Part shown: piece after piece, positions 1-64,000 of the stretch | How the letters are laid out: each line of letters opens with the position of its first letter | Position numbering within the stretch: the stretch's first letter is position 1 | Virus record (IMG/VR): IMGVR_UViG_2935054407_000002 | Coordinates: 37,578 to 101,577 of that record | DNA length: 64,000 nt | Strand: one strand, 5' to 3' | Source: a virus | Taxonomy: Duplodnaviria > Heunggongvirae > Uroviricota > Caudoviricetes | The notes under the pieces: model-generated | Databases searched by the model: none | What the model saw: the letters and a program-made list of their open reading frames with translations, nothing else | Told to the model about the DNA's origin: nothing | Program-made: the position numbers and the translations under genes

Positions 1-556
1 GGTCATGACGATCGACAACCCCAGGCCCGGCGTGTCGATGCGGTAGCTGTACGGGCCGATCGTTTCCGACGTGATACCGCCAGCGATGGCCGGCGAGGTG
101 AGGGTCCGCAGCGCCATGCCGCACACCACCATGACGACGTCCGCTGGGACTTCGGCGTAGCCGTGGGAGTAGGTGACCCGGAAAGTGCCGGGGTAGCCCT
201 CGTCTTCGTCCCACCAGATCTCCGGCAGGTTGATGACGAAGTTGCCCTCGCCGATCCGGATCTTGTCGAGGCCGTCCCACCAGTAGTCGACGACTCCGAT
301 GTCCGGGGTGCCGTTGATGCCGATCGCGGTCACGGACGTGATGCCGATGACGGGTCTTTGCGGTAGGACGATCATTCCGGCCTGCGCTCGCAACGTCACG
401 GTGGACGTCGAGGTACCGAAGTCCTGGCCGGTGTAGGAACGGACCATCGTGGACGCGTCGGAGAGCAGCGCCTCCAGTCGAGCGCCTTCGTCGCACGTTA
501 GGTCTCGGCCGAGGCGTGCTGCGAGGTCAGCTTTGGTCGCTAGGGGAGCCATATCG
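1..556 (-). CDS. Head-tail connector/adaptor protein (gp6/gp15-like), partial; C-terminus runs off the left edge
   Basis: ATG at 556-554 after GAGGAGG. Translation MAPLATKADLAARLGRDLTCDEGARLEALLSDASTMVRSYTGQDF... matches the usual N-terminus of phage head-tail connectors. Lies directly after the capsid/GT genes. Confidence 0.65.
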
Positions 557-561
557 CCTCC

Positions 562-1572
562 TCAGAGCCTTGCGAGAGCGCGGAGACGGCCCCGCTGGGC
601 AGCGAGAGCCTCGATGGCGTCACACCAGCGGGTGAGGTCTTCGGCAGGGTCGAGTTCTGCTGCTCGCGCGATAGCCCGCTTGGAGGCGGCGCCGTAGGCG
701 CGAGGAGCGAGGAGACGCCGGATTTCCTTCTCCCACCCGTCGAGGTCATTGCGATCAACGAACACGCCTGCGTCGCCGAGGGACTCCTGAAGGCCCGGCG
801 TGGGGTGCGCGATGACCGGGATACCGGACACCATGCCCTCCACCCCCACCCGACCCCACGACTCGTAATCGGATGGCATGAGCAGGAGTTTCGTGCGGGC
901 ATACACCTCGTCCCGCATCCGATCGCCGGGCAAGTTCGACAGCACTTCGACGTTCGGTAGGTCGCGAATGTCCTGGTCGCCGTAACCGCCGGTCACCGCG
1001 AGGAATTCCACGTCGGGCATGCGTTCCGCGAGCCGCCAGAACGTCTCCGAGCCCTTCGGCTTGAACAAGTTGATCAATGTGACGCGGTCGCCATGCTTGG
1101 TCCGGTACTCGTCGGCCAGCACCGGCGGATGAATCACGACCGAGTTCGGGCGTGGAGTGTTTACCGAGTTCAGCCACGTCTCGAAATCGGTGCGCATCCA
1201 CTGCGAGTTGTAGACCGCGAGCGAGCACGGCCCCTTTCGGAGCCAGTTCTTCGTCTGCGGGAACGTGTTGTGCAGCACATGCACCACCGGGATGCCGCGC
1301 ATCTGGCCGATCATCGACGCACGCTGGGTGTTCTCCAGGTGTGTGATGATCGCGTCCGCCCGGTCGGTGTAATCGAACGGATCGTGCTTGCTACGGAACG
1401 GGTGAACCCGCACCCCGTCCAGCTCATACGAGCCGCCGGCCACCGGGTTGGACAGGACCACGTCCACCTCGTGGTCGCGCTCTACCAGAGCGCGCAGCAT
1501 CGTGTGGACCATCCACTCCGCCCCAGCATTGTGCGCTGGCGGGTAGGCATGAAGCATCGCCATCAGGCGCAC
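562..1572 (-). CDS. GT-B fold glycosyltransferase (GT4/GT1-like) inside the head module
   Basis: C-terminal E-x7-E-like motif (DYESWGRVGVEGMVSGIPVIA). Overall GT4 retaining-transferase pattern. Confidence 0.75.
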   Translation of the reverse strand: MRLMAMLHAYPPAHNAGAEWMVHTMLRALVERDHEVDVVLSNPVAGGSYELDGVRVHPFRSKHDPFDYTDRADAIITHLENTQRASMIGQMRGIPVVHVLHNTFPQTKNWLRKGPCSLAVYNSQWMRTDFETWLNSVNTPRPNSVVIHPPVLADEYRTKHGDRVTLINLFKPKGSETFWRLAERMPDVEFLAVTGGYGDQDIRDLPNVEVLSNLPGDRMRDEVYARTKLLLMPSDYESWGRVGVEGMVSGIPVIAHPTPGLQESLGDAGVFVDRNDLDGWEKEIRRLLAPRAYGAASKRAIARAAELDPAEDLTRWCDAIEALAAQRGRLRALARL

Positions 1573-1595
1573 AACGTCTCCCTGGGGGTTGATGC

Positions 1596-1630
1596 CATGC
1601 GGGAGCCCGGGAGTAGTCGGACTCCCGCAC
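1596..1630 (-). terminator. Stem-loop between the capsid and GT4 genes; possible attenuator or weak terminator
   Basis: gcgggag-N-ctcccgc inverted repeat with an inner cccggg. No clear T-run follows. Confidence 0.25.
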
Positions 1631-1640
1631 AGCAGAGAGG

Positions 1641-2615
1641 TTAGGAACCGGCGGTCGCGGCCTGCAGCGTGCCGAACGGGTACCGGCTCGCACTGGTGGC
1701 GTTGAGCGTGGTGATCGGGTTGCTGGTCGCGTAAGCCAGCCGCATGGTGACTCGAAGCGCCACCGAGTCCTGCTGCATCAGGTTCAGGACGACCGCGCCG
1801 TTCGCGTCGCTGATGACGCCCTGGTCGAACATCTTCCAGGTGATGTCCTGTCGCAGCCCGATCACAGCCTTCGACCAGTCGCCGGCGATCATCTCCGCTT
1901 CGCTGGCGTCCCAGGCGCCGTTGATGACCTCCGACAGCGGGTAGCCGTACAGGTTGCCCGCGCTGACAGCGTCATGCATGTTCGACTGGTAGATCGGGAC
2001 GCCGTTGTCGTCCCTCATCCCAGCCAGCCGCCACTTCAGGCCGGGCCTCGACGCGAAGCCGTTGATCGCGAAGCCGTCCATGGCGACCTTCTCGCCGAGC
2101 AGCGTGACGTCCTCGGCGAGGTCACGGCCCGTGCCGGCGACCACGGTGTTGCCGGCCGCGACGGTGGACGGGTAGATGGCCGCGGGCCACGACGCGGGCT
2201 TGTCGGTCCCGAACAGAGCGGCAGCGTCGATCTTGGCTCCGAATGCTTCCACGATTCTCGGCCTGATTTCGTCCCAGATCGGCACCTGGGCGTCGTCGAG
2301 ATACGCCTCGGGGATCGGGATGATGACCGCGAGCTCCTCGGCGACCAGCGAAACGTTCTTCCAGTCGACGCTCGACGTCTGCTTCATCCCGGTATCGCCC
2401 GAAACCCAGTAGGCCATCGGCAGCACATCGAGGACGGGCTGCCTCTGAGTTTTGGTGCTCATCCTCACCTGGCCAGCCCGCTGGAGCATGAACGACTTGG
2501 TCGGCATCTCCTGGAGGATCTGCGAGGAAACCGGAGTCGGGATCAGCGGGTCGTCGGAGCCGTCGCGGGTGGTCATGGAGTTATAGGTAGGCACGGGGAT
2601 CTCGCTTTCAGACAT
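1641..2615 (-). CDS. Major capsid protein (HK97 fold)
   Basis: 324 aa, directly after the scaffold gene. Sequence pattern typical of HK97-like actinophage capsids; C-terminus is Ser/Thr/Ala-rich. Confidence 0.8.
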   Translation of the reverse strand: MSESEIPVPTYNSMTTRDGSDDPLIPTPVSSQILQEMPTKSFMLQRAGQVRMSTKTQRQPVLDVLPMAYWVSGDTGMKQTSSVDWKNVSLVAEELAVIIPIPEAYLDDAQVPIWDEIRPRIVEAFGAKIDAAALFGTDKPASWPAAIYPSTVAAGNTVVAGTGRDLAEDVTLLGEKVAMDGFAINGFASRPGLKWRLAGMRDDNGVPIYQSNMHDAVSAGNLYGYPLSEVINGAWDASEAEMIAGDWSKAVIGLRQDITWKMFDQGVISDANGAVVLNLMQQDSVALRVTMRLAYATSNPITTLNATSASRYPFGTLQAATAGS

Positions 2616-2666
2616 GCAGCGGCGCCGGGCCCCGTGCGAGGAATCCGGTAGCTGCGGGATAAGTGG

Positions 2667-3272
2667 TTAGCGGCCGAGGAAGCGGCGGAACGCCTCGTTG
2701 ACGTCCTCGGGCGCGTAGTCAGCAGGAAGAGCGCCAGGTGTCAGCGACTCAACAGGCCGGGTCCGGACGGGGTAGGAGTGCTCCTCCTCGTCCTTCTCAG
2801 AGGCAGCCGGAGGGGGCATCGCCGCGAGGCGCCGCTCCAACTCAGCTTCCAGTTCGCGACTGAGCTCCTGAGCTGCCTCGTTGATCTCGTCCTCGTTGCT
2901 GCCGCCGAGTCGATCCAGCAGAGACGTCGGGATGTTGTACGCCGCGGCGGCCATCAACTTGGCCCGCCCGATCTCGGCAGCAACGGCCCGCTGCTCGGCA
3001 GCGGCCAGACGATCTGCGATCCTCTGCTGCTCCGACTTCTGTGACTCTTCGAACTCGGCGTACTTCCGAGCTGCCTCGGCGTTCGCCTTGGCTGTCTGCT
3101 CGTGCTTCCTCGCCATAGCGCGCCACTTCGAGACTTCCGCTTCCCAGTCCTTCGCCTTGTCAGGCTCGTCCCGAGACTCAGAGTCCGCAGGTGGCTCCAT
3201 GGACTCCGAAGGGTCCGGCTCGATGCCGGTGGGCTCTTCGGTGACCTCTGGCTCAGTCGCGGTTTCGGACAT
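2667..3272 (-). CDS. Scaffolding protein
   Basis: Acidic, coiled-coil, Ala/Glu-rich protein between the MuF-like and capsid genes. The probable start is an internal ATG preceded by GGGAGA. Confidence 0.7.
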   Translation of the reverse strand: MSETATEPEVTEEPTGIEPDPSESMEPPADSESRDEPDKAKDWEAEVSKWRAMARKHEQTAKANAEAARKYAEFEESQKSEQQRIADRLAAAEQRAVAAEIGRAKLMAAAAYNIPTSLLDRLGGSNEDEINEAAQELSRELEAELERRLAAMPPPAASEKDEEEHSYPVRTRPVESLTPGALPADYAPEDVNEAFRRFLGR

Positions 3273-3378
3273 GGATGGGTCTCCCGTGTCGGGTAAGCGC
3301 TCGCCGTGTCGGCGGGCGAAAGGGGACATGCGAAAGCGCCGGGCCTGCCATGTCGGCTGGTCCGGTCAGGGAAAAAGA

Positions 3379-4176
3379 TCAGGAGGAGGGTTGATCGCGG
3401 GGCTCTACACCTGGCGGGAGAGACGCGGCACGGCCTTCCCACCACTGCCGCCACACCTTGCGCGCCTCGTCGCCGCCGGTACCGGCGGTAACGCGCTTCC
3501 AGGTGTCGAACAACTCGTCCGCTTTGTGAAGCAGCGGGGAATCGGCATCGAAGATCGGGACGGCTTGGCAACCATCGTGATCGTGGTACTTCGCTCCGCC
3601 GTACCGGCTATCACCAGCGGTTTCGGCGGACTCATACACGGCGCCGCGGGAAATCAGCATCGCGCACCATGAGCACGGGTCGCCGTCCCCGATGCGAGCC
3701 CAGCCGAGCGCGTCCTCGTCATCGTGAGAGGTGGCTTCCATGACATCCCGGCCGCCCTCAAGCGCAAGCCTGGTCGCGGTACCAGAGATCGTGACCGCCA
3801 TCCGGTCCCGCGCCTGCGCTGGCGTCGCACCAAGTCTCAAGGACTTCCGCATCACCGCCATGCCGGCGCTGTCCAGAGCCTCGGTCAACTGCTCCTGGGT
3901 GAGGGTCCGCGGCTCGGCCATCACGACCTCACCGGAGACACCCGCTGCGGTACGGAGTTGTCGGTAGTACGGGCCTGCGAGGCTCGCAGAGCGCTCCCGG
4001 CTGGTCATGACCATGGCAGCGAGCGCCATCTGTACACCCGGCCACGACTCCTCGGGCTGCTCCAGGTTGAACAGCAACCGGAGGAGCTTCACAACGTCGC
4101 GGACGAGGCTGGACGACACCACCCGCTGCTGTGCCTGGTAACGGGCAGCGGCGCGCTGCTGCTCAAGGTCTGACAT
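3379..4176 (-). CDS. MuF-like minor head / capsid morphogenesis protein
   Basis: Lies after the portal gene. CSWC...HDHDGC motif region typical of SPP1 gp7/MuF family. Confidence 0.65.
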   Translation of the reverse strand: MSDLEQQRAAARYQAQQRVVSSSLVRDVVKLLRLLFNLEQPEESWPGVQMALAAMVMTSRERSASLAGPYYRQLRTAAGVSGEVVMAEPRTLTQEQLTEALDSAGMAVMRKSLRLGATPAQARDRMAVTISGTATRLALEGGRDVMEATSHDDEDALGWARIGDGDPCSWCAMLISRGAVYESAETAGDSRYGGAKYHDHDGCQAVPIFDADSPLLHKADELFDTWKRVTAGTGGDEARKVWRQWWEGRAASLPPGVEPRDQPSS

Positions 4177-5575
4177 TCCCACCAGCCGAGTCCGGAGGCT
4201 GCGGCGGCGCTTCGAGAGCGTCAGCTTCGGCCTTCTGCTTGTCGACGATCGCGTTCAACTGAGCTTCCGCATCAGCCTTCGCCGCAGTGGCCTTCCACCT
4301 GGTGACATCCGTCTGCGTCACACCGGGAATGCGCTCCCAGAGCTCTTGCGCGGGCACGTCGAGCATCTGCTTCAGCTTCCCAAGCGCATCTACTGTCGAC
4401 GCCAGAGCGCGGGCTTCAGTGTCGCGCCATACGACCTGCGCGGCCATGTCGGACCAGCCCCGCTTGTCGCCGGCCGCGCGAGATGCCAGACGCAAGGTCT
4501 GCTCATGCGACTCACCGAAGCCAGACTTCCGCTCGGTGATCTTCCGCTGCAGGCCGCTCTCCGCTGCAGCGAGCGCTTCCGCCGACAGGTTGCTCATCTG
4601 ACCGAGCAGATGGTGGGGCGGCGTCTGGGAGACGGTCGCGATATGCCGGATCGTCTCCTCGGCGCTCTTTAAGTAGCCGCCCAAGTCCGTCTGGCCGAAC
4701 TCACCGAACTTGGTGTCTGAGTCCTCGGCCATCCACAAGCGGCTCACCGACGCGTTGAACGGCTGCATCGGGTTGCCGTTCTCATCGAAAGGTGGCGCCA
4801 TGCCCGTGACCCAACGCTGCCTGAAAGCGGCGTACTGCTGGGCCATCATCAGGCCAAACGTCGTCGAATTCAGCTGATCTTGCATCTCGAACAGAGGCTC
4901 AATCTCGCCGCGGATGCAGTCGTCGCCGTCCAAGTCATCGCCGTTGACGTACCTCACGACAGGGCACACGCCAAGGTTGTGCGCTTCGGTCTTGACGAGC
5001 CGCAACTTCCCGCCCGGCTTGACCTCCGCCTCCAGCACGTACCGGTTGACGTCGTCATACAGACGAATCGACCTGATCTGCTCCTTCACGCCGTTGTGAA
5101 TCGCCTCTTCGATGGCGTACAGCGGCCACTCATCGTCGATCGGGTCCTCGTAGAACGCCGTCATGCGCCGCGGCGACTTCGGGAGAATCACCGGCACAGG
5201 CTTGCCTGGCATGACCACCGTGTAGCCCACCCCGTACTTCAGGGCGGCCCGATGTACCCCGTGCTGGCGGGCATCCATACGGTTGGCCTGCCAAAACTCC
5301 CACGCCGCCGCGTTCTCATCCCCGCCGGCGGCCCGATACCCATCGACGTACAGCGCCTGCGCAACCACCGTGACCACAAGGGGCAAGACATTCACCCGGG
5401 CACGCTTGATCAGCCACTTGTACTCCTGCCGGGCCCCCTTCGGCACGTACACGCTGGACGCTTCGCCCCGCATGTACGCCGAGATCTTCTTCAGCCTCGG
5501 CTGCTCCTGCTCGCGCATCTGCAGCAGCCGCCGCGAGGTGTCGATGACATCCGACTCGGAGAGGGCCACAAGCAC
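4163..5575 (-). CDS. Portal protein
   Basis: 470 aa directly after the terminase large subunit gene. GTG start with a GAGGGG ribosome-binding site. Confidence 0.8.
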   Translation of the reverse strand: MLVALSESDVIDTSRRLLQMREQEQPRLKKISAYMRGEASSVYVPKGARQEYKWLIKRARVNVLPLVVTVVAQALYVDGYRAAGGDENAAAWEFWQANRMDARQHGVHRAALKYGVGYTVVMPGKPVPVILPKSPRRMTAFYEDPIDDEWPLYAIEEAIHNGVKEQIRSIRLYDDVNRYVLEAEVKPGGKLRLVKTEAHNLGVCPVVRYVNGDDLDGDDCIRGEIEPLFEMQDQLNSTTFGLMMAQQYAAFRQRWVTGMAPPFDENGNPMQPFNASVSRLWMAEDSDTKFGEFGQTDLGGYLKSAEETIRHIATVSQTPPHHLLGQMSNLSAEALAAAESGLQRKITERKSGFGESHEQTLRLASRAAGDKRGWSDMAAQVVWRDTEARALASTVDALGKLKQMLDVPAQELWERIPGVTQTDVTRWKATAAKADAEAQLNAIVDKQKAEADALEAPPQPPDSAGGNVRP

Positions 5576-5590
5576 CCCCTCGATTGATCG

Positions 5591-7240
5591 TCAGAATCCG
5601 TAAACGCGGCCCGTGCGGGTCCTCTTCTTGCGGTTCTTGTACTTCGGGGAAGCGAGCACCAGGCGGCGGACCATGCGAGCGCCGATCACACACACAGCGG
5701 CGTCGATCTTCTTCGGTGAGTCCGGAGACTCCTTACCGATCGACACACCCCATCGGTTGGGCCGGCGCCGAACATTCCCAACGTGCCGAGCAACCCGGGC
5801 GTCACCGTCGTGCCGGAATGCGCGCTCGTTGATCTCGGTCTCAGTGAGCTCGCAGGCGAGCGTGAAGTCGTAGGTGCGTGACCTCATGTCCCACGCGATC
5901 GGCTGCGGATCCTTACCGTCCGGCACGGAATGCACGAGCAGCTTCTCGGCGTACCGGCCTGGCCACGTGACCTTCGCGAACCCTTCCCACTCCTTGACGT
6001 CAGCGAAGAACGCCAACACGTCCCACCGGTCGAACATCTGCTCAACCGCGGCGTCCACCTCAGCAACCGGCACGACCGATTCCGTGCTGTGCGAGGTGTC
6101 CGGCTCCCACACGCCGATCGTGAAGACGTACCCGTCCGACATGCGGCACCCAAGCAGCGCAGTGGCGTCCCGCGACTTGGAGCCGTCGAAAAACGCGACG
6201 ATCTCCTCGCCGTCGGCAACCAGCTCGCTCGGATCCGCGATCAACGACCACGCTTGAGGCGTCATCCACGCATCCTGGGCTGCGGTAGGCCAGTTCAAGT
6301 ACTTCCGCTTGGAGTCGTCGGGCTTGCTCCGCGGATCCCAGATGCGTTCCATGATCGGACGTGTCTTCTGCCAGAAGCAGTCCTCGTACACGAACTCCAA
6401 GGCCCGGCGGAGTGAGTCCTCGTCCGTCATGTCCGTGTCCGGTGGAGCAACCCGTGCGTCGTACAGAATCCGTGACTCGCCGCGGGTCTTGCCTTCCTCC
6501 TGCGCCACCCACGCATCCCATGACGCCTCAGCTACCGATCCGATGCCGGGAATCCAGGAGTTGCAGGTCTCCAGCATCCGGCTACCGGACTTCGTGAGGT
6601 TGTCCTCCAAGGTCGCGGCTAGATCCGGGCCGCCGTTGGAGGGCTTCCAGTGCTCGGTCTCGTCAGCTATGACGCAACTCGACTCCGCGCCTTCAGCCGC
6701 AGTCGACGAAGCCGTGATCACCTCAAGGGTGCCCTCAGGAGCCTTGTAGTAGCGGGTCTTCGCCGGGTCGAGAGCGAACTCTGTGACGATCCGAGAGCCT
6801 TTCGGCGCGAACGCCCGCACCATCCGCATGGTGTTCGCCGTCTGTGACTCCGCAGTAGCGGCGATCTGCACCAACGGCATGTCCACAGGCTTGCCACGAA
6901 CCCCGCCAGGAGACTTCGAATCGAAGTCCAGCACCCGGACCGGAGCGCAAAGCTCAGCCAGGGCCATCAGAGCGGCGAACGGTGACTTACCCGACCCCTT
7001 CGCTAGCCGACGAACCCCGTGGTGGTAGAGCCAGTTGCCGTCCTCATCCACCGCGTACCAGTGAAGGAGGAACCGCACCTGCGACTCAACGAACTTCCAC
7101 GGCAACCCCGCGCGCGGCCCGTTCGGATGCCGCAGGTATTTGCTTGACCACCGGAGCACTTCCCAGCCGAGGGTGAACTGCGGAATCTCCTCAGGCAGGG
7201 TGATAAGCCGGTCAGCCGGAGAGACGACGACGCCACTCAT
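5591..7240 (-). CDS. Terminase large subunit
   Basis: About 550 aa with an N-terminal ATPase-like region and a C-terminal nuclease-like region. Start probably at MSGVVVSP; overlaps TerS. Confidence 0.85.
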   Translation of the reverse strand: MSGVVVSPADRLITLPEEIPQFTLGWEVLRWSSKYLRHPNGPRAGLPWKFVESQVRFLLHWYAVDEDGNWLYHHGVRRLAKGSGKSPFAALMALAELCAPVRVLDFDSKSPGGVRGKPVDMPLVQIAATAESQTANTMRMVRAFAPKGSRIVTEFALDPAKTRYYKAPEGTLEVITASSTAAEGAESSCVIADETEHWKPSNGGPDLAATLEDNLTKSGSRMLETCNSWIPGIGSVAEASWDAWVAQEEGKTRGESRILYDARVAPPDTDMTDEDSLRRALEFVYEDCFWQKTRPIMERIWDPRSKPDDSKRKYLNWPTAAQDAWMTPQAWSLIADPSELVADGEEIVAFFDGSKSRDATALLGCRMSDGYVFTIGVWEPDTSHSTESVVPVAEVDAAVEQMFDRWDVLAFFADVKEWEGFAKVTWPGRYAEKLLVHSVPDGKDPQPIAWDMRSRTYDFTLACELTETEINERAFRHDGDARVARHVGNVRRRPNRWGVSIGKESPDSPKKIDAAVCVIGARMVRRLVLASPKYKNRKKRTRTGRVYGF

Positions 7241-7646
7241 CGAGAGCCTCCACAGCCGCCTCCTCATCGGCATCCGTCTGCACCGCGCGCTCCAACTCCA
7301 CCCGCACCCGGCGCCGATCCCCTTCAGTCGTCAGCAGGCTCGACATGCCGGACATCACGGCAGCGAACATCTGGGCAGAGAACCGGCTCGCTTCCAAATT
7401 TCGGGACATGGCCTCCGCCACATACCGGGCCGTGGCCCAGTCGGACGCCTCGTAGAAAACCCGCTGCCCTGACAGCCCCAACGATCGGAACCAGTTCTGC
7501 GCAATCGGATGCCATGCCTCATCTGGCTCCTCAACAGGAAGCGGACCACCATCAACCTGAACCTTCGTGACCGCTTCCTGCTCCGCCTTCGTCCGATGCC
7601 CATGGCGCTGCCCTGAGCGCTTCCCTACGGGGCCACGAGAACCCAT
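7212..7646 (-). CDS. Terminase small subunit (putative)
   Basis: About 145 aa ORF directly upstream of and overlapping TerL. GGAGGTG ribosome-binding site before the internal ATG (MGSRGPVGKR...). Confidence 0.55.
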   Translation of the reverse strand: MGSRGPVGKRSGQRHGHRTKAEQEAVTKVQVDGGPLPVEEPDEAWHPIAQNWFRSLGLSGQRVFYEASDWATARYVAEAMSRNLEASRFSAQMFAAVMSGMSSLLTTEGDRRRVRVELERAVQTDADEEAAVEALDEWRRRLSG

Positions 7647-7805
7647 GACACCTCCAACGAAGGTCACGCCGCCAAACGGCTCACAGAGGCTCACGGGCTC
7701 TAAAACTTGGGAGGGATCTCCGGCGCAATACGTAGCCGATCTGGGGCCGGGAGGGAGGAGGGGACCCCGCCCACCCCCTCCTGCTAGGTCCATTTCACCT
7801 GGGGT

Positions 7806-8873
7806 TCAGAGGGTCGCCAGGAGGCGCTTCATGGCTTCTCGGTCACTCTTGATGGAGTTGCACATGAAGTGCGCACACTGCGTGTTAGCGGGTTCGTGTG
7901 TGCCTCCCTTGGCGAGAGGCACAATGTGATCGATGACTGGAGCTTTGGGGTGAGGCACTACCTGGTCTCTGTCTGTCTTGGTGTGGCAGAGCTGGCAGGT
8001 CCAGTCGTCTCGTTCAAAGATCCGCGACCTGTAGACGTGAGCTACATACGCGTTCTTCTGTACTGCTCGGCGCCTTGCTCTCTGGTCTGCCTTGGCGCAC
8101 TTCGCTGAGCAGTAGGAGGCGGGGCCTGTGGCTTGAACGCAGAAGGATGTGCCGCAGCGGATGCAGTCTCCTTGGACGAAGACGCGTGGCTTGGGGATGT
8201 GCTGCCTCGCGGGGTGCCTGTCGGGAAGTCTGGTCCATGCCCTGCCGTGTGGCCAGTCCAGTGGGGCCGGCAGCCATGCGGTTCTGCGTCGCTCCTGCTC
8301 CTTGGCTTCTCTCCACTGTGCTGTGCAGGCCGTAGAGCACCAGCGAGTACGCGTAGAGCTGGACGTGAATGCGGCTTGACAGTGATCGCAGGAGAGGCTG
8401 TATGCGCGGGTCTTGTTCGCGCATGGCCTGGAGCAGTATTTAGCTAGGCGTTGACGGGTTCTCCAAGCGGATCCGCATCCCTCGCAGGTGCGTTCGTAGA
8501 TGACGTCGTGGCTTGGCCAGCGGCCTGTTTCTTCTTTCCGCTGTCGCTGGTACGCCATCCCGCGTTCGACGTTGAATCGCTTCTCGCAGGAGGGTTTGCC
8601 GCACTGGACCCGGCGGGGATGCGTCATCTGATCGCCACAGTACGGACAAGGTCTGGTCTCGATGACCTTCTCTGCCTGACGCTTGATCTTGGCGTCCTCG
8701 GCCCATTGCTGTGCGCGGCCGTCGGCCTTGGCCCTGCGTGCACTTGCCTTGGCCCGACATCTGCCTGAGCAGTACGTAGGTAAAGGGCCGATCTTCTTCG
8801 GCGTCAGCGGGGTGGCGCACTCTTTGCAGGTGAGCGCGCTGGGGGTAGGGTCTGTCACGTCGTCCTGGTCCAA
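7806..8873 (-). CDS. HNH endonuclease with five N-terminal zinc-ribbon repeats
   Basis: C-terminal HNH motif DHIVPLAKGGTHEPANTQCAHFMCN. N-terminus carries five copies of C-x2-C-x10-14-(Y/W)CS-x2-C. Confidence 0.85.
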   Translation of the reverse strand: MDQDDVTDPTPSALTCKECATPLTPKKIGPLPTYCSGRCRAKASARRAKADGRAQQWAEDAKIKRQAEKVIETRPCPYCGDQMTHPRRVQCGKPSCEKRFNVERGMAYQRQRKEETGRWPSHDVIYERTCEGCGSAWRTRQRLAKYCSRPCANKTRAYSLSCDHCQAAFTSSSTRTRWCSTACTAQWREAKEQERRRTAWLPAPLDWPHGRAWTRLPDRHPARQHIPKPRVFVQGDCIRCGTSFCVQATGPASYCSAKCAKADQRARRRAVQKNAYVAHVYRSRIFERDDWTCQLCHTKTDRDQVVPHPKAPVIDHIVPLAKGGTHEPANTQCAHFMCNSIKSDREAMKRLLATL

Positions 8874-9022
8874 TCAGGTCGGCCGTGCCCGAGGAGTGTT
8901 AGCGCACTCGCTCGGGCTTCTTATTGGGTTGTGTCTCGATCATCCCAGATGTGCCTGACATTCCGTGGGAATCAGCCCGTCAGGTGCCAAGAATCTGCAG
9001 GTCGCATGTAGGTGACCTAGGG

Positions 9023-9167
9023 TTATCTGGCGAGGATTCCGCTGTCGGCCAGTGCGAGGAAGCAGAGGCCGGCGGCGAGGAGCGCGATGGGCCAGGCGCG
9101 TTGTATGGCGGCCCAGATGGCGGATGCGAGGAAGGCCACGATGGCGAGCAGGAGGATGACGTTCATG
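9023..9167 (-). CDS. Small hydrophobic membrane peptide (47 aa)
   Basis: Good AGGAGA ribosome-binding site. Translation MNVILLLAIVAFLASAIWAAIQRAWPIALLAAGLCFLALADSGILAR. Not in the ORF track because it is under 60 aa. Confidence 0.45.
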
Positions 9168-9175
9168 GGTGTCTC

Positions 9176-9508
9176 CTAGATGAGACCTGGGTGTTTTTCC
9201 TGTGGACGCTGCCTGGGGATGCGTTTGGCTTGTGCTGCTTGTCCACCTTCGCGGGAGGACTTGGTGCGGTGGCAGTAGGGAGCGACGTTGTGATGGATGG
9301 CGGCCAGGTTCTCAAGCGAGTGGTCGTCGCCAACCACGATGTGGTCGACGCCGTCTGCTCCGGGGCCGCAGCAGACGTGGCAGATGCGCTGGTCTCGTTT
9401 GAGTACCTGGTTGCGGCGTTTGGGCCAGTCTGCGGGGAGGCGGTCTCGGCGATCAGATCCCTTCCATCCGCCGGCCATTAGCTCTTGATGCCCTTCTCGG
9501 CTGGCCAT
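9176..9508 (-). CDS. HNH endonuclease
   Basis: CHVCCG...DHIV...N...H signature. Confidence 0.8.
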   Translation of the reverse strand: MASREGHQELMAGGWKGSDRRDRLPADWPKRRNQVLKRDQRICHVCCGPGADGVDHIVVGDDHSLENLAAIHHNVAPYCHRTKSSREGGQAAQAKRIPRQRPQEKHPGLI

Positions 9509-9702
9509 TCGCCAGTGGCCTGCTTGTGGAGGCGAGCGCAGAGTCCTTTGACGACGCCTGGCCCTACGTGCTTGGAGAGCTCTTCTACGCAGCGGTCGTA
9601 GGAGCCGTCGGTTCCCCAGCGCAGGCGCAGAGCTCCTGGACCGGTAGTCCAGTACCGCATGAGCTTCTCGGTTCCGTTGTCTCCGGGCTTGGCGTCTGCC
9701 AT
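9478..9702 (-). CDS. Hypothetical phage protein
   Basis: 74 aa ORF with good codon bias. Confidence 0.45.
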   Translation of the reverse strand: MADAKPGDNGTEKLMRYWTTGPGALRLRWGTDGSYDRCVEELSKHVGPGVVKGLCARLHKQATGEWPAEKGIKS

Positions 9703-9724
9703 GAGGGCCTCCGATCTCGGCCTG

Positions 9725-9865
9725 TTAGGAACCCTGTTGTGGGGTCTTCTTGCGCTTCTTCGGCGAGGTCAGGAAGTTGCGTATGGCTCGGTTGGCCATA
9801 GCTGCCTGGCCTGCTTTGTCTGTGGGGATCAGGTCGGTGGAGCCCCAGGAGAATCGGTCAGCCAT
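9725..9865 (-). CDS. Small basic ORF (46 aa)
   Basis: ATG overlaps the ART gene stop (TGATG). Lys-rich C-terminus. Confidence 0.25.
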   Translation of the reverse strand: MADRFSWGSTDLIPTDKAGQAAMANRAIRNFLTSPKKRKKTPQQGS

Positions 9866-10671
9866 CAGAGCATCAGCTCCATGTGGACGTGCGGGACGCC
9901 TTTTCTGGTGGTCACGGAGACGACGCGGAACTTACTCCCTGGGGGGAGGACCATTTCGCGGTTGGATCCTGCAGCGGCTTTGGTTCCCTTGGGGAGGGTG
10001 ATTTCGGCGGTGGCTTGCCTGGTGGCTCGGCCTACGGATCCAACGTCGTTGGTGAGGCTGGTGGAGACGAAGCCCTTGTCGGAGAGTTCCTGACCTGGCT
10101 TGAGCTCGCCGAACTGGTCAGCGGAGAAGCCCCGGTAGACGGTCATGGGTTCCGTCAGCGGTGGGGCTTTCTTGATCGCCGAGTTGAGGTCTTTGCTGGC
10201 TTTGCGTGCCCGGTCGAGGTCGGCGTCGTTGAAGCTGACGTCGGCCTTGATGTCCTTGGAATTCAGTCCTCTGAGCTGGCCGTTCATCAGAGCGAACCCT
10301 GGTGACTGGTAGAACCGCATGGCCTTGTCCTGGGCAGGGCTGAGGCTGTTGCGCCAGGATCCGTAGTGGTCGTCGAGGAACTTCTTGTCCCGGGGGGCAG
10401 CCTTGGTGGTTCCTGCTGAGGGAGGGGTTTTCGCGGCGGGCTTCGCGGCGGGGGCCTTGGCGGCGCTCGGTTTGGGTGAGGCGACCGCTTGGGCGGTGCG
10501 CTTCACCGGCGGGGAGGCGGCGCCACGTCCGCTGTTCGCCTTCTTGGTGGAGGGCGTCTCAGCGGTCTTGGTTGTGGCTGGCTTGCGGCCGTGGTTCTTC
10601 TCAACGGTCGCCGCTGGTGTGAGAGGAACCCACCCATGCTTCCACTGCTGACCCGGGTAAGGGTGAGGCAT
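9865..10671 (-). CDS. ADP-ribosyltransferase (R-S-E clade toxin-like domain). N-terminal leader motif and Ala/Lys/Pro-rich linker.
   Basis: Aromatic-R (TVYRG), STS (GFVSTSL) and ARTT-loop-like GSNREMVLPPGSKFRVV motifs. N-terminus PGQQWKHGWVPLTPAA is shared with the upstream gene. Confidence 0.7.
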   Translation of the reverse strand: MPHPYPGQQWKHGWVPLTPAATVEKNHGRKPATTKTAETPSTKKANSGRGAASPPVKRTAQAVASPKPSAAKAPAAKPAAKTPPSAGTTKAAPRDKKFLDDHYGSWRNSLSPAQDKAMRFYQSPGFALMNGQLRGLNSKDIKADVSFNDADLDRARKASKDLNSAIKKAPPLTEPMTVYRGFSADQFGELKPGQELSDKGFVSTSLTNDVGSVGRATRQATAEITLPKGTKAAAGSNREMVLPPGSKFRVVSVTTRKGVPHVHMELML

Positions 10672-10813
10672 AGCGTCCCTCGCTTTCATGCACGAGTGGG
10701 CGCCATGCGAGGCGTCCGGCTGATTCGGGTTAAGGGAGGAGGTTCACTTTCGGCCAGCGGCTGCGCAGATCGCGTCGTCAGCCTTGCGGGAGTCGACTCC
10801 GCCCTTCGCGCCC

Positions 10814-12055
10814 TTAGCGGTTGAGCCGGATCTGGTGGTTCGGCTTAGGGCCGACCATGATGGCGGCAGCACGGTCTTCCGGCTTCAGGTCGCGCTCAAT
10901 CGCGGCGGGCTCGGTGTCCACCTGGCCAGCCAGCATGAGATCCAGAATGACTCGGTCCTGTTGGTCGCGAGGTAGATCGCCGAGCTGCCGGCGGACGGCA
11001 GCCATCGTGGTCCACTTGCCCGGCCTGGGGCTGGCGGCAGCCACCGCGTCCAAGACGATCTTTTTTGCCTGGGTGTCGGGGACGTTGCCCCCGGCGCTGT
11101 TGGCGCGCTGTCTCTGCTCCTCGCGCTTCGGAGCCGCCGCGGGTTTCGGCTGAACCTGCGGCTTACGGGCGGCCTCTTGGCCTGACAGGCGGATCTGGTG
11201 GGTCGGCGTGTTGCCGACCATGAGTTCGGCCTTGCGGTCCTCGGGCTTCAGATCCCCGTAGATCGCGACGGGCTCGATATCCAGTCGACCAGCGAGCATA
11301 AGGTCCAACATGGCCCGGTCCTGCTGATCACGAGGTAGATCAGCGAGCTGACGGCGGACGGCGGTTATGGTGGTCCACTTACCCGACCTAGAGTTAGCGG
11401 CCACCGCGTCCAGGACGAGCTTTTCCGCTTGAGCGTCGGAGACTTTTCCTCCGCTCGGGGCGGGCTTGGGAGGTGCGGTCTTCGCAGGAGCGGAAGCCCT
11501 GGGTGCCGCCTTGGCCGGAGGCTTGGCGTCGGCTGCGCTTTTCTGGTTGACGTCGCCCGCGTTAACGGTGACGACCTTCCCGCCGAGGTCGACCTTGACT
11601 TCGCCGTCGCCGCCCTTGCCGACGACCCGGCCGGTTTTGCCGTCGTGGTCGCCTGCCGTCACCTCGACGACGTCTCCGGTGCGGAGCATCTTGTAGTTGC
11701 CCGACAAGCCATGGACTCCGGCGGGGAAGCTGGAATCGTCGTCGGTCGCCTTACGTCCGCCTGCCTTGCTGGGCCGGCCTGCCATGGTGCGGAGCGCGTC
11801 GTCGACCTTTGATGACTTCGATGGCGCCTTCCCGGCGTTGAGGCCGGTCCACTTCGGAGGCGGCGTCCCGTCCGGGCCAGCACCCTCCTGGGCGTTCTTG
11901 CGGAGTGTCTTCGCTGCCTCAGCGGCTTCTGCTACGACGCGAGAGAGCATCGAGTTCTTGCCGGGCTTCTTGCCGTGGTTCTTCTTCACCGCAGCAGCGG
12001 GGGTGATGGGGATCCAGCCGTGACGCCATTGCTGACCAGGCTTGGTGTCTGCCAC
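10814..12055 (-). CDS. Multidomain protein with a shared N-terminal leader, a KOW/SH3-like segment, AKP-rich linkers and a tandem-duplicated ~90-aa winged-helix-like domain
   Basis: GTG start after AGGAGG. N-terminus MADTKPGQQWRHGWIPITPAAAVKKNHGKKP. Two repeats: ...KWTTITAVRRQLADLPRDQQDRAMLDLMLAGRLD... and ...KWTTMAAVRRQLGDLPRDQQDRVILDLMLAGQVD... Confidence 0.6.
   Translation of the reverse strand: MADTKPGQQWRHGWIPITPAAAVKKNHGKKPGKNSMLSRVVAEAAEAAKTLRKNAQEGAGPDGTPPPKWTGLNAGKAPSKSSKVDDALRTMAGRPSKAGGRKATDDDSSFPAGVHGLSGNYKMLRTGDVVEVTAGDHDGKTGRVVGKGGDGEVKVDLGGKVVTVNAGDVNQKSAADAKPPAKAAPRASAPAKTAPPKPAPSGGKVSDAQAEKLVLDAVAANSRSGKWTTITAVRRQLADLPRDQQDRAMLDLMLAGRLDIEPVAIYGDLKPEDRKAELMVGNTPTHQIRLSGQEAARKPQVQPKPAAAPKREEQRQRANSAGGNVPDTQAKKIVLDAVAAASPRPGKWTTMAAVRRQLGDLPRDQQDRVILDLMLAGQVDTEPAAIERDLKPEDRAAAIMVGPKPNHQIRLNR
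10817..11086 (-). repeat. Intragenic tandem repeat, copy 2 (about 270 bp, about 75% nucleotide identity to copy 1)
   Basis: Direct nucleotide/protein repeat inside CDS 10814-12055. Confidence 0.7.
11176..11446 (-). repeat. Intragenic tandem repeat, copy 1
   Basis: Direct nucleotide/protein repeat inside CDS 10814-12055. Confidence 0.7.
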
Positions 12056-12100
12056 GGCGACCTCCTAATGAGTGTGAGTGGTGGGCGCCGCTACAGGTAG

Positions 12101-12316
12101 CTATTCAGGGGCGGCTACAGCGATCGCGGAGACGCCAGACAGGAAGGTGAAGTCCACGCCAGGGAAGGACTTGCGGAGACTCGTCACCACGGCGTGAGTG
12201 TCCTCGGGGGTCGGGTCGTCGGAGAGGGTTACGAGGACCTTGTCGCCAGGGCGGAGAACGATCATGGCGGGGGTGGTCACGGTGCCGCCTTGTCCCCATA
12301 GGGCGACCAGGCGCAT
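12101..12316 (-). CDS. Hypothetical protein
   Basis: 71 aa ORF with coding-like codon usage. Confidence 0.4.
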   Translation of the reverse strand: MRLVALWGQGGTVTTPAMIVLRPGDKVLVTLSDDPTPEDTHAVVTSLRKSFPGVDFTFLSGVSAIAVAAPE

Positions 12317-12468
12317 TCCTCACAAACTGCGTAGCCGCCAATGGTGTGGATACCTTCAGCGGTAATGGCGGTGATGGTCGCGGTCTGGAGCGTGCTCTTC
12401 AGGCAGTGGGGACACCACTCATGGCGAAGATCACTAATGATGGGGATTGCCTGTTCGGACTCCGTCAT
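12277..12468 (-). CDS. Small zinc-ribbon protein
   Basis: CPHC...CEEC pair of CxxC motifs. Confidence 0.45.
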   Translation of the reverse strand: MTESEQAIPIISDLRHEWCPHCLKSTLQTATITAITAEGIHTIGGYAVCEECAWSPYGDKAAP

Positions 12469-12623
12469 CCTGTGGCGCCCTTGATGCTGGCCTGGAGCAT
12501 CTGGCCAAGCAGGAACAGCGCCTGCGGCTCGGTGAATCCCGCGTTCAGGTAAGCGAGGAACAGCTCGTGGAGCTGGGCGGCGCCTTCAGCGAGGAGAGTG
12601 ATCGGATCCTCGGGATCAGGCAT
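12465..12623 (-). CDS. Small hypothetical protein (52 aa)
   Basis: ATGA overlaps with both neighbours. MPDPEDPITLLAEGAAQLHELFLAYLNAGFTEPQALFLLGQMLQASIKGATG. Confidence 0.4.
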   Translation of the reverse strand: MPDPEDPITLLAEGAAQLHELFLAYLNAGFTEPQALFLLGQMLQASIKGATG

Positions 12624-13077
12624 CGGTGGGCGCTCCGTCCTCGCTGATCAGACCGCTCCGAACCCACCCTGTCTGCTCGTTGTACAGATCCGAAGGAGGC
12701 GGCCAGGTACGGTAGATACTCCAGTTGGTGCCACCGTCTTCGGTGAACTCAACCTCTATCCGCTGACTGTCTGCTCGCATCTCCACACTGCTGTCCGCGT
12801 ACTCATCTTCGACGCGGAGGAGACCGCCGACGACGCTGATAGTGCGCTTGGTGAGGCGAGCGGCCCGCTGAGCGTTGGCCAGGGTGACCGCTTCTCTAAT
12901 GCCGGAGCCGCCGGATGGCTCGAAGACCACCAGTTGGGGTTGCGCCACTATGACGTCTTCGGTCAGCGACGGTGCAGCCTGCTCAACGAGTTGCCGCACC
13001 TCTTGATGGGTGAACCCTGCGGCGCGGAGTTCTTCCCGGTAGGTGGCGAGACGCTGGGCGGTTGTCAGTTCGGTCAC
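12616..13077 (-). CDS. Hypothetical protein
   Basis: 153 aa ORF with good codon bias. Confidence 0.5.
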   Translation of the reverse strand: MTELTTAQRLATYREELRAAGFTHQEVRQLVEQAAPSLTEDVIVAQPQLVVFEPSGGSGIREAVTLANAQRAARLTKRTISVVGGLLRVEDEYADSSVEMRADSQRIEVEFTEDGGTNWSIYRTWPPPSDLYNEQTGWVRSGLISEDGAPTDA

Positions 13078-13082
13078 GTGCT

Positions 13083-13129
13083 CTCCTCATGGGTGGGCGA
13101 GAGCCCCGACCCATGAGGAGGTCGGGGCT
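13083..13129. promoter_or_regulatory. Nested perfect inverted repeats in a divergent intergenic region
   Basis: ctcctcatggg/cccatgaggag and gagagccccgac/gtcggggctctc. Candidate operator or bidirectional terminator. Confidence 0.4.
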
Positions 13130-13265
13130 CTCTACCTCCGGTAGCTAGCCGGAGGGTTCTTGATGGGCTGAAAAGCGAAATACCAGCCGTCACTAATCGT
13201 GTCTGGGGTGAATCGCGGTGTAGTTCCCATAACGACCGCCTCGCTGGCCCCACCTGTTTCCTACG

Positions 13266-13922
13266 GTGTGCGTCATGGCCAACAACACCGCCACAGGATG
13301 TGGAACGCTCCTCGTTGTCGCTCTCCTCGTAGGCGGCTGCATGAGCCTGTTCAACGGCGACGACGAACCCGTAGCGGCGCAACCCGCACAGCCCGTGGCA
13401 GTTCCCGACTGGGCGAACAAACCGCTCGTTGAGGCAGAGAACGAAGCGAAGGCTCTCGGGCTGGACCTGTCGTCTTCCGGACTGACCGGTAGCTTCTGCA
13501 GCGACGAAACCGACTGCTTCATCTACAAGACGGTTCCGAAAGCCGGGACCGCGGTTACGGCGGGCGCGAAGGTCGCGGTGAAGTGGTGGGACAAGGAAGA
13601 ACGCACGTTCCACCGGAAGTACCGGAAGATGCCAAACGTCGTTGGCTGGTCCGAGGAGAAGGCCAACAAGCTGCTGGAACCGATCTACTGGTCCGTCGAA
13701 GAACGCCGCAAGGAGACGACAAGAATCCCGGTGGGCGCTCACCGTGTCCTGGCGCAGTCCCCCAGAGCGGGCCGGCCGTTGAGGGTGGGACAGAAGGTGA
13801 AGCTGGTGATCGGCTTCAACTTCGGCTCAACCTCAGGTGATGGCGGTGGGGGTGGGAGCTTCAGCAGCGGTGATGGCAACGATGGCGAGGGCCGGTTCTG
13901 TGGTCGCCGCTGGTGGTGCTGA
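13266..13922 (+). CDS. Lipoprotein with two PASTA-like domains and a Gly-rich C-terminus (opposite-strand moron)
   Basis: Signal peptide with a lipobox-like LVGGC. PASTA-like segments (KPLVEAENEAKALGLDL...; MPNVVGWSEEKANKLLEP...). Only sizeable + strand gene in the late region. Confidence 0.6.
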   Translation: MCVMANNTATGCGTLLVVALLVGGCMSLFNGDDEPVAAQPAQPVAVPDWANKPLVEAENEAKALGLDLSSSGLTGSFCSDETDCFIYKTVPKAGTAVTAGAKVAVKWWDKEERTFHRKYRKMPNVVGWSEEKANKLLEPIYWSVEERRKETTRIPVGAHRVLAQSPRAGRPLRVGQKVKLVIGFNFGSTSGDGGGGGSFSSGDGNDGEGRFCGRRWWC

Positions 13923-13927
13923 CGGGA

Positions 13928-14629
13928 TTACGGGTGGGCGCTGGAGGCGAGCACGCTTGGGTTGTGCTCCGCGACGAGAGGGCGGACCGCTTCGGGGTCG
14001 CCTTCGGCTTCAACGTAGCGGCCCATGAGCGCCATGTTCGCCTGGTAGAGCAGGCTGGATGGGTCGATTTCGCTGGGGTGCCAGAGGTGGAAGATCGTGC
14101 CCTCATGCTTGGCAGTCGGGCCGAGAAGCGCATCACAGGCAACCCTCGCGGCCGTGTCCTCGGCGCCCCAACCTTGGAACCGCTCGTCCATTCCGCCAGC
14201 CTGCCACCATGCGGAAGGTTGGATTACCAGAATGCCGCCGGTGGACCAGTCGGTTTCGAGCTCGGTCGCGCACAGGTAGGCGGGAGTCCCTGCGAGGTAG
14301 GCGTCCGTTCCCTGTGGGGAGAGTCCGCGGAAGTGCGTGTAGGGCAGGTGAAGGAGTCCGTCGTGGGCGCTCTCGACCGCCGCGAGGAGCGGTTCCCGCT
14401 CGGGCAGCGTGTCTGCGTCGCACAGGACGACCACGTCAGCGCCAACGTCCTGGGCGAGGCGAACACCGTGGTTGCGTGACCCCGCGCGGGAAAACGGTGT
14501 GTGGCCTGAGTCTGCGTCGATGTGCCACGCATCCGGCAGCAGGGTTCGCAGGTGGGCGCGCACCGTTTCGTGGTGGCGCTCCCGATCCGGCTGGCCGCCA
14601 CGCCAGGGGATTACGACTGCGACGCGCAC
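13928..14629 (-). CDS. GT-A fold glycosyltransferase (GT2-like)
   Basis: VVIPWRG...CDAD (DxD) motif. Confidence 0.65.
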   Translation of the reverse strand: MRVAVVIPWRGGQPDRERHHETVRAHLRTLLPDAWHIDADSGHTPFSRAGSRNHGVRLAQDVGADVVVLCDADTLPEREPLLAAVESAHDGLLHLPYTHFRGLSPQGTDAYLAGTPAYLCATELETDWSTGGILVIQPSAWWQAGGMDERFQGWGAEDTAARVACDALLGPTAKHEGTIFHLWHPSEIDPSSLLYQANMALMGRYVEAEGDPEAVRPLVAEHNPSVLASSAHP

Positions 14630-14639
14630 ATGACCTCCC

Positions 14640-15224
14640 TCAGGTCTTGCGGAACACAGCCCATGGGCGCTCCGGCTCGATGCGCTTCAGGCCGCGCTTC
14701 TCCGCTTCGGCCTTCTGCGCGTCGGGGTGCCAGGTGGTGACGTCGATCCAGATCTGAGCCTCTTCGGGGTTGTCCGAGGTGGGCCAGTCCACGACGATGA
14801 GTCCGCCCTTGCGGACGGCCTTGACGAGCCCGTCGAGGATGGCCAAGGCCGAAGATCGCGGGTGGTGGATCAGCACCGCCAGGCACACCACGGCGTCTAC
14901 CTTGTGGCCGATCTGCTCGTACAGGTCACTGCCGTCGGAGAGGACCTGCGGCATGTCGGGGTCGTTCTCGGCGAGGTGGGCGAGCATCTTCGGCGAGGCA
15001 TCCGCGCCGGTCACGTCGAACCCGAGACGCTTCAGCGGGATCGCTACCCGGCCATCGCCACAGCCGAAGTCCACAACGCGTGAACCTGGCTTGAGGACCT
15101 CGGCGAGCTGCAGGGCGGCCTGTTCACCAGATGCCCAGTACGCCTCTTCGGAGACGCCGCGCGACGGGTGAATATGAGCGGGGCCTGCCTGGTCCCAGGC
15201 GTCGATGACCTCTTGGCCTGTCAT
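14640..15224 (-). CDS. Class I SAM-dependent methyltransferase
   Basis: Motif I VVDFGCGDGRVAIPL. ATGA overlap with the upstream dehydrogenase gene. Confidence 0.75.
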   Translation of the reverse strand: MTGQEVIDAWDQAGPAHIHPSRGVSEEAYWASGEQAALQLAEVLKPGSRVVDFGCGDGRVAIPLKRLGFDVTGADASPKMLAHLAENDPDMPQVLSDGSDLYEQIGHKVDAVVCLAVLIHHPRSSALAILDGLVKAVRKGGLIVVDWPTSDNPEEAQIWIDVTTWHPDAQKAEAEKRGLKRIEPERPWAVFRKT

Positions 15225-16471
15225 GACTTCCGTCCGATCCGAATCACCGTCACGCCCGTCTGGTCAGGCATGTAGCCATGCGGGTCCAGCACCACCGAAC
15301 CAGCAGGGAACGCGTAGTCCACGAACTGCGGGTGCTTGGTGCCGATCACGTACACGTGGGGCTTGTCGAGTGGGCGATGACGCTTCGGCTCCACGAACGG
15401 GTCGTAGAGCCCCACCTGGCGTTGCCGGTCACGCAGCTGGTGGGCGAGGAGACGCGCTGGCGAGCCCGCGGTGAGCGCGCTGCTGGGCTTGTATGCCTCA
15501 CCGAGAATGTAGATGTCGAGGCCGGTCTGATCTGCCCACCGCTCTGCGAGGTCAGCCAGCCACCCTGACTGTGCTTCTCGGGCGTAGGCCATCTGGCCGA
15601 GCAGGTCGTAGGACAGTTCCAGGCGTTGAGCGAGCCATGACATGGCGATCAGGTCGCGGGGGTGGCAGGCGCCGCCGTCTCCCATGCCGCCCCGCAGGTA
15701 CTTCGGGGAGATCACCCGCTCGGTCGCGAGGGACAGGGCGTCGATGACCTGGTCGCAGTCAGCGCCGGTCTTCTCGCAGATCTCCATGAGGGTGTTGCCG
15801 ATGACGACCTTCGCGGAGATGACTGTGTTGTACGCGACCTTGATCAGTTCAGCGGACTCGATGGACGTCTTGAACACCGGCCGGTCATGAAGTTGCCCGT
15901 ACACCTCGACCACAGGGGTCAGGTGTTCGGGCCGGTCGGCGCCCATGAGGACGAACTCCGGCTCCAAGAAGTCCGCGATCGTCGTCCCCATCGCGATGAA
16001 CAGCGGGCTGTACACGAGGGTGACGTGGGCGTTCAGCAAGCCCCGCAGGTGCTTGTTGCACGTACCCGGCAGCGCCGTGGACACCACAACGAGCGTGATC
16101 GCCTTGGCCTGCTGGGCAGCGGCCCGGCACACATCCCGAACCGCCTGGGTGAGGAACCCGTACTCGAAGTCTCGGCGATCGTAGGGGGCAGGCGCCTCGC
16201 CGCCGTAGGCAGGAGCGTGCGGCGTCTGCACCGCGACAAACACCACATCGGCGTGGGCAACGACCTCGGCCACCGTGTGAGCGAGCTTCAACGGGCCAGA
16301 GTCGATCAGGTCCGCGAATCCCTGCTCGCCCTGGTCCCCACCTTCGGAGAACATGCGCTCGACTCGGGCTCGGTCGATGTCGTAGCCGATGACGTCGTGG
16401 CCAGCGAGGTGGTGCAGCGCCATGGCGCAGGGGGCGCCCAACTTGCCGAGGCCAATCCAGCCGACGTTCAT
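15221..16471 (-). CDS. Nucleotide-sugar dehydrogenase (UDP-glucose/GDP-mannose 6-dehydrogenase family)
   Basis: N-terminal NAD-binding MNVGWIGLGKLG. Family-typical central and C-terminal domains. Confidence 0.8.
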   Translation of the reverse strand: MNVGWIGLGKLGAPCAMALHHLAGHDVIGYDIDRARVERMFSEGGDQGEQGFADLIDSGPLKLAHTVAEVVAHADVVFVAVQTPHAPAYGGEAPAPYDRRDFEYGFLTQAVRDVCRAAAQQAKAITLVVVSTALPGTCNKHLRGLLNAHVTLVYSPLFIAMGTTIADFLEPEFVLMGADRPEHLTPVVEVYGQLHDRPVFKTSIESAELIKVAYNTVISAKVVIGNTLMEICEKTGADCDQVIDALSLATERVISPKYLRGGMGDGGACHPRDLIAMSWLAQRLELSYDLLGQMAYAREAQSGWLADLAERWADQTGLDIYILGEAYKPSSALTAGSPARLLAHQLRDRQRQVGLYDPFVEPKRHRPLDKPHVYVIGTKHPQFVDYAFPAGSVVLDPHGYMPDQTGVTVIRIGRKS

Positions 16472-17124
16472 GGGGTCCTTCCGGGGGTCCAAGCTGCCCG
16501 GAGCGCCTCAACATCGCGAGCTCTGGCGGCCTTCATGGGGGGTGAGTGGTAGTCCGCGGTCCGGTACCCGGCCTGGGCATCACGCCAGGTCTCGTCGTCG
16601 TGTCCGCCGGTCAGGTCGTGACGGTCGTGGAGGACGTTCACCACGATGCGGTGGTGGGCGCCTACCGCGGCCGCGACATCCTGGGCCCAAGAGTCACAGT
16701 GCGGGGACAGGCTGAAGTGACCGAGGACGTCCACCATGCTGCGGTGGACGATCGGGAAGATGTTCAGGGCTGGCGAGTCGTTGTGTGCCGGCCACAGCAC
16801 GCCGCAAGGCGCCTCAGCGACCCGGGAGTCCCAGCCGGGAGTGAGCATCCTCGCGTCGTCGTTCCACAGCAGCAGCCACTCCCCCGACGCCATGGCGGCG
16901 AGGTGGTTCACGTACTCGTGGAGCTGATGGTAGCCGTACCTGGTGGGCGCCACCCAGCAGGTGGCCCGGGACCGCTCAGCCGCTTCAACGGTGTCAGGGT
17001 CGTCGGGGTCCGCAGCAACCAGGATCTCCAGACGGTCCGGGTTGTCGGCCATGACGCGTAGGGAGCCGATCGAGTCCGCCAGCGAGGATGGGCGTCCACG
17101 GGAGGGCAGCAACACAGAGATCAT
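16468..17124 (-). CDS. GT-A fold glycosyltransferase (GT2)
   Basis: ISVLLPSRGRP N-terminal GT2 signature. 4-nt overlaps with neighbours. Confidence 0.7.
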   Translation of the reverse strand: MISVLLPSRGRPSSLADSIGSLRVMADNPDRLEILVAADPDDPDTVEAAERSRATCWVAPTRYGYHQLHEYVNHLAAMASGEWLLLWNDDARMLTPGWDSRVAEAPCGVLWPAHNDSPALNIFPIVHRSMVDVLGHFSLSPHCDSWAQDVAAAVGAHHRIVVNVLHDRHDLTGGHDDETWRDAQAGYRTADYHSPPMKAARARDVEALRAAWTPGRTP

Positions 17125-17420
17125 GTGATGCGGATCAATCCGCTGCGGAGAAGCGGCTCCTCAGGAGGAGCGACCGGTTTCACCCAGACGACGTAGCGGC
17201 CCTCGTCGAGCTCGCTGACGCCTTCGTCGCCGCCGTAGAAGACCATCGCCCGGCCGGTTCCGGTCTCCCACTGGGCGGCGTACCAATCATCGTCTCCGGG
17301 CTCGACGTCGTACGGCATGATCGCCATGAAGACTGGCGTCAAAGCGGTGTAGTCGCCTCCAACTACCCCTGAGCGGATGAACTCTTTCGTTCCGGACGGG
17401 TAGCAAGGGATGTCGCTCAC
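17121..17420 (-). CDS. Hypothetical protein
   Basis: 99 aa ORF. ATGA overlap with the GT2 gene. Confidence 0.45.
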   Translation of the reverse strand: MSDIPCYPSGTKEFIRSGVVGGDYTALTPVFMAIMPYDVEPGDDDWYAAQWETGTGRAMVFYGGDEGVSELDEGRYVVWVKPVAPPEEPLLRSGLIRIT

Positions 17421-17434
17421 GAGCTACCCGCCCT

Positions 17435-20400
17435 TCAACGTTGAGGTGAGCCGATAGACCAGGCCCTCGATGGAGCACCGACCGCCCATGCCCTTGAGGC
17501 TGGGGACCCTGCGGACCAGAGCCTTTCGGGAGGCCCGATCGTCCACGGGATTCCACCGCCAGGAACGCCAGTGGAAACGGTGGGCGTAGGAACGCTCGCC
17601 GTGGCCGCGACCCTGGATGGTCTCGCCGTGGCCGTGATGGCTGCGGCGGGGATCGTGGTCGTGGCCTGCACCGTCGCCGGGTTTACGGTGACGATGGTCG
17701 TCGCGGTGGTGGTCGGCGTCGGGATCGCCGCCGTGGCTGTGACCACCGTGATGGCGATCGAGGCGCTGGCCGAGGTGGTGGGAGATGGGATCGCTGCAGC
17801 CGCGGTGACAGTCGTCGGCGAAGCCGTGGTGTTGCCGTCGGCGGTGACCTCGGGCAGTGGGACCGACGCAGTGACCGACACGACTGAGGGAGCCGCGGTG
17901 GCGCCTGCGGTCGTCACTGGGCTCGGGACGAGCGCAGACGCCGCCACAACGCTCGGCGAGGCGGTGCCCTCTGTGGAGACTCCCGGAGCGCCTACCGACG
18001 CTGTAGAGGCGACCACAGCCGGGCTGGCGGTGGACCCCGTGGCAGTGGTGGGCGCTCCAACCGAGGCGATCGCAGCCACCGTGTTGGGGCTGGCCGTGAT
18101 CGACGACCCCGACTGCACCGACGGCGCCGGGATGGACGTCGTCGCGACTACAACCGCCGGCGTGGCGGTCGAGGCCGAGGCGATGGTGGGCGCCGGGATA
18201 GACGAGCTCGCGGAGACCGTTGCCGGACTCGCGGTGGAGCCTGCCGAAGCAGTCGCCGTAGGCACCGTCGCCGCGGCCTGGACCGTGGCTGGTGCCGTGG
18301 TCTGGCCTGCGGATGCGGTGGGCGCTGGGACGGTCGCTGAAGCGGACACGACCGCTGGGTTGGCGGTGGTGTTGCCTGCGGCCGATACCGATGGAGTCGG
18401 AACGGACGCTGCCGCGGAGACGACGCTCGCCGTGACCGTCGAACTGGTGGTCACCGTCGGGGAGCTGATGCTCGCCGACGCCTGCACGACTGCGGGAGCC
18501 ACGGAGGCGCCCGTGGTTGTCGACGGGGCCGGGACGATCGCGTTGGCGCCCACCGTGGCCGGGGCCGCAGTGGAGCCTGCCGCAGTCGACGGCGCCGGCA
18601 CGGAAGCTGCCGCACTGACAACCGCCGGGGAAGCGACCTTCTGCGCGACAACCGACGGAGCCGGGACCGCCGAGACTGCGGAGACCGTTGCTGGTGAGGC
18701 TGTAGAGCCCCCAGACGCGACAGGAGCGGGGATGGAGGCGGATGCCTGCACCGTGGCGGGTGCGGCGGTCTTGACCGCTGTGACCGCCGGGACGGGCACC
18801 GTAGCCGAAGCTGCCACCACTGCAGGGCTGGCTGAGGCTCCAGCCGACACCGTAGGTGCTGGGACGGAGCTGGTGGCCTGAACCCTGGCCGGAGAAGCCG
18901 AGGAACCCGTCCTCGTGGAAGGAGCGGGAACCGACGCTGTAGCCGAGACGACCGCAGGCGATGCTGACGAGCCCGTCCTCGTGGATGGGGTCGGGATGGT
19001 CGCCGTGGCAGAGACCGTGGTGGGTACGGACGTCGCGTCGGCCGAAGCAGTCGGGGACGCTACCGACGACGTTGCCGGCACAACCGCCGGGGTAGCGGTC
19101 GCGTCAACCGGAGCTGAACCGCCGCTGCCGGCGACGCCGACGGTGAAGCCGACCTCGAAACCCAAGGCGATGCTGGCGGTGAAGTCCTGAGCGGCCGTCG
19201 GTGTTGACGACGTCAGTTCTTTGATCGCAACCGCGGCCGAGGTGTAGCTCTGCGACTGAGTGTCGCCCACCTCGTCATACCCGGCCGGTGGAGTCCAGGT
19301 GATGAAGTCAGCGCCGTTTTCGGCTATAGCTGCGGCGAAACGGAACTCCAAGCTCAGGGCGCCGCCGGGGGTGATGCCTGGGGAGGTGGAGATGGTGCCG
19401 GTGCCCGCGGTGGACTGGTCAACCACCGGGGTGGCATCGTCCGCGCCTTGGACAGCAGCGACGAAAATTACGCCGTCCGCGCTGGCGTTCTGGGTGAACC
19501 CGTAACTGGCCGGCTCTGAGGCGCCCGCGACTTTCCACCACAGTTTGACTTGGATTGTGGACTGGCCGGCTGTGTACTCGTCCAGGAGAAGCCAGGTGGC
19601 GCCGCCCGTTGGGGTGGGCATGTCGGCCAGGAAGCCAACGTCAGCGGCTTGCAGGGCGAGGAGAACGTCGCCTTCGGTCACGCCGGTTGGTTTGTTGACG
19701 TTTCCGCTGGCGCCCACCAGTGTGGCGGCGACGATGTCTCCGCGCAGGGTGGGCGGGGTAGAGCCGTCGTCAACCCCCGGGGTGGGGATGGTGGTGGAGG
19801 CTGCGGCCACGGGCGGGGCAGCCCTCGCCGCCGCTGAGACCGTGGGTGCGGGGATGGATGCGGCGCACGCCACCACAGCGGGGTTGGCGATGAGGCCGGT
19901 CGTTGCTGACGGCGCTGGGACGGATGCCGTAGCAGACACCACGCTGGGCGAGACGGCACTACCCGCTGAAGTATCCGGGGCGGGAACACTGGCCGTAGCT
20001 GCAACCACATCAGGAGTAGCGGTCGCATCCACAGAGGTTGACGCCGTCGGAACACAGACAACGAACCCCAGGCGGGCGTCCATCGACGCGTTAGCCACCA
20101 CCGCGACCGTGCCCGTAGAGCCGCCGGTGGTGCGGTGCCGGGTAGACGACATGCCGGAGGTGCGGGTACCCGACTGGGCTTCGCCACGCTTGGTGTGCGG
20201 AGCCGACACACCCCACGGGGTGAGGGTTGCTCCAGCGGTGGCGTCACCGAAAGCGAACCGGACCTCGCAGTCATCGGTTCCGATCGCGGTGGTGGACGGT
20301 GTGGTGACGTTCGACCCGACACCTGAGGTGTTGTTCGCCGATGCGGTGGTGGTAGCGTCCGCGCCCTGCACAGCGATGATGATGACCACGCCGTTGGAGC

Positions 20401-20653
20401 CACTGGACTTACCGAAGCTATAGCTGCCCGGCTCAGACGGGCCCGCGACCTTCAACCACAAACGGCCAAGAACGGTCGCGGACCGCTCCTGAAGCTGAGT
20501 CCACCCCGACGCGGTCAGAGAAGAGATCCCGCCAGCGTTGGAGGCGCTGGCCGCAATCAGCACATCGCCTTCGACAACGCCGGACGGCTTCGCACACGAG
20601 ATGCTGGTGCCGGTACCAGTCGCTGTGGAGTGAGACCGGTACGTCGCAGCCAC
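17435..20653 (-). CDS. Giant Ser/Thr/Ala/Pro/Val-repeat protein: two paralogous globular domains, each followed by ~17-aa PAP-containing repeats, and a Trp-repeat C-terminus
   Basis: Domain 1 (about 1-205) and domain 2 (about 300-480) share GV(V/T)EGDVL...LW(L/W)KVAG(P/A)SEP(G/A)SY(S/G)F...GV(V/I)...AVQGAD. About 35 repeats of TASVPAPS...PAVV. C-terminus RLWSAGSP/RAWAVGAP/RAWSIGSP. No signal peptide. Confidence 0.7.
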   Translation of the reverse strand: MAATYRSHSTATGTGTSISCAKPSGVVEGDVLIAASASNAGGISSLTASGWTQLQERSATVLGRLWLKVAGPSEPGSYSFGKSSGSNGVVIIIAVQGADATTTASANNTSGVGSNVTTPSTTAIGTDDCEVRFAFGDATAGATLTPWGVSAPHTKRGEAQSGTRTSGMSSTRHRTTGGSTGTVAVVANASMDARLGFVVCVPTASTSVDATATPDVVAATASVPAPDTSAGSAVSPSVVSATASVPAPSATTGLIANPAVVACAASIPAPTVSAAARAAPPVAAASTTIPTPGVDDGSTPPTLRGDIVAATLVGASGNVNKPTGVTEGDVLLALQAADVGFLADMPTPTGGATWLLLDEYTAGQSTIQVKLWWKVAGASEPASYGFTQNASADGVIFVAAVQGADDATPVVDQSTAGTGTISTSPGITPGGALSLEFRFAAAIAENGADFITWTPPAGYDEVGDTQSQSYTSAAVAIKELTSSTPTAAQDFTASIALGFEVGFTVGVAGSGGSAPVDATATPAVVPATSSVASPTASADATSVPTTVSATATIPTPSTRTGSSASPAVVSATASVPAPSTRTGSSASPARVQATSSVPAPTVSAGASASPAVVAASATVPVPAVTAVKTAAPATVQASASIPAPVASGGSTASPATVSAVSAVPAPSVVAQKVASPAVVSAAASVPAPSTAAGSTAAPATVGANAIVPAPSTTTGASVAPAVVQASASISSPTVTTSSTVTASVVSAAASVPTPSVSAAGNTTANPAVVSASATVPAPTASAGQTTAPATVQAAATVPTATASAGSTASPATVSASSSIPAPTIASASTATPAVVVATTSIPAPSVQSGSSITASPNTVAAIASVGAPTTATGSTASPAVVASTASVGAPGVSTEGTASPSVVAASALVPSPVTTAGATAAPSVVSVTASVPLPEVTADGNTTASPTTVTAAAAIPSPTTSASASIAITVVTATAAIPTPTTTATTIVTVNPATVQATTTIPAAAITATARPSRVAATASVPTPTVSTGVPGGGIPWTIGPPERLWSAGSPASRAWAVGAPSRAWSIGSPQR
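17563..19111 (-). repeat. Long tandem array of ~51-bp (17-aa) repeats inside the giant gene
   Basis: Highly repetitive GC-rich DNA. All frames are open, which explains the spurious overlapping ORFs. Confidence 0.75.
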
Positions 20654-20654
20654 T

Positions 20655-20710
20655 CCCGGCCCCCTTCAGCTCAAGGGCCGGGCAACAAAAAACCGCCCGA
20701 AGGCGGCAAG
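20655..20710 (-). terminator. Rho-independent terminator (two tandem hairpins) downstream of the 148-aa gene
   Basis: On the - strand, GCCGCC-TTCG-GGCGG is followed by TTTTTTGTT. It is preceded by a CCGGCCC...GGGCCGG hairpin. Confidence 0.65.
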
Positions 20711-20732
20711 GGCTACAGCGCGTTTATGCAGG

Positions 20733-21179
20733 TCAGGCGAGCGTTAGGGCGAATATGCCTGCGGCGTTCCAGGTGATCGCCAGGGTCCCTGCGGAGGTGG
20801 AGTAGTCGCTTCCCAGGTGGACCATGACGATCGCGTTGTTGCCCGCCAGGGCATCCGCGTAGATGAGTGCTCCTCGGGCACCGGTGATGGTGGAGGTGGT
20901 CCACGACACGTCGTTGGCGTCGAAGGTGGCGACTCCGGCCGCGCCAGTGAAGGTCGTGCCGGTGAGCGTCGCGCCACCGTTGGTGTACCCCGTGCCTGAG
21001 ACCTCGTTGGCGTTGTACGGGGCGACTCCGTACGCAGTATCGGTGGTGTAGTTGGGGGTCAATGACGAGGTGAACAGGGCCACCTTGTGCGTTTCGAGGT
21101 CGAGGTCGAGCGCTAACTGAGTGGTGTCGAGGACGTCAACGAACGTGGCGACGTACAGGCCGCTCGCAGTAATTGCCAT
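20733..21179 (-). CDS. Thr/Gly/Ala-rich beta-type hypothetical protein (possible structural or decoration protein)
   Basis: 148 aa. A strong terminator lies immediately downstream. Confidence 0.5.
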   Translation of the reverse strand: MAITASGLYVATFVDVLDTTQLALDLDLETHKVALFTSSLTPNYTTDTAYGVAPYNANEVSGTGYTNGGATLTGTTFTGAAGVATFDANDVSWTTSTITGARGALIYADALAGNNAIVMVHLGSDYSTSAGTLAITWNAAGIFALTLA

Positions 21180-21182
21180 GGA

Positions 21183-21479
21183 TCAGCCCTCCTGAGGGGT
21201 CGGGGAGCCGACATGGACGGTGTTGACGCGGACGGTCGCCGATCCGGGCTCGGACGAGCCGACGATGACGTCATCGCGGGTCTCGGAGCGGGCGCCGGCG
21301 AGCGTCTTGGACGCCTCGTGGTGGCGGGCCTTCGCCTCGGCGATGCGGTCGGCGTCACCGGAGTCGAGAGCTTCGCGGTACGCCTCCTTCGCGGTGCGGG
21401 ACTCGTCTTCGTGGCCTGCGGTGGCATCGAGCTTGTCGGCGAGCGCGCGGAGTTCCGCCGCCCTGTCGGCGCTATTCAC
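21183..21479 (-). CDS. Coiled-coil hypothetical protein
   Basis: Internal start MNSADRAAELRALADKLD... Confidence 0.4.
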   Translation of the reverse strand: MNSADRAAELRALADKLDATAGHEDESRTAKEAYREALDSGDADRIAEAKARHHEASKTLAGARSETRDDVIVGSSEPGSATVRVNTVHVGSPTPQEG

Positions 21480-21751
21480 GTGCGCTCCTCCGTGGTGGTG
21501 ATCGCGGCCCGCACGAACGGGGCGCGGATATTGACGGACTGCTGCAGTTGGCCGTGTTCGATGACGTCGTTGCCGAGCTGGTCGGTGCGGACTTTCACCC
21601 GGCGGCCGTCTTTGTCGCTGCGGTACTCGCGGGTCTGGTCGTGGGTGGCGTTCGTCCAGCCTTGAGGGCGCGTCTGCGGGCTCTTGTCGCGCAGCCACTC
21701 GGCGTAGGTGAGGCCCGTCTCCGGGGTCCAGGCGGTGGGCGTCAAGGCCAC
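21476..21751 (-). CDS. Hypothetical protein
   Basis: 91 aa ORF. Confidence 0.4.
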   Translation of the reverse strand: MALTPTAWTPETGLTYAEWLRDKSPQTRPQGWTNATHDQTREYRSDKDGRRVKVRTDQLGNDVIEHGQLQQSVNIRAPFVRAAITTTEERT

Positions 21752-21813
21752 GGGAGACCTCCTCGGGCACGCAGAAAAGGCCGCCCAGTGGACGGCCTTT
21801 CAGGGGGATCGGG

Positions 21814-22038
21814 TCAGGTCAGGGTGCGGACGGCGGAGTAGTCCTCGCCGTCAACGCGGGCGATGTCCGCGAACGGAACCCACTGCTCTCGAACCAGCGG
21901 CTCACCGCCCACTGTGACGTCCCAGAAGATCAGCGCCAGCCAGGTTCCGGTGTCAGTCTTGCGGCGGGCTCTCAGCCACGCTCTGCGGTCCCTGAACACG
22001 ACGAGAGGCGGCCTCGGCGGCAAGCTGCTCTCGTCCAC
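21814..22038 (-). CDS. Hypothetical protein
   Basis: 74 aa ORF. Confidence 0.35.
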   Translation of the reverse strand: MDESSLPPRPPLVVFRDRRAWLRARRKTDTGTWLALIFWDVTVGGEPLVREQWVPFADIARVDGEDYSAVRTLT

Positions 22039-22076
22039 GAGCAGAGGCTACGGGCGGGCACCGACAAAAGCCGAGG

Positions 22077-22313
22077 TCAGATGGTGCCCTCGTAGAACAC
22101 GTCCACAGAGCCGTCCAGGTGACGGATGACCCGGTAGCGGCGCCCCTCATGGGCGAGGACCTGTACGCGGTCGGCGCTCTCGTCTCGGGTGAACTGGAGG
22201 CCATCGTCAACGACGACGCCCAGGAAGGTGCCCGCGGCGAGTTCTTCAACGGTGGGCGCTTCGGGGTCGCTGACCCGAGGCACGAAGTAAGCGCGGACGC
22301 TGCCATCGCCCAT
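22077..22313 (-). CDS. Hypothetical protein
   Basis: 78 aa ORF. Confidence 0.4.
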   Translation of the reverse strand: MGDGSVRAYFVPRVSDPEAPTVEELAAGTFLGVVVDDGLQFTRDESADRVQVLAHEGRRYRVIRHLDGSVDVFYEGTI

Positions 22314-22627
22314 CAGCCCTCCCCCGCGAGTGCCTGGATCGCGGAAGCGATGAGCTTCTGCCCCGTCGCGTCGTCGACCTCTAGCAGGTAGCCGTTCTCG
22401 TCGTACTCGCCACTGATATAGCCCGCCTTGATGAGGGCTCCGTACAGGTTCAATGTCCAGTCGGAGCTACCGAAGGGGCGTTTGCCGCTGAACCCTTCGC
22501 GCTGTCGCCACACAGTAGCCAAGAGCGTCACCAGGTACTCCCTGATGGTCGCTGCCTCAACGTCGTTGTCGTCGGGGTCCATCGGAGTGGCGAGGATCTG
22601 ACGACCCGTAGGTGTCTCGGCGGTCAT
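22313..22627 (-). CDS. Hypothetical protein
   Basis: 104 aa ORF. Confidence 0.45.
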   Translation of the reverse strand: MTAETPTGRQILATPMDPDDNDVEAATIREYLVTLLATVWRQREGFSGKRPFGSSDWTLNLYGALIKAGYISGEYDENGYLLEVDDATGQKLIASAIQALAGEG

Positions 22628-23088
22628 GTCGTCACCGTACCGACAGCAGCCGCGTAGTCCTCGTGGTCGTTCCAGATCGCAGCGAGGATCGACAGCGTCT
22701 CGATGGGCCAGTTCTCGTCATCCCCGGCGCCGTAGTAGCCAACGTGGGCGGCGAGGAGCTTCCGCAGGGACTCGACCTTACGGAGCGTGCGGTGCGGGTC
22801 CTGACGGGCGATGTGCGCGCCGTTCGTCACGGGCGCCATTCCGTGGAAGTCGTCGCAGACCGCCACGATCGCGTCGTCGCACATGTTGAGGACACCTGCG
22901 TCGTGCTCGCTGCACCGATCAGGCTTGTCGAGTCCGCCTGTCTGCCACACGACTGCGACTCCGTGATCAGAGTCGCTGGTTCCTTGCGCCCACCGGGTGC
23001 CTTCCTCGAAGGCAGCACGGGCCGTCGCCTCATCCTCATCGAGGCGCGCGGTAATGAACTCCACGATCGAACTGCTCTGATGGGTCAT
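22624..23088 (-). CDS. Hypothetical protein
   Basis: 154 aa ORF. ATGA coupling. Confidence 0.5.
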   Translation of the reverse strand: MTHQSSSIVEFITARLDEDEATARAAFEEGTRWAQGTSDSDHGVAVVWQTGGLDKPDRCSEHDAGVLNMCDDAIVAVCDDFHGMAPVTNGAHIARQDPHRTLRKVESLRKLLAAHVGYYGAGDDENWPIETLSILAAIWNDHEDYAAAVGTVTT

Positions 23089-23118
23089 GGTCGGACTCCC
23101 CGGGGGTTGGGAAAGGGG

Positions 23119-23370
23119 TCAGAGGTCCTTCTCGAAGAAGACTTGCGCCTGGCGGAGCAGGCCGAGCGCCACGTAGTGGGGTCCACGGCCGCCAGGCAGC
23201 GCCACGAACATGCGGGTTTCGCCCTCGCGTCCGTCCTGCCCTGACACCGCAACACCGGAGACGACGTACTCGGAGACGAGTTCGTGATCCGGGGCGAGGC
23301 GGAACGCGCGGACGAAGCCCTCGATCGCGGCGCGGAGCTTGTCGTCAGCGTCCCACTGCTCAGGAGTCAT
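23119..23370 (-). CDS. Hypothetical protein
   Basis: Internal start MTPEQWDADDKLRAAIEG... Confidence 0.35.
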   Translation of the reverse strand: MTPEQWDADDKLRAAIEGFVRAFRLAPDHELVSEYVVSGVAVSGQDGREGETRMFVALPGGRGPHYVALGLLRQAQVFFEKDL

Positions 23371-23512
23371 CAGCGTCGGCCCCTCTCGCAGGGTGGTCCA
23401 GGCGGGCGGCCCAGCGAAGGCCGCCGCTCGAATGAGGTTGGCCGAAGCCGCCCGCCCGGGTAGTACTCGGCCCGACCGACTGAAGGCGTGGACCTGCCAG
23501 ACGGGCCGAAGA

Positions 23513-23686
23513 TCATGAGGTGTTGGAGTCAGCCTCAGCGTGGGCGCGCTCGTAGTGCGCCTCGCCGAGATAGACGATCGGACACCCCTTGCCGTCCTGC
23601 CGGAAGCGGACGCCTTCACCGGTCTCGAAGGTGAACGAGAAGCCCGTGAACCTCGGCGCCCCCCGCTCGTCGAGGCGGTCAGCCAT
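23513..23686 (-). CDS. Hypothetical small protein
   Basis: Internal start MADRLDERGAPRFTGF... Confidence 0.3.
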   Translation of the reverse strand: MADRLDERGAPRFTGFSFTFETGEGVRFRQDGKGCPIVYLGEAHYERAHAEADSNTS

Positions 23687-23732
23687 CTTGCGTATCCACG
23701 CTGCTAGACGGGCCGAAGTGCTCATGAGGTGA

Positions 23733-24107
23733 TCACTTCCAACCGTCTCCGGTGCGCGCCATATGCCACTGCCCGCCGTGGCGGGCAGGCTTGGCGCAGG
23801 TGAACGTCTCGCCATACCGGATGCCCTGATCGTTGCACGCTGTCTCGCCAGGTGAGGCGAACTGCATGAACCATTCGAGATGCCCCAGGTCAGTCAGGCA
23901 GCCGTCGTGGGTTTCGCAGCAGGCGCACATGTCGCACTCGCGGCAACCCCACCAGTGGCGAAGTATCTGCTCGGCCATCTCGGCCGTTAGACCGCCCATC
24001 CTGAACTCGACCAGGAATTCCACGGCTCTCACGAAAGAGAGAAGCCCGTTGGCGTGCGCTTCCTTGAGTGCTGCGGCTTGCTCGACCAGTGATGAGGCGG
24101 GCATCAC
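23733..24107 (-). CDS. Cys-rich hypothetical protein
   Basis: WWGCRECDMCACCETHDGC cluster. Confidence 0.45.
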   Translation of the reverse strand: MMPASSLVEQAAALKEAHANGLLSFVRAVEFLVEFRMGGLTAEMAEQILRHWWGCRECDMCACCETHDGCLTDLGHLEWFMQFASPGETACNDQGIRYGETFTCAKPARHGGQWHMARTGDGWK

Positions 24108-25003
24108 GGGCGGATCACCTCAGGGTCCAGCGTGCCGAACTCGCCGATCGCCTGATGGATCCGCTTCCATGCGTGGTCCACGCCCGGCGGGGTGATCCTC
24201 GCCCACGTGGTGAGTACCGTTCCGCGCGTGCGGGTCTTGACGTCCTTGGTGGCGTTCTCGCACCAGCCCGACTTGATTGCCGTGGCGGTGGCCTGCCCGT
24301 AGTCGCTTCTCCCCTTGGATCGGATGAGCATCCCGATCTGGCCGAGGAAGTCGAAGACGTGTTCCTGCTTGACCTTGATCTTGCGCGCGGTCGCCCACTG
24401 CTGAACCGTTCGGGCGAACATCTGGACCGTCATGGTCCCGTTCGCCGCAGCGTACGTCTCGGCGAGTTCGTGACCGGGCAGCAGTTCCTTGATCTTCTCG
24501 TCGCGCGCCGCGATCTGCCGCTTCTGGTCGGCAGCGATCTGCGCAAGCTGGGCGACGTGGTCAAGGTCTGTAGGGTCGAACTGCTTGGGCACCAGCCCGT
24601 AGGAGCCCGTCTTGCGGATCGCGGGCAGAACGTCGTGGGTGATCCACCGCTTGAATGCCTTCGCGCCGGGTGCTCGGCTAGCGATGGCGAGGTCGTAGAA
24701 GCCCGCCTCAGTCAGGAACCACATCACCGGATTGATGATTTTGTCCATGTTTAGGTTAGGGATGTCCGTTTCGCGGGCGTCGAGCTGGACGCGATCTCCG
24801 GCCTCCACGAGCGCGAGGGCGACGGACGGGTTCGAGTGGTCGAGCCCCCGGCATACGTCGGCGTGGCAGAAGAGCGGGTTCTCGGCGGTCCCGATGACTC
24901 GGATCTGCTGACCCGTCTCCGGGAAGGTGAAGATCTCCACCTCGGAACGGGCGCCCGACTGTGAGTCTTCCGGGTCGAACAAGCTACCGTTGTGCACTGT
25001 CAA
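24104..25003 (-). CDS. Antirepressor (Bro-N domain plus C-terminal KilA-C/ANT-like domain)
   Basis: N-terminal Bro-N pattern (FTFPETGQQIRVIGTAENPLFCHADVCRGLD...GFYDLAIASRAPGAKAFKRWITHDVLP). Confidence 0.7.
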   Translation of the reverse strand: MTVHNGSLFDPEDSQSGARSEVEIFTFPETGQQIRVIGTAENPLFCHADVCRGLDHSNPSVALALVEAGDRVQLDARETDIPNLNMDKIINPVMWFLTEAGFYDLAIASRAPGAKAFKRWITHDVLPAIRKTGSYGLVPKQFDPTDLDHVAQLAQIAADQKRQIAARDEKIKELLPGHELAETYAAANGTMTVQMFARTVQQWATARKIKVKQEHVFDFLGQIGMLIRSKGRSDYGQATATAIKSGWCENATKDVKTRTRGTVLTTWARITPPGVDHAWKRIHQAIGEFGTLDPEVIRP

Positions 25004-25215
25004 CTCTCCTACGAAGGGTTGGCCACTCCCCGGGACGGTTACCGCCGTCGCCGGGGTTCTTCATTTTGAAGAACTGTCGTTCTAATTCTCCCATATCGGA
25101 CTGTCCGCTGCGGGCCAGGAAAGCGCTTGCCGCCACTTTGGGCTAGGCAATCTGTACAGCCGACCAGCCAATCGGTTGTCTGATTGCTCAGCGAAGCCGA
25201 ATCGCTAAGCCAATC
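25004..25215. promoter_or_regulatory. Lower-GC control region upstream of the antirepressor gene, with a palindrome and direct repeats
   Basis: TTCTTCA-TTT-TGAAGAA perfect inverted repeat (about 25058-25074). AGCCAATCG direct repeats about 50 bp apart. Confidence 0.5.
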
Positions 25216-25774
25216 GCGCACCCCTCGCACCCTCGGGGATCTGGGCGAGTTCCCGCATGCGGGTCAGGGTCTCTTCGGTGCGCCCGAACGTCCGGTAGCG
25301 CCCGCAGCGGGCACAGGGGCCGTACCCCTCGTGCTCGGTGACAGGGTTCTCGCACAGACACGTCCCGTGGGCGCTGAAGATGTACGAGCAGTCCGCGTGG
25401 TAGAGGCCGCGTTCGCCCTGCCACCAGCGGGAACGGAGGCCGTCCCACGAGTGGGAGAAGTTCACGGAGTCGCCCTTGCGGGACTTGCCGCCGCACCATG
25501 CGCAGCGGGTCAGCAGGCGGCGACGCAGCTTTTGAAGCGGTGGGATCTGGATCTTCCAGTGGTGGACGTGGAACCGCCACCAGCCGTTGGCCTTGGACGT
25601 CCACTCGCCTTGAGCGCTCTGGGTACGGACGTGGTGCTTGCACACCTCGCCGGAGTCCCGGCCGCCCGGCTCGCGATGCCAGACGGTCACCAGGGAAGGC
25701 CAGTAGAGGTATCCCTCTATGCGCTTCGGCCACGGTCGGCGGATCTCGAAAGCGACAACGAGAGGATCATGCAT
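25205..25774 (-). CDS. Cys/Trp-rich hypothetical protein
   Basis: 189 aa ORF with several Cys clusters. Confidence 0.5.
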   Translation of the reverse strand: MHDPLVVAFEIRRPWPKRIEGYLYWPSLVTVWHREPGGRDSGEVCKHHVRTQSAQGEWTSKANGWWRFHVHHWKIQIPPLQKLRRRLLTRCAWCGGKSRKGDSVNFSHSWDGLRSRWWQGERGLYHADCSYIFSAHGTCLCENPVTEHEGYGPCARCGRYRTFGRTEETLTRMRELAQIPEGARGARLA

Positions 25775-25860
25775 GTCGGCACTCCGGGGGGTTCACCAGC
25801 CTGCGGGGCGGGGTGCGGAAGGGGCGGCGAGGACCCGCCAAGCGCGACGAAGAATGCCCA

Positions 25861-26175
25861 TCAGGAGGGGTGCCGAGTCTTGAGGACCGCCGTGGCCGGG
25901 CACTTCCGGCACCGGTAGTTGGTCTCGGTGATCTCGTACCCCTCGCCGGGCTTGCCCTCCCACGTAGTGCGGGCATTGACGTACGGCATCGGCTCACCGC
26001 AGTGAGAGACCGTCGCCTCGAACTCGGGGGCCGTCTCGGTCTCCATCGCTCGGCGCCGCAGGATGAACTCCAGGTTCTCGGCGAACTCGTCCGGGGCCAT
26101 GTCCGGGGGGAGGATCGTCACGAAGCCCGTCCCCTGCGGGGTCTGGCTCCCCCGGTGACGGCGGAACAACCTCAT
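25861..26175 (-). CDS. Hypothetical protein
   Basis: Start MRLFRRHRGSQTPQG... C-terminal CRKC. Confidence 0.4.
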   Translation of the reverse strand: MRLFRRHRGSQTPQGTGFVTILPPDMAPDEFAENLEFILRRRAMETETAPEFEATVSHCGEPMPYVNARTTWEGKPGEGYEITETNYRCRKCPATAVLKTRHPS

Positions 26176-26179
26176 GTGA

Positions 26180-26808
26180 TCACCCGGCCAGCTTCGGTGC
26201 GACTGGTGGAGCACACACGGCGAACCCCTGGGCGTCGGTGAACGTCAGCGTCTCGACCGTGAACCACTGCCCGTGCAGCGTCGCGTCGGGCGCGAGTCCT
26301 GCCTGTTCGGTGATGCGCTCGCGAGGCACCGTGAAGTGGTCGGCAGTGGTGTGGACCGGCGTCTTCAGCACAGCCCGGCCGCCAACCTCGTACCAGACCT
26401 GCACCTCGATGCGGTCCAACCCGGCGGTGTACTTCGCGGCCAACCCGTCGCGCATCGCCATGTACTGGGCGCGCTCGTCAGCGAACGCGTCACGGGCGGC
26501 TTGCAGGTCCCACGCCCCTACGACGATCGCCGTAGGTCGCAGAGCGGGGCCTTCCCAAGTGGATCGGAACGTGCTGGTGTTGCCGTCGAAGTCGCGGCGC
26601 TCGGTGCGCTCTTGCGGCTCCTGGTGCTCGCCCAGATGCCACCGGATGGTGTGCCACGTCTGCACCTCGACAGGGCCCTCGGTGAGTTCGAACTCGGCGA
26701 TGTGAGCAGCGAGTTCGTATGCTTCGGCGTCCTCGCGGCGAGTGAAGATCCGCAGGTTCTCGTAGTTGTACTCGCCAGGCTCATCGCTGGCAGCCAGGTA
26801 GACCTTCA
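26180..26808 (-). CDS. Hypothetical protein
   Basis: Start MKVYLAASDEPGEYNY... Confidence 0.5.
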
Positions 26809-26810
26809 TC

Positions 26811-27059
26811 TCAGGCCACCGTCCCGTCAGACGCAGCCCGCCGACGAGCAACCCACATGCCAGCAGCGACAGGCCACAAGAGCCCAGCGAGCAGACACGT
26901 GACGAGGCAGTACGCCCACCCCAAGATGGTGTGCAGGCCCCCGTCTCGGTAGCCGAAAACGATGACGTTTTTGGTCCGATATCCGTAAGCGAGGTGGGCG
27001 ATGACGGCGCCGATGAGTGAGTAGCAGAGCAGAGCGACAGCTAGCCAGGGCCAGGTCAT
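26811..27059 (-). CDS. Small membrane protein
   Basis: Two predicted transmembrane segments (MTWPWLAVALLCYSLIGAVIAHL...). Confidence 0.4.
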   Translation of the reverse strand: MTWPWLAVALLCYSLIGAVIAHLAYGYRTKNVIVFGYRDGGLHTILGWAYCLVTCLLAGLLWPVAAGMWVARRRAASDGTVA

Positions 27060-27222
27060 AAGTGTTCTCCACGGGGGGGTTTCGGGGGGATGTTGTGTGG
27101 CCCGGCCTCTCCACCCCCCGGAGGAAGACCGGGCCACGTGCGCGGCGATCGTGTGCTGGGGGGCTCACAACCGGCGTCGCGCGGCGCACCCACCCATCAG
27201 GGAAGGTGCGCGTTTTGAGGGG

Positions 27223-27260
27223 GTTGGCCGGCGCCTCGCGCGCAGCCGACCAACCCCGAG
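27223..27260. other. Strong stem-loop (13-bp stem)
   Basis: gggttggccggc...gccgaccaaccc. No T-run. Confidence 0.3.
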
Positions 27261-27337
27261 GGCTCAACACGGCACGGGAAGCACCGCGGAACCCAGCCCC
27301 ACCCGCCAGAGGGGGCGATCGGGAAATCTAAGGGAAT

Positions 27338-27607
27338 CTAGGCTGCGGCGAAGCGGAGACCCTTACGAGCCCACCGCCACTCATCGCGCTCTTCCGGGGT
27401 CGGCAGAATCCTCAACCCGAGGTTCTTCATCGCGTCGATCGTCGACAGATCCCAGAAGTCGTAGAACACGACCCTGCCGACCTGGCCGAGCTTGCGCGCC
27501 TTGTACCGTGCCGGCCAGTCCCGCAGCGTCGACCACTCGCGGCCGAGCTCCTCGGCGGCTTTCTGCAGGGCGATCGGGTCGGGCTGCTCTTCGTCTGCGT
27601 GCACGGG
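27338..27607 (-). CDS. Hypothetical protein (start uncertain)
   Basis: ORF in the track. N-terminal part overlaps RRRR-rich low-complexity sequence. Confidence 0.3.
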   Translation of the reverse strand, partial: PVHADEEQPDPIALQKAAEELGREWSTLRDWPARYKARKLGQVGRVVFYDFWDLSTIDAMKNLGLRILPTPEERDEWRWARKGLRFAAA

Positions 27608-27923
27608 ATCACCTCCCGGGCAGCAAAAAGCCCTCGACGCGGGGGGCGTTCGAGGGCTGGCAAGGTCAATCTTCGAAACGAAGTGTCGCAAACATTCGTC
27701 GTTTAGACAAATAGCGGCGCGCCGAAACCTCAGGCGGTGGGCGCGGTGACGGCGAGCCACTCCGCGACCGTCAATGTCAGAGCCTCTTTCGGCACGTCAA
27801 TCGGTAGGACGAACGGGACGACGTAGAAGCCGCCGTCAGCGCGCGGCATGACGTCAGCGACATCAGCGAGGCAGGGAGGGGAAGTGACCACGATGGACCA
27901 TTCTCCCCTCCCCTGCAGGCGGC

Positions 27924-28775
27924 TCAAGCCCTGCGTGCTTCGGTGTCGTCGAGGCGCCCGGGGACAGCGAGGCTGCGCCGGCGGGCACCAGTGCGGCGGA
28001 TCATGTCGCCGGTGGCCGTGACGAGGTCCCGGTACTCCTGCGCCGTGTAGGTGGTGCCGCACTGGCGGCATTTGGCGCCGTCGAACTCGCCGTCCCCGTT
28101 GAGGACCTCGAACAACTGCTTGTACCCGCACGGGGTCTGACAGGGGGTCGGCAGGTGCCGGGCCGGGACGTCGGTCTCCCCTACCTGGCGTCGGCATCGG
28201 TAGTGCAGTTGGAGGACTTCGAGGCCGGCGCGGGCGCCGTCGAGGTCGAGGAGGACGTCGGCGTACTCGGCGGATCGGTGGACCAGGCCCGTGGTGCCAG
28301 CCGGTAGGTCGGATGCCTCGCGGAGGGAGATGGAGCGCATCATGGGCTGCGGCTCCAGCGCGAGCAGGGCGTCTACGTGGGCGGCGAGAACCGAGCAGGC
28401 GGATCGGACGACGTCGTAGGAGACGGCCCGCTGCGATCCGAACTCCGGGACGTTCAGCCGGGCGACCGCGGCGACACGCTCCCACCACGACACCATGACC
28501 GCGACCACGTCCCGCAGCAGCTCATCCGCAGCCAACGACACGGGGATGGGCGCGGACTTCGAGATCGAGACCTTCGGGCCGGCGGATTGGCCTCGCTGCC
28601 CCAAAGTGGCGTGGACGCGGAGCCAGTAGGCGGGGAGTTCGCGGATCGCGCGCTCGATGACTCCCCTACAGGAGTCGCAATAGGCCCTTGGAGTGAGCGC
28701 TCCGAGGCGGATGGTCTTGCCGTCCACGACTTCGAGGCGGGCGTCGGAGCATCGTTCGGCGCGGGCGCATTCCTC
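27924..28775 (-). CDS. Hypothetical protein with a C-terminal zinc ribbon
   Basis: CQTPCGYK...CRQCGTTY. Confidence 0.5.
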   Translation of the reverse strand, partial: EECARAERCSDARLEVVDGKTIRLGALTPRAYCDSCRGVIERAIRELPAYWLRVHATLGQRGQSAGPKVSISKSAPIPVSLAADELLRDVVAVMVSWWERVAAVARLNVPEFGSQRAVSYDVVRSACSVLAAHVDALLALEPQPMMRSISLREASDLPAGTTGLVHRSAEYADVLLDLDGARAGLEVLQLHYRCRRQVGETDVPARHLPTPCQTPCGYKQLFEVLNGDGEFDGAKCRQCGTTYTAQEYRDLVTATGDMIRRTGARRRSLAVPGRLDDTEARRA

Positions 28776-29080
28776 CATGCCCTCGTTGGGGTCGAAGTCA
28801 TCGGGGGCTGAGTGAACCCAGTAGGTCGGCAAGGCGGGCCTCCTCAAGGTCGTACGCTGAGAGGAGACCACTGGGGATCGGGGGTCTGACGAGGCGGTGC
28901 GGGCGGCTCTCCGAGTGGGATCGGGGAGCCGCTTTCGTGTGTCAGCAGCCCGGCCGGGTCATCTATTCCAGGCGCCCGCGGAGCGTCGTCCGCAACCGGA
29001 CACTTTCCCCTGGGGGTGGCGACAGCGCGATGCTGTGCTGCTTACGGTGTGGGCGTCCAGCTACAGCGAAGGAGGCTCCC

Positions 29081-29242
29081 ATGTCGTACCCCAACCAGTT
29101 CGCGGACTACGAGCGGAAAGCCCTTGAAGCGTTGAATAAGGGCAAGGTCGCCGAAGCTCAGGTGTGGGCGACCCTTAAACACGCTGAGGTCCTCTCGGTG
29201 ATCTCGGACAGGTTGGAAAGCCTCAGCATGAGGCTGACTTAG
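29081..29242 (+). CDS. Small + strand protein (53 aa)
   Basis: GAAGGAGG ribosome-binding site, then ATG. MSYPNQFADYERKALEALNKGKVAEAQVWATLKHAEV... Confidence 0.45.
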   Translation: MSYPNQFADYERKALEALNKGKVAEAQVWATLKHAEVLSVISDRLESLSMRLT

Positions 29243-29284
29243 CTTTCAGTCCCGCACTGCTTGAGCGGGCGGGCAGGTCCTTGC

Positions 29285-29545
29285 TCAACGGCCCTCCTGA
29301 GGATCAACACGCTCGAACACAACGCGTTCCGCAGTGAGGTTGGGTCTCGCGGTGTAGCCGACGTCCAGCCAGACAGCTTGCGTGTGCCCAGGGTCGGTCC
29401 CCCACCATGCGGGATGCTCGGAAGCGCTGGCAGGCAGGGGTTCGCCGATCATGCGGGACACTTCGGCGAACGTCATTTCGATGCGGGGGCGTCCGTCGTC
29501 GTGGAGGTGGCGGGCGAGACGCTCGTACTGCTCACGCGTGACCAT
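29285..29545 (-). CDS. Hypothetical protein
   Basis: 86 aa ORF. Confidence 0.45.
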   Translation of the reverse strand: MVTREQYERLARHLHDDGRPRIEMTFAEVSRMIGEPLPASASEHPAWWGTDPGHTQAVWLDVGYTARPNLTAERVVFERVDPQEGR

Positions 29546-29600
29546 TAGGTCTCCTCGGTGGCGGCGTTGACGGTTACGGGCATGGCGCTGGCGATCTCGA

Positions 29601-30038
29601 TTACGGCTGCTCCCCTGCGTGGAAGCGATCCAGGAAGATCGAGACCAGTTCCCGCAGGCGCTGACGGCTCAACACCTTGTGTACCTCTGAGGGGCACACG
29701 TTGGTCTGCAGGTGAAGGATGTCGTCCAGCGCCCGGAGGAGCCCGTCAACGACCTTCGCCATGTCGTGCTCATCCCACGCTTTGGTGGACACCTGGACCA
29801 GCCAGTCGAGGATGTGGGCGGAGTCAACACACCGCTCCAGGTCAACTTCGTAGGTGCGGTGGTTGGCGGAGTCGAAGAGTTCCAGCAGAAGGTGGTTCGG
29901 GTCGAGGCGCCAGCCATTCCATGCTGTGTCGGCGATGACGTTGTTGTCGTAGAAGCGTCGGCGGGCGAGGAATTCCGCGTCAACGCCCTCCGTGAATTCC
30001 TTGAACCCGTAGATGCGCGTTTCGGGGGTGTCGCTCAT
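29601..30038 (-). CDS. Hypothetical protein
   Basis: 145 aa ORF with good codon bias. Confidence 0.5.
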   Translation of the reverse strand: MSDTPETRIYGFKEFTEGVDAEFLARRRFYDNNVIADTAWNGWRLDPNHLLLELFDSANHRTYEVDLERCVDSAHILDWLVQVSTKAWDEHDMAKVVDGLLRALDDILHLQTNVCPSEVHKVLSRQRLRELVSIFLDRFHAGEQP

Positions 30039-30250
30039 CGGTTCTCCTCGGGGGTCGCGATGGTTCCGGGTAGGGCTCCGATGATCTCGAAGCCAAGAAG
30101 GCGCCCACCCTCGCTCAGGTCGACGTTGAGGATGGCGAGCACTTCGACTGTCTCAGCGACGGCGGTGGGCGGTGTGGAGGTGAGAGCCACGTACGACCTG
30201 CCAGCGGCGGGGATGGAGGTGAAGGTCGCGGGGACCTCGGCCGAACTCAA
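30035..30250 (-). CDS. Hypothetical protein
   Basis: 71 aa ORF. ATGA coupling. Confidence 0.4.
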   Translation of the reverse strand: MSSAEVPATFTSIPAAGRSYVALTSTPPTAVAETVEVLAILNVDLSEGGRLLGFEIIGALPGTIATPEENR

Positions 30251-30806
30251 CGGCGGTTCCTCCTGCGGCTGTACAGCGCCTCTTGGGCGTCGGTGTTCGG
30301 CAGCCTACGAGCGGGGCCGATGGAGCGTCGTGCGCCCTCCGAAAGGCTCACGGCGAGGACGTCATCCGGCGGCGGAAGCACCGGCGCGTACAGGATCGGC
30401 GGAGCAGGCGGGTCACCGGGAGCGACGCCATCCGGCTCGGGTAGCCCAGCAACAGAAACCGTCTTCGCCAGCAGTTTCGGGTAGTCGAGGAGGTACGCCT
30501 GCTCGATCCTCGCCCGCATCTCGGTCTGAAAGTCCGGCTCCGAAGGTGCGGGGAGGCGTGACCCGGAATCCACGAGGAGGGCTTCCATGCTCGCCGCCCA
30601 ACCAAGCTGCAAGCTGCCGAGAGTTCGACTGAAGGCCCGACTGAGTTGCTCGAAGCACTCGATGAGCGGCGTCATGTCGAGCCTGAACTCGATCCGCAGT
30701 TCGGGCTCGGGTTCGTCTGGCGCCCACCTCATGGCGTCGTCGCTGACGTAGTAGTCGTCGAGGCAGGCGTCGATCGCGGCGAGGACGCCGTCGGGGTTGC
30801 TCACAT
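30247..30806 (-). CDS. Hypothetical protein
   Basis: Start MSNPDGVLAAIDACLDDYY... Confidence 0.45.
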
Positions 30807-31322
30807 CGCCTCCAGGGCGGCTTCTACGGTCGGGCAAGCACTGAGGTAGGAGCACTTGCCGCACAGCTCTACACAGCGGCACAGCTCCGTTTTAGCGTGG
30901 TTCGCGGCGTGCTGGAGGATCCCCCGAGCCGCACACCACAGATCATCCGCCATCATCGGTTGCCCGCAGAGGGTGACGCCGATGTAGGAGCCCGGCCCCG
31001 CCTCCCGAACGGCTCCGGACGTGTACCGTCCTCGGCGGGTCGTGGGCGGCTCCAGGTGCGGCGGCACAGCGGGGTCGCGGACGTGCAGCGTCCCGAACGC
31101 TGGCCCGTCGTCGGGGGCGAGGTGGTTCGTCGGCCCCATCCACAAGGTGCCCGCCGGCGGGTGCGCGGACCGTCGCAGCCAGTTGGTCATGGTCTGGGCT
31201 CGGGCCGCCGACACCTGCTCGTCGGCCTCCCGGCGGAGACGGTCCACCTCCACGCGCAGGAACAGCGCCTCGCGGCGAAGCGTCTCCTCGGACGCCTTGT
31301 CGAGCTGGGCGACGGTCAGCAT
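30801..31322 (-). CDS. Hypothetical protein with a C-terminal Cys cluster
   Basis: CRCVELCGKCSYLSACP. Confidence 0.5.
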   Translation of the reverse strand: MLTVAQLDKASEETLRREALFLRVEVDRLRREADEQVSAARAQTMTNWLRRSAHPPAGTLWMGPTNHLAPDDGPAFGTLHVRDPAVPPHLEPPTTRRGRYTSGAVREAGPGSYIGVTLCGQPMMADDLWCAARGILQHAANHAKTELCRCVELCGKCSYLSACPTVEAALEAM

Positions 31323-32128
31323 CGAATCTCCTCGGCGCTAACGCGGTTCAGGCTCGGCAGAGGCGGGATGATCTCGGCCAGCCATCCGTCAGGGGCCGCG
31401 GTGAAGTGCGGCGCCGCCTCCGAGACCCACCGGGAGCGGACAGCCCTGGTGGTTGTCTCCTCCTGGGTGCGCTTGTCCACGTACGTGATGTCCTCCTCCG
31501 CCGTGTGGCGGACACACACCCTGCCGCGCTTCACACCGGCCGGGTAGTCGTTCCAGTTGATGCCGTGCTCGGTCCACAGCATGTCCTGCATCTTCCCGGC
31601 GGAGACGCCGTTGAGCTGCTTGTGGGAGAACTTCGCCTGCGCCGCCATCGTGACGCTGTTGCGGACGCAGTCGCGTTGCCGCCACAGGAAGTAGTTCGCG
31701 ACTTCGACGGGGTCGGGGATGGTGAAGACGCGGGCGTCGAACGTGGCGTGGGCGTCGTCGTAGCTGATGCCGTAGACGCGATTGAACGCAACGGTGGCGG
31801 TGGACGCGGCGATCGAGGCGATCTTCTGCACGACCCCGCCGAACCACGGCTGCGTGCCGTGGGCGTCGAAGTCCGTCAGCAGGATCGAGCACTCATCCGA
31901 CTGGGTGAACGCAAACACGCTGCCGGACATCTCCGCGCACAGGGCTTCGGCGACGGCGTCCATGGCGGCGACCACGGCGAAGTCGTACGGCTTGTCCGCG
32001 TGCCTCAGGAGGCTGTGAAAGGCCCTGCCATCGACCCGGGCGACGGTGAACGTGCGGCGCGGCAGAACCATGCGGGTCGGCTGCTCATACGCCTTGATGC
32101 GGTCTCCGAGAGCCGTCTTGTCGGTCAT
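31316..32128 (-). CDS. Thg1-like protein (tRNA-His guanylyltransferase / 3'-5' polymerase family)
   Basis: Thg1 motifs TVARVDGRAFHSL (cf. VVRLDGRNFH), FTQSDECSILL (cf. GQSDEYSFVF), YFLWRQRDCVRNS (cf. YLSWRQADCHINN). Confidence 0.7.
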   Translation of the reverse strand: MTDKTALGDRIKAYEQPTRMVLPRRTFTVARVDGRAFHSLLRHADKPYDFAVVAAMDAVAEALCAEMSGSVFAFTQSDECSILLTDFDAHGTQPWFGGVVQKIASIAASTATVAFNRVYGISYDDAHATFDARVFTIPDPVEVANYFLWRQRDCVRNSVTMAAQAKFSHKQLNGVSAGKMQDMLWTEHGINWNDYPAGVKRGRVCVRHTAEEDITYVDKRTQEETTTRAVRSRWVSEAAPHFTAAPDGWLAEIIPPLPSLNRVSAEEIRC

Positions 32129-32207
32129 GTGATCTCTTCCAGGGGTGGGGGAGATGGGTTCAGTTTGCCTGTGCCGGCCCGTAGGAGGCGGGCCGACAAC
32201 GGCAGAG

Positions 32208-32507
32208 TTAGGGCGCCTCGTGGTTGCACGTGACGACGGGAACGTTCCCTGTGGCATCCAAGACGGCCCACGCCTCGTTGAGGGTGTCGAACTGGCCGAG
32301 CGGTTCGATGTCCAGGCCGAGACGGCGGTGCGCGGAGACGTCCTTGGTGTTCGGGTGCGTTTCGCGGTGCTCCGCCATCCACTCGTGCAGGTGGTGCTCG
32401 ACGATAGCCGGGCGGGGGCTCTCGCCGTCGGGGTGAGTTGCAACGCGGTACACGTGGGCGTGGTAGCCGTCTGACTCGCAGACACAGCGGGCAGAGGGGT
32501 CGTCCAT
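32208..32507 (-). CDS. His-rich hypothetical protein
   Basis: Start MDDPSARCVCESDGYHAHVY... Confidence 0.4.
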   Translation of the reverse strand: MDDPSARCVCESDGYHAHVYRVATHPDGESPRPAIVEHHLHEWMAEHRETHPNTKDVSAHRRLGLDIEPLGQFDTLNEAWAVLDATGNVPVVTCNHEAP

Positions 32508-32511
32508 CGGC

Positions 32512-32769
32512 TCAGCCCTTCTCGGTGTTGGTGGGGAACACGGCCCCCAGCTCGGCGACGAACGTGGCGAGGACCTCATCTGCCTGAACGTGAAGCCTCT
32601 CCGAACTGGTGGCCCTCCAGGAGCGGACCCCGGCGACGGGCAGGTTCGTGCGGAGACGGTAGGACGGCTTCCCCGTCGTTGAGTTGTCCTCGATGGTGAA
32701 CAGCGTGTGGGAGCCAACCTGCCCGTTCTCACTGCCGTAGTTGGTTGTGTTCCAGACGATGCGGGACAT
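32512..32769 (-). CDS. Hypothetical protein
   Basis: 85 aa ORF. Confidence 0.4.
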   Translation of the reverse strand: MSRIVWNTTNYGSENGQVGSHTLFTIEDNSTTGKPSYRLRTNLPVAGVRSWRATSSERLHVQADEVLATFVAELGAVFPTNTEKG

Positions 32770-32920
32770 ACTCAGCTCTCCTCGGGGTCAGGGGCGGGTG
32801 CGGAGGGCGGCGACGAGCGCCAAGACGATGACGCCGGCGCAGAACGCGCGGGCGAACTGGCGAGGCGAGCAGGGGATCAGGTACACGGCGGGCTCCGATC
32901 GGGTCAGGTGGGGTTGAGCG

Positions 32921-33328
32921 TCACTTGATGAACGGCCTAGCCCATGCGCTCACCTGGTCACGGAATACCAGCACAAGCACCAGCACCACGAACGGGACCG
33001 CCAGGATCCGGGCCACGCCGCCCCAGGTGCGGGCTTGCGCGTTGAACCACTTCTCAAAGGCGGGAAACAGGCGGACGGTGGGCGCCTCGTCGATCCGCTC
33101 CGCCCAGTCCGGGGTGTCGGCGTACCAGCGGGCGCGTGCCGCCCATCGGCGGGCACCGAGCCGGGCGACGGCAGCACCGGCCAGCGCTGCCGTTGCCGCT
33201 GCAAGTAGGCGCGGTTCGTGTGTCGTGAACCACGTGATCAGTAATGTGATCGCCGCGCTGATCTGGATGTACACCGCGCCCTTCCGGAAGCGCGACATGC
33301 GGTCGGCTTCTCGCTCCAACCTGTGCAT
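32921..33328 (-). CDS. Membrane protein
   Basis: Two or three hydrophobic helices. Confidence 0.5.
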   Translation of the reverse strand: MHRLEREADRMSRFRKGAVYIQISAAITLLITWFTTHEPRLLAAATAALAGAAVARLGARRWAARARWYADTPDWAERIDEAPTVRLFPAFEKWFNAQARTWGGVARILAVPFVVLVLVLVFRDQVSAWARPFIK

Positions 33329-33360
33329 CAGGAGGTGCTCCTTTCCGGGGAGGGCTGGGG

Positions 33361-33615
33361 CTAGTTGTTGCGGCGGAGGAACGCCTGCCGCCGCTCGTAG
33401 CGCAGGTACTCATGAGCGGTCTCGACGAAGTCCGTGATCTCCTCGTCGGAGAGGTCCGGGTCGTCCAGGCTGGCCATCAGCTCGGGGTCGTTGCTGCCGC
33501 AGGTGAGGCACTGACGGATGTGGGCGATCGTCTTCGCGCGCTGCTCGGCGGTGGTGAGGGGGGTGGGCTCCTCGTCGATCTCGGCGGGGACGGGGCGGGC
33601 GGTGGTGGCGTTCAA
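33361..33615 (-). CDS. Hypothetical protein
   Basis: Start MNATTARPVPAEIDEEP... Contains CLTCGS. Confidence 0.4.
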   Translation of the reverse strand: MNATTARPVPAEIDEEPTPLTTAEQRAKTIAHIRQCLTCGSNDPELMASLDDPDLSDEEITDFVETAHEYLRYERRQAFLRRNN

Positions 33616-33653
33616 GGCGGGTCTCCGATCGGTCAGACGGGCGGGCTGGTCTG

Positions 33654-33850
33654 TCAGTTGTCCGGGGTCACGACCTCGTACAGGCCCCAGCCGCCGCTGT
33701 CCCACTGGTGGACGATGACCTTCGCCGTTCCGGCCGCGATCTGCTCACGCACGTACACGTAAGCCTTGTTCTCGCTGCGGAAGCTCTTGTGCTCTCCCTC
33801 GGTCACCTGGTCGAGGTACACGCGCCACTTGCTGCTCGGCGGGTTCGTCA
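33654..33850 (-). CDS. Hypothetical small protein
   Basis: Start MTNPPSSKWRVYLDQV... Confidence 0.4.
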
Positions 33851-33948
33851 TCACGTTTCTCCGGTTCGTTCGCGGGGGTGGGGTGGTCGGTCTGGTCGGG
33901 TGGTCTGTCCGCTGCTCCGGGCCCTGGAGCAGCAGGCGGGCCAACCGA

Positions 33949-34371
33949 TCAGGCGGCGGAGTTCGGCAGGGCGGCGAGGGTGGCGAAGAAGCCGGACGGG
34001 CGAGTCTCGGCGTAGATCGTTGCGAAGCGGGAGGTCTGCGCGGTCTCGATGGCGGCGGCGATGGAGTTCTGCACCGTCTGAGCTGCGGTCTGCGCGTTGG
34101 CCAGGTTGCGGGCGGTGATGCTGAGCAGGGCGGCGGAGCGGTCAGTTTCGTAGACGACGGTGCCCCAGTCGTCGTCTTCCATCTCCATGTCGGAGATGAC
34201 GTTGAGGGCGGCGCCCTGGTTGCGCTGCGCGGTGGCGAAGTGGCCGAGGAGAGCAGCGATGTCGCCGTCCCAGGTGGCGTCCTCGTTGCCTTTGGTGATG
34301 GCGTCGGACAGGAGGGCGGAGAGGCGGGCGATCTCGGCGACGATCTCCGTGGGGGTAAAGGTGGCTGTCAC
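33949..34371 (-). CDS. Hypothetical protein
   Basis: 140 aa ORF. Confidence 0.5.
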   Translation of the reverse strand: MTATFTPTEIVAEIARLSALLSDAITKGNEDATWDGDIAALLGHFATAQRNQGAALNVISDMEMEDDDWGTVVYETDRSAALLSITARNLANAQTAAQTVQNSIAAAIETAQTSRFATIYAETRPSGFFATLAALPNSAA

Positions 34372-34450
34372 GTCGTTCTCCCTGTTCGTGCGGGGGCGGG
34401 TCGGCCAGGCGGAGTGGAGGGGACTCCTCGTGGAAGCCCCCTCCGCCCCG

Positions 34451-35093
34451 TCAGAGCGAGGCGTGGTTAGCGATCAGCCATCCGTCGCAGATGCCGCCGA
34501 TCGTGGTCTCCTCACACTCCTTGGCGATGCGGGCGACCAGGCGGCACAACTGGTACGGGGTGTAGGCGGCGATCCGGTTTTCGGATGCGGCGTTCATGCG
34601 GCCGGAGACCATGCACTTGCGCAGGGCGTAGGCAACGGTGTGGATCCGGGCGGTGAGGTTGGACTTGTCGCTGCGGGCCAGGGCTGCGAGGACGTGGTCG
34701 TAGCGGCGGCCTTCGCTGATGGCGATGCCGTACTCGTCGGTGAGGGAGAACTTACGGGTGCGAGTGCCAACCTTGATGGCCTTGGCGATCTCGCGGGCGG
34801 TCATGTTCTCGCTGGTCTTGATCGCGGCGGTCATGTCGCTGAGGAGCGCGAGAGCCTGGTCGAAGGTTAAGGTGCGGGATTCTTCGTAGGCCAGCCCCTT
34901 CTCTGCCTCGACGAGCATCCGCAGGATCTGCGTTGGGATGTTCGCCTTCGCGATGTCCCGCCGGCGGTTGTAGGCGCCCTCGCCGCGGAGCCTGACGTCC
35001 CAGCAGTCGCCGCTCTGCTTCTTGATTTCGATCTCGTAGCCGTACTTCTCGGCGATGTCGCTGGCCTGGGGCTGAAGGTCTGCGGTGGCGGTC
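34451..35093 (-). CDS. Hypothetical protein
   Basis: Start MTATADLQPQASDIAEKYGYEIEIKK... Confidence 0.5.
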
Positions 35094-35170
35094 ATGTCGT
35101 TCTCCTCGGCTCGTTGCTGTTGACACAACTGTACCGACTCTCGGTACGGCTGTCCATAGTGTCGGGACAC

Positions 35171-35686
35171 TCACTGTCGGGACGTACCGTCTTCGCCTAC
35201 ACTCATCCCATGGACCACCCCACCGAGCGCCGCCCTGTCGCCGTCAGCGACGTCGCCACCCTCCTCGGCGTCAGCGTCCACACCGTCAACCAGTGGCGAA
35301 AACGAGCCGCTTCCGCCACGAGGGTCGAGCCCTTCCCTCCCCCCGTCGGCAAGGTCGCCGGAGTCGACTACTGGTGGAACGACCAGATCAGCGAGTGGGC
35401 CCGACGGACCGGACGAATCAAGGACGAGCCCGCCAGCGAGTAGGTCTCCCTGCCCCTCGACGGACCCGCCGGCCCGCGCGGGAATCCACAGGCGAGCCGG
35501 CGTGATGATGCCGAGGATCTCCGCGCAGTCGTCGCCGAAGCCGAGCTCACGCGACTCGCGGCGGGTCAACGGTTGGTGGCACCTGCCGCACAGAACCTCA
35601 CGCCGTGCGACAGGAGACTCCTCGGCGGGGAACAGGCTCACCGGGGCTCCGGTAGGGCAGAGCGGAGACGAGCCGGGAGATGGCAC
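35171..35686 (-). CDS. Zinc-ribbon protein (LCGRCH...GFGDDCAEILG motif) whose C-terminal part is antisense to the HTH gene
   Basis: N-terminal 80 aa carry a phage-typical C-x2-C...G-x-G-x-x-C motif. There is no in-frame stop until 35171. Confidence 0.4.
   Translation of the reverse strand: MPSPGSSPLCPTGAPVSLFPAEESPVARREVLCGRCHQPLTRRESRELGFGDDCAEILGIITPARLWIPARAGGSVEGQGDLLAGGLVLDSSGPSGPLADLVVPPVVDSGDLADGGREGLDPRGGSGSFSPLVDGVDADAEEGGDVADGDRAALGGVVHGMSVGEDGTSRQ
35209..35443 (+). CDS. HTH DNA-binding protein (excisionase/MerR-like HTH_17)
   Basis: VSDVATLLGVSVHTVNQWRKR...PPVGKVAGVDYWWNDQISEWA. Confidence 0.55.
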
Positions 35687-35919
35687 TCCTCCCGCCAGCA
35701 GGCAGCGTCCGTACAGATGTCATCCGCTGCGGCCAGAGTGGTGATGGCTGCGACGAGATCCGACACGTCCACGATGGCCTTGCCGTGCTCGGTGAGCTCG
35801 GTCAGCACCGCCTCCGTGATGGCGCTCCGGCCGCTGAGCGGAATCCAGTGGCCGGACGCTGACAGGGCCCGGGAGGCGGCGTTGTGGACGATCGCGCGGG
35901 TGCGCTGCTCAGGCGTCAC
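35638..35919 (-). CDS. Hypothetical protein
   Basis: 93 aa ORF. Confidence 0.4.
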   Translation of the reverse strand: MTPEQRTRAIVHNAASRALSASGHWIPLSGRSAITEAVLTELTEHGKAIVDVSDLVAAITTLAAADDICTDAACWREECHLPARLRSALPEPR

Positions 35920-36178
35920 GGCCGGCCTCCTGCTGGGCGATCTGCTCGGTCATCGCGGCGAGCGCCGCTTCGGCTTTCTCTGCGCGCTCCCGCCAGTGCT
36001 TCGCGTACTCCCTCCAAGCGTCCACAGTCTTCTCCGCGTAGCCGCGCCGGAGTTCGTTCGCCCCTCCCGGAGCGAAAACGCACGAGGCGGGATCGGCGCC
36101 GTGGCAGTGGTCGCAAGAGTGCGGGCGGAGGTCGTCGGGGAGGGTGGGCTCAGGCATCGGGCGCCTCCAGCCCAGCAA
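35909..36178 (-). CDS. Hypothetical protein
   Basis: 89 aa ORF containing CDHCH. Confidence 0.4.
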   Translation of the reverse strand: MLGWRRPMPEPTLPDDLRPHSCDHCHGADPASCVFAPGGANELRRGYAEKTVDAWREYAKHWRERAEKAEAALAAMTEQIAQQEAGRDA

Positions 36179-36491
36179 CCCGCTCGGCGATCGCCTGCAG
36201 CTTCGCCTCGAACACCGTCCGCGGGTCGTCCGTCACGGAGGCGAGGGCGACCATCGCGGTCACGATGACGTCCACCAGCTCGTCCGTGAGGTCAGCGCTG
36301 GCGTGGGTGGCGCCTTTGCGGGGGTTCTGGCCGAGCATGCCGATGCGCGCCTGAGTGGCTTCACCGACCTCTTCGGCGATCTTCAGGATGCGTAGCGTCA
36401 CCTCGTGGTCGTCACGGCCGTTGCTGCGGTCCAGCCACGACACCAGGCCGGCGATCGTCGACCACATCGAGTCGGCGGGGAGCTCAGGCAT
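36150..36491 (-). CDS. mazG: MazG-like nucleotide pyrophosphohydrolase
   Basis: Small all-alpha protein. EEVGEATQA...TDELVDVIVTAM pattern typical of phage MazG. Confidence 0.6.
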   Translation of the reverse strand: MPELPADSMWSTIAGLVSWLDRSNGRDDHEVTLRILKIAEEVGEATQARIGMLGQNPRKGATHASADLTDELVDVIVTAMVALASVTDDPRTVFEAKLQAIAERVAGLEAPDA

Positions 36492-36825
36492 CGGCCATCT
36501 CCTCGTTGGCGACGGCCAGGAGTACGTCTGCGTGGCACGGGTCTTCGGGCTTGCACCAGCAGCACAGGTCTCGGCCCGCCAACTCGGCGCGGATCATGTC
36601 GCGCAGGTCCGGGCGGGCGGCGAGGTAGCGGCGGAAGAGGTCCACGGCCTGCTCGTGGTTGCGGACGACGCCCATGATGAGTTCGTCGTTCTCGGCAAAG
36701 CGGAACACCTCGCCGATCTTGAACGGGTTGCCCCACCGGGACGGGCGGGACACGACGACCGCCCCCTCAGGTTTCCGCCAGTCCTTCGTTCGGCGGAGTT
36801 GGACACGCTTCGGCTCAGCGGGCAT
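36484..36825 (-). CDS. DUF4326 family protein
   Basis: RPSRWGNPF motif near the N-terminus. Confidence 0.6.
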   Translation of the reverse strand: MPAEPKRVQLRRTKDWRKPEGAVVVSRPSRWGNPFKIGEVFRFAENDELIMGVVRNHEQAVDLFRRYLAARPDLRDMIRAELAGRDLCCWCKPEDPCHADVLLAVANEEMADA

Positions 36826-36948
36826 CGGGCTTCTCCTCTTCGGGTGGTGCGGAGGCGGCTGCCAGGACGTCAGGCGGCGGGTCTACGGGTTCGAAGCGGG
36901 GCGTGGTGTCCGGGGCCCGCCAGCGGGTCAGGCGCTCCCAGAGGCGCC

Positions 36949-37386
36949 TCACAGCGCCTCCCCGTCCTGCTTGGAGGCGAGGGCGAACAGGTCAATCTCG
37001 TCTGAGCGGACCATGTCGAGGACGGCGTCGACGGCGATGGATGCGGCGCGGGTCACGTCTACTTCGGTGTCGCCCTGCGTGTGTGCCTTGAGGCGGGAGG
37101 CGATGCGCTCGTACATCAGGTCCTCCGGGCCGAGGTCCTCGCCTGTGCGGCGTAGCCACTCCGGGGACATGCGGGGCGCAGGCGCGGACATGGGCTTCTC
37201 CGGGAGCTCGCCTGGTTTGCCGTGGGTGATGAGGATCAACGCCCAGTGCTTGAAGCCGACGACGGGCCACCAGTAGGAGCGGCGTTCCATCTCGGGTTGG
37301 GCGAGGAGCGCGGCGAACTTGGCCAGCTCGCCGATCGGGCTACGGCTCATGCGGGTTCTTGTCCTTTCGGTGCCCCGCCCAGACAC
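36949..37386 (-). CDS. Hypothetical protein
   Basis: 145 aa ORF. Probable internal start MSRSPIGE. Confidence 0.45.
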   Translation of the reverse strand: MSGRGTERTRTRMSRSPIGELAKFAALLAQPEMERRSYWWPVVGFKHWALILITHGKPGELPEKPMSAPAPRMSPEWLRRTGEDLGPEDLMYERIASRLKAHTQGDTEVDVTRAASIAVDAVLDMVRSDEIDLFALASKQDGEAL

Positions 37387-37404
37387 GAAGGGGCGGGAGG
37401 TGGG

Positions 37405-37680
37405 TCAGAGTGCGCGGTGAGGTCGAGCAGCGCGAGCAGCAGCCGTGATCGACTCCGCATCGTCAGCGGACAGGTACACCTCGACGACCGAGGCGTCTCG
37501 GATGCTGGCCAGCGCCACGAGGGTGGTGTCATCGGCGTGACTGTTGGCGTTCTCAGCTGCGGTGATGAAGCGGCGGGAGTCTTGCCACCGGATGGTGACG
37601 GTGGTGACGGCGCCGGTTCGGAAGTCGATGATCGTGAGCTTGTCGAGGTCGTTCAGATCGAGTGCGGCGGTCACGTCGAG
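37405..37680 (-). CDS. Hypothetical protein
   Basis: Start MDVTAALDLNDLDKL... Confidence 0.4.
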   Translation of the reverse strand, partial: LDVTAALDLNDLDKLTIIDFRTGAVTTVTIRWQDSRRFITAAENANSHADDTTLVALASIRDASVVEVYLSADDAESITAAARAARPHRAL

Positions 37681-37744
37681 CCCCTTTCGATGATCTTGTC
37701 GCGGGGGTGGTGCTTGTCCGGCAAGACACCGGACAGGGCGGGGG

Positions 37745-38104
37745 TCAGCGGGTGGTGGCGCGGATGCGCTCAGGCTCGACACGCTCGGTGTCGTCCACCG
37801 CGCCCAGGCCGTTGAGGATGTCCACGAGTTCAGCGAGCGTGGTCGGCTTCACCTCGCCGATCGTCTTGAAGAACCCTGGGAGCTGCTCGAACGCGGCGAA
37901 CGCGTCGTCGAAAATGTCGAGGCGGATCGAGGGCGTCCGCTGGCCAAGCTCGATCTCTTTGGCTACGAACTCCCAGGCGCAGCCTCCGCCTCGGGAACTG
38001 GCCACGATGCTCAGTTGCGGCACGTCGACCGTTCCGGGGACCTTCGCGTACCAGGCTTCGTGGGCGATGACGTAGGTCAGGTAGCAGTCGTCGGGCAGGT
38101 TCAT
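37745..38104 (-). CDS. Hypothetical protein
   Basis: Start MNLPDDCYLTYVIAHEAW... Confidence 0.45.
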   Translation of the reverse strand: MNLPDDCYLTYVIAHEAWYAKVPGTVDVPQLSIVASSRGGGCAWEFVAKEIELGQRTPSIRLDIFDDAFAAFEQLPGFFKTIGEVKPTTLAELVDILNGLGAVDDTERVEPERIRATTR

Positions 38105-38263
38105 CGGGGTCCTTTCATGGCTGTTGATCAAACTGGAGTGCGATTTACGGCTGAAAGTGGATCTAGGGTTCGGGATCACGAGCCGATTACGGCCCTGTAG
38201 GCGATCTAGAGGCGTTGAGTTGTGGAGCCCCAAGTCGGAGTCGCGTGGGCCGTGCGGGCGGCT

Positions 38264-38509
38264 CTACGGCGTTGCTAGGGGCCCTCTCGGAGCCACTGAG
38301 GCAGACGGGGCGGGAGCGTCGTCGGGCTTCTTCTCGGGCTCGCCGGTTCCCGCGCACCGCTCGCCGGAGCTGAACCCCGACGAAGTGATCCCGTCGTGCC
38401 GGAACAAGCGGCCCGCCTTGGTGAGCGCGTAAGGCCCCACCCCGCAGACAGGGCAGCGCCCGTATCGGCGGATCACGCGAACCCCAGCCCGCGGAACGTC
38501 AACACCCAC
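38264..38509 (-). CDS. Small zinc-ribbon protein
   Basis: CPVCG...CAG. Confidence 0.4.
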   Translation of the reverse strand: MGVDVPRAGVRVIRRYGRCPVCGVGPYALTKAGRLFRHDGITSSGFSSGERCAGTGEPEKKPDDAPAPSASVAPRGPLATP

Positions 38510-38991
38510 CGGGCATCTCCCTGCCGCTGATACAGAACCTCGGACATGGCGGACTCGAACCGGATCCGCCAGTCGCCCGGCAGCTCCCGGGCACGCAACT
38601 CGAAGTGAGCGAGCCGCTTCTTCTCGCTGTCTCCCGACCAGACCCGCTCACCGTCTCGGGTGACCGTGACCGCTCCGCAGCCGACGGCGCAGACGCGCGT
38701 CAGTGGAAGCACCGCAGGTTTGGGCGGGCAGCTCAAGCAGCCGCCCGGCACCGGGGTCGTGGAGAACGGGGGCAGGTCGCTTCCGGGGCCTTCATGTCCG
38801 CAGTACATCCACCGGGACCCGCGGGCGAACCTGCTCGCCAGCATCCGGGTGCGCTTCCCCTGCCGGCTGACGGCGTACACGTACGGGTAAGCCAGCTCAG
38901 TCACGGCGAGGTAGCGGTGCTCACCCCAGCGGGTGTCGTTGTAGGCCCACGTCTGCCCGACCTCGACAGCGATCCGATCTGGGCGGGTCAC
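38473..38991 (-). CDS. Hypothetical protein
   Basis: 172 aa ORF. Confidence 0.5.
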   Translation of the reverse strand: MTRPDRIAVEVGQTWAYNDTRWGEHRYLAVTELAYPYVYAVSRQGKRTRMLASRFARGSRWMYCGHEGPGSDLPPFSTTPVPGGCLSCPPKPAVLPLTRVCAVGCGAVTVTRDGERVWSGDSEKKRLAHFELRARELPGDWRIRFESAMSEVLYQRQGDARWVLTFRGLGFA

Positions 38992-39174
38992 GCGATCTTC
39001 CTCTCGTCGGCCAGAACGGCAGCCCTGATGGTGGGGTCAGTGCTCATCCAGTTCGCGAGGTTGGCGATCAGCGCTTCGATGTCGCGCTCCTCGACGGCCT
39101 GGAGGTAGCCGTGCCTCAGGGCGCGGGCGGCGCGGACAGCGCCGGCGAAGTTGGTCATGAGGGGTCCTCTCGGG

Positions 39175-40557
39175 TCAGACGGCGCGGAGATGTCCGCCGG
39201 GGGCGGGCGGGTTCTGGCCTGGCGTGTTGGGTGCCATGTCGACGAAGCGGCTGTAGTGGAGCTGGCTTGCGACGGTGATCGTGGCGCGGGGCCCGTTGCG
39301 GTTCTTGGCGACGATCAGGTCGGCCTCGCCGGCCCGCGCACAGGTGGGTTCGTAGTAGTCGTCGCGGTGAAGGAGGATCACGATGTCGCTGTCCTGCTCA
39401 ATGGCGCCGCTTTCGCGCAGGTCAGAGGCGACGGGTCTCTTGTCGGCGCGCTTCTCGGACTCGCGGCTGAGCTGAGACAGCAGCATGATCGGCACCCGGA
39501 ACTCCATCGCGAGGAGCTTCATCCCGCGGGTGAGAGCGGCGATCTCCTGCTCTCGGCTGGCGGCCTTCGGTGCTGTCAACAGCTGCAGGTAGTCGACGAC
39601 GACCATGCCGATCGGGCCGGTTCGCAGGAGCGTTCGCAGGACCGAGCGGATTCGCTCCAGGGAGCATCCCGGCTGGTCGTCGATCGAAAGCGGGGCGCCG
39701 GACACGCGGGCCGCGGTTTGTGAGAGCCGCGCAAGCTGTTCGCCGGTGACGTCGTAGTCACGGATCGCCTTCAGCGACACCTTCGCCTCGGCCGAGGAGA
39801 TCCGCTGCAGCACCTCGCGGCGAGACATCTCCAGGGTGAACATCACGACGCGCTGGTTGTCCCGCAGAGCCGCAGAGCGGACCACGTCAACGGCGAACGT
39901 TGACTTACCCACCGAAGGGCGAGCGCCCACCACGATGAGCTGACCCGCCTGAAATGACGTGACGAGCGACGCCAAGTCAACGTACGGCGGGACGATCCCC
40001 TCTGCCTTCGGCGGCGGGTTCTCCAGGTCGTTCAGCAGGTCGATCATGTCTTGGGAGACGTCCTGCGGCTGATCGCCGAGTCGGTGGGCGGCGGCGTCGT
40101 CGACTAGCTTGCGGATCATGTCGACGTCGGCTTCCGGATCCCAGCCCGCGTTCTCCGTCATCTGGAGACTGCGGCGAAGCGCCGTGTTGATCCGGCGGCG
40201 GAGTCCATCGTTGGCGACCCGCCGGGCGTGGTACGACAGCGAGCCGGCCGCGGCGGCGTGCTCCATCAGCGTCGCCAGGTACGGGCCTCCGCCGACGCGA
40301 TCGGTATCGCCGCGGGCATGCAGTTCGCCGAACACGGAGGCGGGGTCGATGGGCTTGCCCGCGTGCAGCAGCGACAGTGCCGCGGCGAACACCGCGCCAG
40401 CGGCGGAGAAGAAGTCGTCGACGGCCAGCAGGTCAGCGGCTTCGCCCATCGCTTCCTTCGACTGGATCACCGCGCCGGCCACCGCGACCTCTGCGGCGAT
40501 GACCGCGTCGCTGGGGGCCCAGCCGTCGAAGCTGCTCAGGTCGATTTCTGCGGTCAC
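39175..40557 (-). CDS. dnaB: Replicative DNA helicase DnaB
   Basis: Walker A GARPSVGKST, Walker B VVVDYLQL. N-terminal DnaB domain. Confidence 0.85.
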   Translation of the reverse strand: MTAEIDLSSFDGWAPSDAVIAAEVAVAGAVIQSKEAMGEAADLLAVDDFFSAAGAVFAAALSLLHAGKPIDPASVFGELHARGDTDRVGGGPYLATLMEHAAAAGSLSYHARRVANDGLRRRINTALRRSLQMTENAGWDPEADVDMIRKLVDDAAAHRLGDQPQDVSQDMIDLLNDLENPPPKAEGIVPPYVDLASLVTSFQAGQLIVVGARPSVGKSTFAVDVVRSAALRDNQRVVMFTLEMSRREVLQRISSAEAKVSLKAIRDYDVTGEQLARLSQTAARVSGAPLSIDDQPGCSLERIRSVLRTLLRTGPIGMVVVDYLQLLTAPKAASREQEIAALTRGMKLLAMEFRVPIMLLSQLSRESEKRADKRPVASDLRESGAIEQDSDIVILLHRDDYYEPTCARAGEADLIVAKNRNGPRATITVASQLHYSRFVDMAPNTPGQNPPAPGGHLRAV

Positions 40558-41156
40558 TTCGACCTCCGCCGGTCCGCGCCGATCATCTTCACTACGTGGG
40601 CGCCGTCCTGGATGCGGGAAGAGACCCGCTCGCCGAGGAGGTCGCGCAGTTTCGGGTTGTTGGAGGCGACCAGCGTGGGCCTCTGGAAAGCCCAGCGGGT
40701 GTCGAGCAGCCCCATGAGGTGGTCGGCGTCCCAGTCGGAGACGCGAATGGATCCGAGATCATCGAGCGCGAGGATGTCGACCGTCGCCAGGTCGTTGAAC
40801 GCGACATCGTTCACGGGCGGGGTGAGGAGCTGCTTCAGGTCGTATCCGGTCTTGATCTCCATGCCGCCGCGAAACCCGGCCTTGATGAGGGTTTCTTTGA
40901 TCTTCCACAGGGACCAGGACTTGCCGACGCCGACGTTGCCGATCAGCAGCATCCCGGCCGCATCGTGGGCGAGGAACCTGCGGACCCACGTCGTGATCTC
41001 CGGCAGCAGCTCACCATCGGCGGCGAACACCGCCGGGCGCTCGGCGTAGAAGTGCTTCAGCCGGAACTGAACCTGCTCTTCCAGCCAGGACGCGCTGGCC
41101 TCAGCGCGAGCGGCCTCGTAGTCGTAGTCGTCCGGGTCGGACTCGTTGAGGTTCAT
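40554..41156 (-). CDS. DnaC/IstB-like helicase loader ATPase
   Basis: Walker A LLIGNVGVGKSW, Walker B ILALDDLG. ATGA overlap with dnaB. Confidence 0.75.
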   Translation of the reverse strand: MNLNESDPDDYDYEAARAEASASWLEEQVQFRLKHFYAERPAVFAADGELLPEITTWVRRFLAHDAAGMLLIGNVGVGKSWSLWKIKETLIKAGFRGGMEIKTGYDLKQLLTPPVNDVAFNDLATVDILALDDLGSIRVSDWDADHLMGLLDTRWAFQRPTLVASNNPKLRDLLGERVSSRIQDGAHVVKMIGADRRRSK

Positions 41157-42217
41157 ACCTCGATCTCCATGTCAGCGAGTTCTTCAGCAGTTGGGGTGTG
41201 AGAGCGGGCACCGGAGTTCGCGGCGAAGCGGGAGTCTCTAGAGTCCTTGGGCTTCTTGGCCGCGGCGTCGCGCTGAAGCTGCGTGGCGAGGTCCTGCCAT
41301 CCGCCAGCGCCCATGTTGCGGGCTGCGATGAGGAGCGCTTCGTGATCGGTGTTCTTGTCGCCGAGGAGCGCACGGGCTTGCTTGCCCACCCGATTGCGGA
41401 GCGTCTCGGCAGGAGCGGGCTGCCCGGCTGCCTTCGCGCCTTCCATGTAGGCGGCGATGACGGTCCCGGCATTGATCGGCTTGGCCGAATCGCGGCGCGG
41501 CGGAGCCGTGCTGCCCGAAGGGAAAGATCCTAGATCCAAGGTCCTAGGTCCTAGATCCAGAGTCGAGGGCTCGCGAGGGTCTCGCGAATCCTCGCGGGAG
41601 TCTCGCGAGGATTTACCTTTTTGCTGGTCAGGCTGAGTCTCGAATTTCTCGGGAGCCTTCGCCGAGCCCTCGGGAGTGTTCGTGGAGGGCTCGCGAGGGC
41701 TCCCGGAGGTCAGATCCTCACCATGTCCGCTTTGATGCGATTCAGCCGGAATCGAGGGCTCGCGAGAGTCTCGCGAGGGTTCGCTGAGGTTTCGAGGGGG
41801 AGACGCGGAAGGGGGGCACTCCTCGCTTCCGTGGATCGAGCACTCGTCCTTCTCTCGCCAATGGTCGGCGAGGGGACACCGAGGGAGTCGCGACTTGCCG
41901 GCCTTGTCGACCTTCTGGTGGTCGTCCCACGTCACGAAGTGGAGGTAGCGCTTACCGTCGCAGCCGACATACCGGCAGATGGCGCCCACCTGCTGCAGCT
42001 CGGCCAACTCGTTGTCCAAGTCGGCGGCTGTGTGGAGCTTCTGCTCTGACCGGACCGCCCACAGTGCGCCGTTGATGACGGCGGGCTTGTCGGGGTGGCG
42101 ACCTCGGTCGTCAGCCTGAGTGGTCAGGCCGTAAAACGTGCGCTCAGCTTCGAGCGACACTTCCGCAAGTGTTTCCGACTGGAACGCTTCCGGCTTGAGA
42201 CTGCGAATCCGCGCCAC
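41153..42217 (-). CDS. Putative replication initiator with an internal repeat-encoded low-complexity region (lambda O-like role)
   Basis: Sits upstream of and coupled to the loader and helicase genes. The central part encodes SRDSREPS-type repeats from iteron-like DNA. Confidence 0.5.
   Translation of the reverse strand: MARIRSLKPEAFQSETLAEVSLEAERTFYGLTTQADDRGRHPDKPAVINGALWAVRSEQKLHTAADLDNELAELQQVGAICRYVGCDGKRYLHFVTWDDHQKVDKAGKSRLPRCPLADHWREKDECSIHGSEECPPSASPPRNLSEPSRDSREPSIPAESHQSGHGEDLTSGSPREPSTNTPEGSAKAPEKFETQPDQQKGKSSRDSREDSRDPREPSTLDLGPRTLDLGSFPSGSTAPPRRDSAKPINAGTVIAAYMEGAKAAGQPAPAETLRNRVGKQARALLGDKNTDHEALLIAARNMGAGGWQDLATQLQRDAAAKKPKDSRDSRFAANSGARSHTPTAEELADMEIEV
41515..41800. repeat. 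Iteron-like repeats inside the initiator gene; candidate phage origin of replication
   Basis: Multiple (G)CTCGCGAG(G/A)G / TCTCGCGAG copies and tcctagatcca/ggtcctaggtcctagatcc repeats. Confidence 0.5.
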
Positions 42218-42366
42218 TGGTGGCGTCTCCCTTAGTGCTGGTGAGGGTCTTACCGGGCAAGCGAAAGCTGGCCCCGTCTTCGTGTTGACGTGCTGCTAAA
42301 ACCGGCGCGCATTGGCGTACCTCGTCAGTTGCTTGAGGGGCTTGCCGTCTCCGACCCGGACCACGT

Positions 42367-42847
42367 TCATCCGGTGGGGGCCGTACGACCGATAGAGCTG
42401 CCACCAGGTCCGGGGGTGCCATGGGTGGCCGTGTATGACTCGCTCCCACCCCGCTTGGTGCGCATCCGCTGGGGTTGGCGCCCGCCGAAGTCAACAACCG
42501 ATCCGATGGGCGGCTCGTCAGGCAGGTCAACGCCAACGCCGTAAGTGGTGAGCATCCCGATGAACCACGAGTTCTCCAGGTAGGCGGCGAATGCCGCGTC
42601 TCTCGGGACTTCGAGGTCCTTGCCGAGGATGGTGTTGCAGGTATTGCAGAGCAGGCCCCTCACGGCCCAATTGCCTCGGCCTGCGTCGTGGTCGATGAAC
42701 AGCATCCGCTTGGAGTTCTGCCAGCCCGGCAAGCGGCAGACCTGGCAGGAGTTATCCGCTTCATCGAGGAGGCGATCGAATTGCTCGCACGTCATCCGGT
42801 AGTGCTTGTGCCGGCAGGTCTCGTGGGCGGGGAAATCGCGGTTCATC
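42367..42847 (-). CDS. Recombination endonuclease VII family (Holliday junction resolvase)
   Basis: CQVCRLPGW...LFIDHDAGRGNWAVRGLLCNTCNTILG is the classic EndoVII signature. Confidence 0.75.
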
Positions 42848-42910
42848 TGGCCTCTTAGCGTTTCGGGGGGTGCCAAATAACACCGGTGGCCAAGGTTCCC
42901 CTTGATCCGG

Positions 42911-42981
42911 GTGTACGTACACCTTACACTTTGGTGTACGTACACCGCCAGGAGGTCACTTTGAAATCCGTACGTACACCC
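42911..42981. promoter_or_regulatory. Operator cluster: three copies of the palindrome GTGTACGTACAC
   Basis: Perfect 12-bp palindromes at 42911-42922 and 42935-42946. A third, partial copy overlaps the TTG start of the RHH gene. Confidence 0.6.
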
Positions 42982-43227
42982 CGCACACTGGGGAGCGTGC
43001 CCAACAAGCCCCGCACCCAGCACCGGTCGGTTCGCGTCGATGACGCCGACTGGGGAGACCTCGACGCGGTCGCGGAGATGAGCGGCACCGACCGAGCGAA
43101 GATCATCAACGCGTACATCCAGTACCACCTGCACCGGGCAGGAGCGAGCCTCCCCGAACGACCGACACGCGAGCAGGTGGCTAAGGCCATCGCGCACCGC
43201 GTGCTCGGCTCTCCTGCTTCTGACTGA
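42961..43227 (+). CDS. Ribbon-helix-helix (CopG/Arc-like) DNA-binding protein
   Basis: AGGAGG, six bases, then a TTG start. RSVRVDDADWGDLDAVAEMSGTDRAKIINAYIQ fits the RHH beta-alpha-alpha pattern. Confidence 0.55.
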   Translation: MKSVRTPRTLGSVPNKPRTQHRSVRVDDADWGDLDAVAEMSGTDRAKIINAYIQYHLHRAGASLPERPTREQVAKAIAHRVLGSPASD

Positions 43228-43253
43228 CCCGCTCACCCCTCCACCCCAGGCGA

Positions 43254-43622
43254 TCATGAGGTCACTTCCACGACTTCGATCCCCGCGGCCTTCGCTCTCC
43301 GCATGCAATCCCTGGTCCCGGTAGCGGCCCCAGCGGGGAACGCGAGACATAGGTGGGCGCCGAGGGTGACCATGTGCTGGTTGCGGATGTGGCCAGCGGC
43401 GCGGCCGTGGGTGTCCCAGTCGGCGGGGTGCCGCTCCACCTCGATGTGGTTGCGGCGGGCCCACGCGTCAGCGAACCGGTCAGCTCCGCGGGCGTGCCCG
43501 TGGACCACGAGCATCATTCCGTCGAGCTGCGTGACGTCATGCCACGCCGCGGTGAGCGCGGCTTCGAGCGCTTCGACGTTGGTCCAACGGCGGCTGCCGG
43601 TCACGAGAATCCGGTAGATCAC
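43254..43622 (-). CDS. SLOG/DUF2493-like Rossmann protein
   Basis: ILVTGSRRW...VVHGHARGADRFADAW pattern. Confidence 0.45.
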   Translation of the reverse strand: MIYRILVTGSRRWTNVEALEAALTAAWHDVTQLDGMMLVVHGHARGADRFADAWARRNHIEVERHPADWDTHGRAAGHIRNQHMVTLGAHLCLAFPAGAATGTRDCMRRAKAAGIEVVEVTS

Positions 43623-43698
43623 GTGCGTTCACCTCCTCGTTCGGGTGGGTGGGGTGGGCGGTGAAGCCCACCCCAGAGGGACGTCAGGGCAGGTCGAG

Positions 43699-44616
43699 CT
43701 ACTTAGGGGTGGGGAACTTCTCGTTCTCGGCGAACTTCAGCAGCGTGATCTCGCGGCCCTCGCGGTAGGCGTTCCACGACTTGATGGTCAGCGCGGTGGG
43801 GTGGATCTCAGGGACGCGGCCAGGCTGGGAGTTCAGGTCCACTAGCCGGTTGCGTAACGTCAGGATCGGGTTGCCCTTAGCGAGCATCGCGCCGTCACTG
43901 AGCCGGTCGAAGAACTCCGCGCACTGGGCCTCGCACTGTCCTTCGTCGAGGCGGGAGAACAGCCACCAGCACAATCCGATCGTGGACGGCGCCAGCAGCT
44001 TCGCGCGGCGGTGGTGGCTGGCGGCCTGGGATGCTTCCCGCAACTCCGGGTGCTGGTCGAGGAATTCCAGCGACTCCAGGGCGCTCGGCTGGTACCTCGC
44101 CGTTCCGCTTCGGAGTCCTCGCTCCCACAGCAGCGCTCGCCGAACAACCGCTGCCAGCGTGCCGGGGTCGGACTCGCCGCGGAACCCGAACCTGTCGCGC
44201 ATGGTGCGCTTGGCGCCGTCGTCGACCGTGTCCCGGGCGGTGTCGGGCAGGTTGGACACCACGAGCATCCACCCGGACGTTCCGGACGCCACACGGGCCT
44301 CCAGGCGGTGCTGGCCGTCCATGAGGTCCCCGGAGGCCGACACCCGGATGGCGTCGCCGTTCTCACTGAACCGGCCGGCGGCCATGTCGCGGGCGATCTT
44401 GTCGCGGGCGTCCAAGCGCATCGGCCGGTTGTTGTTGTTCCGGTACAGCCACCTCTCCGCGATGGCCGGCGTCACCCACACCAGCTCGTACATGACGCCG
44501 TCTGGGGAGGTGAACGAGCGAGGGTTGTGCTTGCCCGCCACGACCGAGGCGGGAAGGACAGAGCCGTTCGGGGTCGGCTCGTCTGGGGAGATGAACGCTA
44601 CGGTTGTCGCTGACAT
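43699..44616 (-). CDS. ParB-like nuclease / DGQHR-domain protein
   Basis: MDGQHRLEA motif. Confidence 0.65.
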   Translation of the reverse strand: MSATTVAFISPDEPTPNGSVLPASVVAGKHNPRSFTSPDGVMYELVWVTPAIAERWLYRNNNNRPMRLDARDKIARDMAAGRFSENGDAIRVSASGDLMDGQHRLEARVASGTSGWMLVVSNLPDTARDTVDDGAKRTMRDRFGFRGESDPGTLAAVVRRALLWERGLRSGTARYQPSALESLEFLDQHPELREASQAASHHRRAKLLAPSTIGLCWWLFSRLDEGQCEAQCAEFFDRLSDGAMLAKGNPILTLRNRLVDLNSQPGRVPEIHPTALTIKSWNAYREGREITLLKFAENEKFPTPK

Positions 44617-44673
44617 CAGGTTCTCCTAGGTCTGGTGGGGTAAGGGGGCCGCCCGCGCACCGGGCGGCCCTTT

Positions 44674-44943
44674 TCATGCAGGGCTCTGACTGGTGGCATC
44701 TCGCGGTTCGAGGCGCTGGCGGGCTTGCCGGTCCCAGCGGCGGATCCGGTCGCGTTCAGGCTTCGACATGCCGGCCTGGATGCCGATGGTCGGCTGGCGA
44801 AGCGCGTCGAACGTGCAGGGAATAAGCGACTCACACGCTCGACAGAGGTTCACCAGGGCGGGCGGCGGGCGGCCTTTGGTACTGAAGAACCGGTCAGGGT
44901 CACCGGTGCGGCAAGCGCCTCGCTGGCGCCAGTCCACGCTCAT
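44674..44943 (-). CDS. WhiB-family transcription factor
   Basis: ACRTGDPDRFF...LCRACESLIPC four-Cys pattern. Confidence 0.7.
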   Translation of the reverse strand: MSVDWRQRGACRTGDPDRFFSTKGRPPPALVNLCRACESLIPCTFDALRQPTIGIQAGMSKPERDRIRRWDRQARQRLEPRDATSQSPA

Positions 44944-45710
44944 GCCGTCACCCGCTGCTTCTGCCGGCGGACCTTGTACCGCTCGTACTCCGCGGACGCC
45001 GCGACGATCAGCGGAGAACGGTCCCCCTCCTCGCGGTGGGCCCGCTGGCAGCGACCCAACTCCAACGGGGTCATCCGCTGCACCCGGCGACGGATCTCGT
45101 CCTTGAGCTCAGCGTCGGTGAGGTCAAGCAGTTCGTCGTCCCAGTCCTGCGGACGAGGCCAGCGGTTACGTGTGGCCATCGCATGAGCGTGGGAAGCGGA
45201 GATGCGCTCCCCCGTGGACGCGGTCGGCGCCGGTTGATTCCACAACTCGTCGTACAGATCACGAACCAGGCGAGCTGTCACCGCGAGGATCCGCTGCCGA
45301 CCGAGAACACGAATGAACTCGTTCTCAGGCTTGCCGCAGCGCAATGCCAGCGCCCGAGCAGACCAGCCCAAAGCGATCAACGCCTGCAGTCGCCGCTTCG
45401 TACCGGCCGCGTCCACCGCGACCATGTCCGGCATCTGCTCCAGCGTCGGCCAGAACTCCAGCAGCTTGCTCGCGTTCGCCGCGGACATCATGACCGCGGG
45501 CGCCTTCCCTGCTGCCGGTTCCCCGTACATCAGGTACATAAGGGACCTGAGAGTGACGCCCGCTAGATCAGCGATGACCGCCAAGCTCAGTCCGTACTCG
45601 CGAAGCTCGCGGACGTGGGCACGCGCTGGCTCCGCCTCGACGTGAGGCTTCCACAGGCCCCGCTCGCGCATCAGAGCGCGGTGTTTCATGTAAGCGCGCC
45701 GGCTCGTCAT
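44940..45710 (-). CDS. HTH-containing hypothetical protein
   Basis: 256 aa. LREYGLSLAVIADLAGVTLRSL HTH-like segment. Confidence 0.5.
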   Translation of the reverse strand: MTSRRAYMKHRALMRERGLWKPHVEAEPARAHVRELREYGLSLAVIADLAGVTLRSLMYLMYGEPAAGKAPAVMMSAANASKLLEFWPTLEQMPDMVAVDAAGTKRRLQALIALGWSARALALRCGKPENEFIRVLGRQRILAVTARLVRDLYDELWNQPAPTASTGERISASHAHAMATRNRWPRPQDWDDELLDLTDAELKDEIRRRVQRMTPLELGRCQRAHREEGDRSPLIVAASAEYERYKVRRQKQRVTA

Positions 45711-46486
45711 GACGCCTCCGCTAGCCGGGCTTGAGCGCGTTCCCGCGCCACCCTCAGCGACGTGTACGGCACCCCCATGGCGCGGGCAGCGGCTTTCACC
45801 GTCTGTCCCCTCGCCACGATGCGGTCGGAGCGGCGCAGCAGATCCAAGTCCCGGGCCTGAGCGGCGGGATCCTGCTCCTTCGTCACTTCAGTGCGGGAAC
45901 CCTGCTTACGCGACCGCCGACGCCGCTCACTGGCGCGCTCGTCCGGAGTCATGCCACCCCAAGTGCCGTACCGCTCCGGCTGCTCAAGGGCGTAATCGAG
46001 GCATTCGGAGCGCACCGGGCACCAGCCGCACAGCCGCTTCGCATACCGCTCGCGATCATCACGATCCGGCGGCCGTTCCCCCTCCCCAGGGAAGAACAAC
46101 ATCAGGTCCTCGTCGCGGCACGCAGCCCGACTCATCCACTCAACGTCCAGCACCCGCTGAACCGGCTTCGGCGCAGGCTCAGCAACCACCTCTGCGGGCG
46201 GCTCCGACGCGTCAGGGATCAGCCCGAACCACTCCAGCCACTCCCGCGCCTCAGCAACATCACGGGCATGCTCAGGCTTCGTACAGCGGCGCCGCGGCGT
46301 CCGGGTGCACCCGTGAGAGGCAGCGAAGTAGTCCGCCACCCACAACGCCGCCCGCCGGCGCTCTTCATCACTCGCGATCGGAGCGGCCACGTACACCGTC
46401 AGCAGGGCATCATCAGCGAACCTGGGAGTGGCCGGCTTCGAGTCGAAGGTGCGGTCTGCTTGCTCGATCCTCCACGCGGTCGCCAT
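45707..46486 (-). CDS. WhiB-like domain fused to a C-terminal HTH
   Basis: CRDEDLMLFFP...CGWCPVRSECLDYALEQPERYGTWGGMTPDER. C-terminal GQTVKAAARAMGVPYTSLRVARER. Confidence 0.65.
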   Translation of the reverse strand: MATAWRIEQADRTFDSKPATPRFADDALLTVYVAAPIASDEERRRAALWVADYFAASHGCTRTPRRRCTKPEHARDVAEAREWLEWFGLIPDASEPPAEVVAEPAPKPVQRVLDVEWMSRAACRDEDLMLFFPGEGERPPDRDDRERYAKRLCGWCPVRSECLDYALEQPERYGTWGGMTPDERASERRRRSRKQGSRTEVTKEQDPAAQARDLDLLRRSDRIVARGQTVKAAARAMGVPYTSLRVARERAQARLAEAS

Positions 46487-46680
46487 CAGGTTGCCTCCGT
46501 TCGGTGCTGTTCGGCAGTGTTCAAAACCGTCCACTCGTGTCCAGCGGTCTCCAGTGCTGTCCGGGTGAGAGCGGCCATCGCGGCGACCCGGGCCCGCGCC
46601 GCCGCCGCCGCGGTCTCGTCCGCGGCGGCACGTTCCAGGCACGGCAAGTGCGCAGCCAGGCGAGCAAGCGTGGCCTCAGG
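46486..46680 (-). CDS. Small hypothetical protein
   Basis: Start MPEATLARLAAHLPCLER... Confidence 0.3.
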   Translation of the reverse strand, partial: PEATLARLAAHLPCLERAAADETAAAAARARVAAMAALTRTALETAGHEWTVLNTAEQHRTEAT

Positions 46681-46761
46681 CATCCGTGACCTCCTCCGTG
46701 TGTGGTCCGGTACAGGGGTGGCCCTCCCACTCGGCAAGGGCGCAGCAGTAAGGGCGAGGCA

Positions 46762-47832
46762 TCACGCCGGCACCGGCTCTCCGCTACGGCACCCGTGAGG
46801 CGAGCAGCTCCCTGGCGCACCCAGCTCAAGCCGCTCCTCGCTGATCGCGTCGAAAATCGTGTCCTGTCGAGACAGCCACTCAGCGGCCGTGACCCGGTCG
46901 ATTGGCGCCTTGTCCAGGGGGAGACGAGAAGCGTGCAGGTATTCCTCGATGCCGTCTGGCCTGGCCTGTGCGCGGAGTGCGTAGTCGAAGGCGACCGCGT
47001 CGGCGAATTCCGCGGGATGGTTGTCGCGCATGTCGCGCCACTGGGCGTTGCCATGAAAAGGACACCCGATGCACGCGGATTTCGGAACGTTCCGGTATCC
47101 GTGGGCGCGCAGATACCGCTTACAGTCCTCGACGGTCCAACCCTTGCGCCCGTCCGCGGCATCAGTCATATCGAGCAGCGGATGAACAGACCGCAGATAC
47201 TTCACGCCGGAGTCTCTGGCCCGGTCGATCTCGTCTCTGCTGATTCCAATCCACTGCTCAGCGAACACGCCGCGAGGAACTTGAGTGGGGTGCGGGTAGC
47301 CGAGCAGTTCCCGAGCTTTGACTTTGATGACGCGCAGCTTGTACTCGTTGGTGCACTGCCGGCGGCCCATGCCGCGTGAGCGGACGATGCGGGGCTCTCC
47401 CCAGCGCACAACGAGGACACCGGTGTTTGAGCACGTGGAACAGTTGGCCGGCGCGAGAGGTGTTCCGTCGGCCTCCACGGTGTCGGCGTCGAGGTCAGCC
47501 CAGCCGCAGGTGCAGGGCGCAGTTTCGATCGGGTCACGAACTTCGACCGGCGGTCCGAGCGTGAACGTCGGCATCGACACGAAACGATGCGCCGGGTCTA
47601 AAGCGTCATCGCGAATGTTGCCCGCCGAGACCTGGTACAGGGGAATCCCGGCGGGGGCGAGAATCTCACGCTCAAGCCGATTCAAGTGGGCATAGACCGA
47701 CCTCGGCTCCCAGCCGGTGTCAGCGAAAATCGCCGCATCCGGCTTCGGCAGTAAGCCTTCCTTGACGGCAAGCGCTATTGCCGAAGTCTGCCGACCGGCA
47801 CCCATGCTGATGTAGACCAAAGTGGGCTTCAT
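46762..47832 (-). CDS. Phosphoadenosine-phosphosulfate reductase family protein (IbrA/DndC-like PP-loop ATPase)
   Basis: PP-loop-like SMGAGRQTS. C-terminal CIGCPFHG. Confidence 0.65.
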   Translation of the reverse strand: MKPTLVYISMGAGRQTSAIALAVKEGLLPKPDAAIFADTGWEPRSVYAHLNRLEREILAPAGIPLYQVSAGNIRDDALDPAHRFVSMPTFTLGPPVEVRDPIETAPCTCGWADLDADTVEADGTPLAPANCSTCSNTGVLVVRWGEPRIVRSRGMGRRQCTNEYKLRVIKVKARELLGYPHPTQVPRGVFAEQWIGISRDEIDRARDSGVKYLRSVHPLLDMTDAADGRKGWTVEDCKRYLRAHGYRNVPKSACIGCPFHGNAQWRDMRDNHPAEFADAVAFDYALRAQARPDGIEEYLHASRLPLDKAPIDRVTAAEWLSRQDTIFDAISEERLELGAPGSCSPHGCRSGEPVPA

Positions 47833-48011
47833 TCGCTCTCCTTGCGTGGGTTGTGGTTGGCGAGACGGTCGGCTTCTTCGTGGAGCGCGGCAGTCAGCCG
47901 GAAGCCGAGAACCGGGTCGTCCGGCATGTCGAGGGTGAAGCGGCGGTGCTGGTGGGCGACGACGGCCGCACCCGCCAGCACCACCGCGGCAAAGGGGAGG
48001 AGGCCGCTCAC
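47829..48011 (-). CDS. Small hypothetical protein
   Basis: 60 aa ORF. ATGA coupling. Confidence 0.3.
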   Translation of the reverse strand: MSGLLPFAAVVLAGAAVVAHQHRRFTLDMPDDPVLGFRLTAALHEEADRLANHNPRKESE

Positions 48012-48232
48012 CGGCGTCTCCGCTTGGAGCCCTTGATGACCGCGCTCAGCGGGTGGTCAAGGTCGGGATTGGACATCACTCGAAGCGCGGGCTGAAGCGT
48101 TTCGGTCTGGCGCTTGCGTCGCCAGTCGAGGCGGAAGTCGTCGGCCGCCATCCACGCGATGAACGCCACGACGATGAAACCGATGAACGCCAACGCCGCA
48201 CCGGGAATCAGCAGCCACAGGGGAACGTTCAT
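48008..48232 (-). CDS. Small membrane protein
   Basis: MNVPLWLLIPGAALAFIGFIVVAFIAWM... Confidence 0.4.
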   Translation of the reverse strand: MNVPLWLLIPGAALAFIGFIVVAFIAWMAADDFRLDWRRKRQTETLQPALRVMSNPDLDHPLSAVIKGSKRRRR

Positions 48233-48420
48233 CGACGCCCCCGCCGCACCTGGATGAGATGCCATGCGCCGGCCGCAGCCGCAAGCACGAGGCTCACGGC
48301 GGCGGCGTACAGGAACGGCGAGAAGTCCAACGTGGCGGGCTGCTTCAGGATCAGCGTCAGCACGCCGAGGCCCGCTGTGATGCCAGCGGCCAAACCGATC
48401 ACGTACGGGCGGAGCCTCAC
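48229..48420 (-). CDS. Small membrane protein
   Basis: MRLRPYVIGLAAGITAGLGVLTLIL... Confidence 0.4.
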   Translation of the reverse strand: MRLRPYVIGLAAGITAGLGVLTLILKQPATLDFSPFLYAAAVSLVLAAAAGAWHLIQVRRGRR

Positions 48421-48720
48421 GCCTCCCCCTCCCCTGTGGTGGAGGGGTGGGCAGCGGCCTGGACGTCCCCATCGGGCGTCCGGAGGTAGTTGACGACCTC
48501 GTCCAGCACCTCCGGAGAGATGTCCCTGCGCGCTTCCTCGGGGAAGGCTGCTGCGAGGACGTCGGCGGGCACCAGGTCCTCGTAGTAGTCGGGCATCTGG
48601 TCCTCACCCACCTTGCGAACCAGGGTCACGAGGGAGGCGTACAGACGCTCTCGCTCGGCTTGAAGGAACGTCACCGACGACAGGAGCTGCCGGGCGGTCA
48701 TGTCCTCCGCGGCCATGTTG
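48417..48720 (-). CDS. Hypothetical protein
   Basis: Start MAAEDMTARQLLSSV... Confidence 0.4.
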
Positions 48721-48795
48721 AGCGCGATCCGCTCCCCCACCGGCGGGCCGTACTCGGCGCGGAACAAGGCATCGAGAGCGTCGATACCGGAGCGC

Positions 48796-49200
48796 TCAGC
48801 CACGGCTCTCCGCCTCTCCGGTGTCGGACTGGGCAGCAGCGGCAGCGCGGAGTTCGACAGCCACCACGGCGACATCAGCGACACGGTCATTCCAGGCGCC
48901 GACGATCGCCAGCGCTGACTCGTAGTCGGGAATCCACCCCAAGTGGGCAGCCAAAAGGTCAGAGGCTTCCGCAGCAGCCGCTTCCGCCGGGGAGCCCTCG
49001 TCGTCCCAGTCGTCCCACCCGTCCGGCTTGAGTCCGGCAGCAACGGCGATCGCTCCCATCGCGCACACCTTGCAGTCGCGCGGGTCCTGCTCTTCGGCGT
49101 ACTCGTAGAACTCCTTCAGGGCGAGCCCGTTGCGTTCGATGACGTCGGCCGCCCGGTTGAGGATCGCGGCCGGGGACAGGTCCAAGTGCTCTGCGGTCAT
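48796..49200 (-). CDS. Hypothetical protein
   Basis: 134 aa ORF. Confidence 0.5.
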   Translation of the reverse strand: MTAEHLDLSPAAILNRAADVIERNGLALKEFYEYAEEQDPRDCKVCAMGAIAVAAGLKPDGWDDWDDEGSPAEAAAAEASDLLAAHLGWIPDYESALAIVGAWNDRVADVAVVAVELRAAAAAQSDTGEAESRG

Positions 49201-49440
49201 CGGCTCTCCGCCTCTCCAGAGGAGACAGACAGAGCAGCGGGCGGGGTGAGCTTTCCGGACTCCAGGAGCTGCGCAGCGCGGCCCATGGACGCGGCGAAGC
49301 GGACTCCCCCGAACCCCTCGTCCTTGCCAGCAGACACCTGGCTAACAGATGCGGACATGAGCTCCTCCGAGTAGGTGCGGAGCTCAGCTACGCAGCGGGC
49401 GCGCTCGTCGGCGCGGATCTGCTCGGGTGTCTCGGTGCTC
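49197..49440 (-). CDS. Hypothetical protein
   Basis: Start MSTETPEQIRADERARC... Confidence 0.4.
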
Positions 49441-49605
49441 ATGCTGTGGGCTCCTGCGGGTACGGGTAGGCGGGAGAGGTCGAAGCGGGGTCCGTGACCG
49501 GCGGCGGTGAGATGGGATGCATCACCGGGGCAGGGCGGGGACGGCGGCGACCGCGACGCCCCTTGTGCGGGGCGACCATGCGGCACACCAGCTCTAAAGC
49601 GCTCA

Positions 49606-50110
49606 TCAGCGACGACCACCCTCCGCGCTGTTGAACTCGTCGTGAGCGGCCTTGAAATTCGCGATCAGCGCTTCCGGGTCCGCCGACAGCTCCCCCGGTG
49701 CTGCGGGCTTCGCCATCGGGGAGTCCGCCCGGTCCGGGTTGCACAGGTGACCGCCGTCCTTCAGTTCGCGGCCGGCGTGAACCCAGCCGATGTCGCCGTA
49801 CACGATGAGAGCCCCACAGGCGCCGCACTTGGCGGGGGCGATAGGCGGGACGGGCTTCGAGTTCGTCTCGACGTCACGGACCGCCTGACGGATACCAGCG
49901 GCGTGCTCCTGCCACGCGGCGATCTCGCCCTGCAGCTTCGCGATGGCCGCCTCACGCTCAGCGATGGCGATGTCGGCCTTGTTCAGCTCGGGTTCGGCTG
50001 CCGCCCTGAACATGGCGACGATGGCGGGGCTGTAGACGATGCGCTCGGGCGCTTCGGCAACGAGGGTCTGGACGGGGGTCTGGGGCTTACCCATGTTGGT
50101 GATCTCCATG
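49606..50110 (-). CDS. Hypothetical protein with a zinc ribbon
   Basis: Start MEITNMGKPQ... CGACGALIVYGDIGWVH...C. Confidence 0.45.
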
Positions 50111-50179
50111 GTTCGGGGTGGTTGGATTGGTGAGCGGTCCCGGATCTCCTCGGCTGAATCGAGGAGATCCGGGCCGCTT

Positions 50180-50449
50180 CTACGCAGAGGTGAGGACGTT
50201 CGCCGGGGCAAGCGGATCGGTCTCCGGTCTCAGGCCGTGCTCACGCATCACGTCGTAGGCGGTATCGACCATCGCCTCAGGGACCGCCTGCTTGATCTCG
50301 GCGAGGACCTCAGGGTGATCGGCGGGGTCGTAGCCCGCGCTCACGAGGAAGCCGGCCGCCTCGAACCGGAAGTGGCCGCCCAGCGTGCCGCAGGCAACGC
50401 CGCAGTGTCCGCGCTCGGCCAGAATCCACTTGGGGCCGCGGGGGCTCAC
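50180..50449 (-). CDS. Hypothetical protein
   Basis: 89 aa ORF. Confidence 0.4.
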   Translation of the reverse strand: MSPRGPKWILAERGHCGVACGTLGGHFRFEAAGFLVSAGYDPADHPEVLAEIKQAVPEAMVDTAYDVMREHGLRPETDPLAPANVLTSA

Positions 50450-50928
50450 TCGGCACCGCCAACCGGAGTGACGAGAGTGCCGTTAGACAGGTGGCGAACC
50501 TCCACCAAGCCGGGCATGTGAGGGTCCTCGAACATGACCCTGCGGTGGCCATCGAAGTGCTCACTGACGCTGATACCAGTGATGCGGACCTCCTGCCCGC
50601 CATTCAGCTCGGGGTGGCAGATCAGCGCGTTGACCGACATCTGGTCGACGCGGACGCCAGCGGGTTCGGGCTCTACCTGACCCGGCTCCGACGATGGCTC
50701 GGGCTCAGGTGCTCCGCCAGCGACCTCCTGCCACGCGATCAGGTCTTGGTCCGGCGGGGCGTCGCGGAACATGGCGGGGCTGCACACGGCGGTCGCAGCA
50801 GCCAGGGCGAGGGTCGCATGCACCTGAGCGGCGCCGAGGAAGTAGAGCCCCACGCTGGCGCCTTGGGGAGCGTCCTCAGCTTCTGTGAGCAGCCGCTCGG
50901 CCTCGCGGTAATGATCAGGACCGTTCAT
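50446..50928 (-). CDS. Hypothetical protein
   Basis: 160 aa ORF. Confidence 0.5.
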   Translation of the reverse strand: MNGPDHYREAERLLTEAEDAPQGASVGLYFLGAAQVHATLALAAATAVCSPAMFRDAPPDQDLIAWQEVAGGAPEPEPSSEPGQVEPEPAGVRVDQMSVNALICHPELNGGQEVRITGISVSEHFDGHRRVMFEDPHMPGLVEVRHLSNGTLVTPVGGAE

Positions 50929-50960
50929 GGGTGGTCTCCGTTCAGGTGGTCAGGGGGTGG

Positions 50961-51305
50961 TCAGGAAGCCATCTCGGACTGCTGGGTGGTCATGGCGCGC
51001 TCGTACCGCCATGCGGTCGTCGAAGAGATGCCGAGCCGCTTGGCGGCGTTCTCGGCGCTCTCACCACACGAGCGGAGGAACGCGTACTCCTCGGCCCGCT
51101 CGGCAGCGAGGCGGCTGTACGCCTCCCTGGCACGGTCAGCTCCCGCCCGGTATGCCGGAAGCGACTTCGCCTTATCGAGAGGGAAAGCGTCGAGGCGCCC
51201 GTTGTAGCGGTGACGCAGGTAACAGGCCCGGCGTAGACGGCGCGGCCATGCAGGACCCTCGACGCCGCAGCAGACACACACGATGCGCCGGCCGGAGTCG
51301 CTCAC
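50961..51305 (-). CDS. HTH DNA-binding protein with an N-terminal Cys cluster
   Basis: CVCCG. AENAAKRLGISSTTAWRYE. Confidence 0.5.
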   Translation of the reverse strand: MSDSGRRIVCVCCGVEGPAWPRRLRRACYLRHRYNGRLDAFPLDKAKSLPAYRAGADRAREAYSRLAAERAEEYAFLRSCGESAENAAKRLGISSTTAWRYERAMTTQQSEMAS

Positions 51306-51814
51306 TTCTCCTCCCCGGTGGGAGGAGAAGCCGAGGAGGAGGAGGAGGCGGACTTCGCGATGAGGTCAGCGGCGATCTCGTTGACCTTCTCCGGGGCGAC
51401 GCCGTACTCGTCGCGCAGCCACTCCCAGATCTCGCCGCCAAGACCGGACCCGGCGTCCCAGTCCTCCCACAGAGTTCGAGCGACCTCGTCCGCCTGATGC
51501 GAACCGGCGCGCTCCTCCAACTCCCGCAGCAGGAACGTGATGCCGTAGTAGGAGACGACGGTTTTCATCGACTCCATCGCCTCGTCACGGACGTGGTGAT
51601 CCATGGCGACGCGGAAGTGAAGCTGCGTGAACGCCGCGAAGTGCTTCGCCATCGCCTCCGCAGTGACGTCGTTCACGGATGTCGGGTACGGGGCGATGTC
51701 GTCCAGGGACAGCGGCTTGCCGGCCTGCTTGACTTCAGGGCACGTCTTCAGGTGGCCGAGGAACACCAGATTGCCGTCTTCCGGGCACGTGCATCGCGCG
51801 GTCTTGTGGGCCAT
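51302..51814 (-). CDS. Hypothetical protein
   Basis: Start MAHKTARCTCPEDG... Confidence 0.45.
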   Translation of the reverse strand: MAHKTARCTCPEDGNLVFLGHLKTCPEVKQAGKPLSLDDIAPYPTSVNDVTAEAMAKHFAAFTQLHFRVAMDHHVRDEAMESMKTVVSYYGITFLLRELEERAGSHQADEVARTLWEDWDAGSGLGGEIWEWLRDEYGVAPEKVNEIAADLIAKSASSSSSASPPTGEEK

Positions 51815-51827
51815 CGGGGGTCTCCAT

Positions 51828-52568
51828 TCAGGAGGAAGGGGGAAGCGGGGGCAGGAAGTCACCGCGAGGACCCCGACGGGCCTTCTGGCGCGCTTCCTCC
51901 TCAGTGAGGTCGGTGTGGAACATGTCGGCCGCCGTCGCCGGCGTGCCATCAGCGCGGTACGCGGGCAGGTCCTTGATGTCGTCGCCGAAGAACTTCTTCA
52001 TCCCGTGAGCGAAGAGGTCGCTCATGTTGGTCATGAACTCCTTTGACCACGGGCTGTCGGCGATGAAGGCCAGCAGCCGGTCATGGCTGATGAGCCAGTC
52101 GCCATAGAAGTCCCACTTCTTGCCGTTGGCGTCGGGCTCGGCGCCGGGGTAGTCGTCGGCGTGGTGGACGACGAACGACAGGTTCAGGTCGCAGTAGCCG
52201 CGAAGGCACTCCCAGCCCAGACGCCCGTCGCCGCGCTCCTCGTCCAGTCCCCGCTGGTCCTGGAGAGCGTGAAGCTGCTGCTTGTCAGCCCAGTCGCACG
52301 CCTCCCACACCGGAACGCCAAGCGCCTCGGCAACCTCGCTCAGGAGGAGGTAGCGGTCCTCGGTGCCTTCGAAGTGGACGGGCGCCGCCCCGAAACCGGC
52401 GAGGTCGATCATGTGGCCCGGCAGGGCGAGCGCGATCGGGGTGGTCTTGGAGAACTTCTCCAGCGCTTCCACAGCCTTAGCGATCTGCTCTTCGGGGCCG
52501 TAGTCGAGGAGGTGGTCGTCGTTGCGGGCGACGATGTCCGCCGCAAACTTCTCGAATACCGCCCTCAT
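51828..52568 (-). CDS. Hypothetical protein
   Basis: Start MRAVFEKFAADIVARN... ATGA overlap with the DinD-like gene. Confidence 0.5.
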   Translation of the reverse strand: MRAVFEKFAADIVARNDDHLLDYGPEEQIAKAVEALEKFSKTTPIALALPGHMIDLAGFGAAPVHFEGTEDRYLLLSEVAEALGVPVWEACDWADKQQLHALQDQRGLDEERGDGRLGWECLRGYCDLNLSFVVHHADDYPGAEPDANGKKWDFYGDWLISHDRLLAFIADSPWSKEFMTNMSDLFAHGMKKFFGDDIKDLPAYRADGTPATAADMFHTDLTEEEARQKARRGPRGDFLPPLPPSS

Positions 52569-53305
52569 GAGGCACCGCCTTCGATCGCGAACAGGTCGCC
52601 CTGTCGCGGGCTCCGGTCGAGCGACTGCCGAGCATCGGGAACGAAGACCTGGATCTTCCGCTTGGCCTCCCGGTAGTGGAACCACAGCGCCGGAACGCAA
52701 TGCCGGAACACCAGGTAGGCGGTGCCGGTCCACCAGAAGCAGTCAGCGAAGTCGGCCTTCGGCTCGAACTGCTGGTTCAGGACTCCGGCAGCCATGAGGG
52801 TGCGGCGCAGGTCCACCACGCCGACCCGGACCCGGTACTCCTGGCGGATGACCGTGCAGGTCTCCTTCCAGGTGTAGGCGTCTGGCTTGAACGGGTCGTC
52901 CTGAACTACGGGGGGCGGGGTGGCGCGTTCGGCTGCGCGGATCTCGGCCTCGCGGGTCTTGACCGCGAAGTAGGTCTGCGCTTCGGCGACGGCGGCCTTG
53001 CGCGGGTCGCAGTTCATCGCGACGAGGTAGGCGCCGTAGCGGGTCAGGTGGAAGTCGTCTACCTCGCGGCGGTGGCCTCGGCTGTTCTTAGTGATCTTGC
53101 GGGCGTCCGCAAAGTGATCTTGAACGTTCGCTCCGCTGTTCTCCGCAGCAGCCATGGCCCGGCCGATCGCGTCTTCGAACTGACGCCACTGCTCGTAGTC
53201 GAGCTTCGGCGACATCTCACGAGCAGACCAGTACTCGCCTCGCTCACCCACGTGCTTGATCGCGTCGAACGGCGAAGCGCCCCCCGAGGGCTGAATCTCG
53301 TTCAC
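52565..53305 (-). CDS. dinD: DinD-like DNA-damage-inducible protein (Bro-N-related)
   Basis: N-terminus MNEIQP...SPFDAIKHVGERGEYWSAREMSPKLDYEQWRQFEDAIGRA closely follows the E. coli DinD N-terminal pattern. Confidence 0.65.
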   Translation of the reverse strand: MNEIQPSGGASPFDAIKHVGERGEYWSAREMSPKLDYEQWRQFEDAIGRAMAAAENSGANVQDHFADARKITKNSRGHRREVDDFHLTRYGAYLVAMNCDPRKAAVAEAQTYFAVKTREAEIRAAERATPPPVVQDDPFKPDAYTWKETCTVIRQEYRVRVGVVDLRRTLMAAGVLNQQFEPKADFADCFWWTGTAYLVFRHCVPALWFHYREAKRKIQVFVPDARQSLDRSPRQGDLFAIEGGAS

Positions 53306-53514
53306 GCCGCCGACTCCTCGGCCACACCGATGCGGTTGCGCTTCAGGTAGGCGTTGATGGACTCCTCGGAGACCTTCACGTGCGAGTTGCGGGCGGTGCC
53401 CTTGATGGCTTCCAGTTCGCCTTCGCGGATCAGCTTGGCCAGCGTGGCGCGGCCGATGTCCAACCGTCCGCAGGCTTGCGCTGTGGACAGATACACGTCA
53501 CCAACTCCATTCAC
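53302..53514 (-). CDS. Excisionase/MerR-like HTH protein
   Basis: YLSTAQACGRLDIGRATLAKLIREGELEA. Confidence 0.55.
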   Translation of the reverse strand: MNGVGDVYLSTAQACGRLDIGRATLAKLIREGELEAIKGTARNSHVKVSEESINAYLKRNRIGVAEESAA

Positions 53515-53607
53515 TCTTGGCGTCTTTGAGCAAGTCTATGCAACTCTTGGCGCACTATGGAAGGGGAAACGCTCCACAAACTCTGAGCAGGTCTGTACAC
53601 ATGAGGG
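53515..53607. promoter_or_regulatory. Divergent promoter region with direct repeats ACTCTTGGCG x2
   Basis: Lies between the divergent HTH genes. Confidence 0.4.
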
Positions 53608-53952
53608 GTGAGTGATCAGCCCCCCGCCGCGCCCTTCCACGCCCTCGTCGTCAGCACCCTGAAACGACAGGGCAAGAACATGACGTGGCTTGGCCAGCGC
53701 AGCGGGGTCTCCCGTAACACCATCGGCAACTGGGCGAAGCAACCCCGCCCCCCACAGCCGGGGACCGTCCTGCAAGTTGCCGACGCGCTGGGCATTGAGC
53801 ACGACCGAGCACTCCAGCTCTCCGGGCTGACCGACGCCCCTCCGCCTCCTCTGGGCGAGGACTTGGCAGACCTGTCCACGGTCCCTACCGATGCGCTCGT
53901 GGATCAGCTCCGCCTCATCGGCGACGAGCTGCGCCGGCGTATCCCTGACTGA
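53608..53952 (+). CDS. XRE-family HTH regulator
   Basis: LKRQGKNMTWLGQRSGVSRNTIGNWAKQ. Confidence 0.6.
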   Translation: MSDQPPAAPFHALVVSTLKRQGKNMTWLGQRSGVSRNTIGNWAKQPRPPQPGTVLQVADALGIEHDRALQLSGLTDAPPPPLGEDLADLSTVPTDALVDQLRLIGDELRRRIPD

Positions 53953-54202
53953 CACGTCCCCTCCTCTCCTCGCGTGTGGTGGTTGGTTGGGTCTGCTGGC
54001 TCCCGTTCAGCAGAGAGACCCGGAAGGTCCCGTACGTCCCGCCCTCTCAAAGAGGGCGGGACCGACGGGTTAGGGGTGCGGCTGTGCTTGAGCGGGGTCG
54101 GGGCGATCGACGGCGAACAGGCCGTCGTCCTCATCGGGATCGACTCGCGGGTCCTCGGCGGGCTCTTCGGGCTTCAGGCACACGGGCAGATCAGCCACCG
54201 CG

Positions 54203-54343
54203 ATCAACCGCCCGTCACGTGGTTGACGAGCGCGATAACGGCCCAGATCACGACGCCGATCAACGCCAGCGACACCAGGGAAGAAGCGACGCAGACAGCG
54301 ATGAAGCAGCCAGCGCCCAGCTCTTCGGGCCCGCGCCTGGCCA
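54203..54343 (-). CDS. Small membrane peptide (46 aa)
   Basis: TGATG coupling to the lipoprotein gene. MARRGPEELGAGCFIAVCVASSLVSLALIGVVIWAVIALVNHVTGG. Confidence 0.4.
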
Positions 54344-55177
54344 TCAGTTGCCTGCCTTCGGCGGGACCGCGACGGAGTTGCCCTGCGGCAGAACGAACTG
54401 GACCCGGCCGTCACGGATCGCCTGCAGTTGGATGTAGCCCTGCCAGCCGAGGACGTCGACGAGTTCCTTGATGGACTGGATTTCGGTGCGGATCTGCTCG
54501 TTCTTGTTCTTCTGGGCGACGTTGCGCTCGATCGCCTCCTGAGCTGAGGCCAGCGCGTCACGCACGCCCTGAGGCGGCTGAGGCTGCTGCAGCGTTACGG
54601 AGAACCCGGTGAAGTAGCCTTCGCCGCCCTGCTCCTTCACGAACTGCGGGATCAGCTGACGGACCCGCTCTTCCCACGCCTGCTTGTCGACGCCCGTGTA
54701 CAGGCGCTTCCACTCGAACTCCTTCGACGCGGCGTCCAAGGCGCGGTCAAGGGGCTGGCGGACGTAGACGCCGAGGAGCTTCAACCAGCCGGCGTCCTCA
54801 TACGCCCGGAACTTCAGGCCGAGCTGCTCGTGGAAGCGCTGCAGCGTCTTGCAGTCCACCGTCAGCGTGAACGTCGCCACCCCCGGCACGGTGAGTTCGA
54901 TGTTGTCCTTGCTGACCACGGTCAACGGAGTCGTCTCCGCGTCCTTGGCGGTGGAGAACTCGTAGCTGCGCTGACCGGCCGGGTAGACGTAGCCGGTATC
55001 GAACGGCCCGGACACGTCCCTGACGCCGGGGTTGATGCACCCCTGGAACTTCGTGTTGGAGAACGGTCCGGCGTCGTAGGAGATGCCGACCTGGTCCGGC
55101 TCCGGCGTCGTGACTGAACAGCCCGTCAGGACGACCAGCGCGAGGCCAGCGGCGGGGATCAGGAGCTTGCGGTTCAA
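54344..55177 (-). CDS. Lipoprotein; full-length paralog of the host gene disrupted at the attachment site
   Basis: Signal peptide with lipobox LTGC. Aligns with host remnant 63671-64000 (CINP..., YP.GQR, PL(S/T)VVSK). Confidence 0.7.
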   Translation of the reverse strand: MNRKLLIPAAGLALVVLTGCSVTTPEPDQVGISYDAGPFSNTKFQGCINPGVRDVSGPFDTGYVYPAGQRSYEFSTAKDAETTPLTVVSKDNIELTVPGVATFTLTVDCKTLQRFHEQLGLKFRAYEDAGWLKLLGVYVRQPLDRALDAASKEFEWKRLYTGVDKQAWEERVRQLIPQFVKEQGGEGYFTGFSVTLQQPQPPQGVRDALASAQEAIERNVAQKNKNEQIRTEIQSIKELVDVLGWQGYIQLQAIRDGRVQFVLPQGNSVAVPPKAGN

Positions 55178-55437
55178 CGAACAGCCCTCTTTCGGGGGGT
55201 AGGCGGGTTGAGGTGGTTACGGATCTCGTCGGCCAGGACGTCGGCGTACTTCTCGACGTCGCGGGCGTCGATCGCCGCCTTGTGGAGGTGGTCGAGGAAC
55301 TCCTCGTGACGGCGGCGTTCACGCCGGTCCTCGCGGGCCCGGCGGGAGCGGGTCAGGATCGCGACGACCAGCACCACGGCCAGGGCGATCACCGCCACGG
55401 CTCCGAGGATGATCAGGGCTCTCATCAGTTCCTTCAC
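55174..55437 (-). CDS. Membrane-anchored small protein
   Basis: N-terminal transmembrane helix followed by a charged region. Confidence 0.5.
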   Translation of the reverse strand: MKELMRALIILGAVAVIALAVVLVVAILTRSRRAREDRRERRRHEEFLDHLHKAAIDARDVEKYADVLADEIRNHLNPPTPRKRAVR

Positions 55438-55503
55438 GTCGGGGGTCGGTCGGGGTGTCGGCTCTGAGCACCCCCGAAGGAGCCCAGAGCCGACACCGGG
55501 GTC

Positions 55504-55575
55504 AGAGGATGAGCAGCAGCACCATGAGCGCGATCAGCACCCACGTGAGGACCAAGGCCGGGTTGTCGTTCATGC
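55504..55575 (-). CDS. Tiny hydrophobic peptide (23 aa)
   Basis: MNDNPALVLTWVLIALMVLLLIL. Confidence 0.3.
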
Positions 55576-55709
55576 GGGGACCTCCAGGTCTGAAGGAGAC
55601 CCGCCGCACTTGAGGTCCGCGGCCTGTAGAGCAAGGCAGTGCTCGCAGCAGCCACACGGGGCGCCGGCCGCAGTCGGGCACTCGACGGCCTCGACGCCGG
55701 GAAGCTCGT

Positions 55710-56210
55710 TCACGGCGCCTCGATCCGCTGCCACTCGCCCGCCGAAGTCGGCAAGCACCAACCCAGCCACGCCACCAGCACCGGCACCAGCGCCGGGTCA
55801 GCGATCGAGTTACGGCCGATGATCCAGCCGTGCTTCTCGGCGTCCAGCTCCCACGGCCGCTCGGTCAGCAGGCCATGACACCCGCTTGTCCCGTCGCCGC
55901 ACGCAACGACGAGGTTCGTGACGTCGTTGATCCGCGGGTCCGACGACCCGCCCATGCCGCGGTTGCGGCGGTGGTGGATAGACCGGACCCGGTCGGTGAC
56001 GATGACCCCGCACACAACACAGGTCTCCTGGTCACGAAGCATCACGGCCTTGCGGACCGCAGCCGACGGCCCGGTGCCCGCCGGCCGCTTTGGCTTCTTC
56101 GCCGCGGCTCGCTTGAGACCGCTCCCGCCCGCCTGCAGCCCCTTACCGCGGTTCATGAGCGTCTTCGCCGTCAGCGGCGTCTTCCGCTGCAGCGGCTTGC
56201 CGGCCTTCAC
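55710..56210 (-). CDS. HNH endonuclease
   Basis: GTG start overlaps the upstream stop. CVVCG...HHRRNRGMGGS...NLVVACGDGTSGCHG. Confidence 0.7.
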   Translation of the reverse strand: MKAGKPLQRKTPLTAKTLMNRGKGLQAGGSGLKRAAAKKPKRPAGTGPSAAVRKAVMLRDQETCVVCGVIVTDRVRSIHHRRNRGMGGSSDPRINDVTNLVVACGDGTSGCHGLLTERPWELDAEKHGWIIGRNSIADPALVPVLVAWLGWCLPTSAGEWQRIEAP

Positions 56211-56572
56211 AGCTGGCCTCCGGCGAGCTGCATCTCCGCGCGGGCGGTGGACTGGATTGTGCGACCAACGTCGATGCGGGCGTGGAGAGCCCGCAGGTGC
56301 TCCTTCTGGAGCCGAACCGCTGCGGCGGCCTTGCCGTGGATGCGCCATAGGTGATCGGTCTGAGTGATCGCGATCTGCTTGCGGTCTTCGATCGACCCCT
56401 CAGCGGCGCGAAACGCTCCGGCGAACGCCACCTTGAAGTCGCCCTCAGCCTCGACCGCGATGAACTCCAGGTCGGCCATCTTCGTGACGGCGTCATCAAG
56501 GTCGCGGGAGAGCTGGCCAAGCTGCTTGATGATCGTGAGCATCTCCGTCACGCCGAACCGCCCTTGACCCAC
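56207..56572 (-). CDS. Hypothetical protein
   Basis: 121 aa ORF coupled to its neighbours. Confidence 0.45.
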   Translation of the reverse strand: MGQGRFGVTEMLTIIKQLGQLSRDLDDAVTKMADLEFIAVEAEGDFKVAFAGAFRAAEGSIEDRKQIAITQTDHLWRIHGKAAAAVRLQKEHLRALHARIDVGRTIQSTARAEMQLAGGQL

Positions 56573-57495
56573 GGGTCCTCAGGCAGAGGGCCGCGCTCGG
56601 CGATTTGCGGGTTGGAAGTGACGTCCTTGACGAGCTTGTTGTGGGCGCTCTTCTCCGAACCGGTCATCGTGCCGACCTCGGCGAGCTGCTCGTCGGTCAC
56701 CTGACGGCGGGCGATCGTGCCGTCCTGGTTCCGCGGCAGCCCATCCGCCGGCCCGTTCAGGATCTTCTGTCGCTCCTGCACCAACGTCATGAGCCGGTTC
56801 GCGGTCTCGCTGTTGATGCGCCGGGTCTGCATCGCCTCGGTCACGTCCCGGCGGAAGCCGGCCACGGTGTCAAGGCTGCTCTCGGCCAGGCGCTTCTCGA
56901 ATACGTCGACCCAGTCGGTGTCCACGACGATCTGCGCCTGCGCCGCCTGATGCTTCGGCGCCGCACGCTGCCCAGGATCAGCAACCGGGTTCTCCGCCGC
57001 AGGGTTGTCCCGGTCGCCCTTCTGCCACTGCGCCAGCGCCACACCGAACCGCTGGGCGGCGTTCCTCAGAGCGTCACCGATGAGGACCTTGACCGCGTCG
57101 TGTTGGTTCGAGGGCACCGAGCCGTAGCCGGGCCGGGTGACGCCGCACACGGTGAGGCGGATCCACATGCCGACCGGGTTGCCGTACTTGTCGGTGTCCA
57201 GTGCCGGCAGGCCGGTCTCGTCCAGCGCGAACGGCTCCCACGACCAGTACGGATCTACCTTCAGCAGCCGCGCGGTCACGTCTGCGTGGCCGACGTAGTC
57301 GATGTGGATGTGCTTGGTGGAGACGTACGCCTTGCAGATCTCGCACTTCTGCTTGACGTGCCCTGCCTTGGTGCAGTTCTTGTTCTTGTCGGAGCAGTCG
57401 GAACACGTGACCCTCGGCAGTAGGCCGATCTGGTCCGCGTTGAACGGCTCCATCAGCTTGAGCAGGGATTCCCGCTCAAGGTCGGTCGTGGTCAC
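56548..57495 (-). CDS. Rad52/Sak-like single-strand annealing protein (putative)
   Basis: N-terminal Cys pairs and YVGHADVTARLLKVDPYWSWE...GNPVGMWIRLTVCGVTRPGYG resemble phage Rad52-family recombinases. Confidence 0.5.
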   Translation of the reverse strand: MTTTDLERESLLKLMEPFNADQIGLLPRVTCSDCSDKNKNCTKAGHVKQKCEICKAYVSTKHIHIDYVGHADVTARLLKVDPYWSWEPFALDETGLPALDTDKYGNPVGMWIRLTVCGVTRPGYGSVPSNQHDAVKVLIGDALRNAAQRFGVALAQWQKGDRDNPAAENPVADPGQRAAPKHQAAQAQIVVDTDWVDVFEKRLAESSLDTVAGFRRDVTEAMQTRRINSETANRLMTLVQERQKILNGPADGLPRNQDGTIARRQVTDEQLAEVGTMTGSEKSAHNKLVKDVTSNPQIAERGPLPEDPWVKGGSA

Positions 57496-57652
57496 TGCTC
57501 GTCGTCTCCTCGGTCATCGTCGTGGCGGTCGTCGGCCCACTCCAGGAGCCGCTCGTAGCGCTCCACGGGGTCCGTGATCGGGTCAGGTGCCGCGAGTATC
57601 CGCAGCTCACCGCAGTCGAGGTAGGCGCTGACCGCGTCCTGATAGCGGGTCA
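57492..57652 (-). CDS. Small acidic protein (53 aa)
   Basis: GTGA overlaps at both ends. Confidence 0.3.
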
Positions 57653-57880
57653 CGGCTCCCCCTCGCCGGCGTCGTGCTCGGCCAGGACGTCACCCTTGGG
57701 GGTGGCCAGCTCCGAGGACGCGAGGCGCTTGAGCAGCTCGCACTGGCCGCACATCTCGTAGTGGTCGTGAGCCCGAACAGCGCTCCACCGGGCCCGCCGA
57801 CCGCACAGAGAGCGGCCTTCCCGGGTGGGGTCCTTGATGTGGCGGGACGCGCCGGCTTCGGTGACGCACCGGTCACTCAT
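57650..57880 (-). CDS. Small Cys-containing protein (76 aa)
   Basis: MSDRCVTEAG...LCGRRARW...MCGQCELL. ATGA coupling. Confidence 0.4.
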   Translation of the reverse strand: MSDRCVTEAGASRHIKDPTREGRSLCGRRARWSAVRAHDHYEMCGQCELLKRLASSELATPKGDVLAEHDAGEGEP

Positions 57881-58293
57881 GCGGCCTCCTGGTGGAGGCG
57901 GCGAACGAGGCGGTTGTGACCCACCAGGACGTCCATGGCGTGAGCTCGAACCGCGACGTCCTGCCAACGGATGTACAGGCCGTCCCGCCCGACTGGGGTG
58001 GCGTGCAGTACCCGCACTGGGCGGCCGTCGTTCCACGCCCTGCAGGCAACGATGTCCCGGCAATGGAGGTAGCGGGCGAAGGTCGTCTCGCGAAGGAACG
58101 CCTGCACGTCATCGGCGAGGAAGAGGTAACGTCCCGCGCCGGTCACAGCAGAAGCGGTGATCAGGCCGAGCTTCTGCCAGCCCGTCACCCGCCGCGTCTG
58201 AACGCCCAGCAGGGCAGCGACGTCGCTGGACGGCAGGTGCGCCGCTCCCTGCGGCCAGGTGACCGTGTTAGGAAGAACGGTGAGGATGCTCAT
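57877..58293 (-). CDS. HTH protein (MerR/excisionase-like)
   Basis: SSDVAALLGVQTRRVTGWQKLGLI. Confidence 0.5.
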   Translation of the reverse strand: MSILTVLPNTVTWPQGAAHLPSSDVAALLGVQTRRVTGWQKLGLITASAVTGAGRYLFLADDVQAFLRETTFARYLHCRDIVACRAWNDGRPVRVLHATPVGRDGLYIRWQDVAVRAHAMDVLVGHNRLVRRLHQEAA

Positions 58294-58592
58294 TTGCCCT
58301 CACCGCCGACGTAGCGGGCGTACACCCGGCACTCACCGTCCACCGTGCGAGCGACCGCTTTGAACTGGCCAAGGGGGTAGAGCGCCTTGATGCGCCCCGT
58401 CTTGATCCGGTGCGCGGTCTGGGCTGCGACAGCTCGGTCCTGCTCGACCTGGACGATCGCCCACTTGTCCGGGTTCGCGCGCAGCTTTCCAGCGATCGTG
58501 GGCCAGTCCAGTGCGGGCGGGCGCGGTCCCGTACGGCGAAGCGCGGGCGGGTCCTCCCAGCGGAGCTCTGGGGCAGCGGTAAGGACGCTCAT
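58290..58592 (-). CDS. Hypothetical protein
   Basis: 100 aa ORF. Confidence 0.45.
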   Translation of the reverse strand: MSVLTAAPELRWEDPPALRRTGPRPPALDWPTIAGKLRANPDKWAIVQVEQDRAVAAQTAHRIKTGRIKALYPLGQFKAVARTVDGECRVYARYVGGEGK

Positions 58593-58985
58593 GCGCTCTC
58601 ACCGCCCTGCGGGGAGACGTCGGCCAGGTTCCGGACGGCCTGAGCCGCGCTCTCGGCGTCCCGGCCGACCACTAGGGCAACCAGCCCGCCGTCTCGCTCC
58701 AAACGAGCCACCGTCAACCCGGTCGCCGTTAGTGCTCTCTCGCACGGGGCGAGACGCTGGGCGTTCATGTGCCGCCAGCCGCCCGCGCCGCGCAGGATTC
58801 CGTTCCGGACGTCCTTCACGAGCACGTGGACCGTTTCGGCCGTCTCTCCGTAAGGGTGGTAGACGTCGAACCCGTCGCCTGTGCGGTGGTAGGACTCCAG
58901 ACCAGCGTCGAGAAGGGTGTCCCACACAGTGGTGCCCAGGTCGGCGATAGCGTCGACGACCTCGCTCGGCATCATCACCTCAGAC
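58589..58985 (-). CDS. Hypothetical protein
   Basis: Start MSEVMMPSEVVDAIADLG... Confidence 0.45.
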
Positions 58986-59399
58986 ATGGGCCACCTCGAT
59001 CTGCTCAGGAAGGGAGAGGGCGCCCTCGACGCGGACGCTTGTAGCGGTCCACCGGGACTCGCGGTAGTAGGTGATCGCCTCGTACTGCACGTAGACGACG
59101 GAGGCCGAGCGCAGTGCTTTCGCGGCCTCGTGCCAAGCGGCCCGGTCAAGGCGGTGACGCCCGTTCCGGATTCCAGTCAGGGACCCGATCCAGCCGACGT
59201 TCCAACCCCACCCGATCGCGGAGTTGTCGCCCGGGACGACCACGTACCAGGAGACGTCAGGCAGCTCAGGCGCGTACTCCTGCGTCCCGCTCGGGTGATG
59301 CACGCGGGCCAGCGACCCTTTCGGGAGGTGGATCACAGCCACCTCAACCGCGCTGGGGCGGGCCTCGATGATCGTTCCGGCTACAGCCAGGGTCCTCAT
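58980..59399 (-). CDS. Hypothetical protein
   Basis: Start MRTLAVAGTIIEARP... ATGA coupling. Confidence 0.45.
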   Translation of the reverse strand: MRTLAVAGTIIEARPSAVEVAVIHLPKGSLARVHHPSGTQEYAPELPDVSWYVVVPGDNSAIGWGWNVGWIGSLTGIRNGRHRLDRAAWHEAAKALRSASVVYVQYEAITYYRESRWTATSVRVEGALSLPEQIEVAHV

Positions 59400-59689
59400 G
59401 CGATCACCTCGGCAGCGGCTCGCAGGTAGGCGGCGGCCTCGTCTCGTCCGCAGCGGGGCGTCCACCGCAGCAACCAGCCGGTGTCGACGCCCTCGGCGCG
59501 CAGGTAGGTGACGAGGAGGTCCCAGGCGGCCTGCGCCACATCAGAGGCTGGCGCTACCTCACGCAGCGCCACACACAGGTCCACCTGCCCCACACGGGTG
59601 TGAGGGAGGGCCGCGATCCGGTCCGCGACGGCGACCAGCACGACGCCAGCGGGGGTCAGAGTGGGCCGTTCGACGGCGGGGGCGGTCAC
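59396..59689 (-). CDS. Hypothetical protein
   Basis: 97 aa ORF. Confidence 0.45.
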   Translation of the reverse strand: MTAPAVERPTLTPAGVVLVAVADRIAALPHTRVGQVDLCVALREVAPASDVAQAAWDLLVTYLRAEGVDTGWLLRWTPRCGRDEAAAYLRAAAEVIA

Positions 59690-59967
59690 AGAGCACCCGC
59701 CACGGTCGCGCCATACGCGGCCAGCCGCTCCACACCCAGCCGGTCCGCGACCGCCTTGATCACGTCATGCAGATGCAGATCCGTCTCCCGGAACGCCTCC
59801 GGCTCCTCACCATCGAACCCGTACGCCGACACCATGTACCGACCCGACGGGCTCGTCTTCGGAGACTGAATCGTCACGGTGAACCCGTGATGATGCAGCG
59901 CTTCCAGGTAGTAGCGGGTCGACCTGTCACTGACAACGGCCGGCGCTTCCTGGGCGATACTGGTCAT
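59686..59967 (-). CDS. Hypothetical protein
   Basis: 93 aa ORF. Confidence 0.45.
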   Translation of the reverse strand: MTSIAQEAPAVVSDRSTRYYLEALHHHGFTVTIQSPKTSPSGRYMVSAYGFDGEEPEAFRETDLHLHDVIKAVADRLGVERLAAYGATVAGAL

Positions 59968-60058
59968 GAGTTCCTGCTCCTCTAGTTGATCTCTGTGTGA
60001 TCTCTGAGCGGGGATTCAGCGGGTCCCGGTCGGTCGCACGGCCGGGCCCGCACAAGGT

Positions 60059-60208
60059 CAGGCGACGAGGACGTACTCAGTTGGCTCGTCAGCAAGGTCC
60101 GCCGCAGCGCACAGCGAGAGCTGTCGCATGAAGCCGGCGGAGGCGTAGGACTCGGCATCCAGCAGATGCCGGCCCGGGACCAGGACGACGGGTTCGTTCG
60201 ACTGGCTC
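60059..60208 (-). CDS. Small hypothetical protein (49 aa)
   Basis: GTG overlaps the stop of the upstream gene. Confidence 0.25.
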
Positions 60209-60410
60209 ACGCCGCGTTCTCCTCAGCGGCTCGGTGGTCTGCGGCCTGCTGTTCAACGACCCGTCGCATCGCAGGCGAGAGGATGCGAGCCATGAACGCG
60301 AGAGCCTCCGGGCTCGGGTCGGGCCACTTCGCGACGATCGCTTGTATGTGCGGCTCCTGGGATTTGGCGAGGAGCATCGCGGCGCGTGTGGGGTAGTCGT
60401 CGGCGGCCAT
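60207..60410 (-). CDS. Hypothetical protein
   Basis: 67 aa ORF. Confidence 0.4.
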   Translation of the reverse strand: MAADDYPTRAAMLLAKSQEPHIQAIVAKWPDPSPEALAFMARILSPAMRRVVEQQAADHRAAEENAA

Positions 60411-60679
60411 CAGGGGGCGGTCCGCTCGGTGTCGGGTACGACCTCGAAGAGGTCCTCGAACTTGAGGCCCGGCAGGTGCCAGATGGCGGCAGCGACGAAC
60501 TTGGGGCCAGGCTCGACCTCGTTGTTCCTGGCGCGACTGATGATGGAGGTGCTGAGGCCGAGGAGTTCAGCGCAGGCCGCGTCGCTTGAAAGACCGCGGG
60601 CGCGGGTGTGACGCACCCATTCGGTCGTCCTCAACCGCAGTCGCAGGGGGGGCCGTTGTGCCCATTCTGTTGTGCGCAT
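60410..60679 (-). CDS. Cro-like XRE HTH regulator (first gene of the early leftward operon)
   Basis: GLSSDAACAELLGLSTSIISRARNNEVEPGPKFVAAAIW. The start abuts the operator cluster. Confidence 0.6.
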   Translation of the reverse strand: MRTTEWAQRPPLRLRLRTTEWVRHTRARGLSSDAACAELLGLSTSIISRARNNEVEPGPKFVAAAIWHLPGLKFEDLFEVVPDTERTAP

Positions 60680-60680
60680 A

Positions 60681-60877
60681 CATGCACAGTAGACCTTGTG
60701 TGTGCATGCGTGCAACCAAATGACGAGGAAGTTTAAGCAGCTAGGGCCGCCCGGGGCGAAAATTGGACCGCGCCAGACCTCATCTGACGCACGCATGCAC
60801 AGTAAGAATTTCAGTCAACGCCTGCCCACCTGCATGGATGTCTGATCCATCGAGTGCTACTGTGCATGCGTGCGCAC
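60681..60877. promoter_or_regulatory. Immunity-switch operators between the divergent cro-like and cI-like genes
   Basis: Copies of (T)GTGCATGCGTGC / GCATGCACAGTA at 60681-60714, 60787-60804 and 60858-60877, the last inverted. Confidence 0.6.
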
Positions 60878-61379
60878 ACCAAAGTGGGATCGGGAGCGCT
60901 TCGGTGAACTTCTCAAAGAGATCGGCGACCGTGCACACCTAGATCAAGGTGGCCTCGCTGAACTCGCAGGCCGAAGCCGCTCACAGATCAACCGATGGAC
61001 TCGGTCAGAAAACCAGCCGGCCTACGATGCGGTCGCTCGCTTAGCGACTGCGATCACTGGTCGATATCCGCATCTCGCAGACCTCGCCCGCGAGTTCATG
61101 ATCGCCGCTGGGTACCAAGACGGCCCGCCGGCCCAGGATGCGACGACCTCTTCCGGCAACGCAGCTTCCGACCTAGTGGCTCAACTACGAGCTCAAGCTG
61201 CAGCGCAAGGCAAAACTCTCCGGGAAGTTCTAGAGGATGGCGGCGCCCACCCCGACGAACTAGATCCTGAGGCTCAGGCGCGGCTAGATCGACTCAACGA
61301 GATCTTCCAGATGGGCATGCAAGAAATCGTGGAAGCAACTCGGCGAGGACGGATGACCGGGGAAGCAGAGGCGTCGTGA
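60870..61379 (+). CDS. cI-like repressor candidate (XRE HTH N-terminus plus C-terminal domain)
   Basis: GELLKEIGDRAHLDQGGLAELAGRSRSQINRWTRSENQP. Divergent from the cro-like gene. Start may be a downstream ATG. Confidence 0.6.
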   Translation: MRTPKWDRERFGELLKEIGDRAHLDQGGLAELAGRSRSQINRWTRSENQPAYDAVARLATAITGRYPHLADLAREFMIAAGYQDGPPAQDATTSSGNAASDLVAQLRAQAAAQGKTLREVLEDGGAHPDELDPEAQARLDRLNEIFQMGMQEIVEATRRGRMTGEAEAS

Positions 61380-61412
61380 ACCCCCCGATACTCACGACGT
61401 CCCCGCCTTCTC

Positions 61413-61880
61413 TTACCTGACGACCCGGATGGGTTGCGTGCTGTTCCCGTCCCGTGCCGCGTTCAGGTATCCCTGAACCACGGCCAGCCCCGCCCCTACG
61501 GCAGCTCGTTCAGCGACTCGTTCGGCGTTCACAACCTTGTCTCCGAGTGCGCTGACGTGTGCTTCTGTTGCCTGCTTGATCGTCTCGCGGTGCTGTAGGC
61601 CGTTAGCTTCGACTACCGCCGCATGCCGCTTGATCGCCTCCTCGATGCGGGCGGCGTAACGATCGATGACGGCGGACAGCCATGTTTTGAGATTGCAGCT
61701 CACGTCGTAGAGGGCCAGGACTAGGGCTGCGCCCACCAGTCCGATGGTCAGCTTCGTCGGAGCGATGTTTACGGCTATCTCAATCGCAGCGATGACGTAC
61801 GCCGTACGGGCAAGGTACGTCAGGGTCCGGTGCTGAGAATCCATGCGCAGGTGAACCATGATCCTGCCTTTCGACCACAC
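61413..61880 (-). CDS. Membrane protein
   Basis: Several hydrophobic helices. Confidence 0.5.
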   Translation of the reverse strand: MWSKGRIMVHLRMDSQHRTLTYLARTAYVIAAIEIAVNIAPTKLTIGLVGAALVLALYDVSCNLKTWLSAVIDRYAARIEEAIKRHAAVVEANGLQHRETIKQATEAHVSALGDKVVNAERVAERAAVGAGLAVVQGYLNAARDGNSTQPIRVVR

Positions 61881-62149
61881 ACGCAGATGCGGCCTACGCG
61901 AGCTTGCTGTCTCCCACGGCGAGCGCGATAAGACGTCACTCTAGGACGGGGGCAGGGGTTAAGGGAACACCAAAATGCGTGCGTATTTTCGACTTGTAAA
62001 AACGTTTACGGCTCTTCTGGTCGATGGTCACCCACGGTGATTGAAATATCAATGACTCGTACCGTAATGGGCCAAACGCGTAGTTCGCGGAACGCTCTAA
62101 GGTAAGCCTGTTATCACCCTTGAGACAGCCTGGTCACCAGGTCAATCTC

Positions 62150-63643
62150 TCAAGCATGGGAGCGAACCACCACGTCAACTGACTCCTCGTCCGGAATATT
62201 CTTCCGCCCCGGCCCGACCGGCATGATCGCGATCTTCTCAAACAGCCACACCAGCAACTCCCGTTTCTGAGGCAACTCCAGTGCATCCCACGCAGCAGGA
62301 ACAGCTTCCGGGCTGACCATAACGAGACTCGCAACATGCGCAGGGAAATGAATTCTTTTCATTTTCTGCTCAGCCGCTTCGATCTCCGCCGTCAAAACAC
62401 CCTCTACGCGAGCCAAGCCCGTAGCCGACAACTTCCCCTGAGCGGCCTGCACATAGAACTCCTCCAGCCGCGCACGCTTCTCCTCCACCTCCGCAAGCAC
62501 ACCCCCCACCTCATCACCCACGTCGCCCGTCACCGCTAGAGCCGCCAAGGTCGGCCTCGACATCAAAAGCGCTACAGCCAGCGACTCCACATACGTATCC
62601 ACCCGCTCCTTGTGCCGGCCCACATGGAACGACTTCTCCTTGACGGGGTACTTCCGCACGCACGAGTAGTAGTTGATGCCCCGCCTAAGCCGCGGCCGGC
62701 ACGGAGACCCGCAGACCCCACAGACCGCGATACCGCTGAGAAGGTGCCGGATCGCAGACGGGCGGGCTCCACCACGGGCCGGATCGGTGAGTTTCGCCAC
62801 GATCAGGTAGTAGGTGTGGTCGTCGAGGATGCGCGGGAACCACTGCTCAGTACTTTTGATTTTCACGCCGAGATGAACCCGGTACCCCACGTAGGAGGGG
62901 TTGATCACCAGCCGTTTGATCGGGGTCGACGTCCACTTCGCGCCGCGTGGTGACGGGGTCCCGCGGTCGTTGAGGATCCGCGCGATCGTGTTCAGCGGGG
63001 TCCCCTGCTTGATCATGTCCGCGATGTCGCGAATCACCGCAGCCTCGTCCTGGTCGATGTCCTGCCCGACCAGATCCCCAGTGTCCGGGTCATACCGCCG
63101 GCGGTAGCCGTACAGGCGGCGGCCGTGCGGAGCCCCTGCCGCAGCACGGGATCTCGTGGTGCGGCGAAGCCGTCCGCTGAGGCGCTCGGACTCGAACGCC
63201 GAATCAACGCCGTCATCAGCCAGGACCTTCCAGTCGCGGGCCCGCTGCATGTTGTACGTCCGGTCATGCGATGTCACATGAATCAGGACGCCCTGCTCAC
63301 GGCACGTCTGCAGCAGGCTCATCCACTCGACGGGCTTGCGGTCGCCGCGGGAGCTCTCCCACAGGACGAGGACGTCGAAGGTGCCGGCTTCGAGCTGGGC
63401 GAGGAGGCGGTCCCATTCGGGGCGGCCCTTGCGGGCGAAGCGTGAGGCGGAACGGTCCAGTTCTGCGAAGACCTCTTTGATGTGCCAGCCGTTCTCGCGG
63501 CAGGCGTCGGTGTTCGCGGTGTTCTGCTCTGGAACGGATCTTGTTTCAGCTGATCTCTGACCAGCCTTGATCTTGCTGACGCGGCCGTAGATCGCGGCCT
63601 GTAGGGCGTCGTCCGGGGCGGGGCGGCGAGAGGCGGGGGGCAT
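62150..63643 (-). CDS. Large serine recombinase (integrase)
   Basis: Resolvase-type N-terminus with AAIYGRVS (catalytic Ser). Recombinase domain and Cys-rich zinc ribbon (CGVCGSPC...YYSC). Confidence 0.85.
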   Translation of the reverse strand: MPPASRRPAPDDALQAAIYGRVSKIKAGQRSAETRSVPEQNTANTDACRENGWHIKEVFAELDRSASRFARKGRPEWDRLLAQLEAGTFDVLVLWESSRGDRKPVEWMSLLQTCREQGVLIHVTSHDRTYNMQRARDWKVLADDGVDSAFESERLSGRLRRTTRSRAAAGAPHGRRLYGYRRRYDPDTGDLVGQDIDQDEAAVIRDIADMIKQGTPLNTIARILNDRGTPSPRGAKWTSTPIKRLVINPSYVGYRVHLGVKIKSTEQWFPRILDDHTYYLIVAKLTDPARGGARPSAIRHLLSGIAVCGVCGSPCRPRLRRGINYYSCVRKYPVKEKSFHVGRHKERVDTYVESLAVALLMSRPTLAALAVTGDVGDEVGGVLAEVEEKRARLEEFYVQAAQGKLSATGLARVEGVLTAEIEAAEQKMKRIHFPAHVASLVMVSPEAVPAAWDALELPQKRELLVWLFEKIAIMPVGPGRKNIPDEESVDVVVRSHA

Positions 63644-63700
63644 GCACTCACGGTAGAACGAAAGCAGTGCCTAAGCGACTGTTTCCTTGGAGACCACGGA
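63644..63700. other. Prophage/host junction (attR-type site of the serine integrase)
   Basis: Homology between the host lipoprotein gene and the phage paralog breaks at ...GTGGTC(TCC/AGC)AAGGA. The host ORF ends ...VVSKETVA* at 63671. Confidence 0.45.
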
Positions 63701-64000
63701 CAGCGGCTTGGACTCGGCGTCGTCGGCCCCGGAGAAGTCGAAGGTCCGCTGGCCGAACGGGTAGGAGAAGCCCCGGTCGCCGGGGCCGAGCAGCGTGGCG
63801 CCGCTGGAGGGGTTGATGCACTTCTCGAACTTGATGGCCTCGAACGTGCCGCCGGCGTAGTGCAGGACGACCTCGTCGGGCTGGGTGCTCACCCGGGAGC
63901 ACGAGCTGAGGAGGAACGCGGAGATCACCAGCAGGACGACCACGAGGATCGACCCCTTCAGCAGCGGCCTCCGGTTGCCCGCGGCCTTCTGAGCACTCAT
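63671..64000 (-). pseudogene. Host lipoprotein gene truncated at its 3' end by prophage insertion
   Basis: N-terminal signal peptide and lipobox (LLSSC). 109 aa instead of about 277. Ends where the phage paralog continues. Confidence 0.55.

Follow-up and report, generated by a model that had tools for sequence, protein, structure and literature searches.

A predicted virion O-glycosylation system encoded by a Streptosporangium prophage

Which molecules are modified by the glycosyltransferases (GTs) that this phage DNA encodes both among its head genes and in a separate upstream cassette? The window, i.e. the whole stretch of 64,000 nucleotides analysed here, belongs to a temperate siphovirus that is integrated as a prophage in the genome of Streptosporangium sp. 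NPDC050855. An initial annotation had called five genes, for a GT4, two GT2 enzymes, a sugar dehydrogenase and a methyltransferase, and had proposed that virion proteins rather than the host envelope are glycosylated. All five open reading frames are present on the minus strand at the coordinates given below and match their families in Pfam and PHROG searches, the weakest call being the GT2 at 16468-17124. Based on homology and comparative genomics, the probable explanation is a phage-encoded virion O-glycosylation system in which a GT4 pair and the upstream cassette would act on structural proteins.

Results

GT4a (562-1572, minus strand, 336 aa) is a soluble GT-B glycosyltransferase of the GT4 type without a TM segment. 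It exceeds the gathering scores of Pfam Glyco_trans_1_4 (9.6e-14), Glycos_transf_1 (5.6e-12) and Glyco_transf_4 (8.2e-10), matches phrog_26352 (2.5e-121), carries an E-x7-E motif (ESWGRVGVE) and has 116 relatives in IMG/VR. Its location between the major capsid and connector genes, as originally described, is confirmed. On one side lies the gene of the HK97-fold major capsid protein (1641-2615, minus strand, 324 aa, Phage_capsid 4e-27), which ends in ...TLQAATAGS. On the other, the connector corresponds to p206 (1-552, minus strand, 206 aa), a head-to-tail adaptor-like gene that is cut by the window edge after its first 184 codons and starts with an ATG at 552 preceded by a GGAGG site. The match of p206 to head-tail adaptor families is weak (Phage_Gp19, E=0.006), and its adaptor position is kept in relatives. 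The contig L002, which is 100% identical to positions 1-11572 of the window, contains the full p206 and the downstream genes; the order after p206 on the source contig is GT4b, stopper-like, gp10-like, tail terminator and tail tube protein. GT4b, located just beyond the left end of the window, is a second GT4 of 328 aa and a paralogue of GT4a (55% identical). The RNA between the capsid stop and the GT4a start (1573-1640, minus strand) folds into a hairpin of -37.6 kcal/mol (z=-4.6) that none of 200 shuffles equals, and this hairpin might act as an attenuator that holds enzyme expression below that of the capsid. The order capsid, GT4, adaptor, GT4, stopper, gp10-like, terminator, tail tube is found in about 40 IMG/VR contigs, with the two GT4s recurring between capsid and tail tube in uncultivated high-GC phages down to 50% identity.

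The glycan is predicted to be attached to the terminal serine of the capsid (codon 1644-1646); the prophage's tail tube protein ends in serine as well (...EEHLS). Among GT4-bearing loci, capsids are Ser-ended in 41 of 44 cases and tail tube proteins in 29 of 29. In a single capsid family, serine is the last residue of 52/62 unique sequences that have a GT4 downstream, compared to 4/17 of those that have none (Fisher p=5.6e-6, the loci counted being phylogenetically related), and seven isolate phages with homologous capsids and no GT in the module have P/P/F/P/P/E/E as C-terminal residues. Unrelated GT4-bearing capsid lineages are also Ser-ended (...SGS, ...TGS/...PGS, ...SSS, ...STS). The same holds for all four capsid and tail tube subunits of the mycobacteriophages Che8 and Corndog (TGS, DGS, VGS, GDS), and Freeman 2023, as cited in PMC12619734, places the glycans of these phages at the capsid and tail tube C-termini. 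The serine rule is not universal for the GT4 family, since low-GC phages whose GT4 (36% identical) occupies the equivalent position have capsid and tail tube proteins that end in Ile and Ala.

T-even phages provide a precedent for DNA glucosylation, and the enzymes might likewise glycosylate modified phage DNA bases as a protection against restriction. Such a model makes the serine correlation meaningless and is at odds with GT4 genes that sit within the structural module; moreover, the genes of the prophage that have a Pfam annotation include neither a thymidylate-synthase-like hydroxymethylase nor a base kinase nor any further gene for hypermodification. We consider DNA hypermodification highly improbable, even though phage GTs often target DNA (PMC12619734) and Bacillus phage SP-15 and other phages carry a dehydrogenase of the UDP-glucose/GDP-mannose family (PMC5977210).

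The upstream cassette lies on the minus strand and thus in the transcript direction of the head genes, as initially annotated, but an uninterrupted transcript is broken by an opposite-strand PASTA gene (13266-13922), which abuts the GT2b stop and encodes an exported, moron-like lipoprotein. Four genes had been described as joined by ATGA overlaps; these exist between GT2a and the dehydrogenase and between the dehydrogenase and the methyltransferase, while a 10 nt gap holding a GGGAGG ribosome-binding site separates the methyltransferase from GT2b. A further ATGA overlap couples orf99 (17121-17420, minus strand, 99 aa) translationally to GT2a, raising the number of genes in the coupled unit to five. 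The 1072-aa open reading frame at 17435-20653 (minus strand), separated from orf99 by 14 nt, is probably the sixth. Immediately upstream of this giant gene there is a terminator-like GC-rich hairpin with a T-run (20692-20707, minus strand, consensus scan only), the probable upstream boundary of the cassette transcription unit.

GT2b (13928-14629, minus strand, 233 aa) is a soluble GT-A glycosyltransferase of the GT7/B4GalT-like type. It exceeds the cut-off of Glyco_transf_7C (7e-6) and matches phrog_1721 (5e-33), and its DxD (CDADT) and GWGAED motifs align with chondroitin synthase and B4GalT7. It belongs to the 'galactosyltransferase' family of Corndog gp37 (31%, 2e-20) and Che8 gp109 (27%, 6e-13). 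A search matched 362 actinophage records, and the family, which is almost confined to actinophages including lytic ones, often directly adjoins genes of this GT4 family, as seen in many viral contigs. The class I SAM-dependent methyltransferase (14640-15224, minus strand, 194 aa; Pfam Methyltransf_23/25/11, ~1e-13), for which no specific NCBIfam equivalog was found, is presumed to be a sugar O-methyltransferase. The corresponding cassette of contig L090 has an unrelated methyltransferase in a different slot.

The third enzyme (15221-16471, minus strand, 416 aa) is an NDP-sugar 6-dehydrogenase of the UDP-glucose/GDP-mannose dehydrogenase family (UDPG_MGDP_dh_N 3e-20, central domain 3e-19), with the NAD motif GLGKLG and a catalytic Cys in GGACHPRD that aligns to GGSCFPKD of PDB 3vtf. 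Its subfamily is divergent (motifs FIAMGTT and GGMGDGGAC), its substrate class is ambiguous (UGDH 1.8e-29 vs GDP-mannose DH 4.7e-28), and NCBI labels it merely 'NAD(P)-binding domain-containing protein'. That a phage carries both a dehydrogenase and a methyltransferase was thought unusual. For the methyltransferase this does not stand, as such an enzyme is normal in known systems (Corndog gp35, PMC4351075); the dehydrogenase is common in uncultivated phages, with 251 IMG/VR relatives, but absent from sequenced actinophage isolates. GT2a (16468-17124, minus strand, 218 aa), a soluble GT-A-like glycosyltransferase, scores 20.2 bits with Glycos_transf_2, under the cut-off of 23.3, and matches phrog_14945 (9e-8). 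A profile of 35 sequences matches the GT2 enzyme PglI over the DxD (E=1e-3), acidic residues are invariant, and NCBI labels homologues as GT2. GT2a genes are found near the dehydrogenase, mostly directly adjacent, at 46 of 76 viral loci and at about 20 of 84 loci comprising 80 bacterial and 4 viral ones. The pair is a widespread two-gene module, and GT2a is presumed to be a uronosyl transferase.

At least eight further phages or prophages of actinomycetes carry the unit of six genes (giant repeat protein, orf99, GT2a, dehydrogenase, methyltransferase, GT2b) upstream of the terminase as well. In all nine related elements the cassette runs in the same direction as the lytic genes, with the replication module on one side and the packaging module on the other. 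This argues against lysogenic conversion. Under that reading the prophage would express the cassette, alone or together with the GT4s, to modify a host cell-envelope glycopolymer and block superinfection; a teichuronic-acid-like polymer might, e.g., receive uronic acid or methyl sugars. A precedent for such a role is S. aureus TarP, one of the prophage GT-A enzymes that act on wall polymers in the cytoplasm. The integrated state of the element, the separate transcription unit beside the PASTA lipoprotein gene and the occurrence of the dehydrogenase-GT2a pair in ordinary bacterial genomes are likewise consistent with it. However, no flippase, GT-C or membrane GT is present and no enzyme of the system has a TM segment, the cassette co-occurs with capsid-module GT4 and Ser-ended structural proteins, and the GT2b family is almost exclusively an actinophage family. 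Conversion of the host envelope is thus unlikely.

The giant protein has two all-beta fibre-knob-like domain copies (a weak fold match), a Trp-motif C-terminus and about 27 tandem 22-residue repeats (PAVVSATASVPAPSTxxGSSAS; 51% Ala+Ser+Thr). With a Ser+Thr content of 29% it is a candidate fibre and O-glycosylation substrate. Pfam, PHROG and NCBIfam searches found no family match for orf99; homologues occur in L090, L261, L262, L341 and L414-L417, and relatives in related prophages are placed after fibre-like genes. Ahead of the cassette, prophages of Streptomyces spectabilis and Nonomuraea and from IMG/VR encode fibre-like or LamG proteins, and behind each of these comes an orf99-like gene. 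The S. spectabilis homologue of the giant protein has Ala/Thr/Gln/Leu-rich repeats with far less Ser, so that the mucin-like character is not conserved.

Cassette, GT4 and Ser-ended capsid occur together in four phages, one with a capsid merely 27% identical. The match lists of GT2b and the dehydrogenase do not include the long GT4/Ser-terminus contigs L017, L045, L192 and L218. Because many GT4/Ser-terminus phages lack a detectable cassette, the predicted core modification does not require the cassette, which could act on a different acceptor. In such an arrangement the GT4 pair would modify capsid and tail tube, and the cassette the giant repeat protein and possibly other fibre-like proteins, yielding a mucin-like glycosylated virion fibre. 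The existence of phages with GT4 alone, the organization of giant gene, orf99 and cassette as one unit downstream of the hairpin, the repeats and the fibre-like neighbours in relatives are in line with this arrangement. It is possible but rather doubtful, as GT2b-family genes mostly lie beside GT4, capsid or adaptor genes and not fibres, the homologues in Che8 and Corndog modify capsid and tail tube, and the giant protein is a putative virion protein with poorly conserved Ser content.

Discussion

The proposal that virion proteins rather than the host envelope are glycosylated is supported by the GT4 position conserved in dozens of phages, and further by the terminal serines, the homology of GT2b to Che8 gp109 and Corndog gp37 and the solubility of the enzymes. 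For the cassette we infer acceptor, sugar nucleotide and timing of expression as follows. During lytic growth, soluble cytoplasmic enzymes would modify newly made structural proteins. GT4a and GT4b may glycosylate the C-terminal Ser of capsid (...AATAGS) and tail tube, and the upstream unit would provide and attach further sugars. The dehydrogenase would generate a uronic-acid nucleotide, most likely UDP-GlcA, with GDP-ManA as a possibility, and GT2a, its conserved partner, would transfer the uronic acid. GT2b might attach a hexose or HexNAc, and the methyltransferase could O-methylate a sugar. Head and tail would thereby acquire a coat of acidic, methylated glycans, with the giant Ser/Thr-rich repeat protein as a potential additional acceptor. 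The initiating enzyme in this scheme is a guess, because no homologue of Che8 gp110 or Corndog gp38 is present.

Chlorovirus PBCV-1 uses virus-encoded cytoplasmic GTs and a methyltransferase to make methylated glycans on its major capsid protein, and also encodes a UDP-glucose dehydrogenase. It resembles the prophage by description in these three activities, but its host is eukaryotic, its glycans are N-linked at atypical sites and its dehydrogenase serves hyaluronan synthesis. In streptococcal and staphylococcal serine-rich-repeat adhesins, the paralogous GT4-type enzymes GtfA and GtfB start cytoplasmic Ser O-glycosylation, GT-A enzymes extend it, and the giant Ser-rich repeat protein is encoded next to the GTs. 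The GT4 pair, GT-A enzymes and giant repeat protein of the prophage are alike by analogy, through GT4 membership only; in contrast to the adhesin systems, the prophage has no accessory Sec system and the proposed acceptors are phage structural proteins. In SP-15 a base that contains glucuronate has been connected with the phage's UDP-glucose dehydrogenase; the prophage shares a dehydrogenase of this superfamily plus GTs (PMC5977210), but shows no hydroxymethylase or other base-modification gene among its Pfam-annotated genes and has its GTs linked to structural genes.

Among actinophages, Streptomyces phage TurkishDelight has a GT4-type protein (gp20, annotated glycosyltransferase, 36% identical) encoded between the genes for capsid and major tail protein, and both the capsid (...GSTS) and the tail protein (...CVAS) are Ser-ended. 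Here two GT4 domains are fused in one 678-aa protein, the capsid is unrelated, and searches with GT2b and the dehydrogenase detected neither the cassette nor a dehydrogenase. Mycobacteriophage virion O-glycosylation is described for Che8 gp108-110, Corndog gp35-38 and Myrna (Freeman et al. 2023, Cell Host Microbe 31:1216), and Che8 gp110 and Corndog gp38 are reported to be essential for capsid glycosylation (PMC12363180). The prophage shares with these systems phage-encoded soluble GTs plus a methyltransferase, the GT2b homology and Ser-ended capsid and tail tube subunits. Its cassette precedes the HNH and terminase genes, as the Che8 108-110 operon does across cos, and some Corndog GT genes also lie within the structural operon (PMC4351075). 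Homologues of Che8 gp108 and Corndog gp36 are, like those of gp110 and gp38, absent from the prophage. In contrast to the mycobacteriophages, it has a GT-B/GT4 pair between capsid and connector genes, adds an NDP-sugar 6-dehydrogenase and the GT2 that accompanies it, encodes a giant repeat protein in the same unit, and is itself a prophage of Streptosporangium. The earlier view that the organization differs from the mycobacteriophage systems is thus upheld, and sequence comparison supports the system being a differently organized variant of known actinophage virion O-glycosylation.

The prophage and its gene order

The window has a G+C content of 63-70% throughout and almost all of its plausible genes lie on the minus strand. 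Exact protein matches place it in a prophage within contig JBITFY010000010.1 of assembly GCA_044456585.1, where the neighbouring host proteins are those of Streptosporangium sp. NPDC050855. One prophage end is marked by a serine integrase (62150-63643) with host genes beyond it. From this side follow replication-type genes (DnaB, two WhiB, Endo VII and a Thg1-like gene), then the giant ORF with the sugar cassette, and then a block comprising ADP-ribosyltransferase, HNH, small and large terminase, portal, protease, scaffold, capsid and GT4 genes. The tail genes lie off the left edge of the window and are readable in the viral locus L002, which is 100% identical to window positions 1-11572. A circular or rotated contig was rejected, as the window sits in a 315-kb chromosomal contig with the serine integrase and host genes at its right end. 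A nucleotide search of 50,697 phage records found no close sequenced relative at the DNA level, only matches of ~120-190 bp in the capsid gene.

The element would span more than 85 kb from the integrase to the tail genes, if it is one prophage and not two adjacent elements; the Logan assembly of the same sample is split at window position ~43688, where contig 396 starts, the integrase side being contig 1028. The early genes include a Thg1-like tRNA-His guanylyltransferase (Thg1 and Thg1C; 31316-32128, minus strand) and two WhiB-family regulators (44674-44943 and 45707-46486, minus strand). A stand-alone ADP-ribosyltransferase (PF03496, phrog_3895; 9865-10689, minus strand) lies between the cassette region and the HNH/terminase genes; related phages carry the domain as a fusion with MuF-like minor capsid proteins. 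The off-window tape measure protein (1341 aa; L002 15189-19214) carries an NlpC/P60 peptidoglycan hydrolase domain.

GT4 enzymes and the terminal serine of the virion subunits

The initial annotation had assigned five enzyme genes of a putative glycosylation system, and both positions and families agree with Pfam, PHROG and NCBIfam scores and with motifs, GT2a being under the Pfam threshold. The first of these enzymes, GT4a (562-1572), exceeds the Pfam cut-offs for Glyco_transf_4 (39.4 bits, cut-off 28.5), Glyco_trans_1_4 (52.3, cut-off 27) and Glycos_transf_1 (46, cut-off 26.4). Matches to models of both the N- and C-terminal GT-B domains, together with the E-x7-E motif (ESWGRVGVE in GT4a, ESWGRVGAE in GT4b), characterize a CAZy GT4-type GT-B enzyme. 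GT4a is followed by the genes for a 206-aa adaptor-like protein and for GT4b, which has 328 aa and shares 55% identity with GT4a; stopper-like, gp10-like, tail terminator and tail tube genes come next. IMG/VR contains 116 relatives of GT4a, and ~40 high-GC contigs keep the full arrangement (capsid, GT4, adaptor, GT4, stopper, gp10-like, terminator, tail tube), down to 50% identity. Some lineages have a single GT4 only. In Streptomyces phage TurkishDelight, gp20 (L001 11959-13995), annotated as a 'glycosyltransferase', consists of two GT4 domains fused in tandem between the capsid and major tail genes; the two domains are the counterparts of the unfused GT4a and GT4b in the lineage to which the window's phage belongs. 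Right after the capsid gene and before GT4a lies a hairpin (1573-1640, minus strand) with a 16-bp stem, -37.6 kcal/mol, z=-4.6 and no T-run, which may be an attenuator or RNA-stability element.

The major capsid protein (1641-2615) of this phage ends in ...AATAGS and its tail tube protein in ...EEHLS. The glycans of Che8 and Corndog are reported to sit at the C-termini of capsid and tail tube subunits (Freeman 2023, as cited in PMC12619734). These four subunits end in TGS, DGS, VGS and GDS; a search of other papers did not find the exact glycosylated residue. Among the GT4-bearing IMG/VR loci, 41/44 capsids and all 29 tail tube proteins (29/29) end in Ser. Searching with the capsid protein instead retrieved relatives that have a GT4 downstream and others that do not: 52 of 62 unique capsids with GT4 end in Ser, compared to 4 of 17 without (n=79, Fisher p=5.6e-6; 67/77 versus 5/19 before reduction to unique capsids), the underlying loci being phylogenetically related and not independent. 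Seven of the GT4-positive capsids lacking a terminal Ser end in GSA or GSN. In seven isolate phages with homologous capsids and no GT in the module the capsids end in P, P, F, P, P, E and E, and one of the seven tail proteins ends in Ser. Phage Squirty combines a capsid homologous to that of the window with a Che8-type tail protein, both ending in DGS.

A terminal Ser is also found on capsids of 21-27% identity, or unrelated ones, that occur with GT4 (loci L035/36, L094/95 and L262, and TurkishDelight). That the terminus recurs in several capsid lineages speaks for a genuine link between the Ser terminus and the GT, despite shared phylogeny. As a universal rule the signature was rejected: in uncultivated low-GC phages (~38% G+C; L051-L082, e.g. 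L068 8261-12851) a GT4 of 36% identity occupies the slot between the genes for the major head protein and the head-tail adaptor, yet the last residues of capsid and tail protein are Ile and Ala instead of Ser. A scheme of one GT4 per substrate was likewise rejected, as single-GT4 phages still end both capsid and tail tube in Ser.

Organization and enzymes of the sugar cassette

The cassette had been described as a four-gene operon joined by ATGA overlaps. Such overlaps do join GT2a (16468-17124) to the dehydrogenase (15221-16471) and the dehydrogenase to the methyltransferase (14640-15224), and a third connects orf99 (17121-17420) to GT2a, but the methyltransferase and GT2b (13928-14629) are separated by 10 nt containing a GGGAGG site. 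Upstream, the stop codon of the 1072-aa ORF lies 14 nt before orf99, and a terminator-like hairpin (20707-20692) precedes that ORF. A sigma-70 promoter scan found none, a result that is uninformative for an actinomycete. The sole clear opposite-strand gene of the stretch (13266-13922, plus strand) converges on the GT2b stop at a distance of 5 nt. Its 218-aa product has an N-terminal signal/lipobox-like segment (LLVGGC) and two PASTA repeats (7.5e-19), resembling an exported lipoprotein; the gene resembles a prophage moron that might serve in superinfection exclusion or in sensing the cell wall.

The 15221-16471 product belongs to the UDP-glucose/GDP-mannose 6-dehydrogenase family: the N-terminal (73 bits) and central (69 bits) domains score above cut-off, the C-terminal domain just under it (28.8 bits versus 30), TIGR03026 reaches 185.3 against a cut-off of 189.8, and the NAD-binding GLGKLG and the catalytic-Cys motif GGACHPRD are present and aligned. 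The best PDB matches are a near tie between a UDP-glucose dehydrogenase (3vtf, 1.8e-29) and a GDP-mannose dehydrogenase (1mfz, 4.7e-28), and no NCBIfam equivalog reached its cut-off, the candidate substrates being UDP-Glc, GDP-Man and UDP-ManNAc. The enzyme forms a divergent subfamily with the motifs FIAMGTT and GGMGDGGAC. Its presence in a phage had been called unusual, which is true of the sequenced actinophages, where the subfamily was not found, but not of IMG/VR, where an alignment-based scan gave 251 relatives. Single-protein scans of IMG/VR with the dehydrogenase or GT2b found too few relatives and were replaced by alignment-based scans. A scan of species-representative genomes with the dehydrogenase yielded only matches of <=49% identity in unrelated phyla and no actinomycete prophage; closer actinomycete prophages were found via GT2a homologues.

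Of the five enzymes GT2a is the weakest identification (Glycos_transf_2 20.2 bits, cut-off 23.3), and several independent lines support a GT-A enzyme: the match to phrog_14945 ('glycosyltransferase', 9e-8), a profile match to PglI across the NDD/DDD motif (E=1e-3), and residues D39, D89, D144 and H166, which are invariant, with D90 nearly so. A GT2a homologue lies near a dehydrogenase, mostly directly adjacent, at 46 of 76 viral loci spanning 27-68% G+C and at ~20 of 84 loci (80 bacterial and 4 viral), and pelagiphage HTVC008M carries both genes. We take the two to form a portable two-gene module, since the pair recurs across viral and bacterial loci and in HTVC008M, and we infer that GT2a uses the uronic-acid product. 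Across the loci compared (L107-L186, L338-L413) the pair is found in phages and bacteria of many phyla, including Pelagibacteraceae, Azospirillum, Nitrospirales and Elusimicrobiota. We know of no described function for the pair.

For GT2b the label 'GT2' is loose, because Glyco_tranf_2_2 stays under its cut-off. A GT7-like enzyme fits better: Glyco_transf_7C scores 26 bits (cut-off 23), and CDADT and GWGAED align with chondroitin synthase 3 and B4GalT7. GT2b matches 362 actinophage records of a 'galactosyltransferase' family, many from Mycobacterium and some from Gordonia phages, among them Corndog gp37 (31%, 2e-20) and Che8 gp109 (27%, 6e-13). In many viral contigs a gene of this family lies directly beside a GT4 of the GT4a/GT4b family, often inside structural modules. 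The product of the methyltransferase gene within this GT cluster is a class I SAM methyltransferase.

Recurrence of the cassette and the giant repeat protein

The set orf99-GT2a-dehydrogenase-methyltransferase-GT2b recurs 3-7 kb upstream of the terminase genes in related elements, namely in the IMG/VR loci L090/L260, L261/L338, L262, L263/L339 and L341 and in prophages of Streptomyces spectabilis, Streptosporangium sp. CA-115845 and Nonomuraea sp. GTA35. It is incomplete in L263, which lacks an orf99-like gene, and in the Nonomuraea element, where no methyltransferase was called. L090 has an unrelated methyltransferase in a different slot, which suggests that the set needs a methylating enzyme. 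Cassette, GT4 and Ser-terminated capsid occur together in four phages, one of them with a divergent capsid. The GT4 module appears to be the core of the system, with the cassette as an accessory, because several long GT4-bearing contigs show no cassette in the GT2b and dehydrogenase match lists.

Over the giant gene both PGAP and the Logan gene caller place antisense ORFs (426/436 aa and 213/275 aa), and the same mis-call is repeated in Streptosporangium sp. CA-115845 (L416). We assign the true frame of 17435-20653 to the minus-strand 1072-aa repeat protein, since it matches phrog_3329, a 57%-identical ORF of 1122 codons is open in another Streptosporangium prophage, and the differences between the two fall mostly on codon position 3 (266, versus 145 and 103 at the other positions). 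Because gene callers annotate the antisense ORFs instead, protein databases lack most giant proteins of this kind. The protein contains ~27 repeats of 22 residues (PAVVSATASVPAPSTxxGSSAS) and a Trp-motif C-terminus; the repeats are visible at the protein level only, a search for DNA tandem repeats in the gene finding none.

In related prophages, too, the cassette is preceded by similar giant or LamG fibre-like proteins with orf99-like genes behind them. At L261 2982-7451, L262 2333-6258, L414 2831-9985 and L417 5086-10011 they form arrays with Trp-containing C-terminal motifs, and most, not all, of these fibre-like/LamG genes are followed by a small orf99-like gene, suggesting a pairing of the fibre with a partner, perhaps a chaperone or adaptor. 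A less likely alternative is that the cassette acts on the giant fibre-like protein rather than on capsid and tail tube. The repeats of the S. spectabilis protein are not Ser-rich.

Discussion

What we observe directly is which genes and motifs are present, their synteny, that cassette, GT4 and Ser termini occur together, and that the Ser terminus is associated with GT4. The best-supported reading is virion O-glycosylation, with the last Ser of both capsid and tail tube as the attachment site; for this scheme the reactions themselves and their sequence, the sugars donated, the target of the cassette enzymes and the time at which the genes are expressed are all inferred. The GT4 enzymes would be the conserved core acting on the terminal Ser of both subunits, and the cassette would give a uronic-acid donor and then add further, methylated sugars.

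Two other targets were weighed. Lysogenic conversion would direct the sugars to a polymer of the host wall. The Pfam families of the locus include no Gtr-type parts (GtrA-like flippase, membrane-bound bactoprenol GT, polytopic serotype-specific GT), and no TM-like 19-residue hydropathy window occurs in GT4a, GT4b, GT2a, GT2b, the dehydrogenase, the methyltransferase or orf99. DNA hypermodification would instead place the sugars on bases. Unlike in SP-15 (PMC5977210), no base-activating enzyme turned up here: Pfam searches of all called prophage genes, many of them unannotated, and an extra scan found no thymidylate-synthase-like hydroxymethylase or base kinase.

Returning to virion glycosylation, a broader joint reading is possible but in our judgement doubtful: that GT4 enzymes, often paired, in the head-tail module O-glycosylate the C-terminal Ser of capsid and tail tube as a widespread, unrecognised trait of high-GC soil phages, a subset of which would further encode a portable 'uronic acid + methyl sugar' module along with a giant, mucin-like fibre that is itself glycosylated. 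If true, the trait would be present in >100 uncultivated genomes and many Streptomyces, Streptosporangium and Nonomuraea prophages, these virions would bear an acidic glycocalyx shaping adsorption, soil persistence or evasion of host surface defences, and a terminal Ser on both subunits could predict virion glycosylation from sequence alone. Such prediction bears on phage immunogenicity, stability and the engineering of glycan-coated particles. The dehydrogenase-GT2a pair, widespread in marine and soil phages, is commonly assigned to host metabolism, but its role might lie in making virion or surface glycans.

Phage virion glycosylation was reportedly first shown in 2023 for a few mycobacteriophages; the abstract of that study is said to find little evidence for glycosylation in the wider phage population and to note GT genes in Streptomyces phages already. 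Our comparison suggests that virion glycosylation is much commoner among phages of filamentous actinomycetes, that the initiating enzyme class here differs (GT-B/GT4), and that virus-made uronic-acid donors can be included. Actinophage virion glycosylation itself is established, and what this locus usefully adds, in testable form, is the wide spread of the GT4 module together with the Ser-terminus signature and a uronic-acid module.

A phage-borne methyltransferase, which the initial annotation had thought unusual, is not so, Corndog gp35 being a methyltransferase in the Corndog GT cluster (PMC4351075). Its view that organization and gene content differ from the mycobacteriophage systems is upheld: tblastn of the window and L002 (E<=0.01) found no homologues of Che8 gp108 and gp110 or Corndog gp36 and gp38, and a GT4 pair and a dehydrogenase are present. 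PMC12363180 describes Che8 gp110 and Corndog gp38 as GTs essential for capsid glycosylation. Common to both kinds of system are one GT family, that of GT2b, and a methyltransferase. We therefore file the window's system as one that would work like the Che8/Corndog type but stands outside the same operon family, because it lacks the GT described as essential in Che8 and Corndog and has instead GT-B enzymes among the head-tail genes and a dehydrogenase module.

Follow-up and report, generated by a model that had tools for sequence, protein, structure and literature searches.

A peptide of about 30 residues, present at the N-terminus of two neighboring proteins encoded by a prophage of a Streptosporangium strain, is a widespread and unannotated tag on diverse enzyme cargos whose genes lie beside those for phage head assembly. 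Judged from the genes and their arrangement, this leader most likely loads its cargo into the virus particle for delivery to the next host. The two proteins, an ADP-ribosyltransferase (ART) and a protein with KOW and winged-helix domains (protein B), are encoded in a window that comprises the whole stretch of DNA analyzed (64,000 nucleotides).

The shared leader and its two proteins

The late genes for B, ART and a 74-residue protein (p74) are consecutive on the minus strand, just upstream of an HNH-terminase-portal-capsid operon. The original prediction had placed the HNH and terminase genes directly downstream of the first two, which is right as to position but not as to adjacency, since the 74-aa gene at 9478-9702 intervenes. 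The features are as follows.

10814-12055, minus: B gene, 413 aa; leader, helix, DAAIR-like motif, KOW and two winged-helix domains
11963-12055, minus: B leader, aa 1-31, MADTKPGQQWRHGWIPITPAAAVKKNHGKKP
11774-11806, minus: second short motif of B, VDDALRTMAGR, aa 84-94
11543-11695, minus: B KOW-type β-barrel, aa 121-171
11180-11452, minus: B winged-helix domain 1, aa 202-292
10817-11092, minus: B winged-helix domain 2, aa 322-413
9865-10671, minus: ART gene, 268 aa; leader, Ala/Pro/Thr/Lys-rich linker and C3/VIP2-type domain
10579-10671, minus: ART leader, aa 1-31, MPHPYPGQQWKHGWVPLTPAATVEKNHGRKP
10579-10656 (ART) and 11963-12040 (B), minus: leader core, aa 6-31 in both proteins
10387-10578, minus: ART linker, disordered, aa 32-95 (64 residues, with 18 Ala, 10 Pro, 9 Thr and 9 Lys)
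9868-10386, minus: ART catalytic domain, aa 96-268
10129-10137, minus: Y-R-G, aa 179-181
10057-10065, minus: S-T-S, aa 203-205
9955-9963, minus: N-R-E, aa 237-239
9478-9702, minus: p74, 74 aa, PHROG 6439 (phrog_6439, E = 5e-26)
9176-9508, minus: first of two HNH endonucleases that precede the terminase, 110 aa (phrog_333, E = 8e-28)
7806-8873, minus: second HNH endonuclease, 355 aa, with N-terminal Cys-rich repeats (Pfam HNH; phrog_1271, E = 1e-32)
1641-7793, minus: head and packaging module, whole
7212-7793, minus: TerS
5591-7273, minus: TerL
4163-5575, minus: SPP1-type portal
3379-4182, minus: VG15-family protein, in the usual MuF position
2667-3329, minus: scaffold
1641-2615, minus: HK97-fold capsid protein

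Both proteins start with the consensus PGQQW(K/R)HGW(V/I)P(L/I)TPAAxV(E/K)KNHG(R/K)KP, and the shared motif that had been noticed on the two genes is genuine. The leader cores are identical at 20 of 26 residues and at 55 of 78 nucleotides (70%), and the pair is the top 26-aa match among all stop-free stretches of the window, the runner-up reaching 17/26. Different codons are used at 11 of the 20 identical residues. Because of these synonymous differences, the leader is considered to be conserved as protein, and a recent DNA duplication as well as an RNA or translation element are excluded. The ART starts at the ATG at 10671, preceded 5 nt upstream by GAGGGA, and its homologues begin at the same MP(H/Q)PYPGQ; a longer open reading frame reaching 10689 is unnecessary. 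B starts at the GTG at 12055, with AGGAGG 5 nt before it. The ribosome-binding sites thus lie upstream of the leader, which, along with the codon analysis, speaks against its being a mere translation feature. The leader is rich in aromatic residues, His and Gly, and is modeled with low confidence (pLDDT 38-65). By inspection, it is not a secretion signal of the Sec, Tat or T7SS (WXG or LXG) type, as it is not hydrophobic and lacks a twin arginine; nor is it a helical WXG100 or LXG domain, and its genes sit in a phage head module.

Neither Pfam nor NCBIfam holds a model that covers the leader or p74, and a term search of the literature found no prior description of the leader. The NCBI call of the ART (P0001) is 213 aa long and drops the leader. 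When the source genome was annotated automatically, the ART was begun 61 residues too late and the leader removed, which shows how readily tags of this kind go missing.

The assignment of gene 9865-10671 to the R-S-E-type ARTs was borne out by profile search and by structure prediction on a homologue. The protein matches Pfam ADPrib_exo_Tox (E = 4e-16; 59.3 bits against a cut-off of 23.4) and the “ADP-ribosyltransferase exoenzyme toxin” family phrog_3895 (E = 4e-11), and its sequence matches in the PDB include Lmo0066 (8za7) and CdtA. The NAD+-binding motifs VYRGF (R180) and FVSTSL (S203-S205) are kept in all close homologues. The ARTT loop carries N237-R-E239, aligned to E-Y-E of CdtA, in place of the canonical (Q/E)-x-E; this departure is real and family-wide, the position reading [S/A/T/V/N]-R-E with only the catalytic Glu kept. 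The non-canonical triad probably bears on target specificity, which it leaves open, and not on fold. The fold was modeled on the homologue P0028, which is 63% identical over the ART domain and is a natural fusion of an HPR-type leader, ART and p74. Its AlphaFold model, with the leader at a pLDDT of ~52, matches 8za7_B (E 1.7e-13 by fold comparison) as well as Vis, CDTa, Iota, C3bot and Vip2 (E 1e-12 to 1e-10). In the genes scanned with Pfam and PHROG, no immunity domain was detected, ADP-ribosylhydrolase included, and by the same profiles neither ART nor B contains a MuF (PF04233) or portal domain.

In B, the KOW region forms a five-stranded SH3-like barrel with the Gly-Lys KOW motif (NusG/Spt5/L24 type), followed by two winged-helix domains of H1-H2-H3 plus β-wing topology that share 65 of 91 residues, and the earlier call of this architecture was correct. 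Homologues have one copy of the winged helix only. No sequence family in Pfam or PHROG was assigned to the winged helices, and a full-length search with B gave 8 matches and was swamped by low-complexity words. Many winged helices bind protein (RPA32C, cullin WHB, ScpA). VDDALRTMAGR is a variant of x-D-A-A-I-R-x-A-A-G-R, a motif present in most of the non-ART leader proteins. The Ala/Lys/Pro-rich linker predicted after both leaders exists in the ART, where its length and sequence vary among homologues, whereas in B a helix (aa 35-55) comes first and the Ala/Pro/Lys-rich linkers later. The likeness of these regions to linker histones and HupB tails is limited to composition, and the top structural matches of B are not linker histones.

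Distribution of the leader, its cargos and p74

A search for the PGQQW.HGW leader and for what follows it had been proposed in the original prediction. Among 1.84 billion representatives, the leader profile found 107 clusters (50% identity) with E≤1e-3, of which 44 reach E≤1e-10; the best E is ~1e-19, and the cargo domains behind the leader are unrelated; a word-indexed protein search with the same profile returned only 4 matches, all short proteins. The leader nearly always stands at the extreme N-terminus, mostly within the first few residues, and the remaining copies are internal in giant proteins. At least 10 unrelated cargo types were counted. Pfam domains of 66 leader members comprise ADPrib_exo_Tox (6), PI3_PI4_kinase (4), TPR (4), KOW (4), anthrax-lethal-factor-like (2) and glutamine deamidase (1), and most members have no Pfam domain; HExxH peptidases and papain-like, GNAT-like and ParB-like cargos were added from IMG/VR loci. 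Polymorphic toxins and polyvalent proteins typically draw on such a set of effector domains (PMC3482391, PMC5512222).

The hosts of the leader phages span several actinobacterial genera. No cultured phage that carries the leader was found in INPHARED, and neither megablast of positions 9000-13000 nor tblastn with B, the leader and two leader-bearing proteins as queries gave a match in 50,697 GenBank phage records; Gordonia VIP2-like toxins are the sole GenBank phage matches, weak and confined to the ART domain.

Each locus has one to four leader genes, which either immediately precede (p74)-HNH-terminase-portal or come right behind the portal. The window has the arrangement [1-3 leader genes]-p74-HNH-TerS-TerL-portal-VG15-scaffold-MCP in common with L002, L015, L016, L020, L041, L050, L051 and L058, while portal-VG15-leader-p74 is seen in L013/L021 and TerL-portal-...-three leader genes in L012/L022/L054. 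At least two portal families are involved, SPP1-type in the window and Phage_portal (PF04860) in P0170, and the window portal has no detectable similarity to the portal parts of P0170 and P0061. For this reason, a single portal-specific docking site is unlikely, and the idea was rejected.

Fusions tie the leader and its cargos to head proteins. P0170 joins a portal domain, an internal leader and a SAP domain; P0148 and P0151 join a p74 domain, the leader (twice) and an ART; P0183 joins the leader to a zeta toxin, in a region that matches a “minor head protein” PHROG; and the cargo of a 436-aa leader protein of L022 matches the C-terminal part of the “head morphogenesis” PHROG 7625. The ART family is also fused to Phage_Mu_F (P0058, P0059) or portal (P0061). 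Free-standing ARTs of this family occur behind three other N-terminal motifs, WNPxxHPRGxxGRF/KW, VGPHGYIHGWIKVG and HLPGKHDQxxH, the last of which falls exactly on the MuF|ART and portal|ART junctions. Different leader types can share a locus (L002, L021) and, in L025, a single protein.

Of 41 non-duplicate leader loci, at least 18 contain p74, its gene usually following the leader genes. Its domain is N-terminal in P0148 and P0151, ahead of the leader motifs, is C-terminal in the ARTs P0023/27/28/38, and lies within the “capsid maturation protease and MuF-like fusion protein” of Microbacterium phages. Its fusion in cis to both ARTs and head proteins makes p74 an unlikely immunity protein. A dedicated partnership with the leader was ruled out, since p74 is widespread in cultured actinophages, including many phages without leader genes; in the three cultured-phage p74 loci examined, the sole resemblance to a leader is one short motif in a 60-aa Sukkupi gene. 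Kinship with p74 was considered for the “NWV...GGLPxYI” domain, which is C-terminal in P0025/P0040 and N-terminal in an L014 protein, and was rejected, as PHROG 6439 does not match it.

Candidate roles of the leader

The leader is probably, if with considerable doubt, a portable docking peptide by which effector cargo is loaded into the capsid, in what would be a split, non-covalent version of the MuF/portal polymorphic toxins and of the polyvalent proteins. A common targeting signal, e.g. for capsid packaging and ejection, had been suggested from the outset, and comparative genomics makes it the best-supported reading: the leader is portable across unrelated cargos, its genes sit in or beside the head and packaging module, and fusions join leader and cargos to proteins of the portal, MuF, p74 and “head morphogenesis” kinds. 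ART and B would then be two cargos of one effector-loading system, each built of a ~30-residue N-terminal short linear motif, M-x4-PGQQW(K/R)HGW(I/V)P(L/I)TPxAAxxKNHG(R/K)KP, a long disordered Ala/Pro/Lys-rich tether, at times with a motif of DAAIRxAAGR form, and a folded cargo domain. During head assembly the leader would dock on a conserved internal procapsid component, candidates being the portal, the VG15/MuF-position protein, p74 and the HK97-fold shell on its inner face. The cargo on its tether would be enclosed, later leave the capsid with the DNA and act in the newly infected cell. There, early in infection, the ART may modify a host macromolecule by ADP-ribosylation in the manner of T4 Alt, and B, a putative nucleic-acid-binding or transcription-factor-like protein, may accompany or protect the incoming genome or redirect host transcription. 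The prediction of ARTs that are packaged in the head and injected, and of MuF/portal-fused effectors, is well established, and ART genes often lie beside terminase and portal genes (PMC9503650, PMC5576092, PMC7302621). Against loading, the leader is kept in portal-fused proteins, where a docking signal would seem redundant. Phages also keep morons and unpackaged late accessory genes upstream of the terminase, which counts against it as well.

The redundancy of a loading signal in giants fused to portal or p74 fits a role after synthesis or delivery in the host cytoplasm, an unlikely alternative in which the leader would address its protein to one host structure or factor or, instead of loading it, thread it through the tail channel at ejection. 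Host targets considered for such an address were RNA polymerase, the ribosome, the nucleoid, the divisome and an activating host cofactor. A short, conserved peptide of this composition, modeled with low confidence, is a typical ligand motif; it is found with different portal families, and the KOW and winged-helix domains of B would suit transcription or translation machinery. However, leader and cargos are repeatedly fused to head proteins and encoded within head modules, the four leader types on the same ART fit phage-specific receptors better than one host target, and the hosts cover several genera.

It is rather improbable that the leader and DAAIR motifs are processing or handling sites, either for cleavage of polyproteins into modules by a head protease or for docking of a small chaperone or neutralizer such as p74, which would hold toxic cargo inactive in the cell that makes it. 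They do occur, repeated, at module junctions of giant proteins (P0148, P0151), HLPGKHDQxxH marks the carrier|ART junctions exactly, p74 is usually the next gene, and the VG15-family gene is annotated in PHROGs as a maturation protease. Nevertheless, cutting a free-standing protein at residues 6-31 would free nothing useful, the fusion of p74 in cis to ARTs and MuF/protease proteins would be unusual for an immunity or antitoxin protein, and p74 is present in many phages without leader genes.

An enzyme-substrate pair, in which the ART would modify B or DNA, had also been proposed. This reading, widened to an enzyme-regulator pair and to the shared leader or B-bound DNA as target, is very unlikely. 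The genes are adjacent and share a leader in the window, ART plus B-like pairs recur (L016/L058, L056, L064), and the ARTT triad leaves specificity open; yet the breadth of cargos, the leader loci without any ART (L001, L002, L012/L022, L013, L015, L018, L024, L025), ARTs of the same family without B or behind other leaders, and the lack of a link between the domains of B and ADP-ribose recognition leave the idea without support. Finally, although both leader copies stand at gene starts, chance, recent local duplication or a nucleic-acid feature such as translation initiation is refuted to near certainty by the codon differences, the 107 clusters worldwide, the internal copies in giant proteins and the unlike ribosome-binding sites of ART and B.

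If the leader is a virion-loading signal, the injected effectors of uncultivated actinophages could be listed purely from sequence by scanning for a ~30-residue tag, and most cargos behind it are without a known domain. It would also show how phages without MuF- or portal-fused toxins deliver enzymes, and would account for the modular arrays of genes ahead of the terminase. As a tag, it could serve to bring foreign proteins into actinophage capsids, a use already made of the T4 capsid-targeting sequence. More tentatively, and with somewhat less than an even chance, actinobacterial siphophages may use a modular short-peptide code of at least four interchangeable leaders and the DAAIR motif as a general virion-loading signal, much as secretion signals serve secretion systems, by which any tagged protein would be docked on a conserved procapsid receptor, packed and injected with DNA. 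The four leaders of the proposed code are WxHGWIPLT, HPRxxxG(K/R)(F/W), GPHGYIHGWI and HLPGKHDQxxH, and the tagged repertoire comprises ART, peptidases, deamidase, kinase-like, KOW plus winged-helix and many unknown domains. Under such a code, this repertoire would be a readable catalogue of first-minute host-takeover and anti-defence effectors.

Comparison with known systems

The window ART resembles the R-S-E ARTs of the C3/VIP2/CDTa type in its ADPrib_exo_Tox domain, Y-R-G, S-T-S and catalytic Glu, and differs from them in its ARTT triad and in having no binary-toxin partner or secretion signal. Listeria Lmo0066, of an ART-ARH effector-immunity pair (PDB 8za7), is among the best sequence and fold matches of the family; unlike that pair, the window ART has no neighboring ADP-ribosylhydrolase immunity gene in evidence.

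A short peptide, a tether and a folded cargo also make up the layout of the T4 capsid-targeting-sequence proteins and of encapsulin cargo. The T4 sequence targets the scaffolding core of a myovirus and is cut off by the gp21 protease at L/I-x-E, and encapsulin cargo peptides bind the inner face of an HK97-fold shell. In T4, capsid-targeting sequences are carried by the internal proteins IPI-III, and Alt is a packaged ART (T4 reviews PMC9958956, PMC9026906). The leader is likewise a short N-terminal peptide on unrelated proteins, one of them an ART; the window has two such proteins and other loci have as many as four. Its proposed role would similarly be incorporation into the prohead and ejection with DNA; by contrast, it has no sequence similarity to the T4 signal, and the window phage has an SPP1-like head module. 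Encapsulin cargo shares the short conserved peptide, disordered tether and folded enzyme, whereas its motif is unrelated in sequence; an encapsulin reading of the locus was rejected, as TerS, TerL, an SPP1-type portal and a scaffold denote a virus and not a nanocompartment.

Polyvalent proteins of phages and conjugative elements (Iyer et al. 2017, PMC5512222) have a comparable vocabulary of ART, ParB-like, zeta, 2H-like and SAP domains and a predicted co-injection with DNA, and P0148, P0170 and P0183 similarly chain portal or p74, leaders and several effector domains. The modules of the window are instead separate genes, each with its own leader copy, and the text of that paper open to a term search mentions neither “short motif” nor “linker”.

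The MuF/portal polymorphic toxins (Zhang et al. 2012, PMC3482391; Jamet et al. 2017, PMC5576092), which include the MuF-VIP2 fusions of Microbacterium phages (PMC7302621) and the Enterococcus EFV toxin, have a carrier of ~300 residues where the window proteins have ~30. In further contrast, leader genes stand several in tandem, non-toxin cargos (KOW plus winged helix, TPR) are common, and no immunity gene is evident, the next gene being that of p74. Nonetheless, the same ART family serves as C-terminal cargo in P0058, P0059 and P0061, the repertoire of ART, zeta toxin, papain-like and lethal-factor-like peptidase domains is held in common, and both systems exchange C-terminal domains, keep their genes by terminase, portal and capsid, and are predicted to deliver their cargo by way of the capsid.

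A shared leader on unrelated proteins

The ADP-ribosyltransferase (ART; 9865-10671) and its neighbour B (10814-12055), a protein with a KOW domain and two winged-helix domains, begin with a common N-terminal peptide, as originally noted. Residues 6-31 of the two proteins, the leader, are identical at 20 of 26 positions, and no other pair of stop-free stretches in the window matches as well over 26 residues. The corresponding nucleotides agree at 55 of 78 positions, with different codons used at 11 of the 20 identical residues, and selection therefore acts on the peptide. Both starts are preceded by a ribosome-binding site at a distance of 5 nt, namely AGGAGG ahead of the GTG of B at 12055 and GAGGGA ahead of the ATG of ART at 10671, and homologues of ART share the start at MP(H/Q)PYPGQ. 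For this ORF (9865-10689, minus), the source genome is publicly annotated with an ART of 213 aa (P0001) that starts 61 residues downstream of the conserved start, and thus the leader is absent from the annotated protein. Comparable annotation cuts may conceal such tags in other genomes.

The search for ART homologues had already returned proteins that match only over approximately the first 30 residues and continue into unrelated sequence. In a HMMER search of 1.84 billion representative proteins, a profile built from 26 leaders retrieved 107 clusters at E<=1e-3, 44 of them at E<=1e-10. The leader core, W-(K/R)-H-G-W-I-P-L-T-x-x-A-A-x-x-K-x-H-G, sets in within the first 5-10 residues of most retrieved proteins. 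The domains behind it, or cargos, are unrelated to one another: a Pfam scan of 66 leader proteins assigned ADPrib_exo_Tox (6), PI3_PI4_kinase (4), TPR (4), KOW (4), anthrax-lethal-factor-like peptidase (2) and glutamine deamidase (1) domains, and the majority contained no known domain.

An exact DNA-pattern scan of IMG/VR identified 17 loci, all with true leaders at an ORF start and with up to four leaders per locus; these add HExxH peptidases, papain-like, GNAT-like and ParB-like domains, and more ARTs to the list of cargos. In metagenomes, the same pattern matched 46 loci, of which approximately 32 are true leaders and the remainder expected chance matches. Many non-ART leader proteins also contain a second short motif, approximately (S/T)S(R/K)xAD(A/D)AIRxAAGR, which reads VDDALRTMAGR in B, and xDAAIRxAAGR recurs in linkers. 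No model of the leader exists in Pfam, NCBIfam or PHROGs, and no cultured phage with the leader was found by tblastn. The 60-aa gp24 of Gordonia phage Sukkupi (L027, 9070-9252), encoded directly upstream of the HNH-terminase genes, consists of a leader-like motif (KWGHGFVPKNAAARKLKKK), basic residues and little else, and may represent a cargo-less leader in a cultured phage.

Genomic setting beside the head genes

All genes relevant here lie on the minus strand of the window, and are given below in order of transcription.

Genes of the leader and head region
13928-17124, minus: glycosyltransferase, methyltransferase and UDP-glucose-dehydrogenase genes, first in transcription order
between these and B, minus: a few small ORFs
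10814-12055, minus: B, directly before ART
9865-10671, minus: ART, between B and p74
9478-9702, minus: p74 (a 74-aa protein), between ART and the HNH genes
9176-9508 and 7806-8873, minus: two HNH endonucleases, in tandem upstream of TerS
7212-7793, minus: TerS
5591-7273, minus: TerL
4163-5575, minus: portal, SPP1-type
3379-4182, minus: VG15-family protein, in the usual MuF position
2667-3329, minus: scaffold protein
1641-2615, minus: HK97-fold capsid protein

Genes for DnaB, an antirepressor and a Thg1-like protein lie further upstream in the window, and the region therefore belongs to a phage or prophage. The Thg1-like gene (31316-32485, minus) encodes a homologue of tRNA-His guanylyltransferase (Pfam Thg1, E=4e-24, plus Thg1C). 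A megablast of 9000-13000 found no DNA-level relatives among 50,697 GenBank phage records. A protein of Streptosporangium sp. NPDC050855 matches the window ART with 100% identity.

The window head proteins were compared with all fetched loci by tblastn. An order of one to three leader genes, p74, HNH, TerS, TerL, portal, VG15, scaffold and major capsid protein is common to the window and eight loci (L002, L015, L016, L020, L041, L050, L051 and L058). In L013 and L021, leaders of a second type (HPR-type), W(N/D)PxxHPRGxxG(R/K)(F/W), also found at the N-terminus of other ART homologues, are interspersed in the order TerL, HPR-type, portal, VG15, HPR-type, WxHGW-type, p74, HPR-type. L012, L022 and L054 have one leader gene ahead of TerL and another three after the portal. 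The HPR-type ART P0027 is encoded among large unannotated genes, several kb downstream of the gene for the large terminase.

Several neighbouring genes merit description in their own right. The VG15-family protein (Pfam PF25310; PHROG 193, labelled 'head maturation protease') contains a CxxC...HDHDGC motif similar, on visual inspection, to the metal site at the C-terminus of MuF proteins, and is a candidate receptor for the leaders. In the larger HNH protein (7806-8873), the HNH domain is preceded by an extended N-terminal region in which CxxC pairs are numerous, in the manner of Zn-ribbon-like repeats. The glycosylation set (13928-17124 and 562-1572, minus) comprises two to three glycosyltransferases, a UDP-glucose/GDP-mannose dehydrogenase and a SAM methyltransferase, with a GT4 glycosyltransferase directly after the capsid gene; it is also kept in L001, L002 and L016, and such a conserved phage set may serve virion glycosylation. 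A gene on the plus strand (13266-13922), flanked by the glycosylation genes on one side and the small ORFs that precede B on the other, resembles a moron; its product has two PASTA domains followed by a Gly-rich tail. An ORF of 1072 aa (17435-20653, minus) has no Pfam match, and opposite-strand stop-free stretches around nt 16400-23000 have 15-17 of 26 residues in common among themselves, which suggests that this region may contain internal repeats.

The ART family, its alternative leaders and its carriers

The prediction of an ART domain held: the protein matches Pfam ADPrib_exo_Tox (E=4e-16), contains Y-R-G (aa 179-181), S-T-S (aa 203-205) and N-R-E (aa 237-239), and a modelled homologue of 63% identity matches Lmo0066 (8za7_B), Vis, CDTa, Iota, C3 and Vip2 (E 1e-13 to 1e-10). 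The non-canonical N-R-E noted at the ARTT position aligns with E-Y-E of CdtA, and across the family its first residue is S, A, T, V or N, always followed by R-E. ART is a new representative of the VIP2/C3-like phage ARTs with an ARTT triad that is unusual yet family-wide; B is a new combination of known folds.

Among near relatives of the ART domain, at 50-80% identity, P0002-P0011 carry the same leader as the window ART. Within the alternative-leader set (P0012-P0068; loci L002, L021 and L025), others carry the HPR-type motif, VGPHGYIHGWIKVG or HLPG(K/R)H(D/N)QxxH at the N-terminus, and these three motifs are likewise found at the start of further genes in head modules. In L002, two WxHGW-type genes and one of HPR-type stand in tandem, three HPR-type genes accompany one WxHGW-type in L021, and a single L025 protein contains WxHGW followed 25 residues later by HLPGKHDQ. 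Further family members are fused to Phage_Mu_F (P0058, P0059), portal (P0061) or zeta toxin (P0054), and HLPGKHDQ lies exactly at the junction of the MuF-ART and portal-ART fusions.

Leaders also occur within larger fusions. The metagenomic P0170 (1419 aa) illustrates a polyvalent portal fusion, in which a Phage_portal domain is extended by approximately 1000 residues that include an HxT-type segment, an internal WRHGWIP leader, then a SAP domain, and other unassigned regions. P0183 combines an internal leader with a zeta toxin at its C-terminus, for which the PHROG match is a 'minor head protein'. In L022, the cargo of a 436-aa leader protein aligns with the C-terminal portion of PHROG 7625 'head morphogenesis'. 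The p74 domain (PHROG 6439; YWTxGxGxxxxRWGTxGxxxRCVxxLxKHV...GLCAxLHxxAxGxWP) is joined to a leader, DUF3626, a second leader and ART in P0148, to two leaders in P0151, and forms the C-terminus of four HPR-type ARTs (phrog_6439 E=4e-16). [quoted passage not shown] In three cultured-phage p74 loci examined, the only resemblance to the leader was one short motif in the 60-aa Sukkupi gene. In a model of the natural HPR-type leader-ART-p74 fusion P0028, built to look at docking of the leader on p74, the leader was of low confidence.

Proposed function of the leader and relation to packaged effectors

The most economical mechanism is that of a docking peptide, and putative leader-mediated enclosure and ejection of cargo is considered slightly more likely than not. 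The leader would bind a conserved internal component of the procapsid, the tethered cargo would thereby be enclosed, and it would later be ejected. Portal families differ among the leader-bearing phages, a point of caution for this reading. That the leader instead serves addressing or ejection, in the host or in the tail channel, is possible but rather unlikely, and a role of the motifs as processing or chaperone-handling sites is more doubtful still. The proposal that ART and B form an enzyme-substrate pair has become highly improbable, given that the leader is found on many cargos and also in loci without ARTs. Origin by chance, or as a mere translation or RNA-level feature, is refuted by the codon comparison of ART and B, and its probability is negligible.

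According to published work, phages pack effector enzymes, ARTs foremost, in the head for injection with the DNA. These are either free proteins, of which T4 Alt is one, or are covalently joined to MuF, portal or protease, as in MuF polymorphic toxins and polyvalent proteins; ART genes commonly adjoin those for terminase and portal (PMC5512222; PMC5576092; PMC9503650; PMC3482391; PMC7302621). At the level of sequence, the family of the window ART is demonstrably used as such carrier-fused cargo, in its MuF and portal fusions. Term searches of the literature returned no prior description of the leader, and the leader system is a packaged-effector variant without an earlier description found, which is absence of evidence and not proof of novelty. 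In contrast to the MuF and portal toxins, a leader of approximately 30 residues here stands in for the covalent carrier, and what sets the system apart from the known theme of packaged effectors is that this leader is common to many unrelated cargos, encoded by tandem genes adjoining the head genes.

What the first reader, a model, noticed from the sequence alone, without database searches (positions are those of the whole stretch)
13083..13922. Opposite-strand PASTA-domain lipoprotein moron with nested inverted repeats upstream
This is the only sizeable + strand gene in the late region. It encodes a lipoprotein with two PASTA-like domains, which bind peptidoglycan or muropeptides, and a Gly-rich tail. 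It is convergent with the glycosylation operon. Upstream lies a nested perfect palindrome: ctcctcatggg/cccatgaggag enclosing gagagccccgac/gtcggggctctc. The gene is likely expressed in the lysogen as a lysogenic-conversion or superinfection factor that acts on the cell wall.
Basis: partly seen in the sequence, partly recalled or inferred. Interest (0 to 1): 0.6.

Follow-up and report, generated by a model that had tools for sequence, protein, structure and literature searches.

The report
Prophage moron encoding PASTA lipoprotein
A Streptosporangium prophage carries, on the strand opposite to all its neighbours, a host-derived gene for a small membrane-anchored protein with two cell-wall-binding (PASTA) domains; the gene recurs in unrelated prophages and in non-phage islands, so it is very probably an accessory "moron" acting on the host envelope, though what it does is untested.

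Summary
The gene is real, at 13275-13922 (+), 215 aa, starting at the ATG rather than the GTG at 13266. It has a lipobox-type signal peptide, two PASTA domains (Pfam E=7.5e-19), a Gly/Asp-rich spacer and an unnoticed, family-wide C-terminal motif, F-C-x4-WW-C.

The window is a serine-integrase prophage of Streptosporangium sp. NPDC050855. This is the only credible + strand gene in the packaging/glycosylation region.

Moron status is well supported. Homologues lie on the opposite strand at the same place in a distant relative (L001). In a different siphophage lineage (L009, probably L010) they sit in the structural operon. Others lie in non-phage islands, including a paralogue in the same genome. 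A -10-like TAC(C/G)GT lies 6-7 nt before the ATG, and a TAACG motif lies exactly 27 nt upstream of it; both are shared with non-phage copies.

The palindromes exist verbatim but are interleaved, not nested. They belong to a phage-backbone double hairpin with an anti-Shine-Dalgarno loop, which also occurs in phage contigs that show no PASTA gene in the DNA held.

Expression in the lysogen and an exclusion or cell-wall role remain inference. No similar protein was found in 50,697 sequenced phages or in PHROGs.

The parts
13275..13922 (+). CDS of the 215-aa PASTA lipoprotein. Start is ATG 13275; stop codon is 13920-13922.
   Evidence: ORF. Coding statistics. 100% identical to P0001, 'PASTA domain-containing protein', Streptosporangium sp. 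NPDC050855, 215 aa. All homologues start MA(R/S/N).
13275..13340 (+). Signal peptide with lipobox L-V-G-G-C. Cys22 (codon 13338-13340) is the predicted lipidated residue.
   Evidence: G20, G21 and C22 are invariant. A PROSITE-like lipobox pattern is matched in 21 of 23 family members. This segment aligns to the TM segment of the Stk1/PknB model.
13392..13592 (+). PASTA domain 1 (about aa 40-106), containing the invariant Cys75/Cys81 pair.
   Evidence: Pfam, 2 stretches. PDB alignment to 3py9/3m9g. AF2 pLDDT is about 70-86 here, with helix plus strand topology. Foldseek hits are PASTA domains.
13626..13823 (+). PASTA domain 2 (about aa 118-183), joined to domain 1 by a conserved basic helix (F/W-YRKxRKMP).
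   Evidence: The best Pfam stretch is residues 121-183 in the numbering of the 218-aa GTG-start ORF that was scanned, covering model positions 2-63 of 64; this is aa 118-180 in the 215-aa numbering used here. Secondary structure from AF2. Invariant QSPxxGxPLRxGQ.
13824..13892 (+). Low-complexity Gly/Ser/Asp-rich spacer.
   Evidence: Sequence. Variable among homologues. pLDDT below 50.
13893..13919 (+). Extreme C-terminal motif R-F-C-G-R-R-W-W-C-COOH, a basic and Trp-rich Cx5C loop.
   Evidence: F208, C209, W213 and C215 are invariant. The motif is present in 21 of 23 members of the wider family. Function unknown.
13262..13267 (+). -10-like hexamer TACGGT (TANNNT), 7 nt before the ATG. There is no Shine-Dalgarno, so this is a leaderless-type promoter (inferred).
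   Evidence: TAC(C/G)GT lies 6-7 nt before the ATG in W, L001, L002, L003, L007 and L008, although the flanks diverge.
13217..13238 (+). Conserved upstream motif GGTGTAGTTCCCATAACGACCG. TAACG ends exactly 27 nt before the -10-like hexamer. Candidate binding site for a host factor.
   Evidence: The 22 nt are identical in the paralogue of the same genome (L003) and in L007. The TAACG motif and the 27-nt spacing are kept in W, L001, L002, L003 and L008. There is no second site above chance in the window.
13099..13132 (-). Hairpin B: 13-bp perfect stem GAGAGCCCCGACC/GGTCGGGGCTCTC with an 8-nt loop. On the minus-strand RNA the loop carries an anti-SD (CCUCCUCAUG).
   Evidence: Conserved in L001, L017 and L020, with 98% of cells paired in the helix and changes on one or both sides at its three loop-proximal pairs.
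13135..13155 (-). Hairpin C: 7-bp stem CCTCCGG/CCGGAGG with a 7-nt loop.
   Evidence: 100% paired in 4 sequences, with one pair changed on both sides.
13083..13120 (-). Alternative helix A (arms 13083-13097 and 13106-13120). It pairs the Shine-Dalgarno GAGGAG of gene 12616-13077 with the loop and 3' arm of hairpin B, so it excludes hairpin B.
   Evidence: Inverted repeat I2, 15 nt, 93% complementary. A core of 9 bp is kept in all 4 sequences, with one C-G to U-A double change in L017. With only four sequences the statistical support is weak.
12616..13077 (-). First minus-strand gene after the cassette (153 aa, unknown function). Its SD lies in arm A1.
   Evidence: No credible family hit.
13928..14629 (-). 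Glycosyltransferase, the last gene of the glycosylation block. Its stop lies 5 nt from the PASTA stop (convergent).
   Evidence: Pfam Glyco_transf_7C and GT2-like. 48% identical to a gene of L001.

Best explanation
Window 13165-13922 (approximate left edge) is a host-derived moron cassette inserted, in reverse orientation, between the glycosylation block and the packaging genes of a temperate siphovirus-like prophage of Streptosporangium.

The cassette carries its own leaderless-type promoter, inferred from two features: a TAACG-containing upstream motif and, 27 nt downstream of it, a TACGGT hexamer 7 nt before the ATG.

It encodes a 215-aa protein that is exported and lipid-anchored at Cys22 on the outer face of the membrane (inferred from the lipobox). 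The protein displays two PASTA domains (shown). A flexible Gly/Asp-rich spacer follows, ending in a disulfide-capable Arg/Trp-rich loop, C-GRRWW-C, which probably gives a second contact with the anionic membrane or wall (inferred).

The promoter elements are shared with non-phage copies, and the gene opposes the lytic transcription direction, as do the prophage's HTH repressor candidates. The gene is therefore most likely transcribed by host machinery in the lysogen, independently of the lytic programme (inferred).

The likeliest action is at the envelope. The PASTA domains would bind peptidoglycan precursors or uncross-linked wall next to the membrane and change what happens there. My first choice is exclusion of incoming phage or conjugative DNA, in the manner of surface lipoproteins such as Ltp. 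This would fit the family's presence on prophages, on an AICE-like element and in a defence-like island.

The upstream palindromes are not part of this gene's control. They are a backbone double hairpin that acts on the minus-strand transcript, as a terminator or attenuator with an SD-sequestering alternative fold for gene 12616-13077.
For: - Domain identity.
- Lipobox, conserved cysteines and C-terminal motif.
- Prophage nature: capsid, portal, TerL and HNH; large serine recombinase, DnaB, WhiB and Bro/ANT; + strand HTH genes.
- It is the only well-scoring + strand gene among the packaging and glycosylation genes.
- Recurrence as an opposite-strand island. L001 has the same position although TerL is only 38% and the capsid 29% identical. 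In L009 the gene lies between head-tail connector genes of a different phage type (PHROGs). L010 has a parallel layout by gene calling.
- Non-phage copies: L002/L005, L003/L004/L007, L006 and L008.
- In an NJ tree (no bootstrap) the phage copies fall in two clades, each next to non-phage copies.
- Shared promoter elements with fixed spacing across phage and non-phage copies.
- The hairpins are a backbone element. In L020 a sugar-epimerase gene, 66% identical to that of L001, is followed directly by the hairpins, an SD and the next gene. L017 shows the same element after another small gene. Neither has a PASTA gene in the DNA held.
- Precedent that a kinase-less, membrane-anchored PASTA ectodomain is biologically active: over-expression of PknB TM-PASTA in mycobacteria delays regrowth and raises beta-lactam sensitivity (PMC4632501).
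- Precedent for prophage-encoded lipoproteins that exclude superinfecting phage: Ltp of phage TP-J34 (PMC3952083).
Against: - There are no expression data. The E. coli-type sigma-70 consensus scan finds no promoter here, and the proposed -10 and upstream motif rest on conservation in about 6 sequences.
- No terminator follows the gene. There are 5 nt to the next gene's stop, so one classic moron feature is missing.
- The window copy lacks K/R in the signal-peptide n-region. SignalP and LipoP could not be run.
- The AF2 model has only moderate confidence (mean pLDDT 58.6).
- There is no similarity to any known exclusion or defence protein apart from a PASTA-only overlap with the PD-T4-6 kinase model.
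- The gene is not in the int/repressor lysogeny module, where Ltp-type genes sit.
- Sharing a promoter motif with a host paralogue could equally mean a host-physiology role rather than exclusion.
Confidence: 0.45

Rival explanations
1. Decoy or dominant-negative modulator of host PASTA-kinase signalling. The kinase-less, membrane-anchored PASTA module competes with, or heterodimerises with, the PknB-like kinases of the host for muropeptide or lipid II. This would retune growth, branching, germination or envelope-stress signalling in the lysogen, or blunt a kinase-based abortive response.
For: - The protein aligns to the TM plus PASTA part (positions 343-495 of 563) of the Stk1/PknB model and of the PD-T4-6 kinase model, with no kinase domain.
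- Its closest solved relatives are kinase PASTA regions.
- Over-expressed TM-PASTA of PknB perturbs mycobacterial growth and beta-lactam sensitivity (PMC4632501).
Against: - The family has its own conserved architecture (lipobox, inter-domain helix, C-terminal Cx5C motif). It is not a recent truncation of a kinase gene: identity to the kinase PASTA structures matched in the fold search is only about 16-24%.
- No kinase gene is consistently adjacent. Two Pkinase genes lie about 6-10 kb away in L002 only.
Confidence: 0.2
2. Passenger host gene with a housekeeping or developmental envelope role, such as wall homeostasis in hyphae or spores. On this view it has merely been captured by mobile elements, remains under host regulation, and gives the phage no exclusion or defence benefit.
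For: - Non-phage copies exist in four genera or MAGs.
- The upstream 22-nt motif is identical to that of the host paralogue.
- A roughly 400-aa HTH_31 regulator lies near the gene in L002, L003 and L007 (29-30% identical between genera).
Against: - The gene is independently retained, always opposite to the flow of the neighbouring phage genes, in two phage lineages.
- All invariant residues are kept in the phage copies.
- The non-phage contexts are themselves accessory: AICE-like genes, and DUF4365 with a HerA/STAND-like ATPase.
- The family is small and patchy. Only 7 close homologues were found in 5.8 billion proteins, and about 20 full-length cluster representatives in 1.84 billion.
Confidence: 0.15
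3. Lytic-cycle function. The gene would be expressed during infection to block the phage's own receptor or wall-binding sites, in the manner of T5 Llp (own knowledge). This would protect progeny from adsorbing to debris or delay superinfection, rather than acting as a lysogenic-conversion factor.
For: It lies at the junction of the glycosylation and packaging genes. It is a surface-exposed lipoprotein, as Llp is (own knowledge).
Against: It is antiparallel to every lytic gene around it and would face head-on transcription. Its promoter elements are shared with non-phage copies, not with other phage promoters in the window.
Confidence: 0.1
4. One reading: the palindromes are a nested operator or regulatory element that controls the PASTA gene.
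For: They lie in the 197-bp divergent intergenic region upstream of the gene (13078-13274) and are conserved in L001.
Against: - The arms are interleaved, not nested.
- The same element, with its SD, occurs in L017 and L020 with no PASTA gene in the DNA held.
- It is absent from all non-phage copies and from L009 and L010, which keep the gene.
- The stem GAGAGCCCCG/CGGGGCTCTC is a common terminator-like hairpin in high-GC viral contigs (62 loci).
Confidence: 0.05

Closest known systems
Extracellular PASTA region of PknB/Stk1/PrkC Ser/Thr kinases (PF03793; PDB 3py9, 3m9g, 5e10)
   Same: Tandem PASTA domains tethered to the outer face of the membrane by an N-terminal hydrophobic segment. Similarity is seen at both sequence and fold level.
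   Different: There is no cytoplasmic kinase domain: 43.9 bits against the 450-bit cutoff of the equivalog model. It has a lipobox instead of a plain TM helix, only two PASTA units, a conserved Cys pair in PASTA 1, and a Gly-rich spacer with a C-terminal F-C-x4-WW-C motif that kinases lack.
Ltp-type superinfection-exclusion lipoproteins of temperate streptococcal phages (TP-J34; PMC3952083)
   Same: A prophage-encoded, surface-exposed lipoprotein with two repeated small domains, proposed to act outside the membrane.
   Different: No sequence relation: PHROGs gives no hit. The domains are PASTA rather than HTH-like repeats. The gene is not in the int/repressor module. No exclusion phenotype has been tested.
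Morons and prophage-expressed defence genes of actinobacteriophages (e.g. Sbash, CarolAnn, Butters; PMC6426596, PMC6426606, PMC7542560)
   Same: An accessory gene of a temperate actinophage, variably present among relatives, and predicted to be expressed from the prophage and to act at the membrane.
   Different: The protein family is different. Here the cassette is also found outside phages and carries host-type promoter elements. No terminator was found and no expression data exist.
Over-expressed TM-PASTA fragment of M. tuberculosis PknB (PMC4632501)
   Same: A kinase-less, membrane-anchored PASTA ectodomain. This experiment shows that such a fragment can alter growth and beta-lactam sensitivity.
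   Different: That is an artificial truncation with four PASTA units. The protein here is a natural, separately evolving two-PASTA lipoprotein family.
Intrinsic (often U-tract-less) GC-rich terminator hairpins of high-GC phages
   Same: Hairpins B and C are perfect GC-rich stems at a gene junction. The same 10-bp stem sequence recurs in 62 viral contig loci.
   Different: There is no U-tract on the minus strand. The loop carries an anti-SD that can pair with the SD of the next gene, which suggests translational or attenuation control rather than simple termination.

Membership tests
PASTA domain (Pfam PF03793) | Profile match above the curated gathering score | tested here: met
   67.9 bits against a 23.2 cutoff, E=7.5e-19, two stretches. 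The best stretch covers model positions 2-63 of 64.
PASTA domain (Pfam PF03793) | Small alpha plus three-strand beta fold, as in the PASTA units of PknB and PBP2x | tested here: met
   The AF2 model shows helix plus strands twice, with pLDDT about 70-86 in domain 1 and about 50-75 in domain 2. The top 29 Foldseek PDB hits are all PASTA domains, best E=3.5e-4. Model confidence is moderate.
PASTA domain (Pfam PF03793) | Binds peptidoglycan fragments, lipid II or beta-lactams | not testable with these tools
   Needs binding assays with the purified ectodomain.
PASTA Ser/Thr kinases (NCBIfam NF033483, Stk1/PknB) | N-terminal cytoplasmic Hanks-type kinase domain | tested here: not met
   Only model positions 343-495 of 563 align. 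The score is 43.9 bits against a 450 cutoff. The protein has about 12 residues before the hydrophobic segment.
Bacterial lipoproteins (PROSITE PS51257-type lipobox) | Lipobox [LIVMFWSTAG]2-[LIVMFYSTAGCQ]-[AGS]-C after an uncharged hydrophobic stretch, with the Cys at about position 15-35 | tested here: met
   L-V-G-G-C with Cys22. The regex is matched in 21 of 23 family members, and G20, G21 and C22 are invariant.
Bacterial lipoproteins (PROSITE PS51257-type lipobox) | Positively charged n-region | tested here: not met
   The window copy begins MANNTATG and has no K/R in its first 8 residues. 21 of the 22 relatives tested have 1-3.
Bacterial lipoproteins (PROSITE PS51257-type lipobox) | Lgt/LspA processing and lipidation | not testable with these tools
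   Needs globomycin treatment, lipid labelling or mass spectrometry. SignalP and LipoP were not available.
Phage moron (an added gene unit between conserved phage genes) | Present in some related phages and absent from others, or at different positions, and flanked by backbone genes | tested here: met
   The gene is at the same position in W and L001. In L009 it lies between head-tail connector genes, and L010 has a parallel layout. It is absent next to the homologous hairpin element in L017 and L020.
Phage moron (an added gene unit between conserved phage genes) | Own promoter | tested here: inconclusive
   A conserved TAC(C/G)GT lies 6-7 nt before the ATG, with a TAACG motif 27 nt upstream of it, in 5-6 loci. 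The E. coli-type consensus scan finds nothing. No TSS data exist.
Phage moron (an added gene unit between conserved phage genes) | Own terminator | tested here: not met
   There are 5 nt between the stop codon and the stop of the convergent glycosyltransferase gene. No terminator-like site lies downstream on the + strand.
Phage moron (an added gene unit between conserved phage genes) | Expressed from the repressed prophage | not testable with these tools
   Needs RNA-seq of the lysogen.
Ltp-type Sie lipoproteins | Sequence or domain homology to Ltp, and a location in the lysogeny module | tested here: not met
   No PHROGs family at E<=0.01. The gene is about 47 kb from the integrase and repressor region.
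PD-T4-6 anti-phage kinase (PADLOC) | Full-length match that includes the kinase domain | tested here: not met
   Only model positions 328-484 of 547 match, E=3.4e-9. This is overlap of the TM and PASTA part only.
Intrinsic terminator (for the hairpins) | GC-rich stem followed by a U-tract on the transcribed strand | tested here: inconclusive
   The stems are strong. On the + strand hairpin C is followed by GTTCTTGATG. On the minus strand there is no U-tract, and the SD of the next gene follows within about 20 nt.

The most novel reading that the evidence does not exclude
A small family of kinase-less PASTA lipoproteins, carried by mobile elements and so far seen mainly in Streptosporangiaceae, is a new kind of envelope-level exclusion or lysogenic-conversion factor. 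Tethered by an N-terminal lipid and by a C-terminal disulfide-closed Arg/Trp loop, it would occupy nascent peptidoglycan or lipid II next to the membrane. That would block DNA entry by phages or conjugative elements, or blind the host's PASTA-kinase wall sensing. It would be the first PASTA-based phage accessory function, and the C-terminal F-C-x4-WW-C motif would be a previously undescribed anchoring or binding module.
Probability: 0.25. Interest if true: 0.7.

Novelty: new variant of a known kind. Interest (0 to 1): 0.5.

Why it matters
PASTA domains are known as the wall-sensing modules of essential kinases and penicillin-binding proteins. A free-standing, lipid-anchored version that moves between prophages, an AICE-like element and genomic islands suggests that mobile elements exploit peptidoglycan-precursor binding for their own ends.

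If the protein excludes phages or conjugation, or alters beta-lactam or wall-stress responses, it would add a new mechanism class to prophage-mediated defence in actinomycetes. It would also be a natural tool for probing PASTA ligand recognition.

The cassette is also an unusually clean example of moron capture, because both the promoter elements and the gene are shared between host and phage copies.

If the protein does nothing of that kind, it is simply an accessory envelope lipoprotein that PGAP has already annotated generically.

Tried and rejected
- Megablast of the locus, and of 50 kb of the window, against 50,697 phage records gave only short capsid-level hits to mycobacteriophages and one Arthrobacter phage hit. 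Nothing matched the locus itself.
- tblastn of the protein against the same phage collection gave no match at E<=1e-3.
- PHROGs gave no family for the protein.
- PADLOC gave only a PASTA-region overlap with a kinase model. I rejected this as membership.
- Rfam on 12800-14100 gave only sub-threshold chance hits (anti-hemB, 22.8 bits against 49.5).
- The sigma-70 consensus scan found no promoter.
- A search for further copies of the upstream motif in the window found one 3-mismatch hit at 62080, at chance level. There is therefore no evidence that the phage repressor uses this motif.
- GTG 13266 as the start codon: rejected, because it overlaps the -10-like hexamer and homologues start at the ATG.
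- Minus-strand ORF 13074-13742 (222 aa) and + strand ORF 12598-13116: rejected on codon statistics.
- H-type pseudoknot reading of the interleaved arms: rejected by reasoning. B1 and A2 overlap, and there is no linker between A2 and B2.
- Covariation statistics for the hairpins: only 4 sequences were available, and the shuffle controls were not significant. The conservation is real, but the statistical support for the structure is weak.
- Literature searches for phage-encoded PASTA proteins: no paper combined 'PASTA domain', 'phage' and 'superinfection exclusion', and the six papers found with 'PASTA domain', 'prophage' and 'lipoprotein' did not look relevant from their titles and abstracts.
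Full report
**1. What is at the coordinates**

The + strand ORF ending at 13922 is real. Its third-position GC is 0.77. The overlapping minus-strand ORF 13074-13742 has 0.59, while the neighbouring phage genes have 0.71-0.85.

I ran a codon-model gene call on the whole window. About 87 of the 94 calls are on the minus strand. This gene scores 40 and is by far the best + strand call. The only other + strand call in the first 21 kb (8924-9481) is weak and overlaps an HNH gene on the minus strand.

The true start is ATG 13275, giving 215 aa. The identical database protein P0001 (Streptosporangium sp. NPDC050855, on a 315-kb contig, named 'PASTA domain-containing protein') has that length. All homologues begin MA(R/S/N).

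**2. The protein**

- **PASTA domains.** Pfam PASTA scores 67.9 bits (cutoff 23.2; E=7.5e-19) in two stretches. NCBIfam aligns residues 13-180 to positions 343-495 of the Stk1/PknB PASTA-kinase model, which is the TM segment plus PASTA units. The score of 43.9 bits is far below the 450-bit cutoff, and there is no kinase domain.
- **Structure.** A profile of the family hits the solved S. aureus Stk1 PASTA region, 3py9 and 3m9g. The AF2 model has a mean pLDDT of 58.6, with about 70-86 in domain 1. It shows two helix-plus-strand units joined by a helix. The 29 best Foldseek PDB matches are all PASTA domains of PknB, Stk1, StkP, PBP1 or PBP2x.
- **N-terminus.** It carries an invariant lipobox-like V-G-G-C, with Cys22. 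A PROSITE-type lipobox pattern is matched in 21 of 23 family members. The window copy, however, has no K/R in its n-region.
There is an invariant Cys75/Cys81 pair in PASTA 1. After the Gly/Asp-rich spacer there is an invariant extreme C-terminus, F-C-x4-W-W-C-COOH. It is kept even in the most distant full-length members. It is basic and Trp-rich and could close by a disulfide. I read it as a second membrane or wall contact, but that is inference only.

**3. The host element**

The window is a temperate siphovirus-like prophage.

- Structural and packaging genes: capsid, portal, TerL and two HNH genes. To the left of the window lie connectors, tail tube and a tape-measure protein.
- Lysogeny and replication genes: a large serine recombinase at 62150-63643, plus DnaB, WhiB and Bro/ANT.
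- The only other credible + strand genes are HTH proteins at 60870-61379 and 53608-53952. These are repressor candidates.
- The PASTA gene lies between a glycosylation block and the small genes that precede HNH and TerL. The block holds a glycosyltransferase, a methyltransferase, an NDP-sugar dehydrogenase and a second, weakly supported GT2-like gene. The gene's stop is 5 nt from the stop of the glycosyltransferase gene.

**4. Relatives and contexts**

The family is small. There are 7 close homologues among 5.8 billion proteins. An exhaustive profile search of 1.84 billion representatives found about 20 full-length cluster representatives. Those that carry a taxon name are Streptosporangium, Sphaerisporangium and Nonomuraea.

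| Locus | Context |
|---|---|
| L001 (Streptosporangium sp. NPDC004631) | Only distantly related prophage (TerL 38%, capsid 29% identical). PASTA gene (58% identical) on the opposite strand at the equivalent position |
| L009 (IMG/VR) | A different phage type. The gene again lies on the opposite strand, here between head-tail connector genes in the middle of the structural operon |
| L010 (IMG/VR) | Parallel gene layout to L009 by my gene call; not annotated with PHROGs |
| L002/L005 (Sphaerisporangium) | Non-phage |
| L003/L004/L007 (L003 is a second copy in the same genome as the window) | Non-phage, next to a roughly 390-aa HTH_31 regulator and AICE-like genes |
| L006 (Nonomuraea) | Non-phage, next to DUF4365 and a HerA/STAND-like ATPase |
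| L008 (MAG) | Non-phage |

In an NJ tree without bootstrap support, the phage copies form two clades, each next to non-phage copies. This implies at least two exchanges between phage and non-phage DNA. No similar protein exists in 50,697 deposited phage genomes or in PHROGs.

**5. Promoter**

In W, L001, L002, L003, L007 and L008 a TANNNT hexamer, TAC(C/G)GT, lies 6-7 nt before the ATG with no Shine-Dalgarno. This is the geometry of actinobacterial leaderless transcripts (own knowledge).

A TAACG-containing motif ends exactly 27 nt upstream of the hexamer in five independent loci (W, L001, L002, L003 and L008), although the spacer sequence is not conserved. Twenty-two nucleotides (GGTGTAGTTCCCATAACGACCG) are identical between the window and the paralogue of the same genome, even though the proteins are only about 46% identical.

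The L006/L009/L010 clade has a GGAG Shine-Dalgarno instead.

The cassette therefore carries host-type control elements. This supports expression independent of the phage lytic programme, but it is not proof. The generic sigma-70 scan is negative.

**6. The palindromes**

The quoted arms are present, but they are interleaved. Helix A uses 13083-13097 with 13106-13120. Hairpin B uses 13099-13111 with 13120-13132. The two exclude each other. A third hairpin, C, at 13135-13155 follows. Both strands fold into B plus C.

On the minus-strand RNA, B and C lie about 20 nt before the SD (GAGGAG) and the GTG of gene 12616-13077. The loop of B carries the anti-SD that forms helix A.

The whole element, including the SD, is conserved in L001. 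It is also conserved in two IMG/VR contigs, L017 and L020, which show no PASTA gene in the DNA held. In L020 it follows directly the stop of a sugar-epimerase gene that is 66% identical to the one in L001. In L017 it follows a homologue of window gene 12277-12468.

The pairs of B and C are kept in 98.8% of cells, with two pairs changed on both sides. Helix A keeps a 9-bp core, with one C-G to U-A double change. With four sequences the shuffle controls are not significant.

The stem sequence itself is a common terminator-like hairpin in high-GC viral contigs (62 loci). There is no credible Rfam match.

My conclusion is that this is a backbone terminator or attenuator with a possible SD-sequestration switch for the next late gene. 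The PASTA cassette was inserted beside it. It is not the cassette's operator.

**7. Mechanism**

*Shown:*
- a two-PASTA protein with a conserved lipobox;
- the recurrent opposite-strand position in phages;
- homologues outside phages;
- promoter elements shared with those homologues.

*Inferred:*
- export and lipidation;
- transcription in the lysogen;
- binding of peptidoglycan precursors at the membrane surface.

My preferred effect is envelope-level exclusion of incoming phage or conjugative DNA. The analogy is with prophage lipoproteins such as Ltp (PMC3952083). The family's association with several kinds of mobile or defence-type DNA also fits.

The main rival is interference with host PASTA-kinase sensing. 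Experiments showing that kinase-less TM-PASTA of PknB perturbs mycobacterial growth and beta-lactam sensitivity make this plausible (PMC4632501). A passenger host function and a lytic-cycle role analogous to T5 Llp cannot be excluded.

**8. Verdict**

The moron interpretation is well supported. The palindrome interpretation is wrong in both topology and ownership. The functional claims remain untested.

PGAP already labels the protein generically. As a phage accessory gene, however, a lipid-anchored PASTA protein with this C-terminal motif appears undescribed: two literature searches, the phage collection and PHROGs turned up nothing comparable. I rate it a new variant of a known kind (prophage moron or surface lipoprotein) of moderate interest.

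Noticed in passing
window 13893-13919 (aa 207-215) and all family members: The extreme C-terminus is invariant: F-C-x4/5-(W)W-C-COOH. It is Arg/Lys- and Trp-rich and follows a Gly/Asp-rich spacer. It is present in 21 of 23 family members, including the most distant ones. No TM segment follows it, so it does not look like a known sortase or exosortase-type signal.
   Followed up: partly
window 13078-13160 (minus strand); L001 9803-9886; L017 about 1295-1380; L020 about 1465-1550: A conserved double hairpin whose loop carries an anti-Shine-Dalgarno complementary to the SD of the next gene. It is found in four phage sequences, two of which show no PASTA gene in the DNA held. It may be an attenuator or translational switch at the start of the packaging gene block.
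   Followed up: partly
window 42910-42946: Two copies of the self-palindromic 14-mer GGTGTACGTACACC, 23 bp apart start to start. They look like operators and lie at the start of a weak + strand ORF (42886-43227), between minus-strand early genes.
   Followed up: no
window 60870-61379 (+) and 53608-53952 (+): These are the only other credible + strand genes, and both are HTH (HTH_31/HTH_3) proteins. The first lies next to the large serine recombinase (62150-63643) and is a likely immunity repressor. A perfect 12-bp hairpin at 54036-54062 follows the second.
   Followed up: partly
window 13217-13238 and L003 9943-9964: A 22-nt stretch, GGTGTAGTTCCCATAACGACCG, is identical upstream of the prophage PASTA gene and of its paralogue elsewhere in the same genome. 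The paralogue sits next to a 390-aa HTH_31 regulator, so a host factor may co-regulate both copies.
   Followed up: partly
window 13928-17124, 562-1572 and 17435-20653; L073 11641-12627: The prophage has an extensive glycosylation capacity. It includes a glycosyltransferase and a second, weakly supported GT2-like gene, a methyltransferase, an NDP-sugar dehydrogenase and two GT4 genes placed between the capsid and connector genes. Next to them is a 1072-aa protein made of Ala/Ser/Thr/Pro-rich repeats. Together these suggest glycosylated virion proteins.
   Followed up: no
window 31316-32485; 54344-55177; 45707-46642; 9865-10689: Unusual prophage cargo: a Thg1-like tRNA-His guanylyltransferase, an SPFH/Band 7 protein, a 311-aa WhiB-domain fusion, and an ADP-ribosyltransferase-like protein just upstream of the HNH and terminase genes.
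   Followed up: no
L073 (Logan contig SRR35531633_396, 65,253 bp): In the Logan assembly of sequencing run SRR35531633 (apparently the same strain), the prophage structural region lies on a separate contig of 65,253 bp. This is close to the expected phage genome size and might reflect excised or replicating phage DNA, or only assembly fragmentation.
   Followed up: no
L002 7274-8494; L003 8449-9621; L007 6065-7255: A roughly 400-aa HTH_31 (XRE-type) regulator lies within 0.4-1.5 kb of the non-phage PASTA genes in two genera (29-30% identity between genera). NUDIX genes also lie nearby in L002 and L003.
   Followed up: partly
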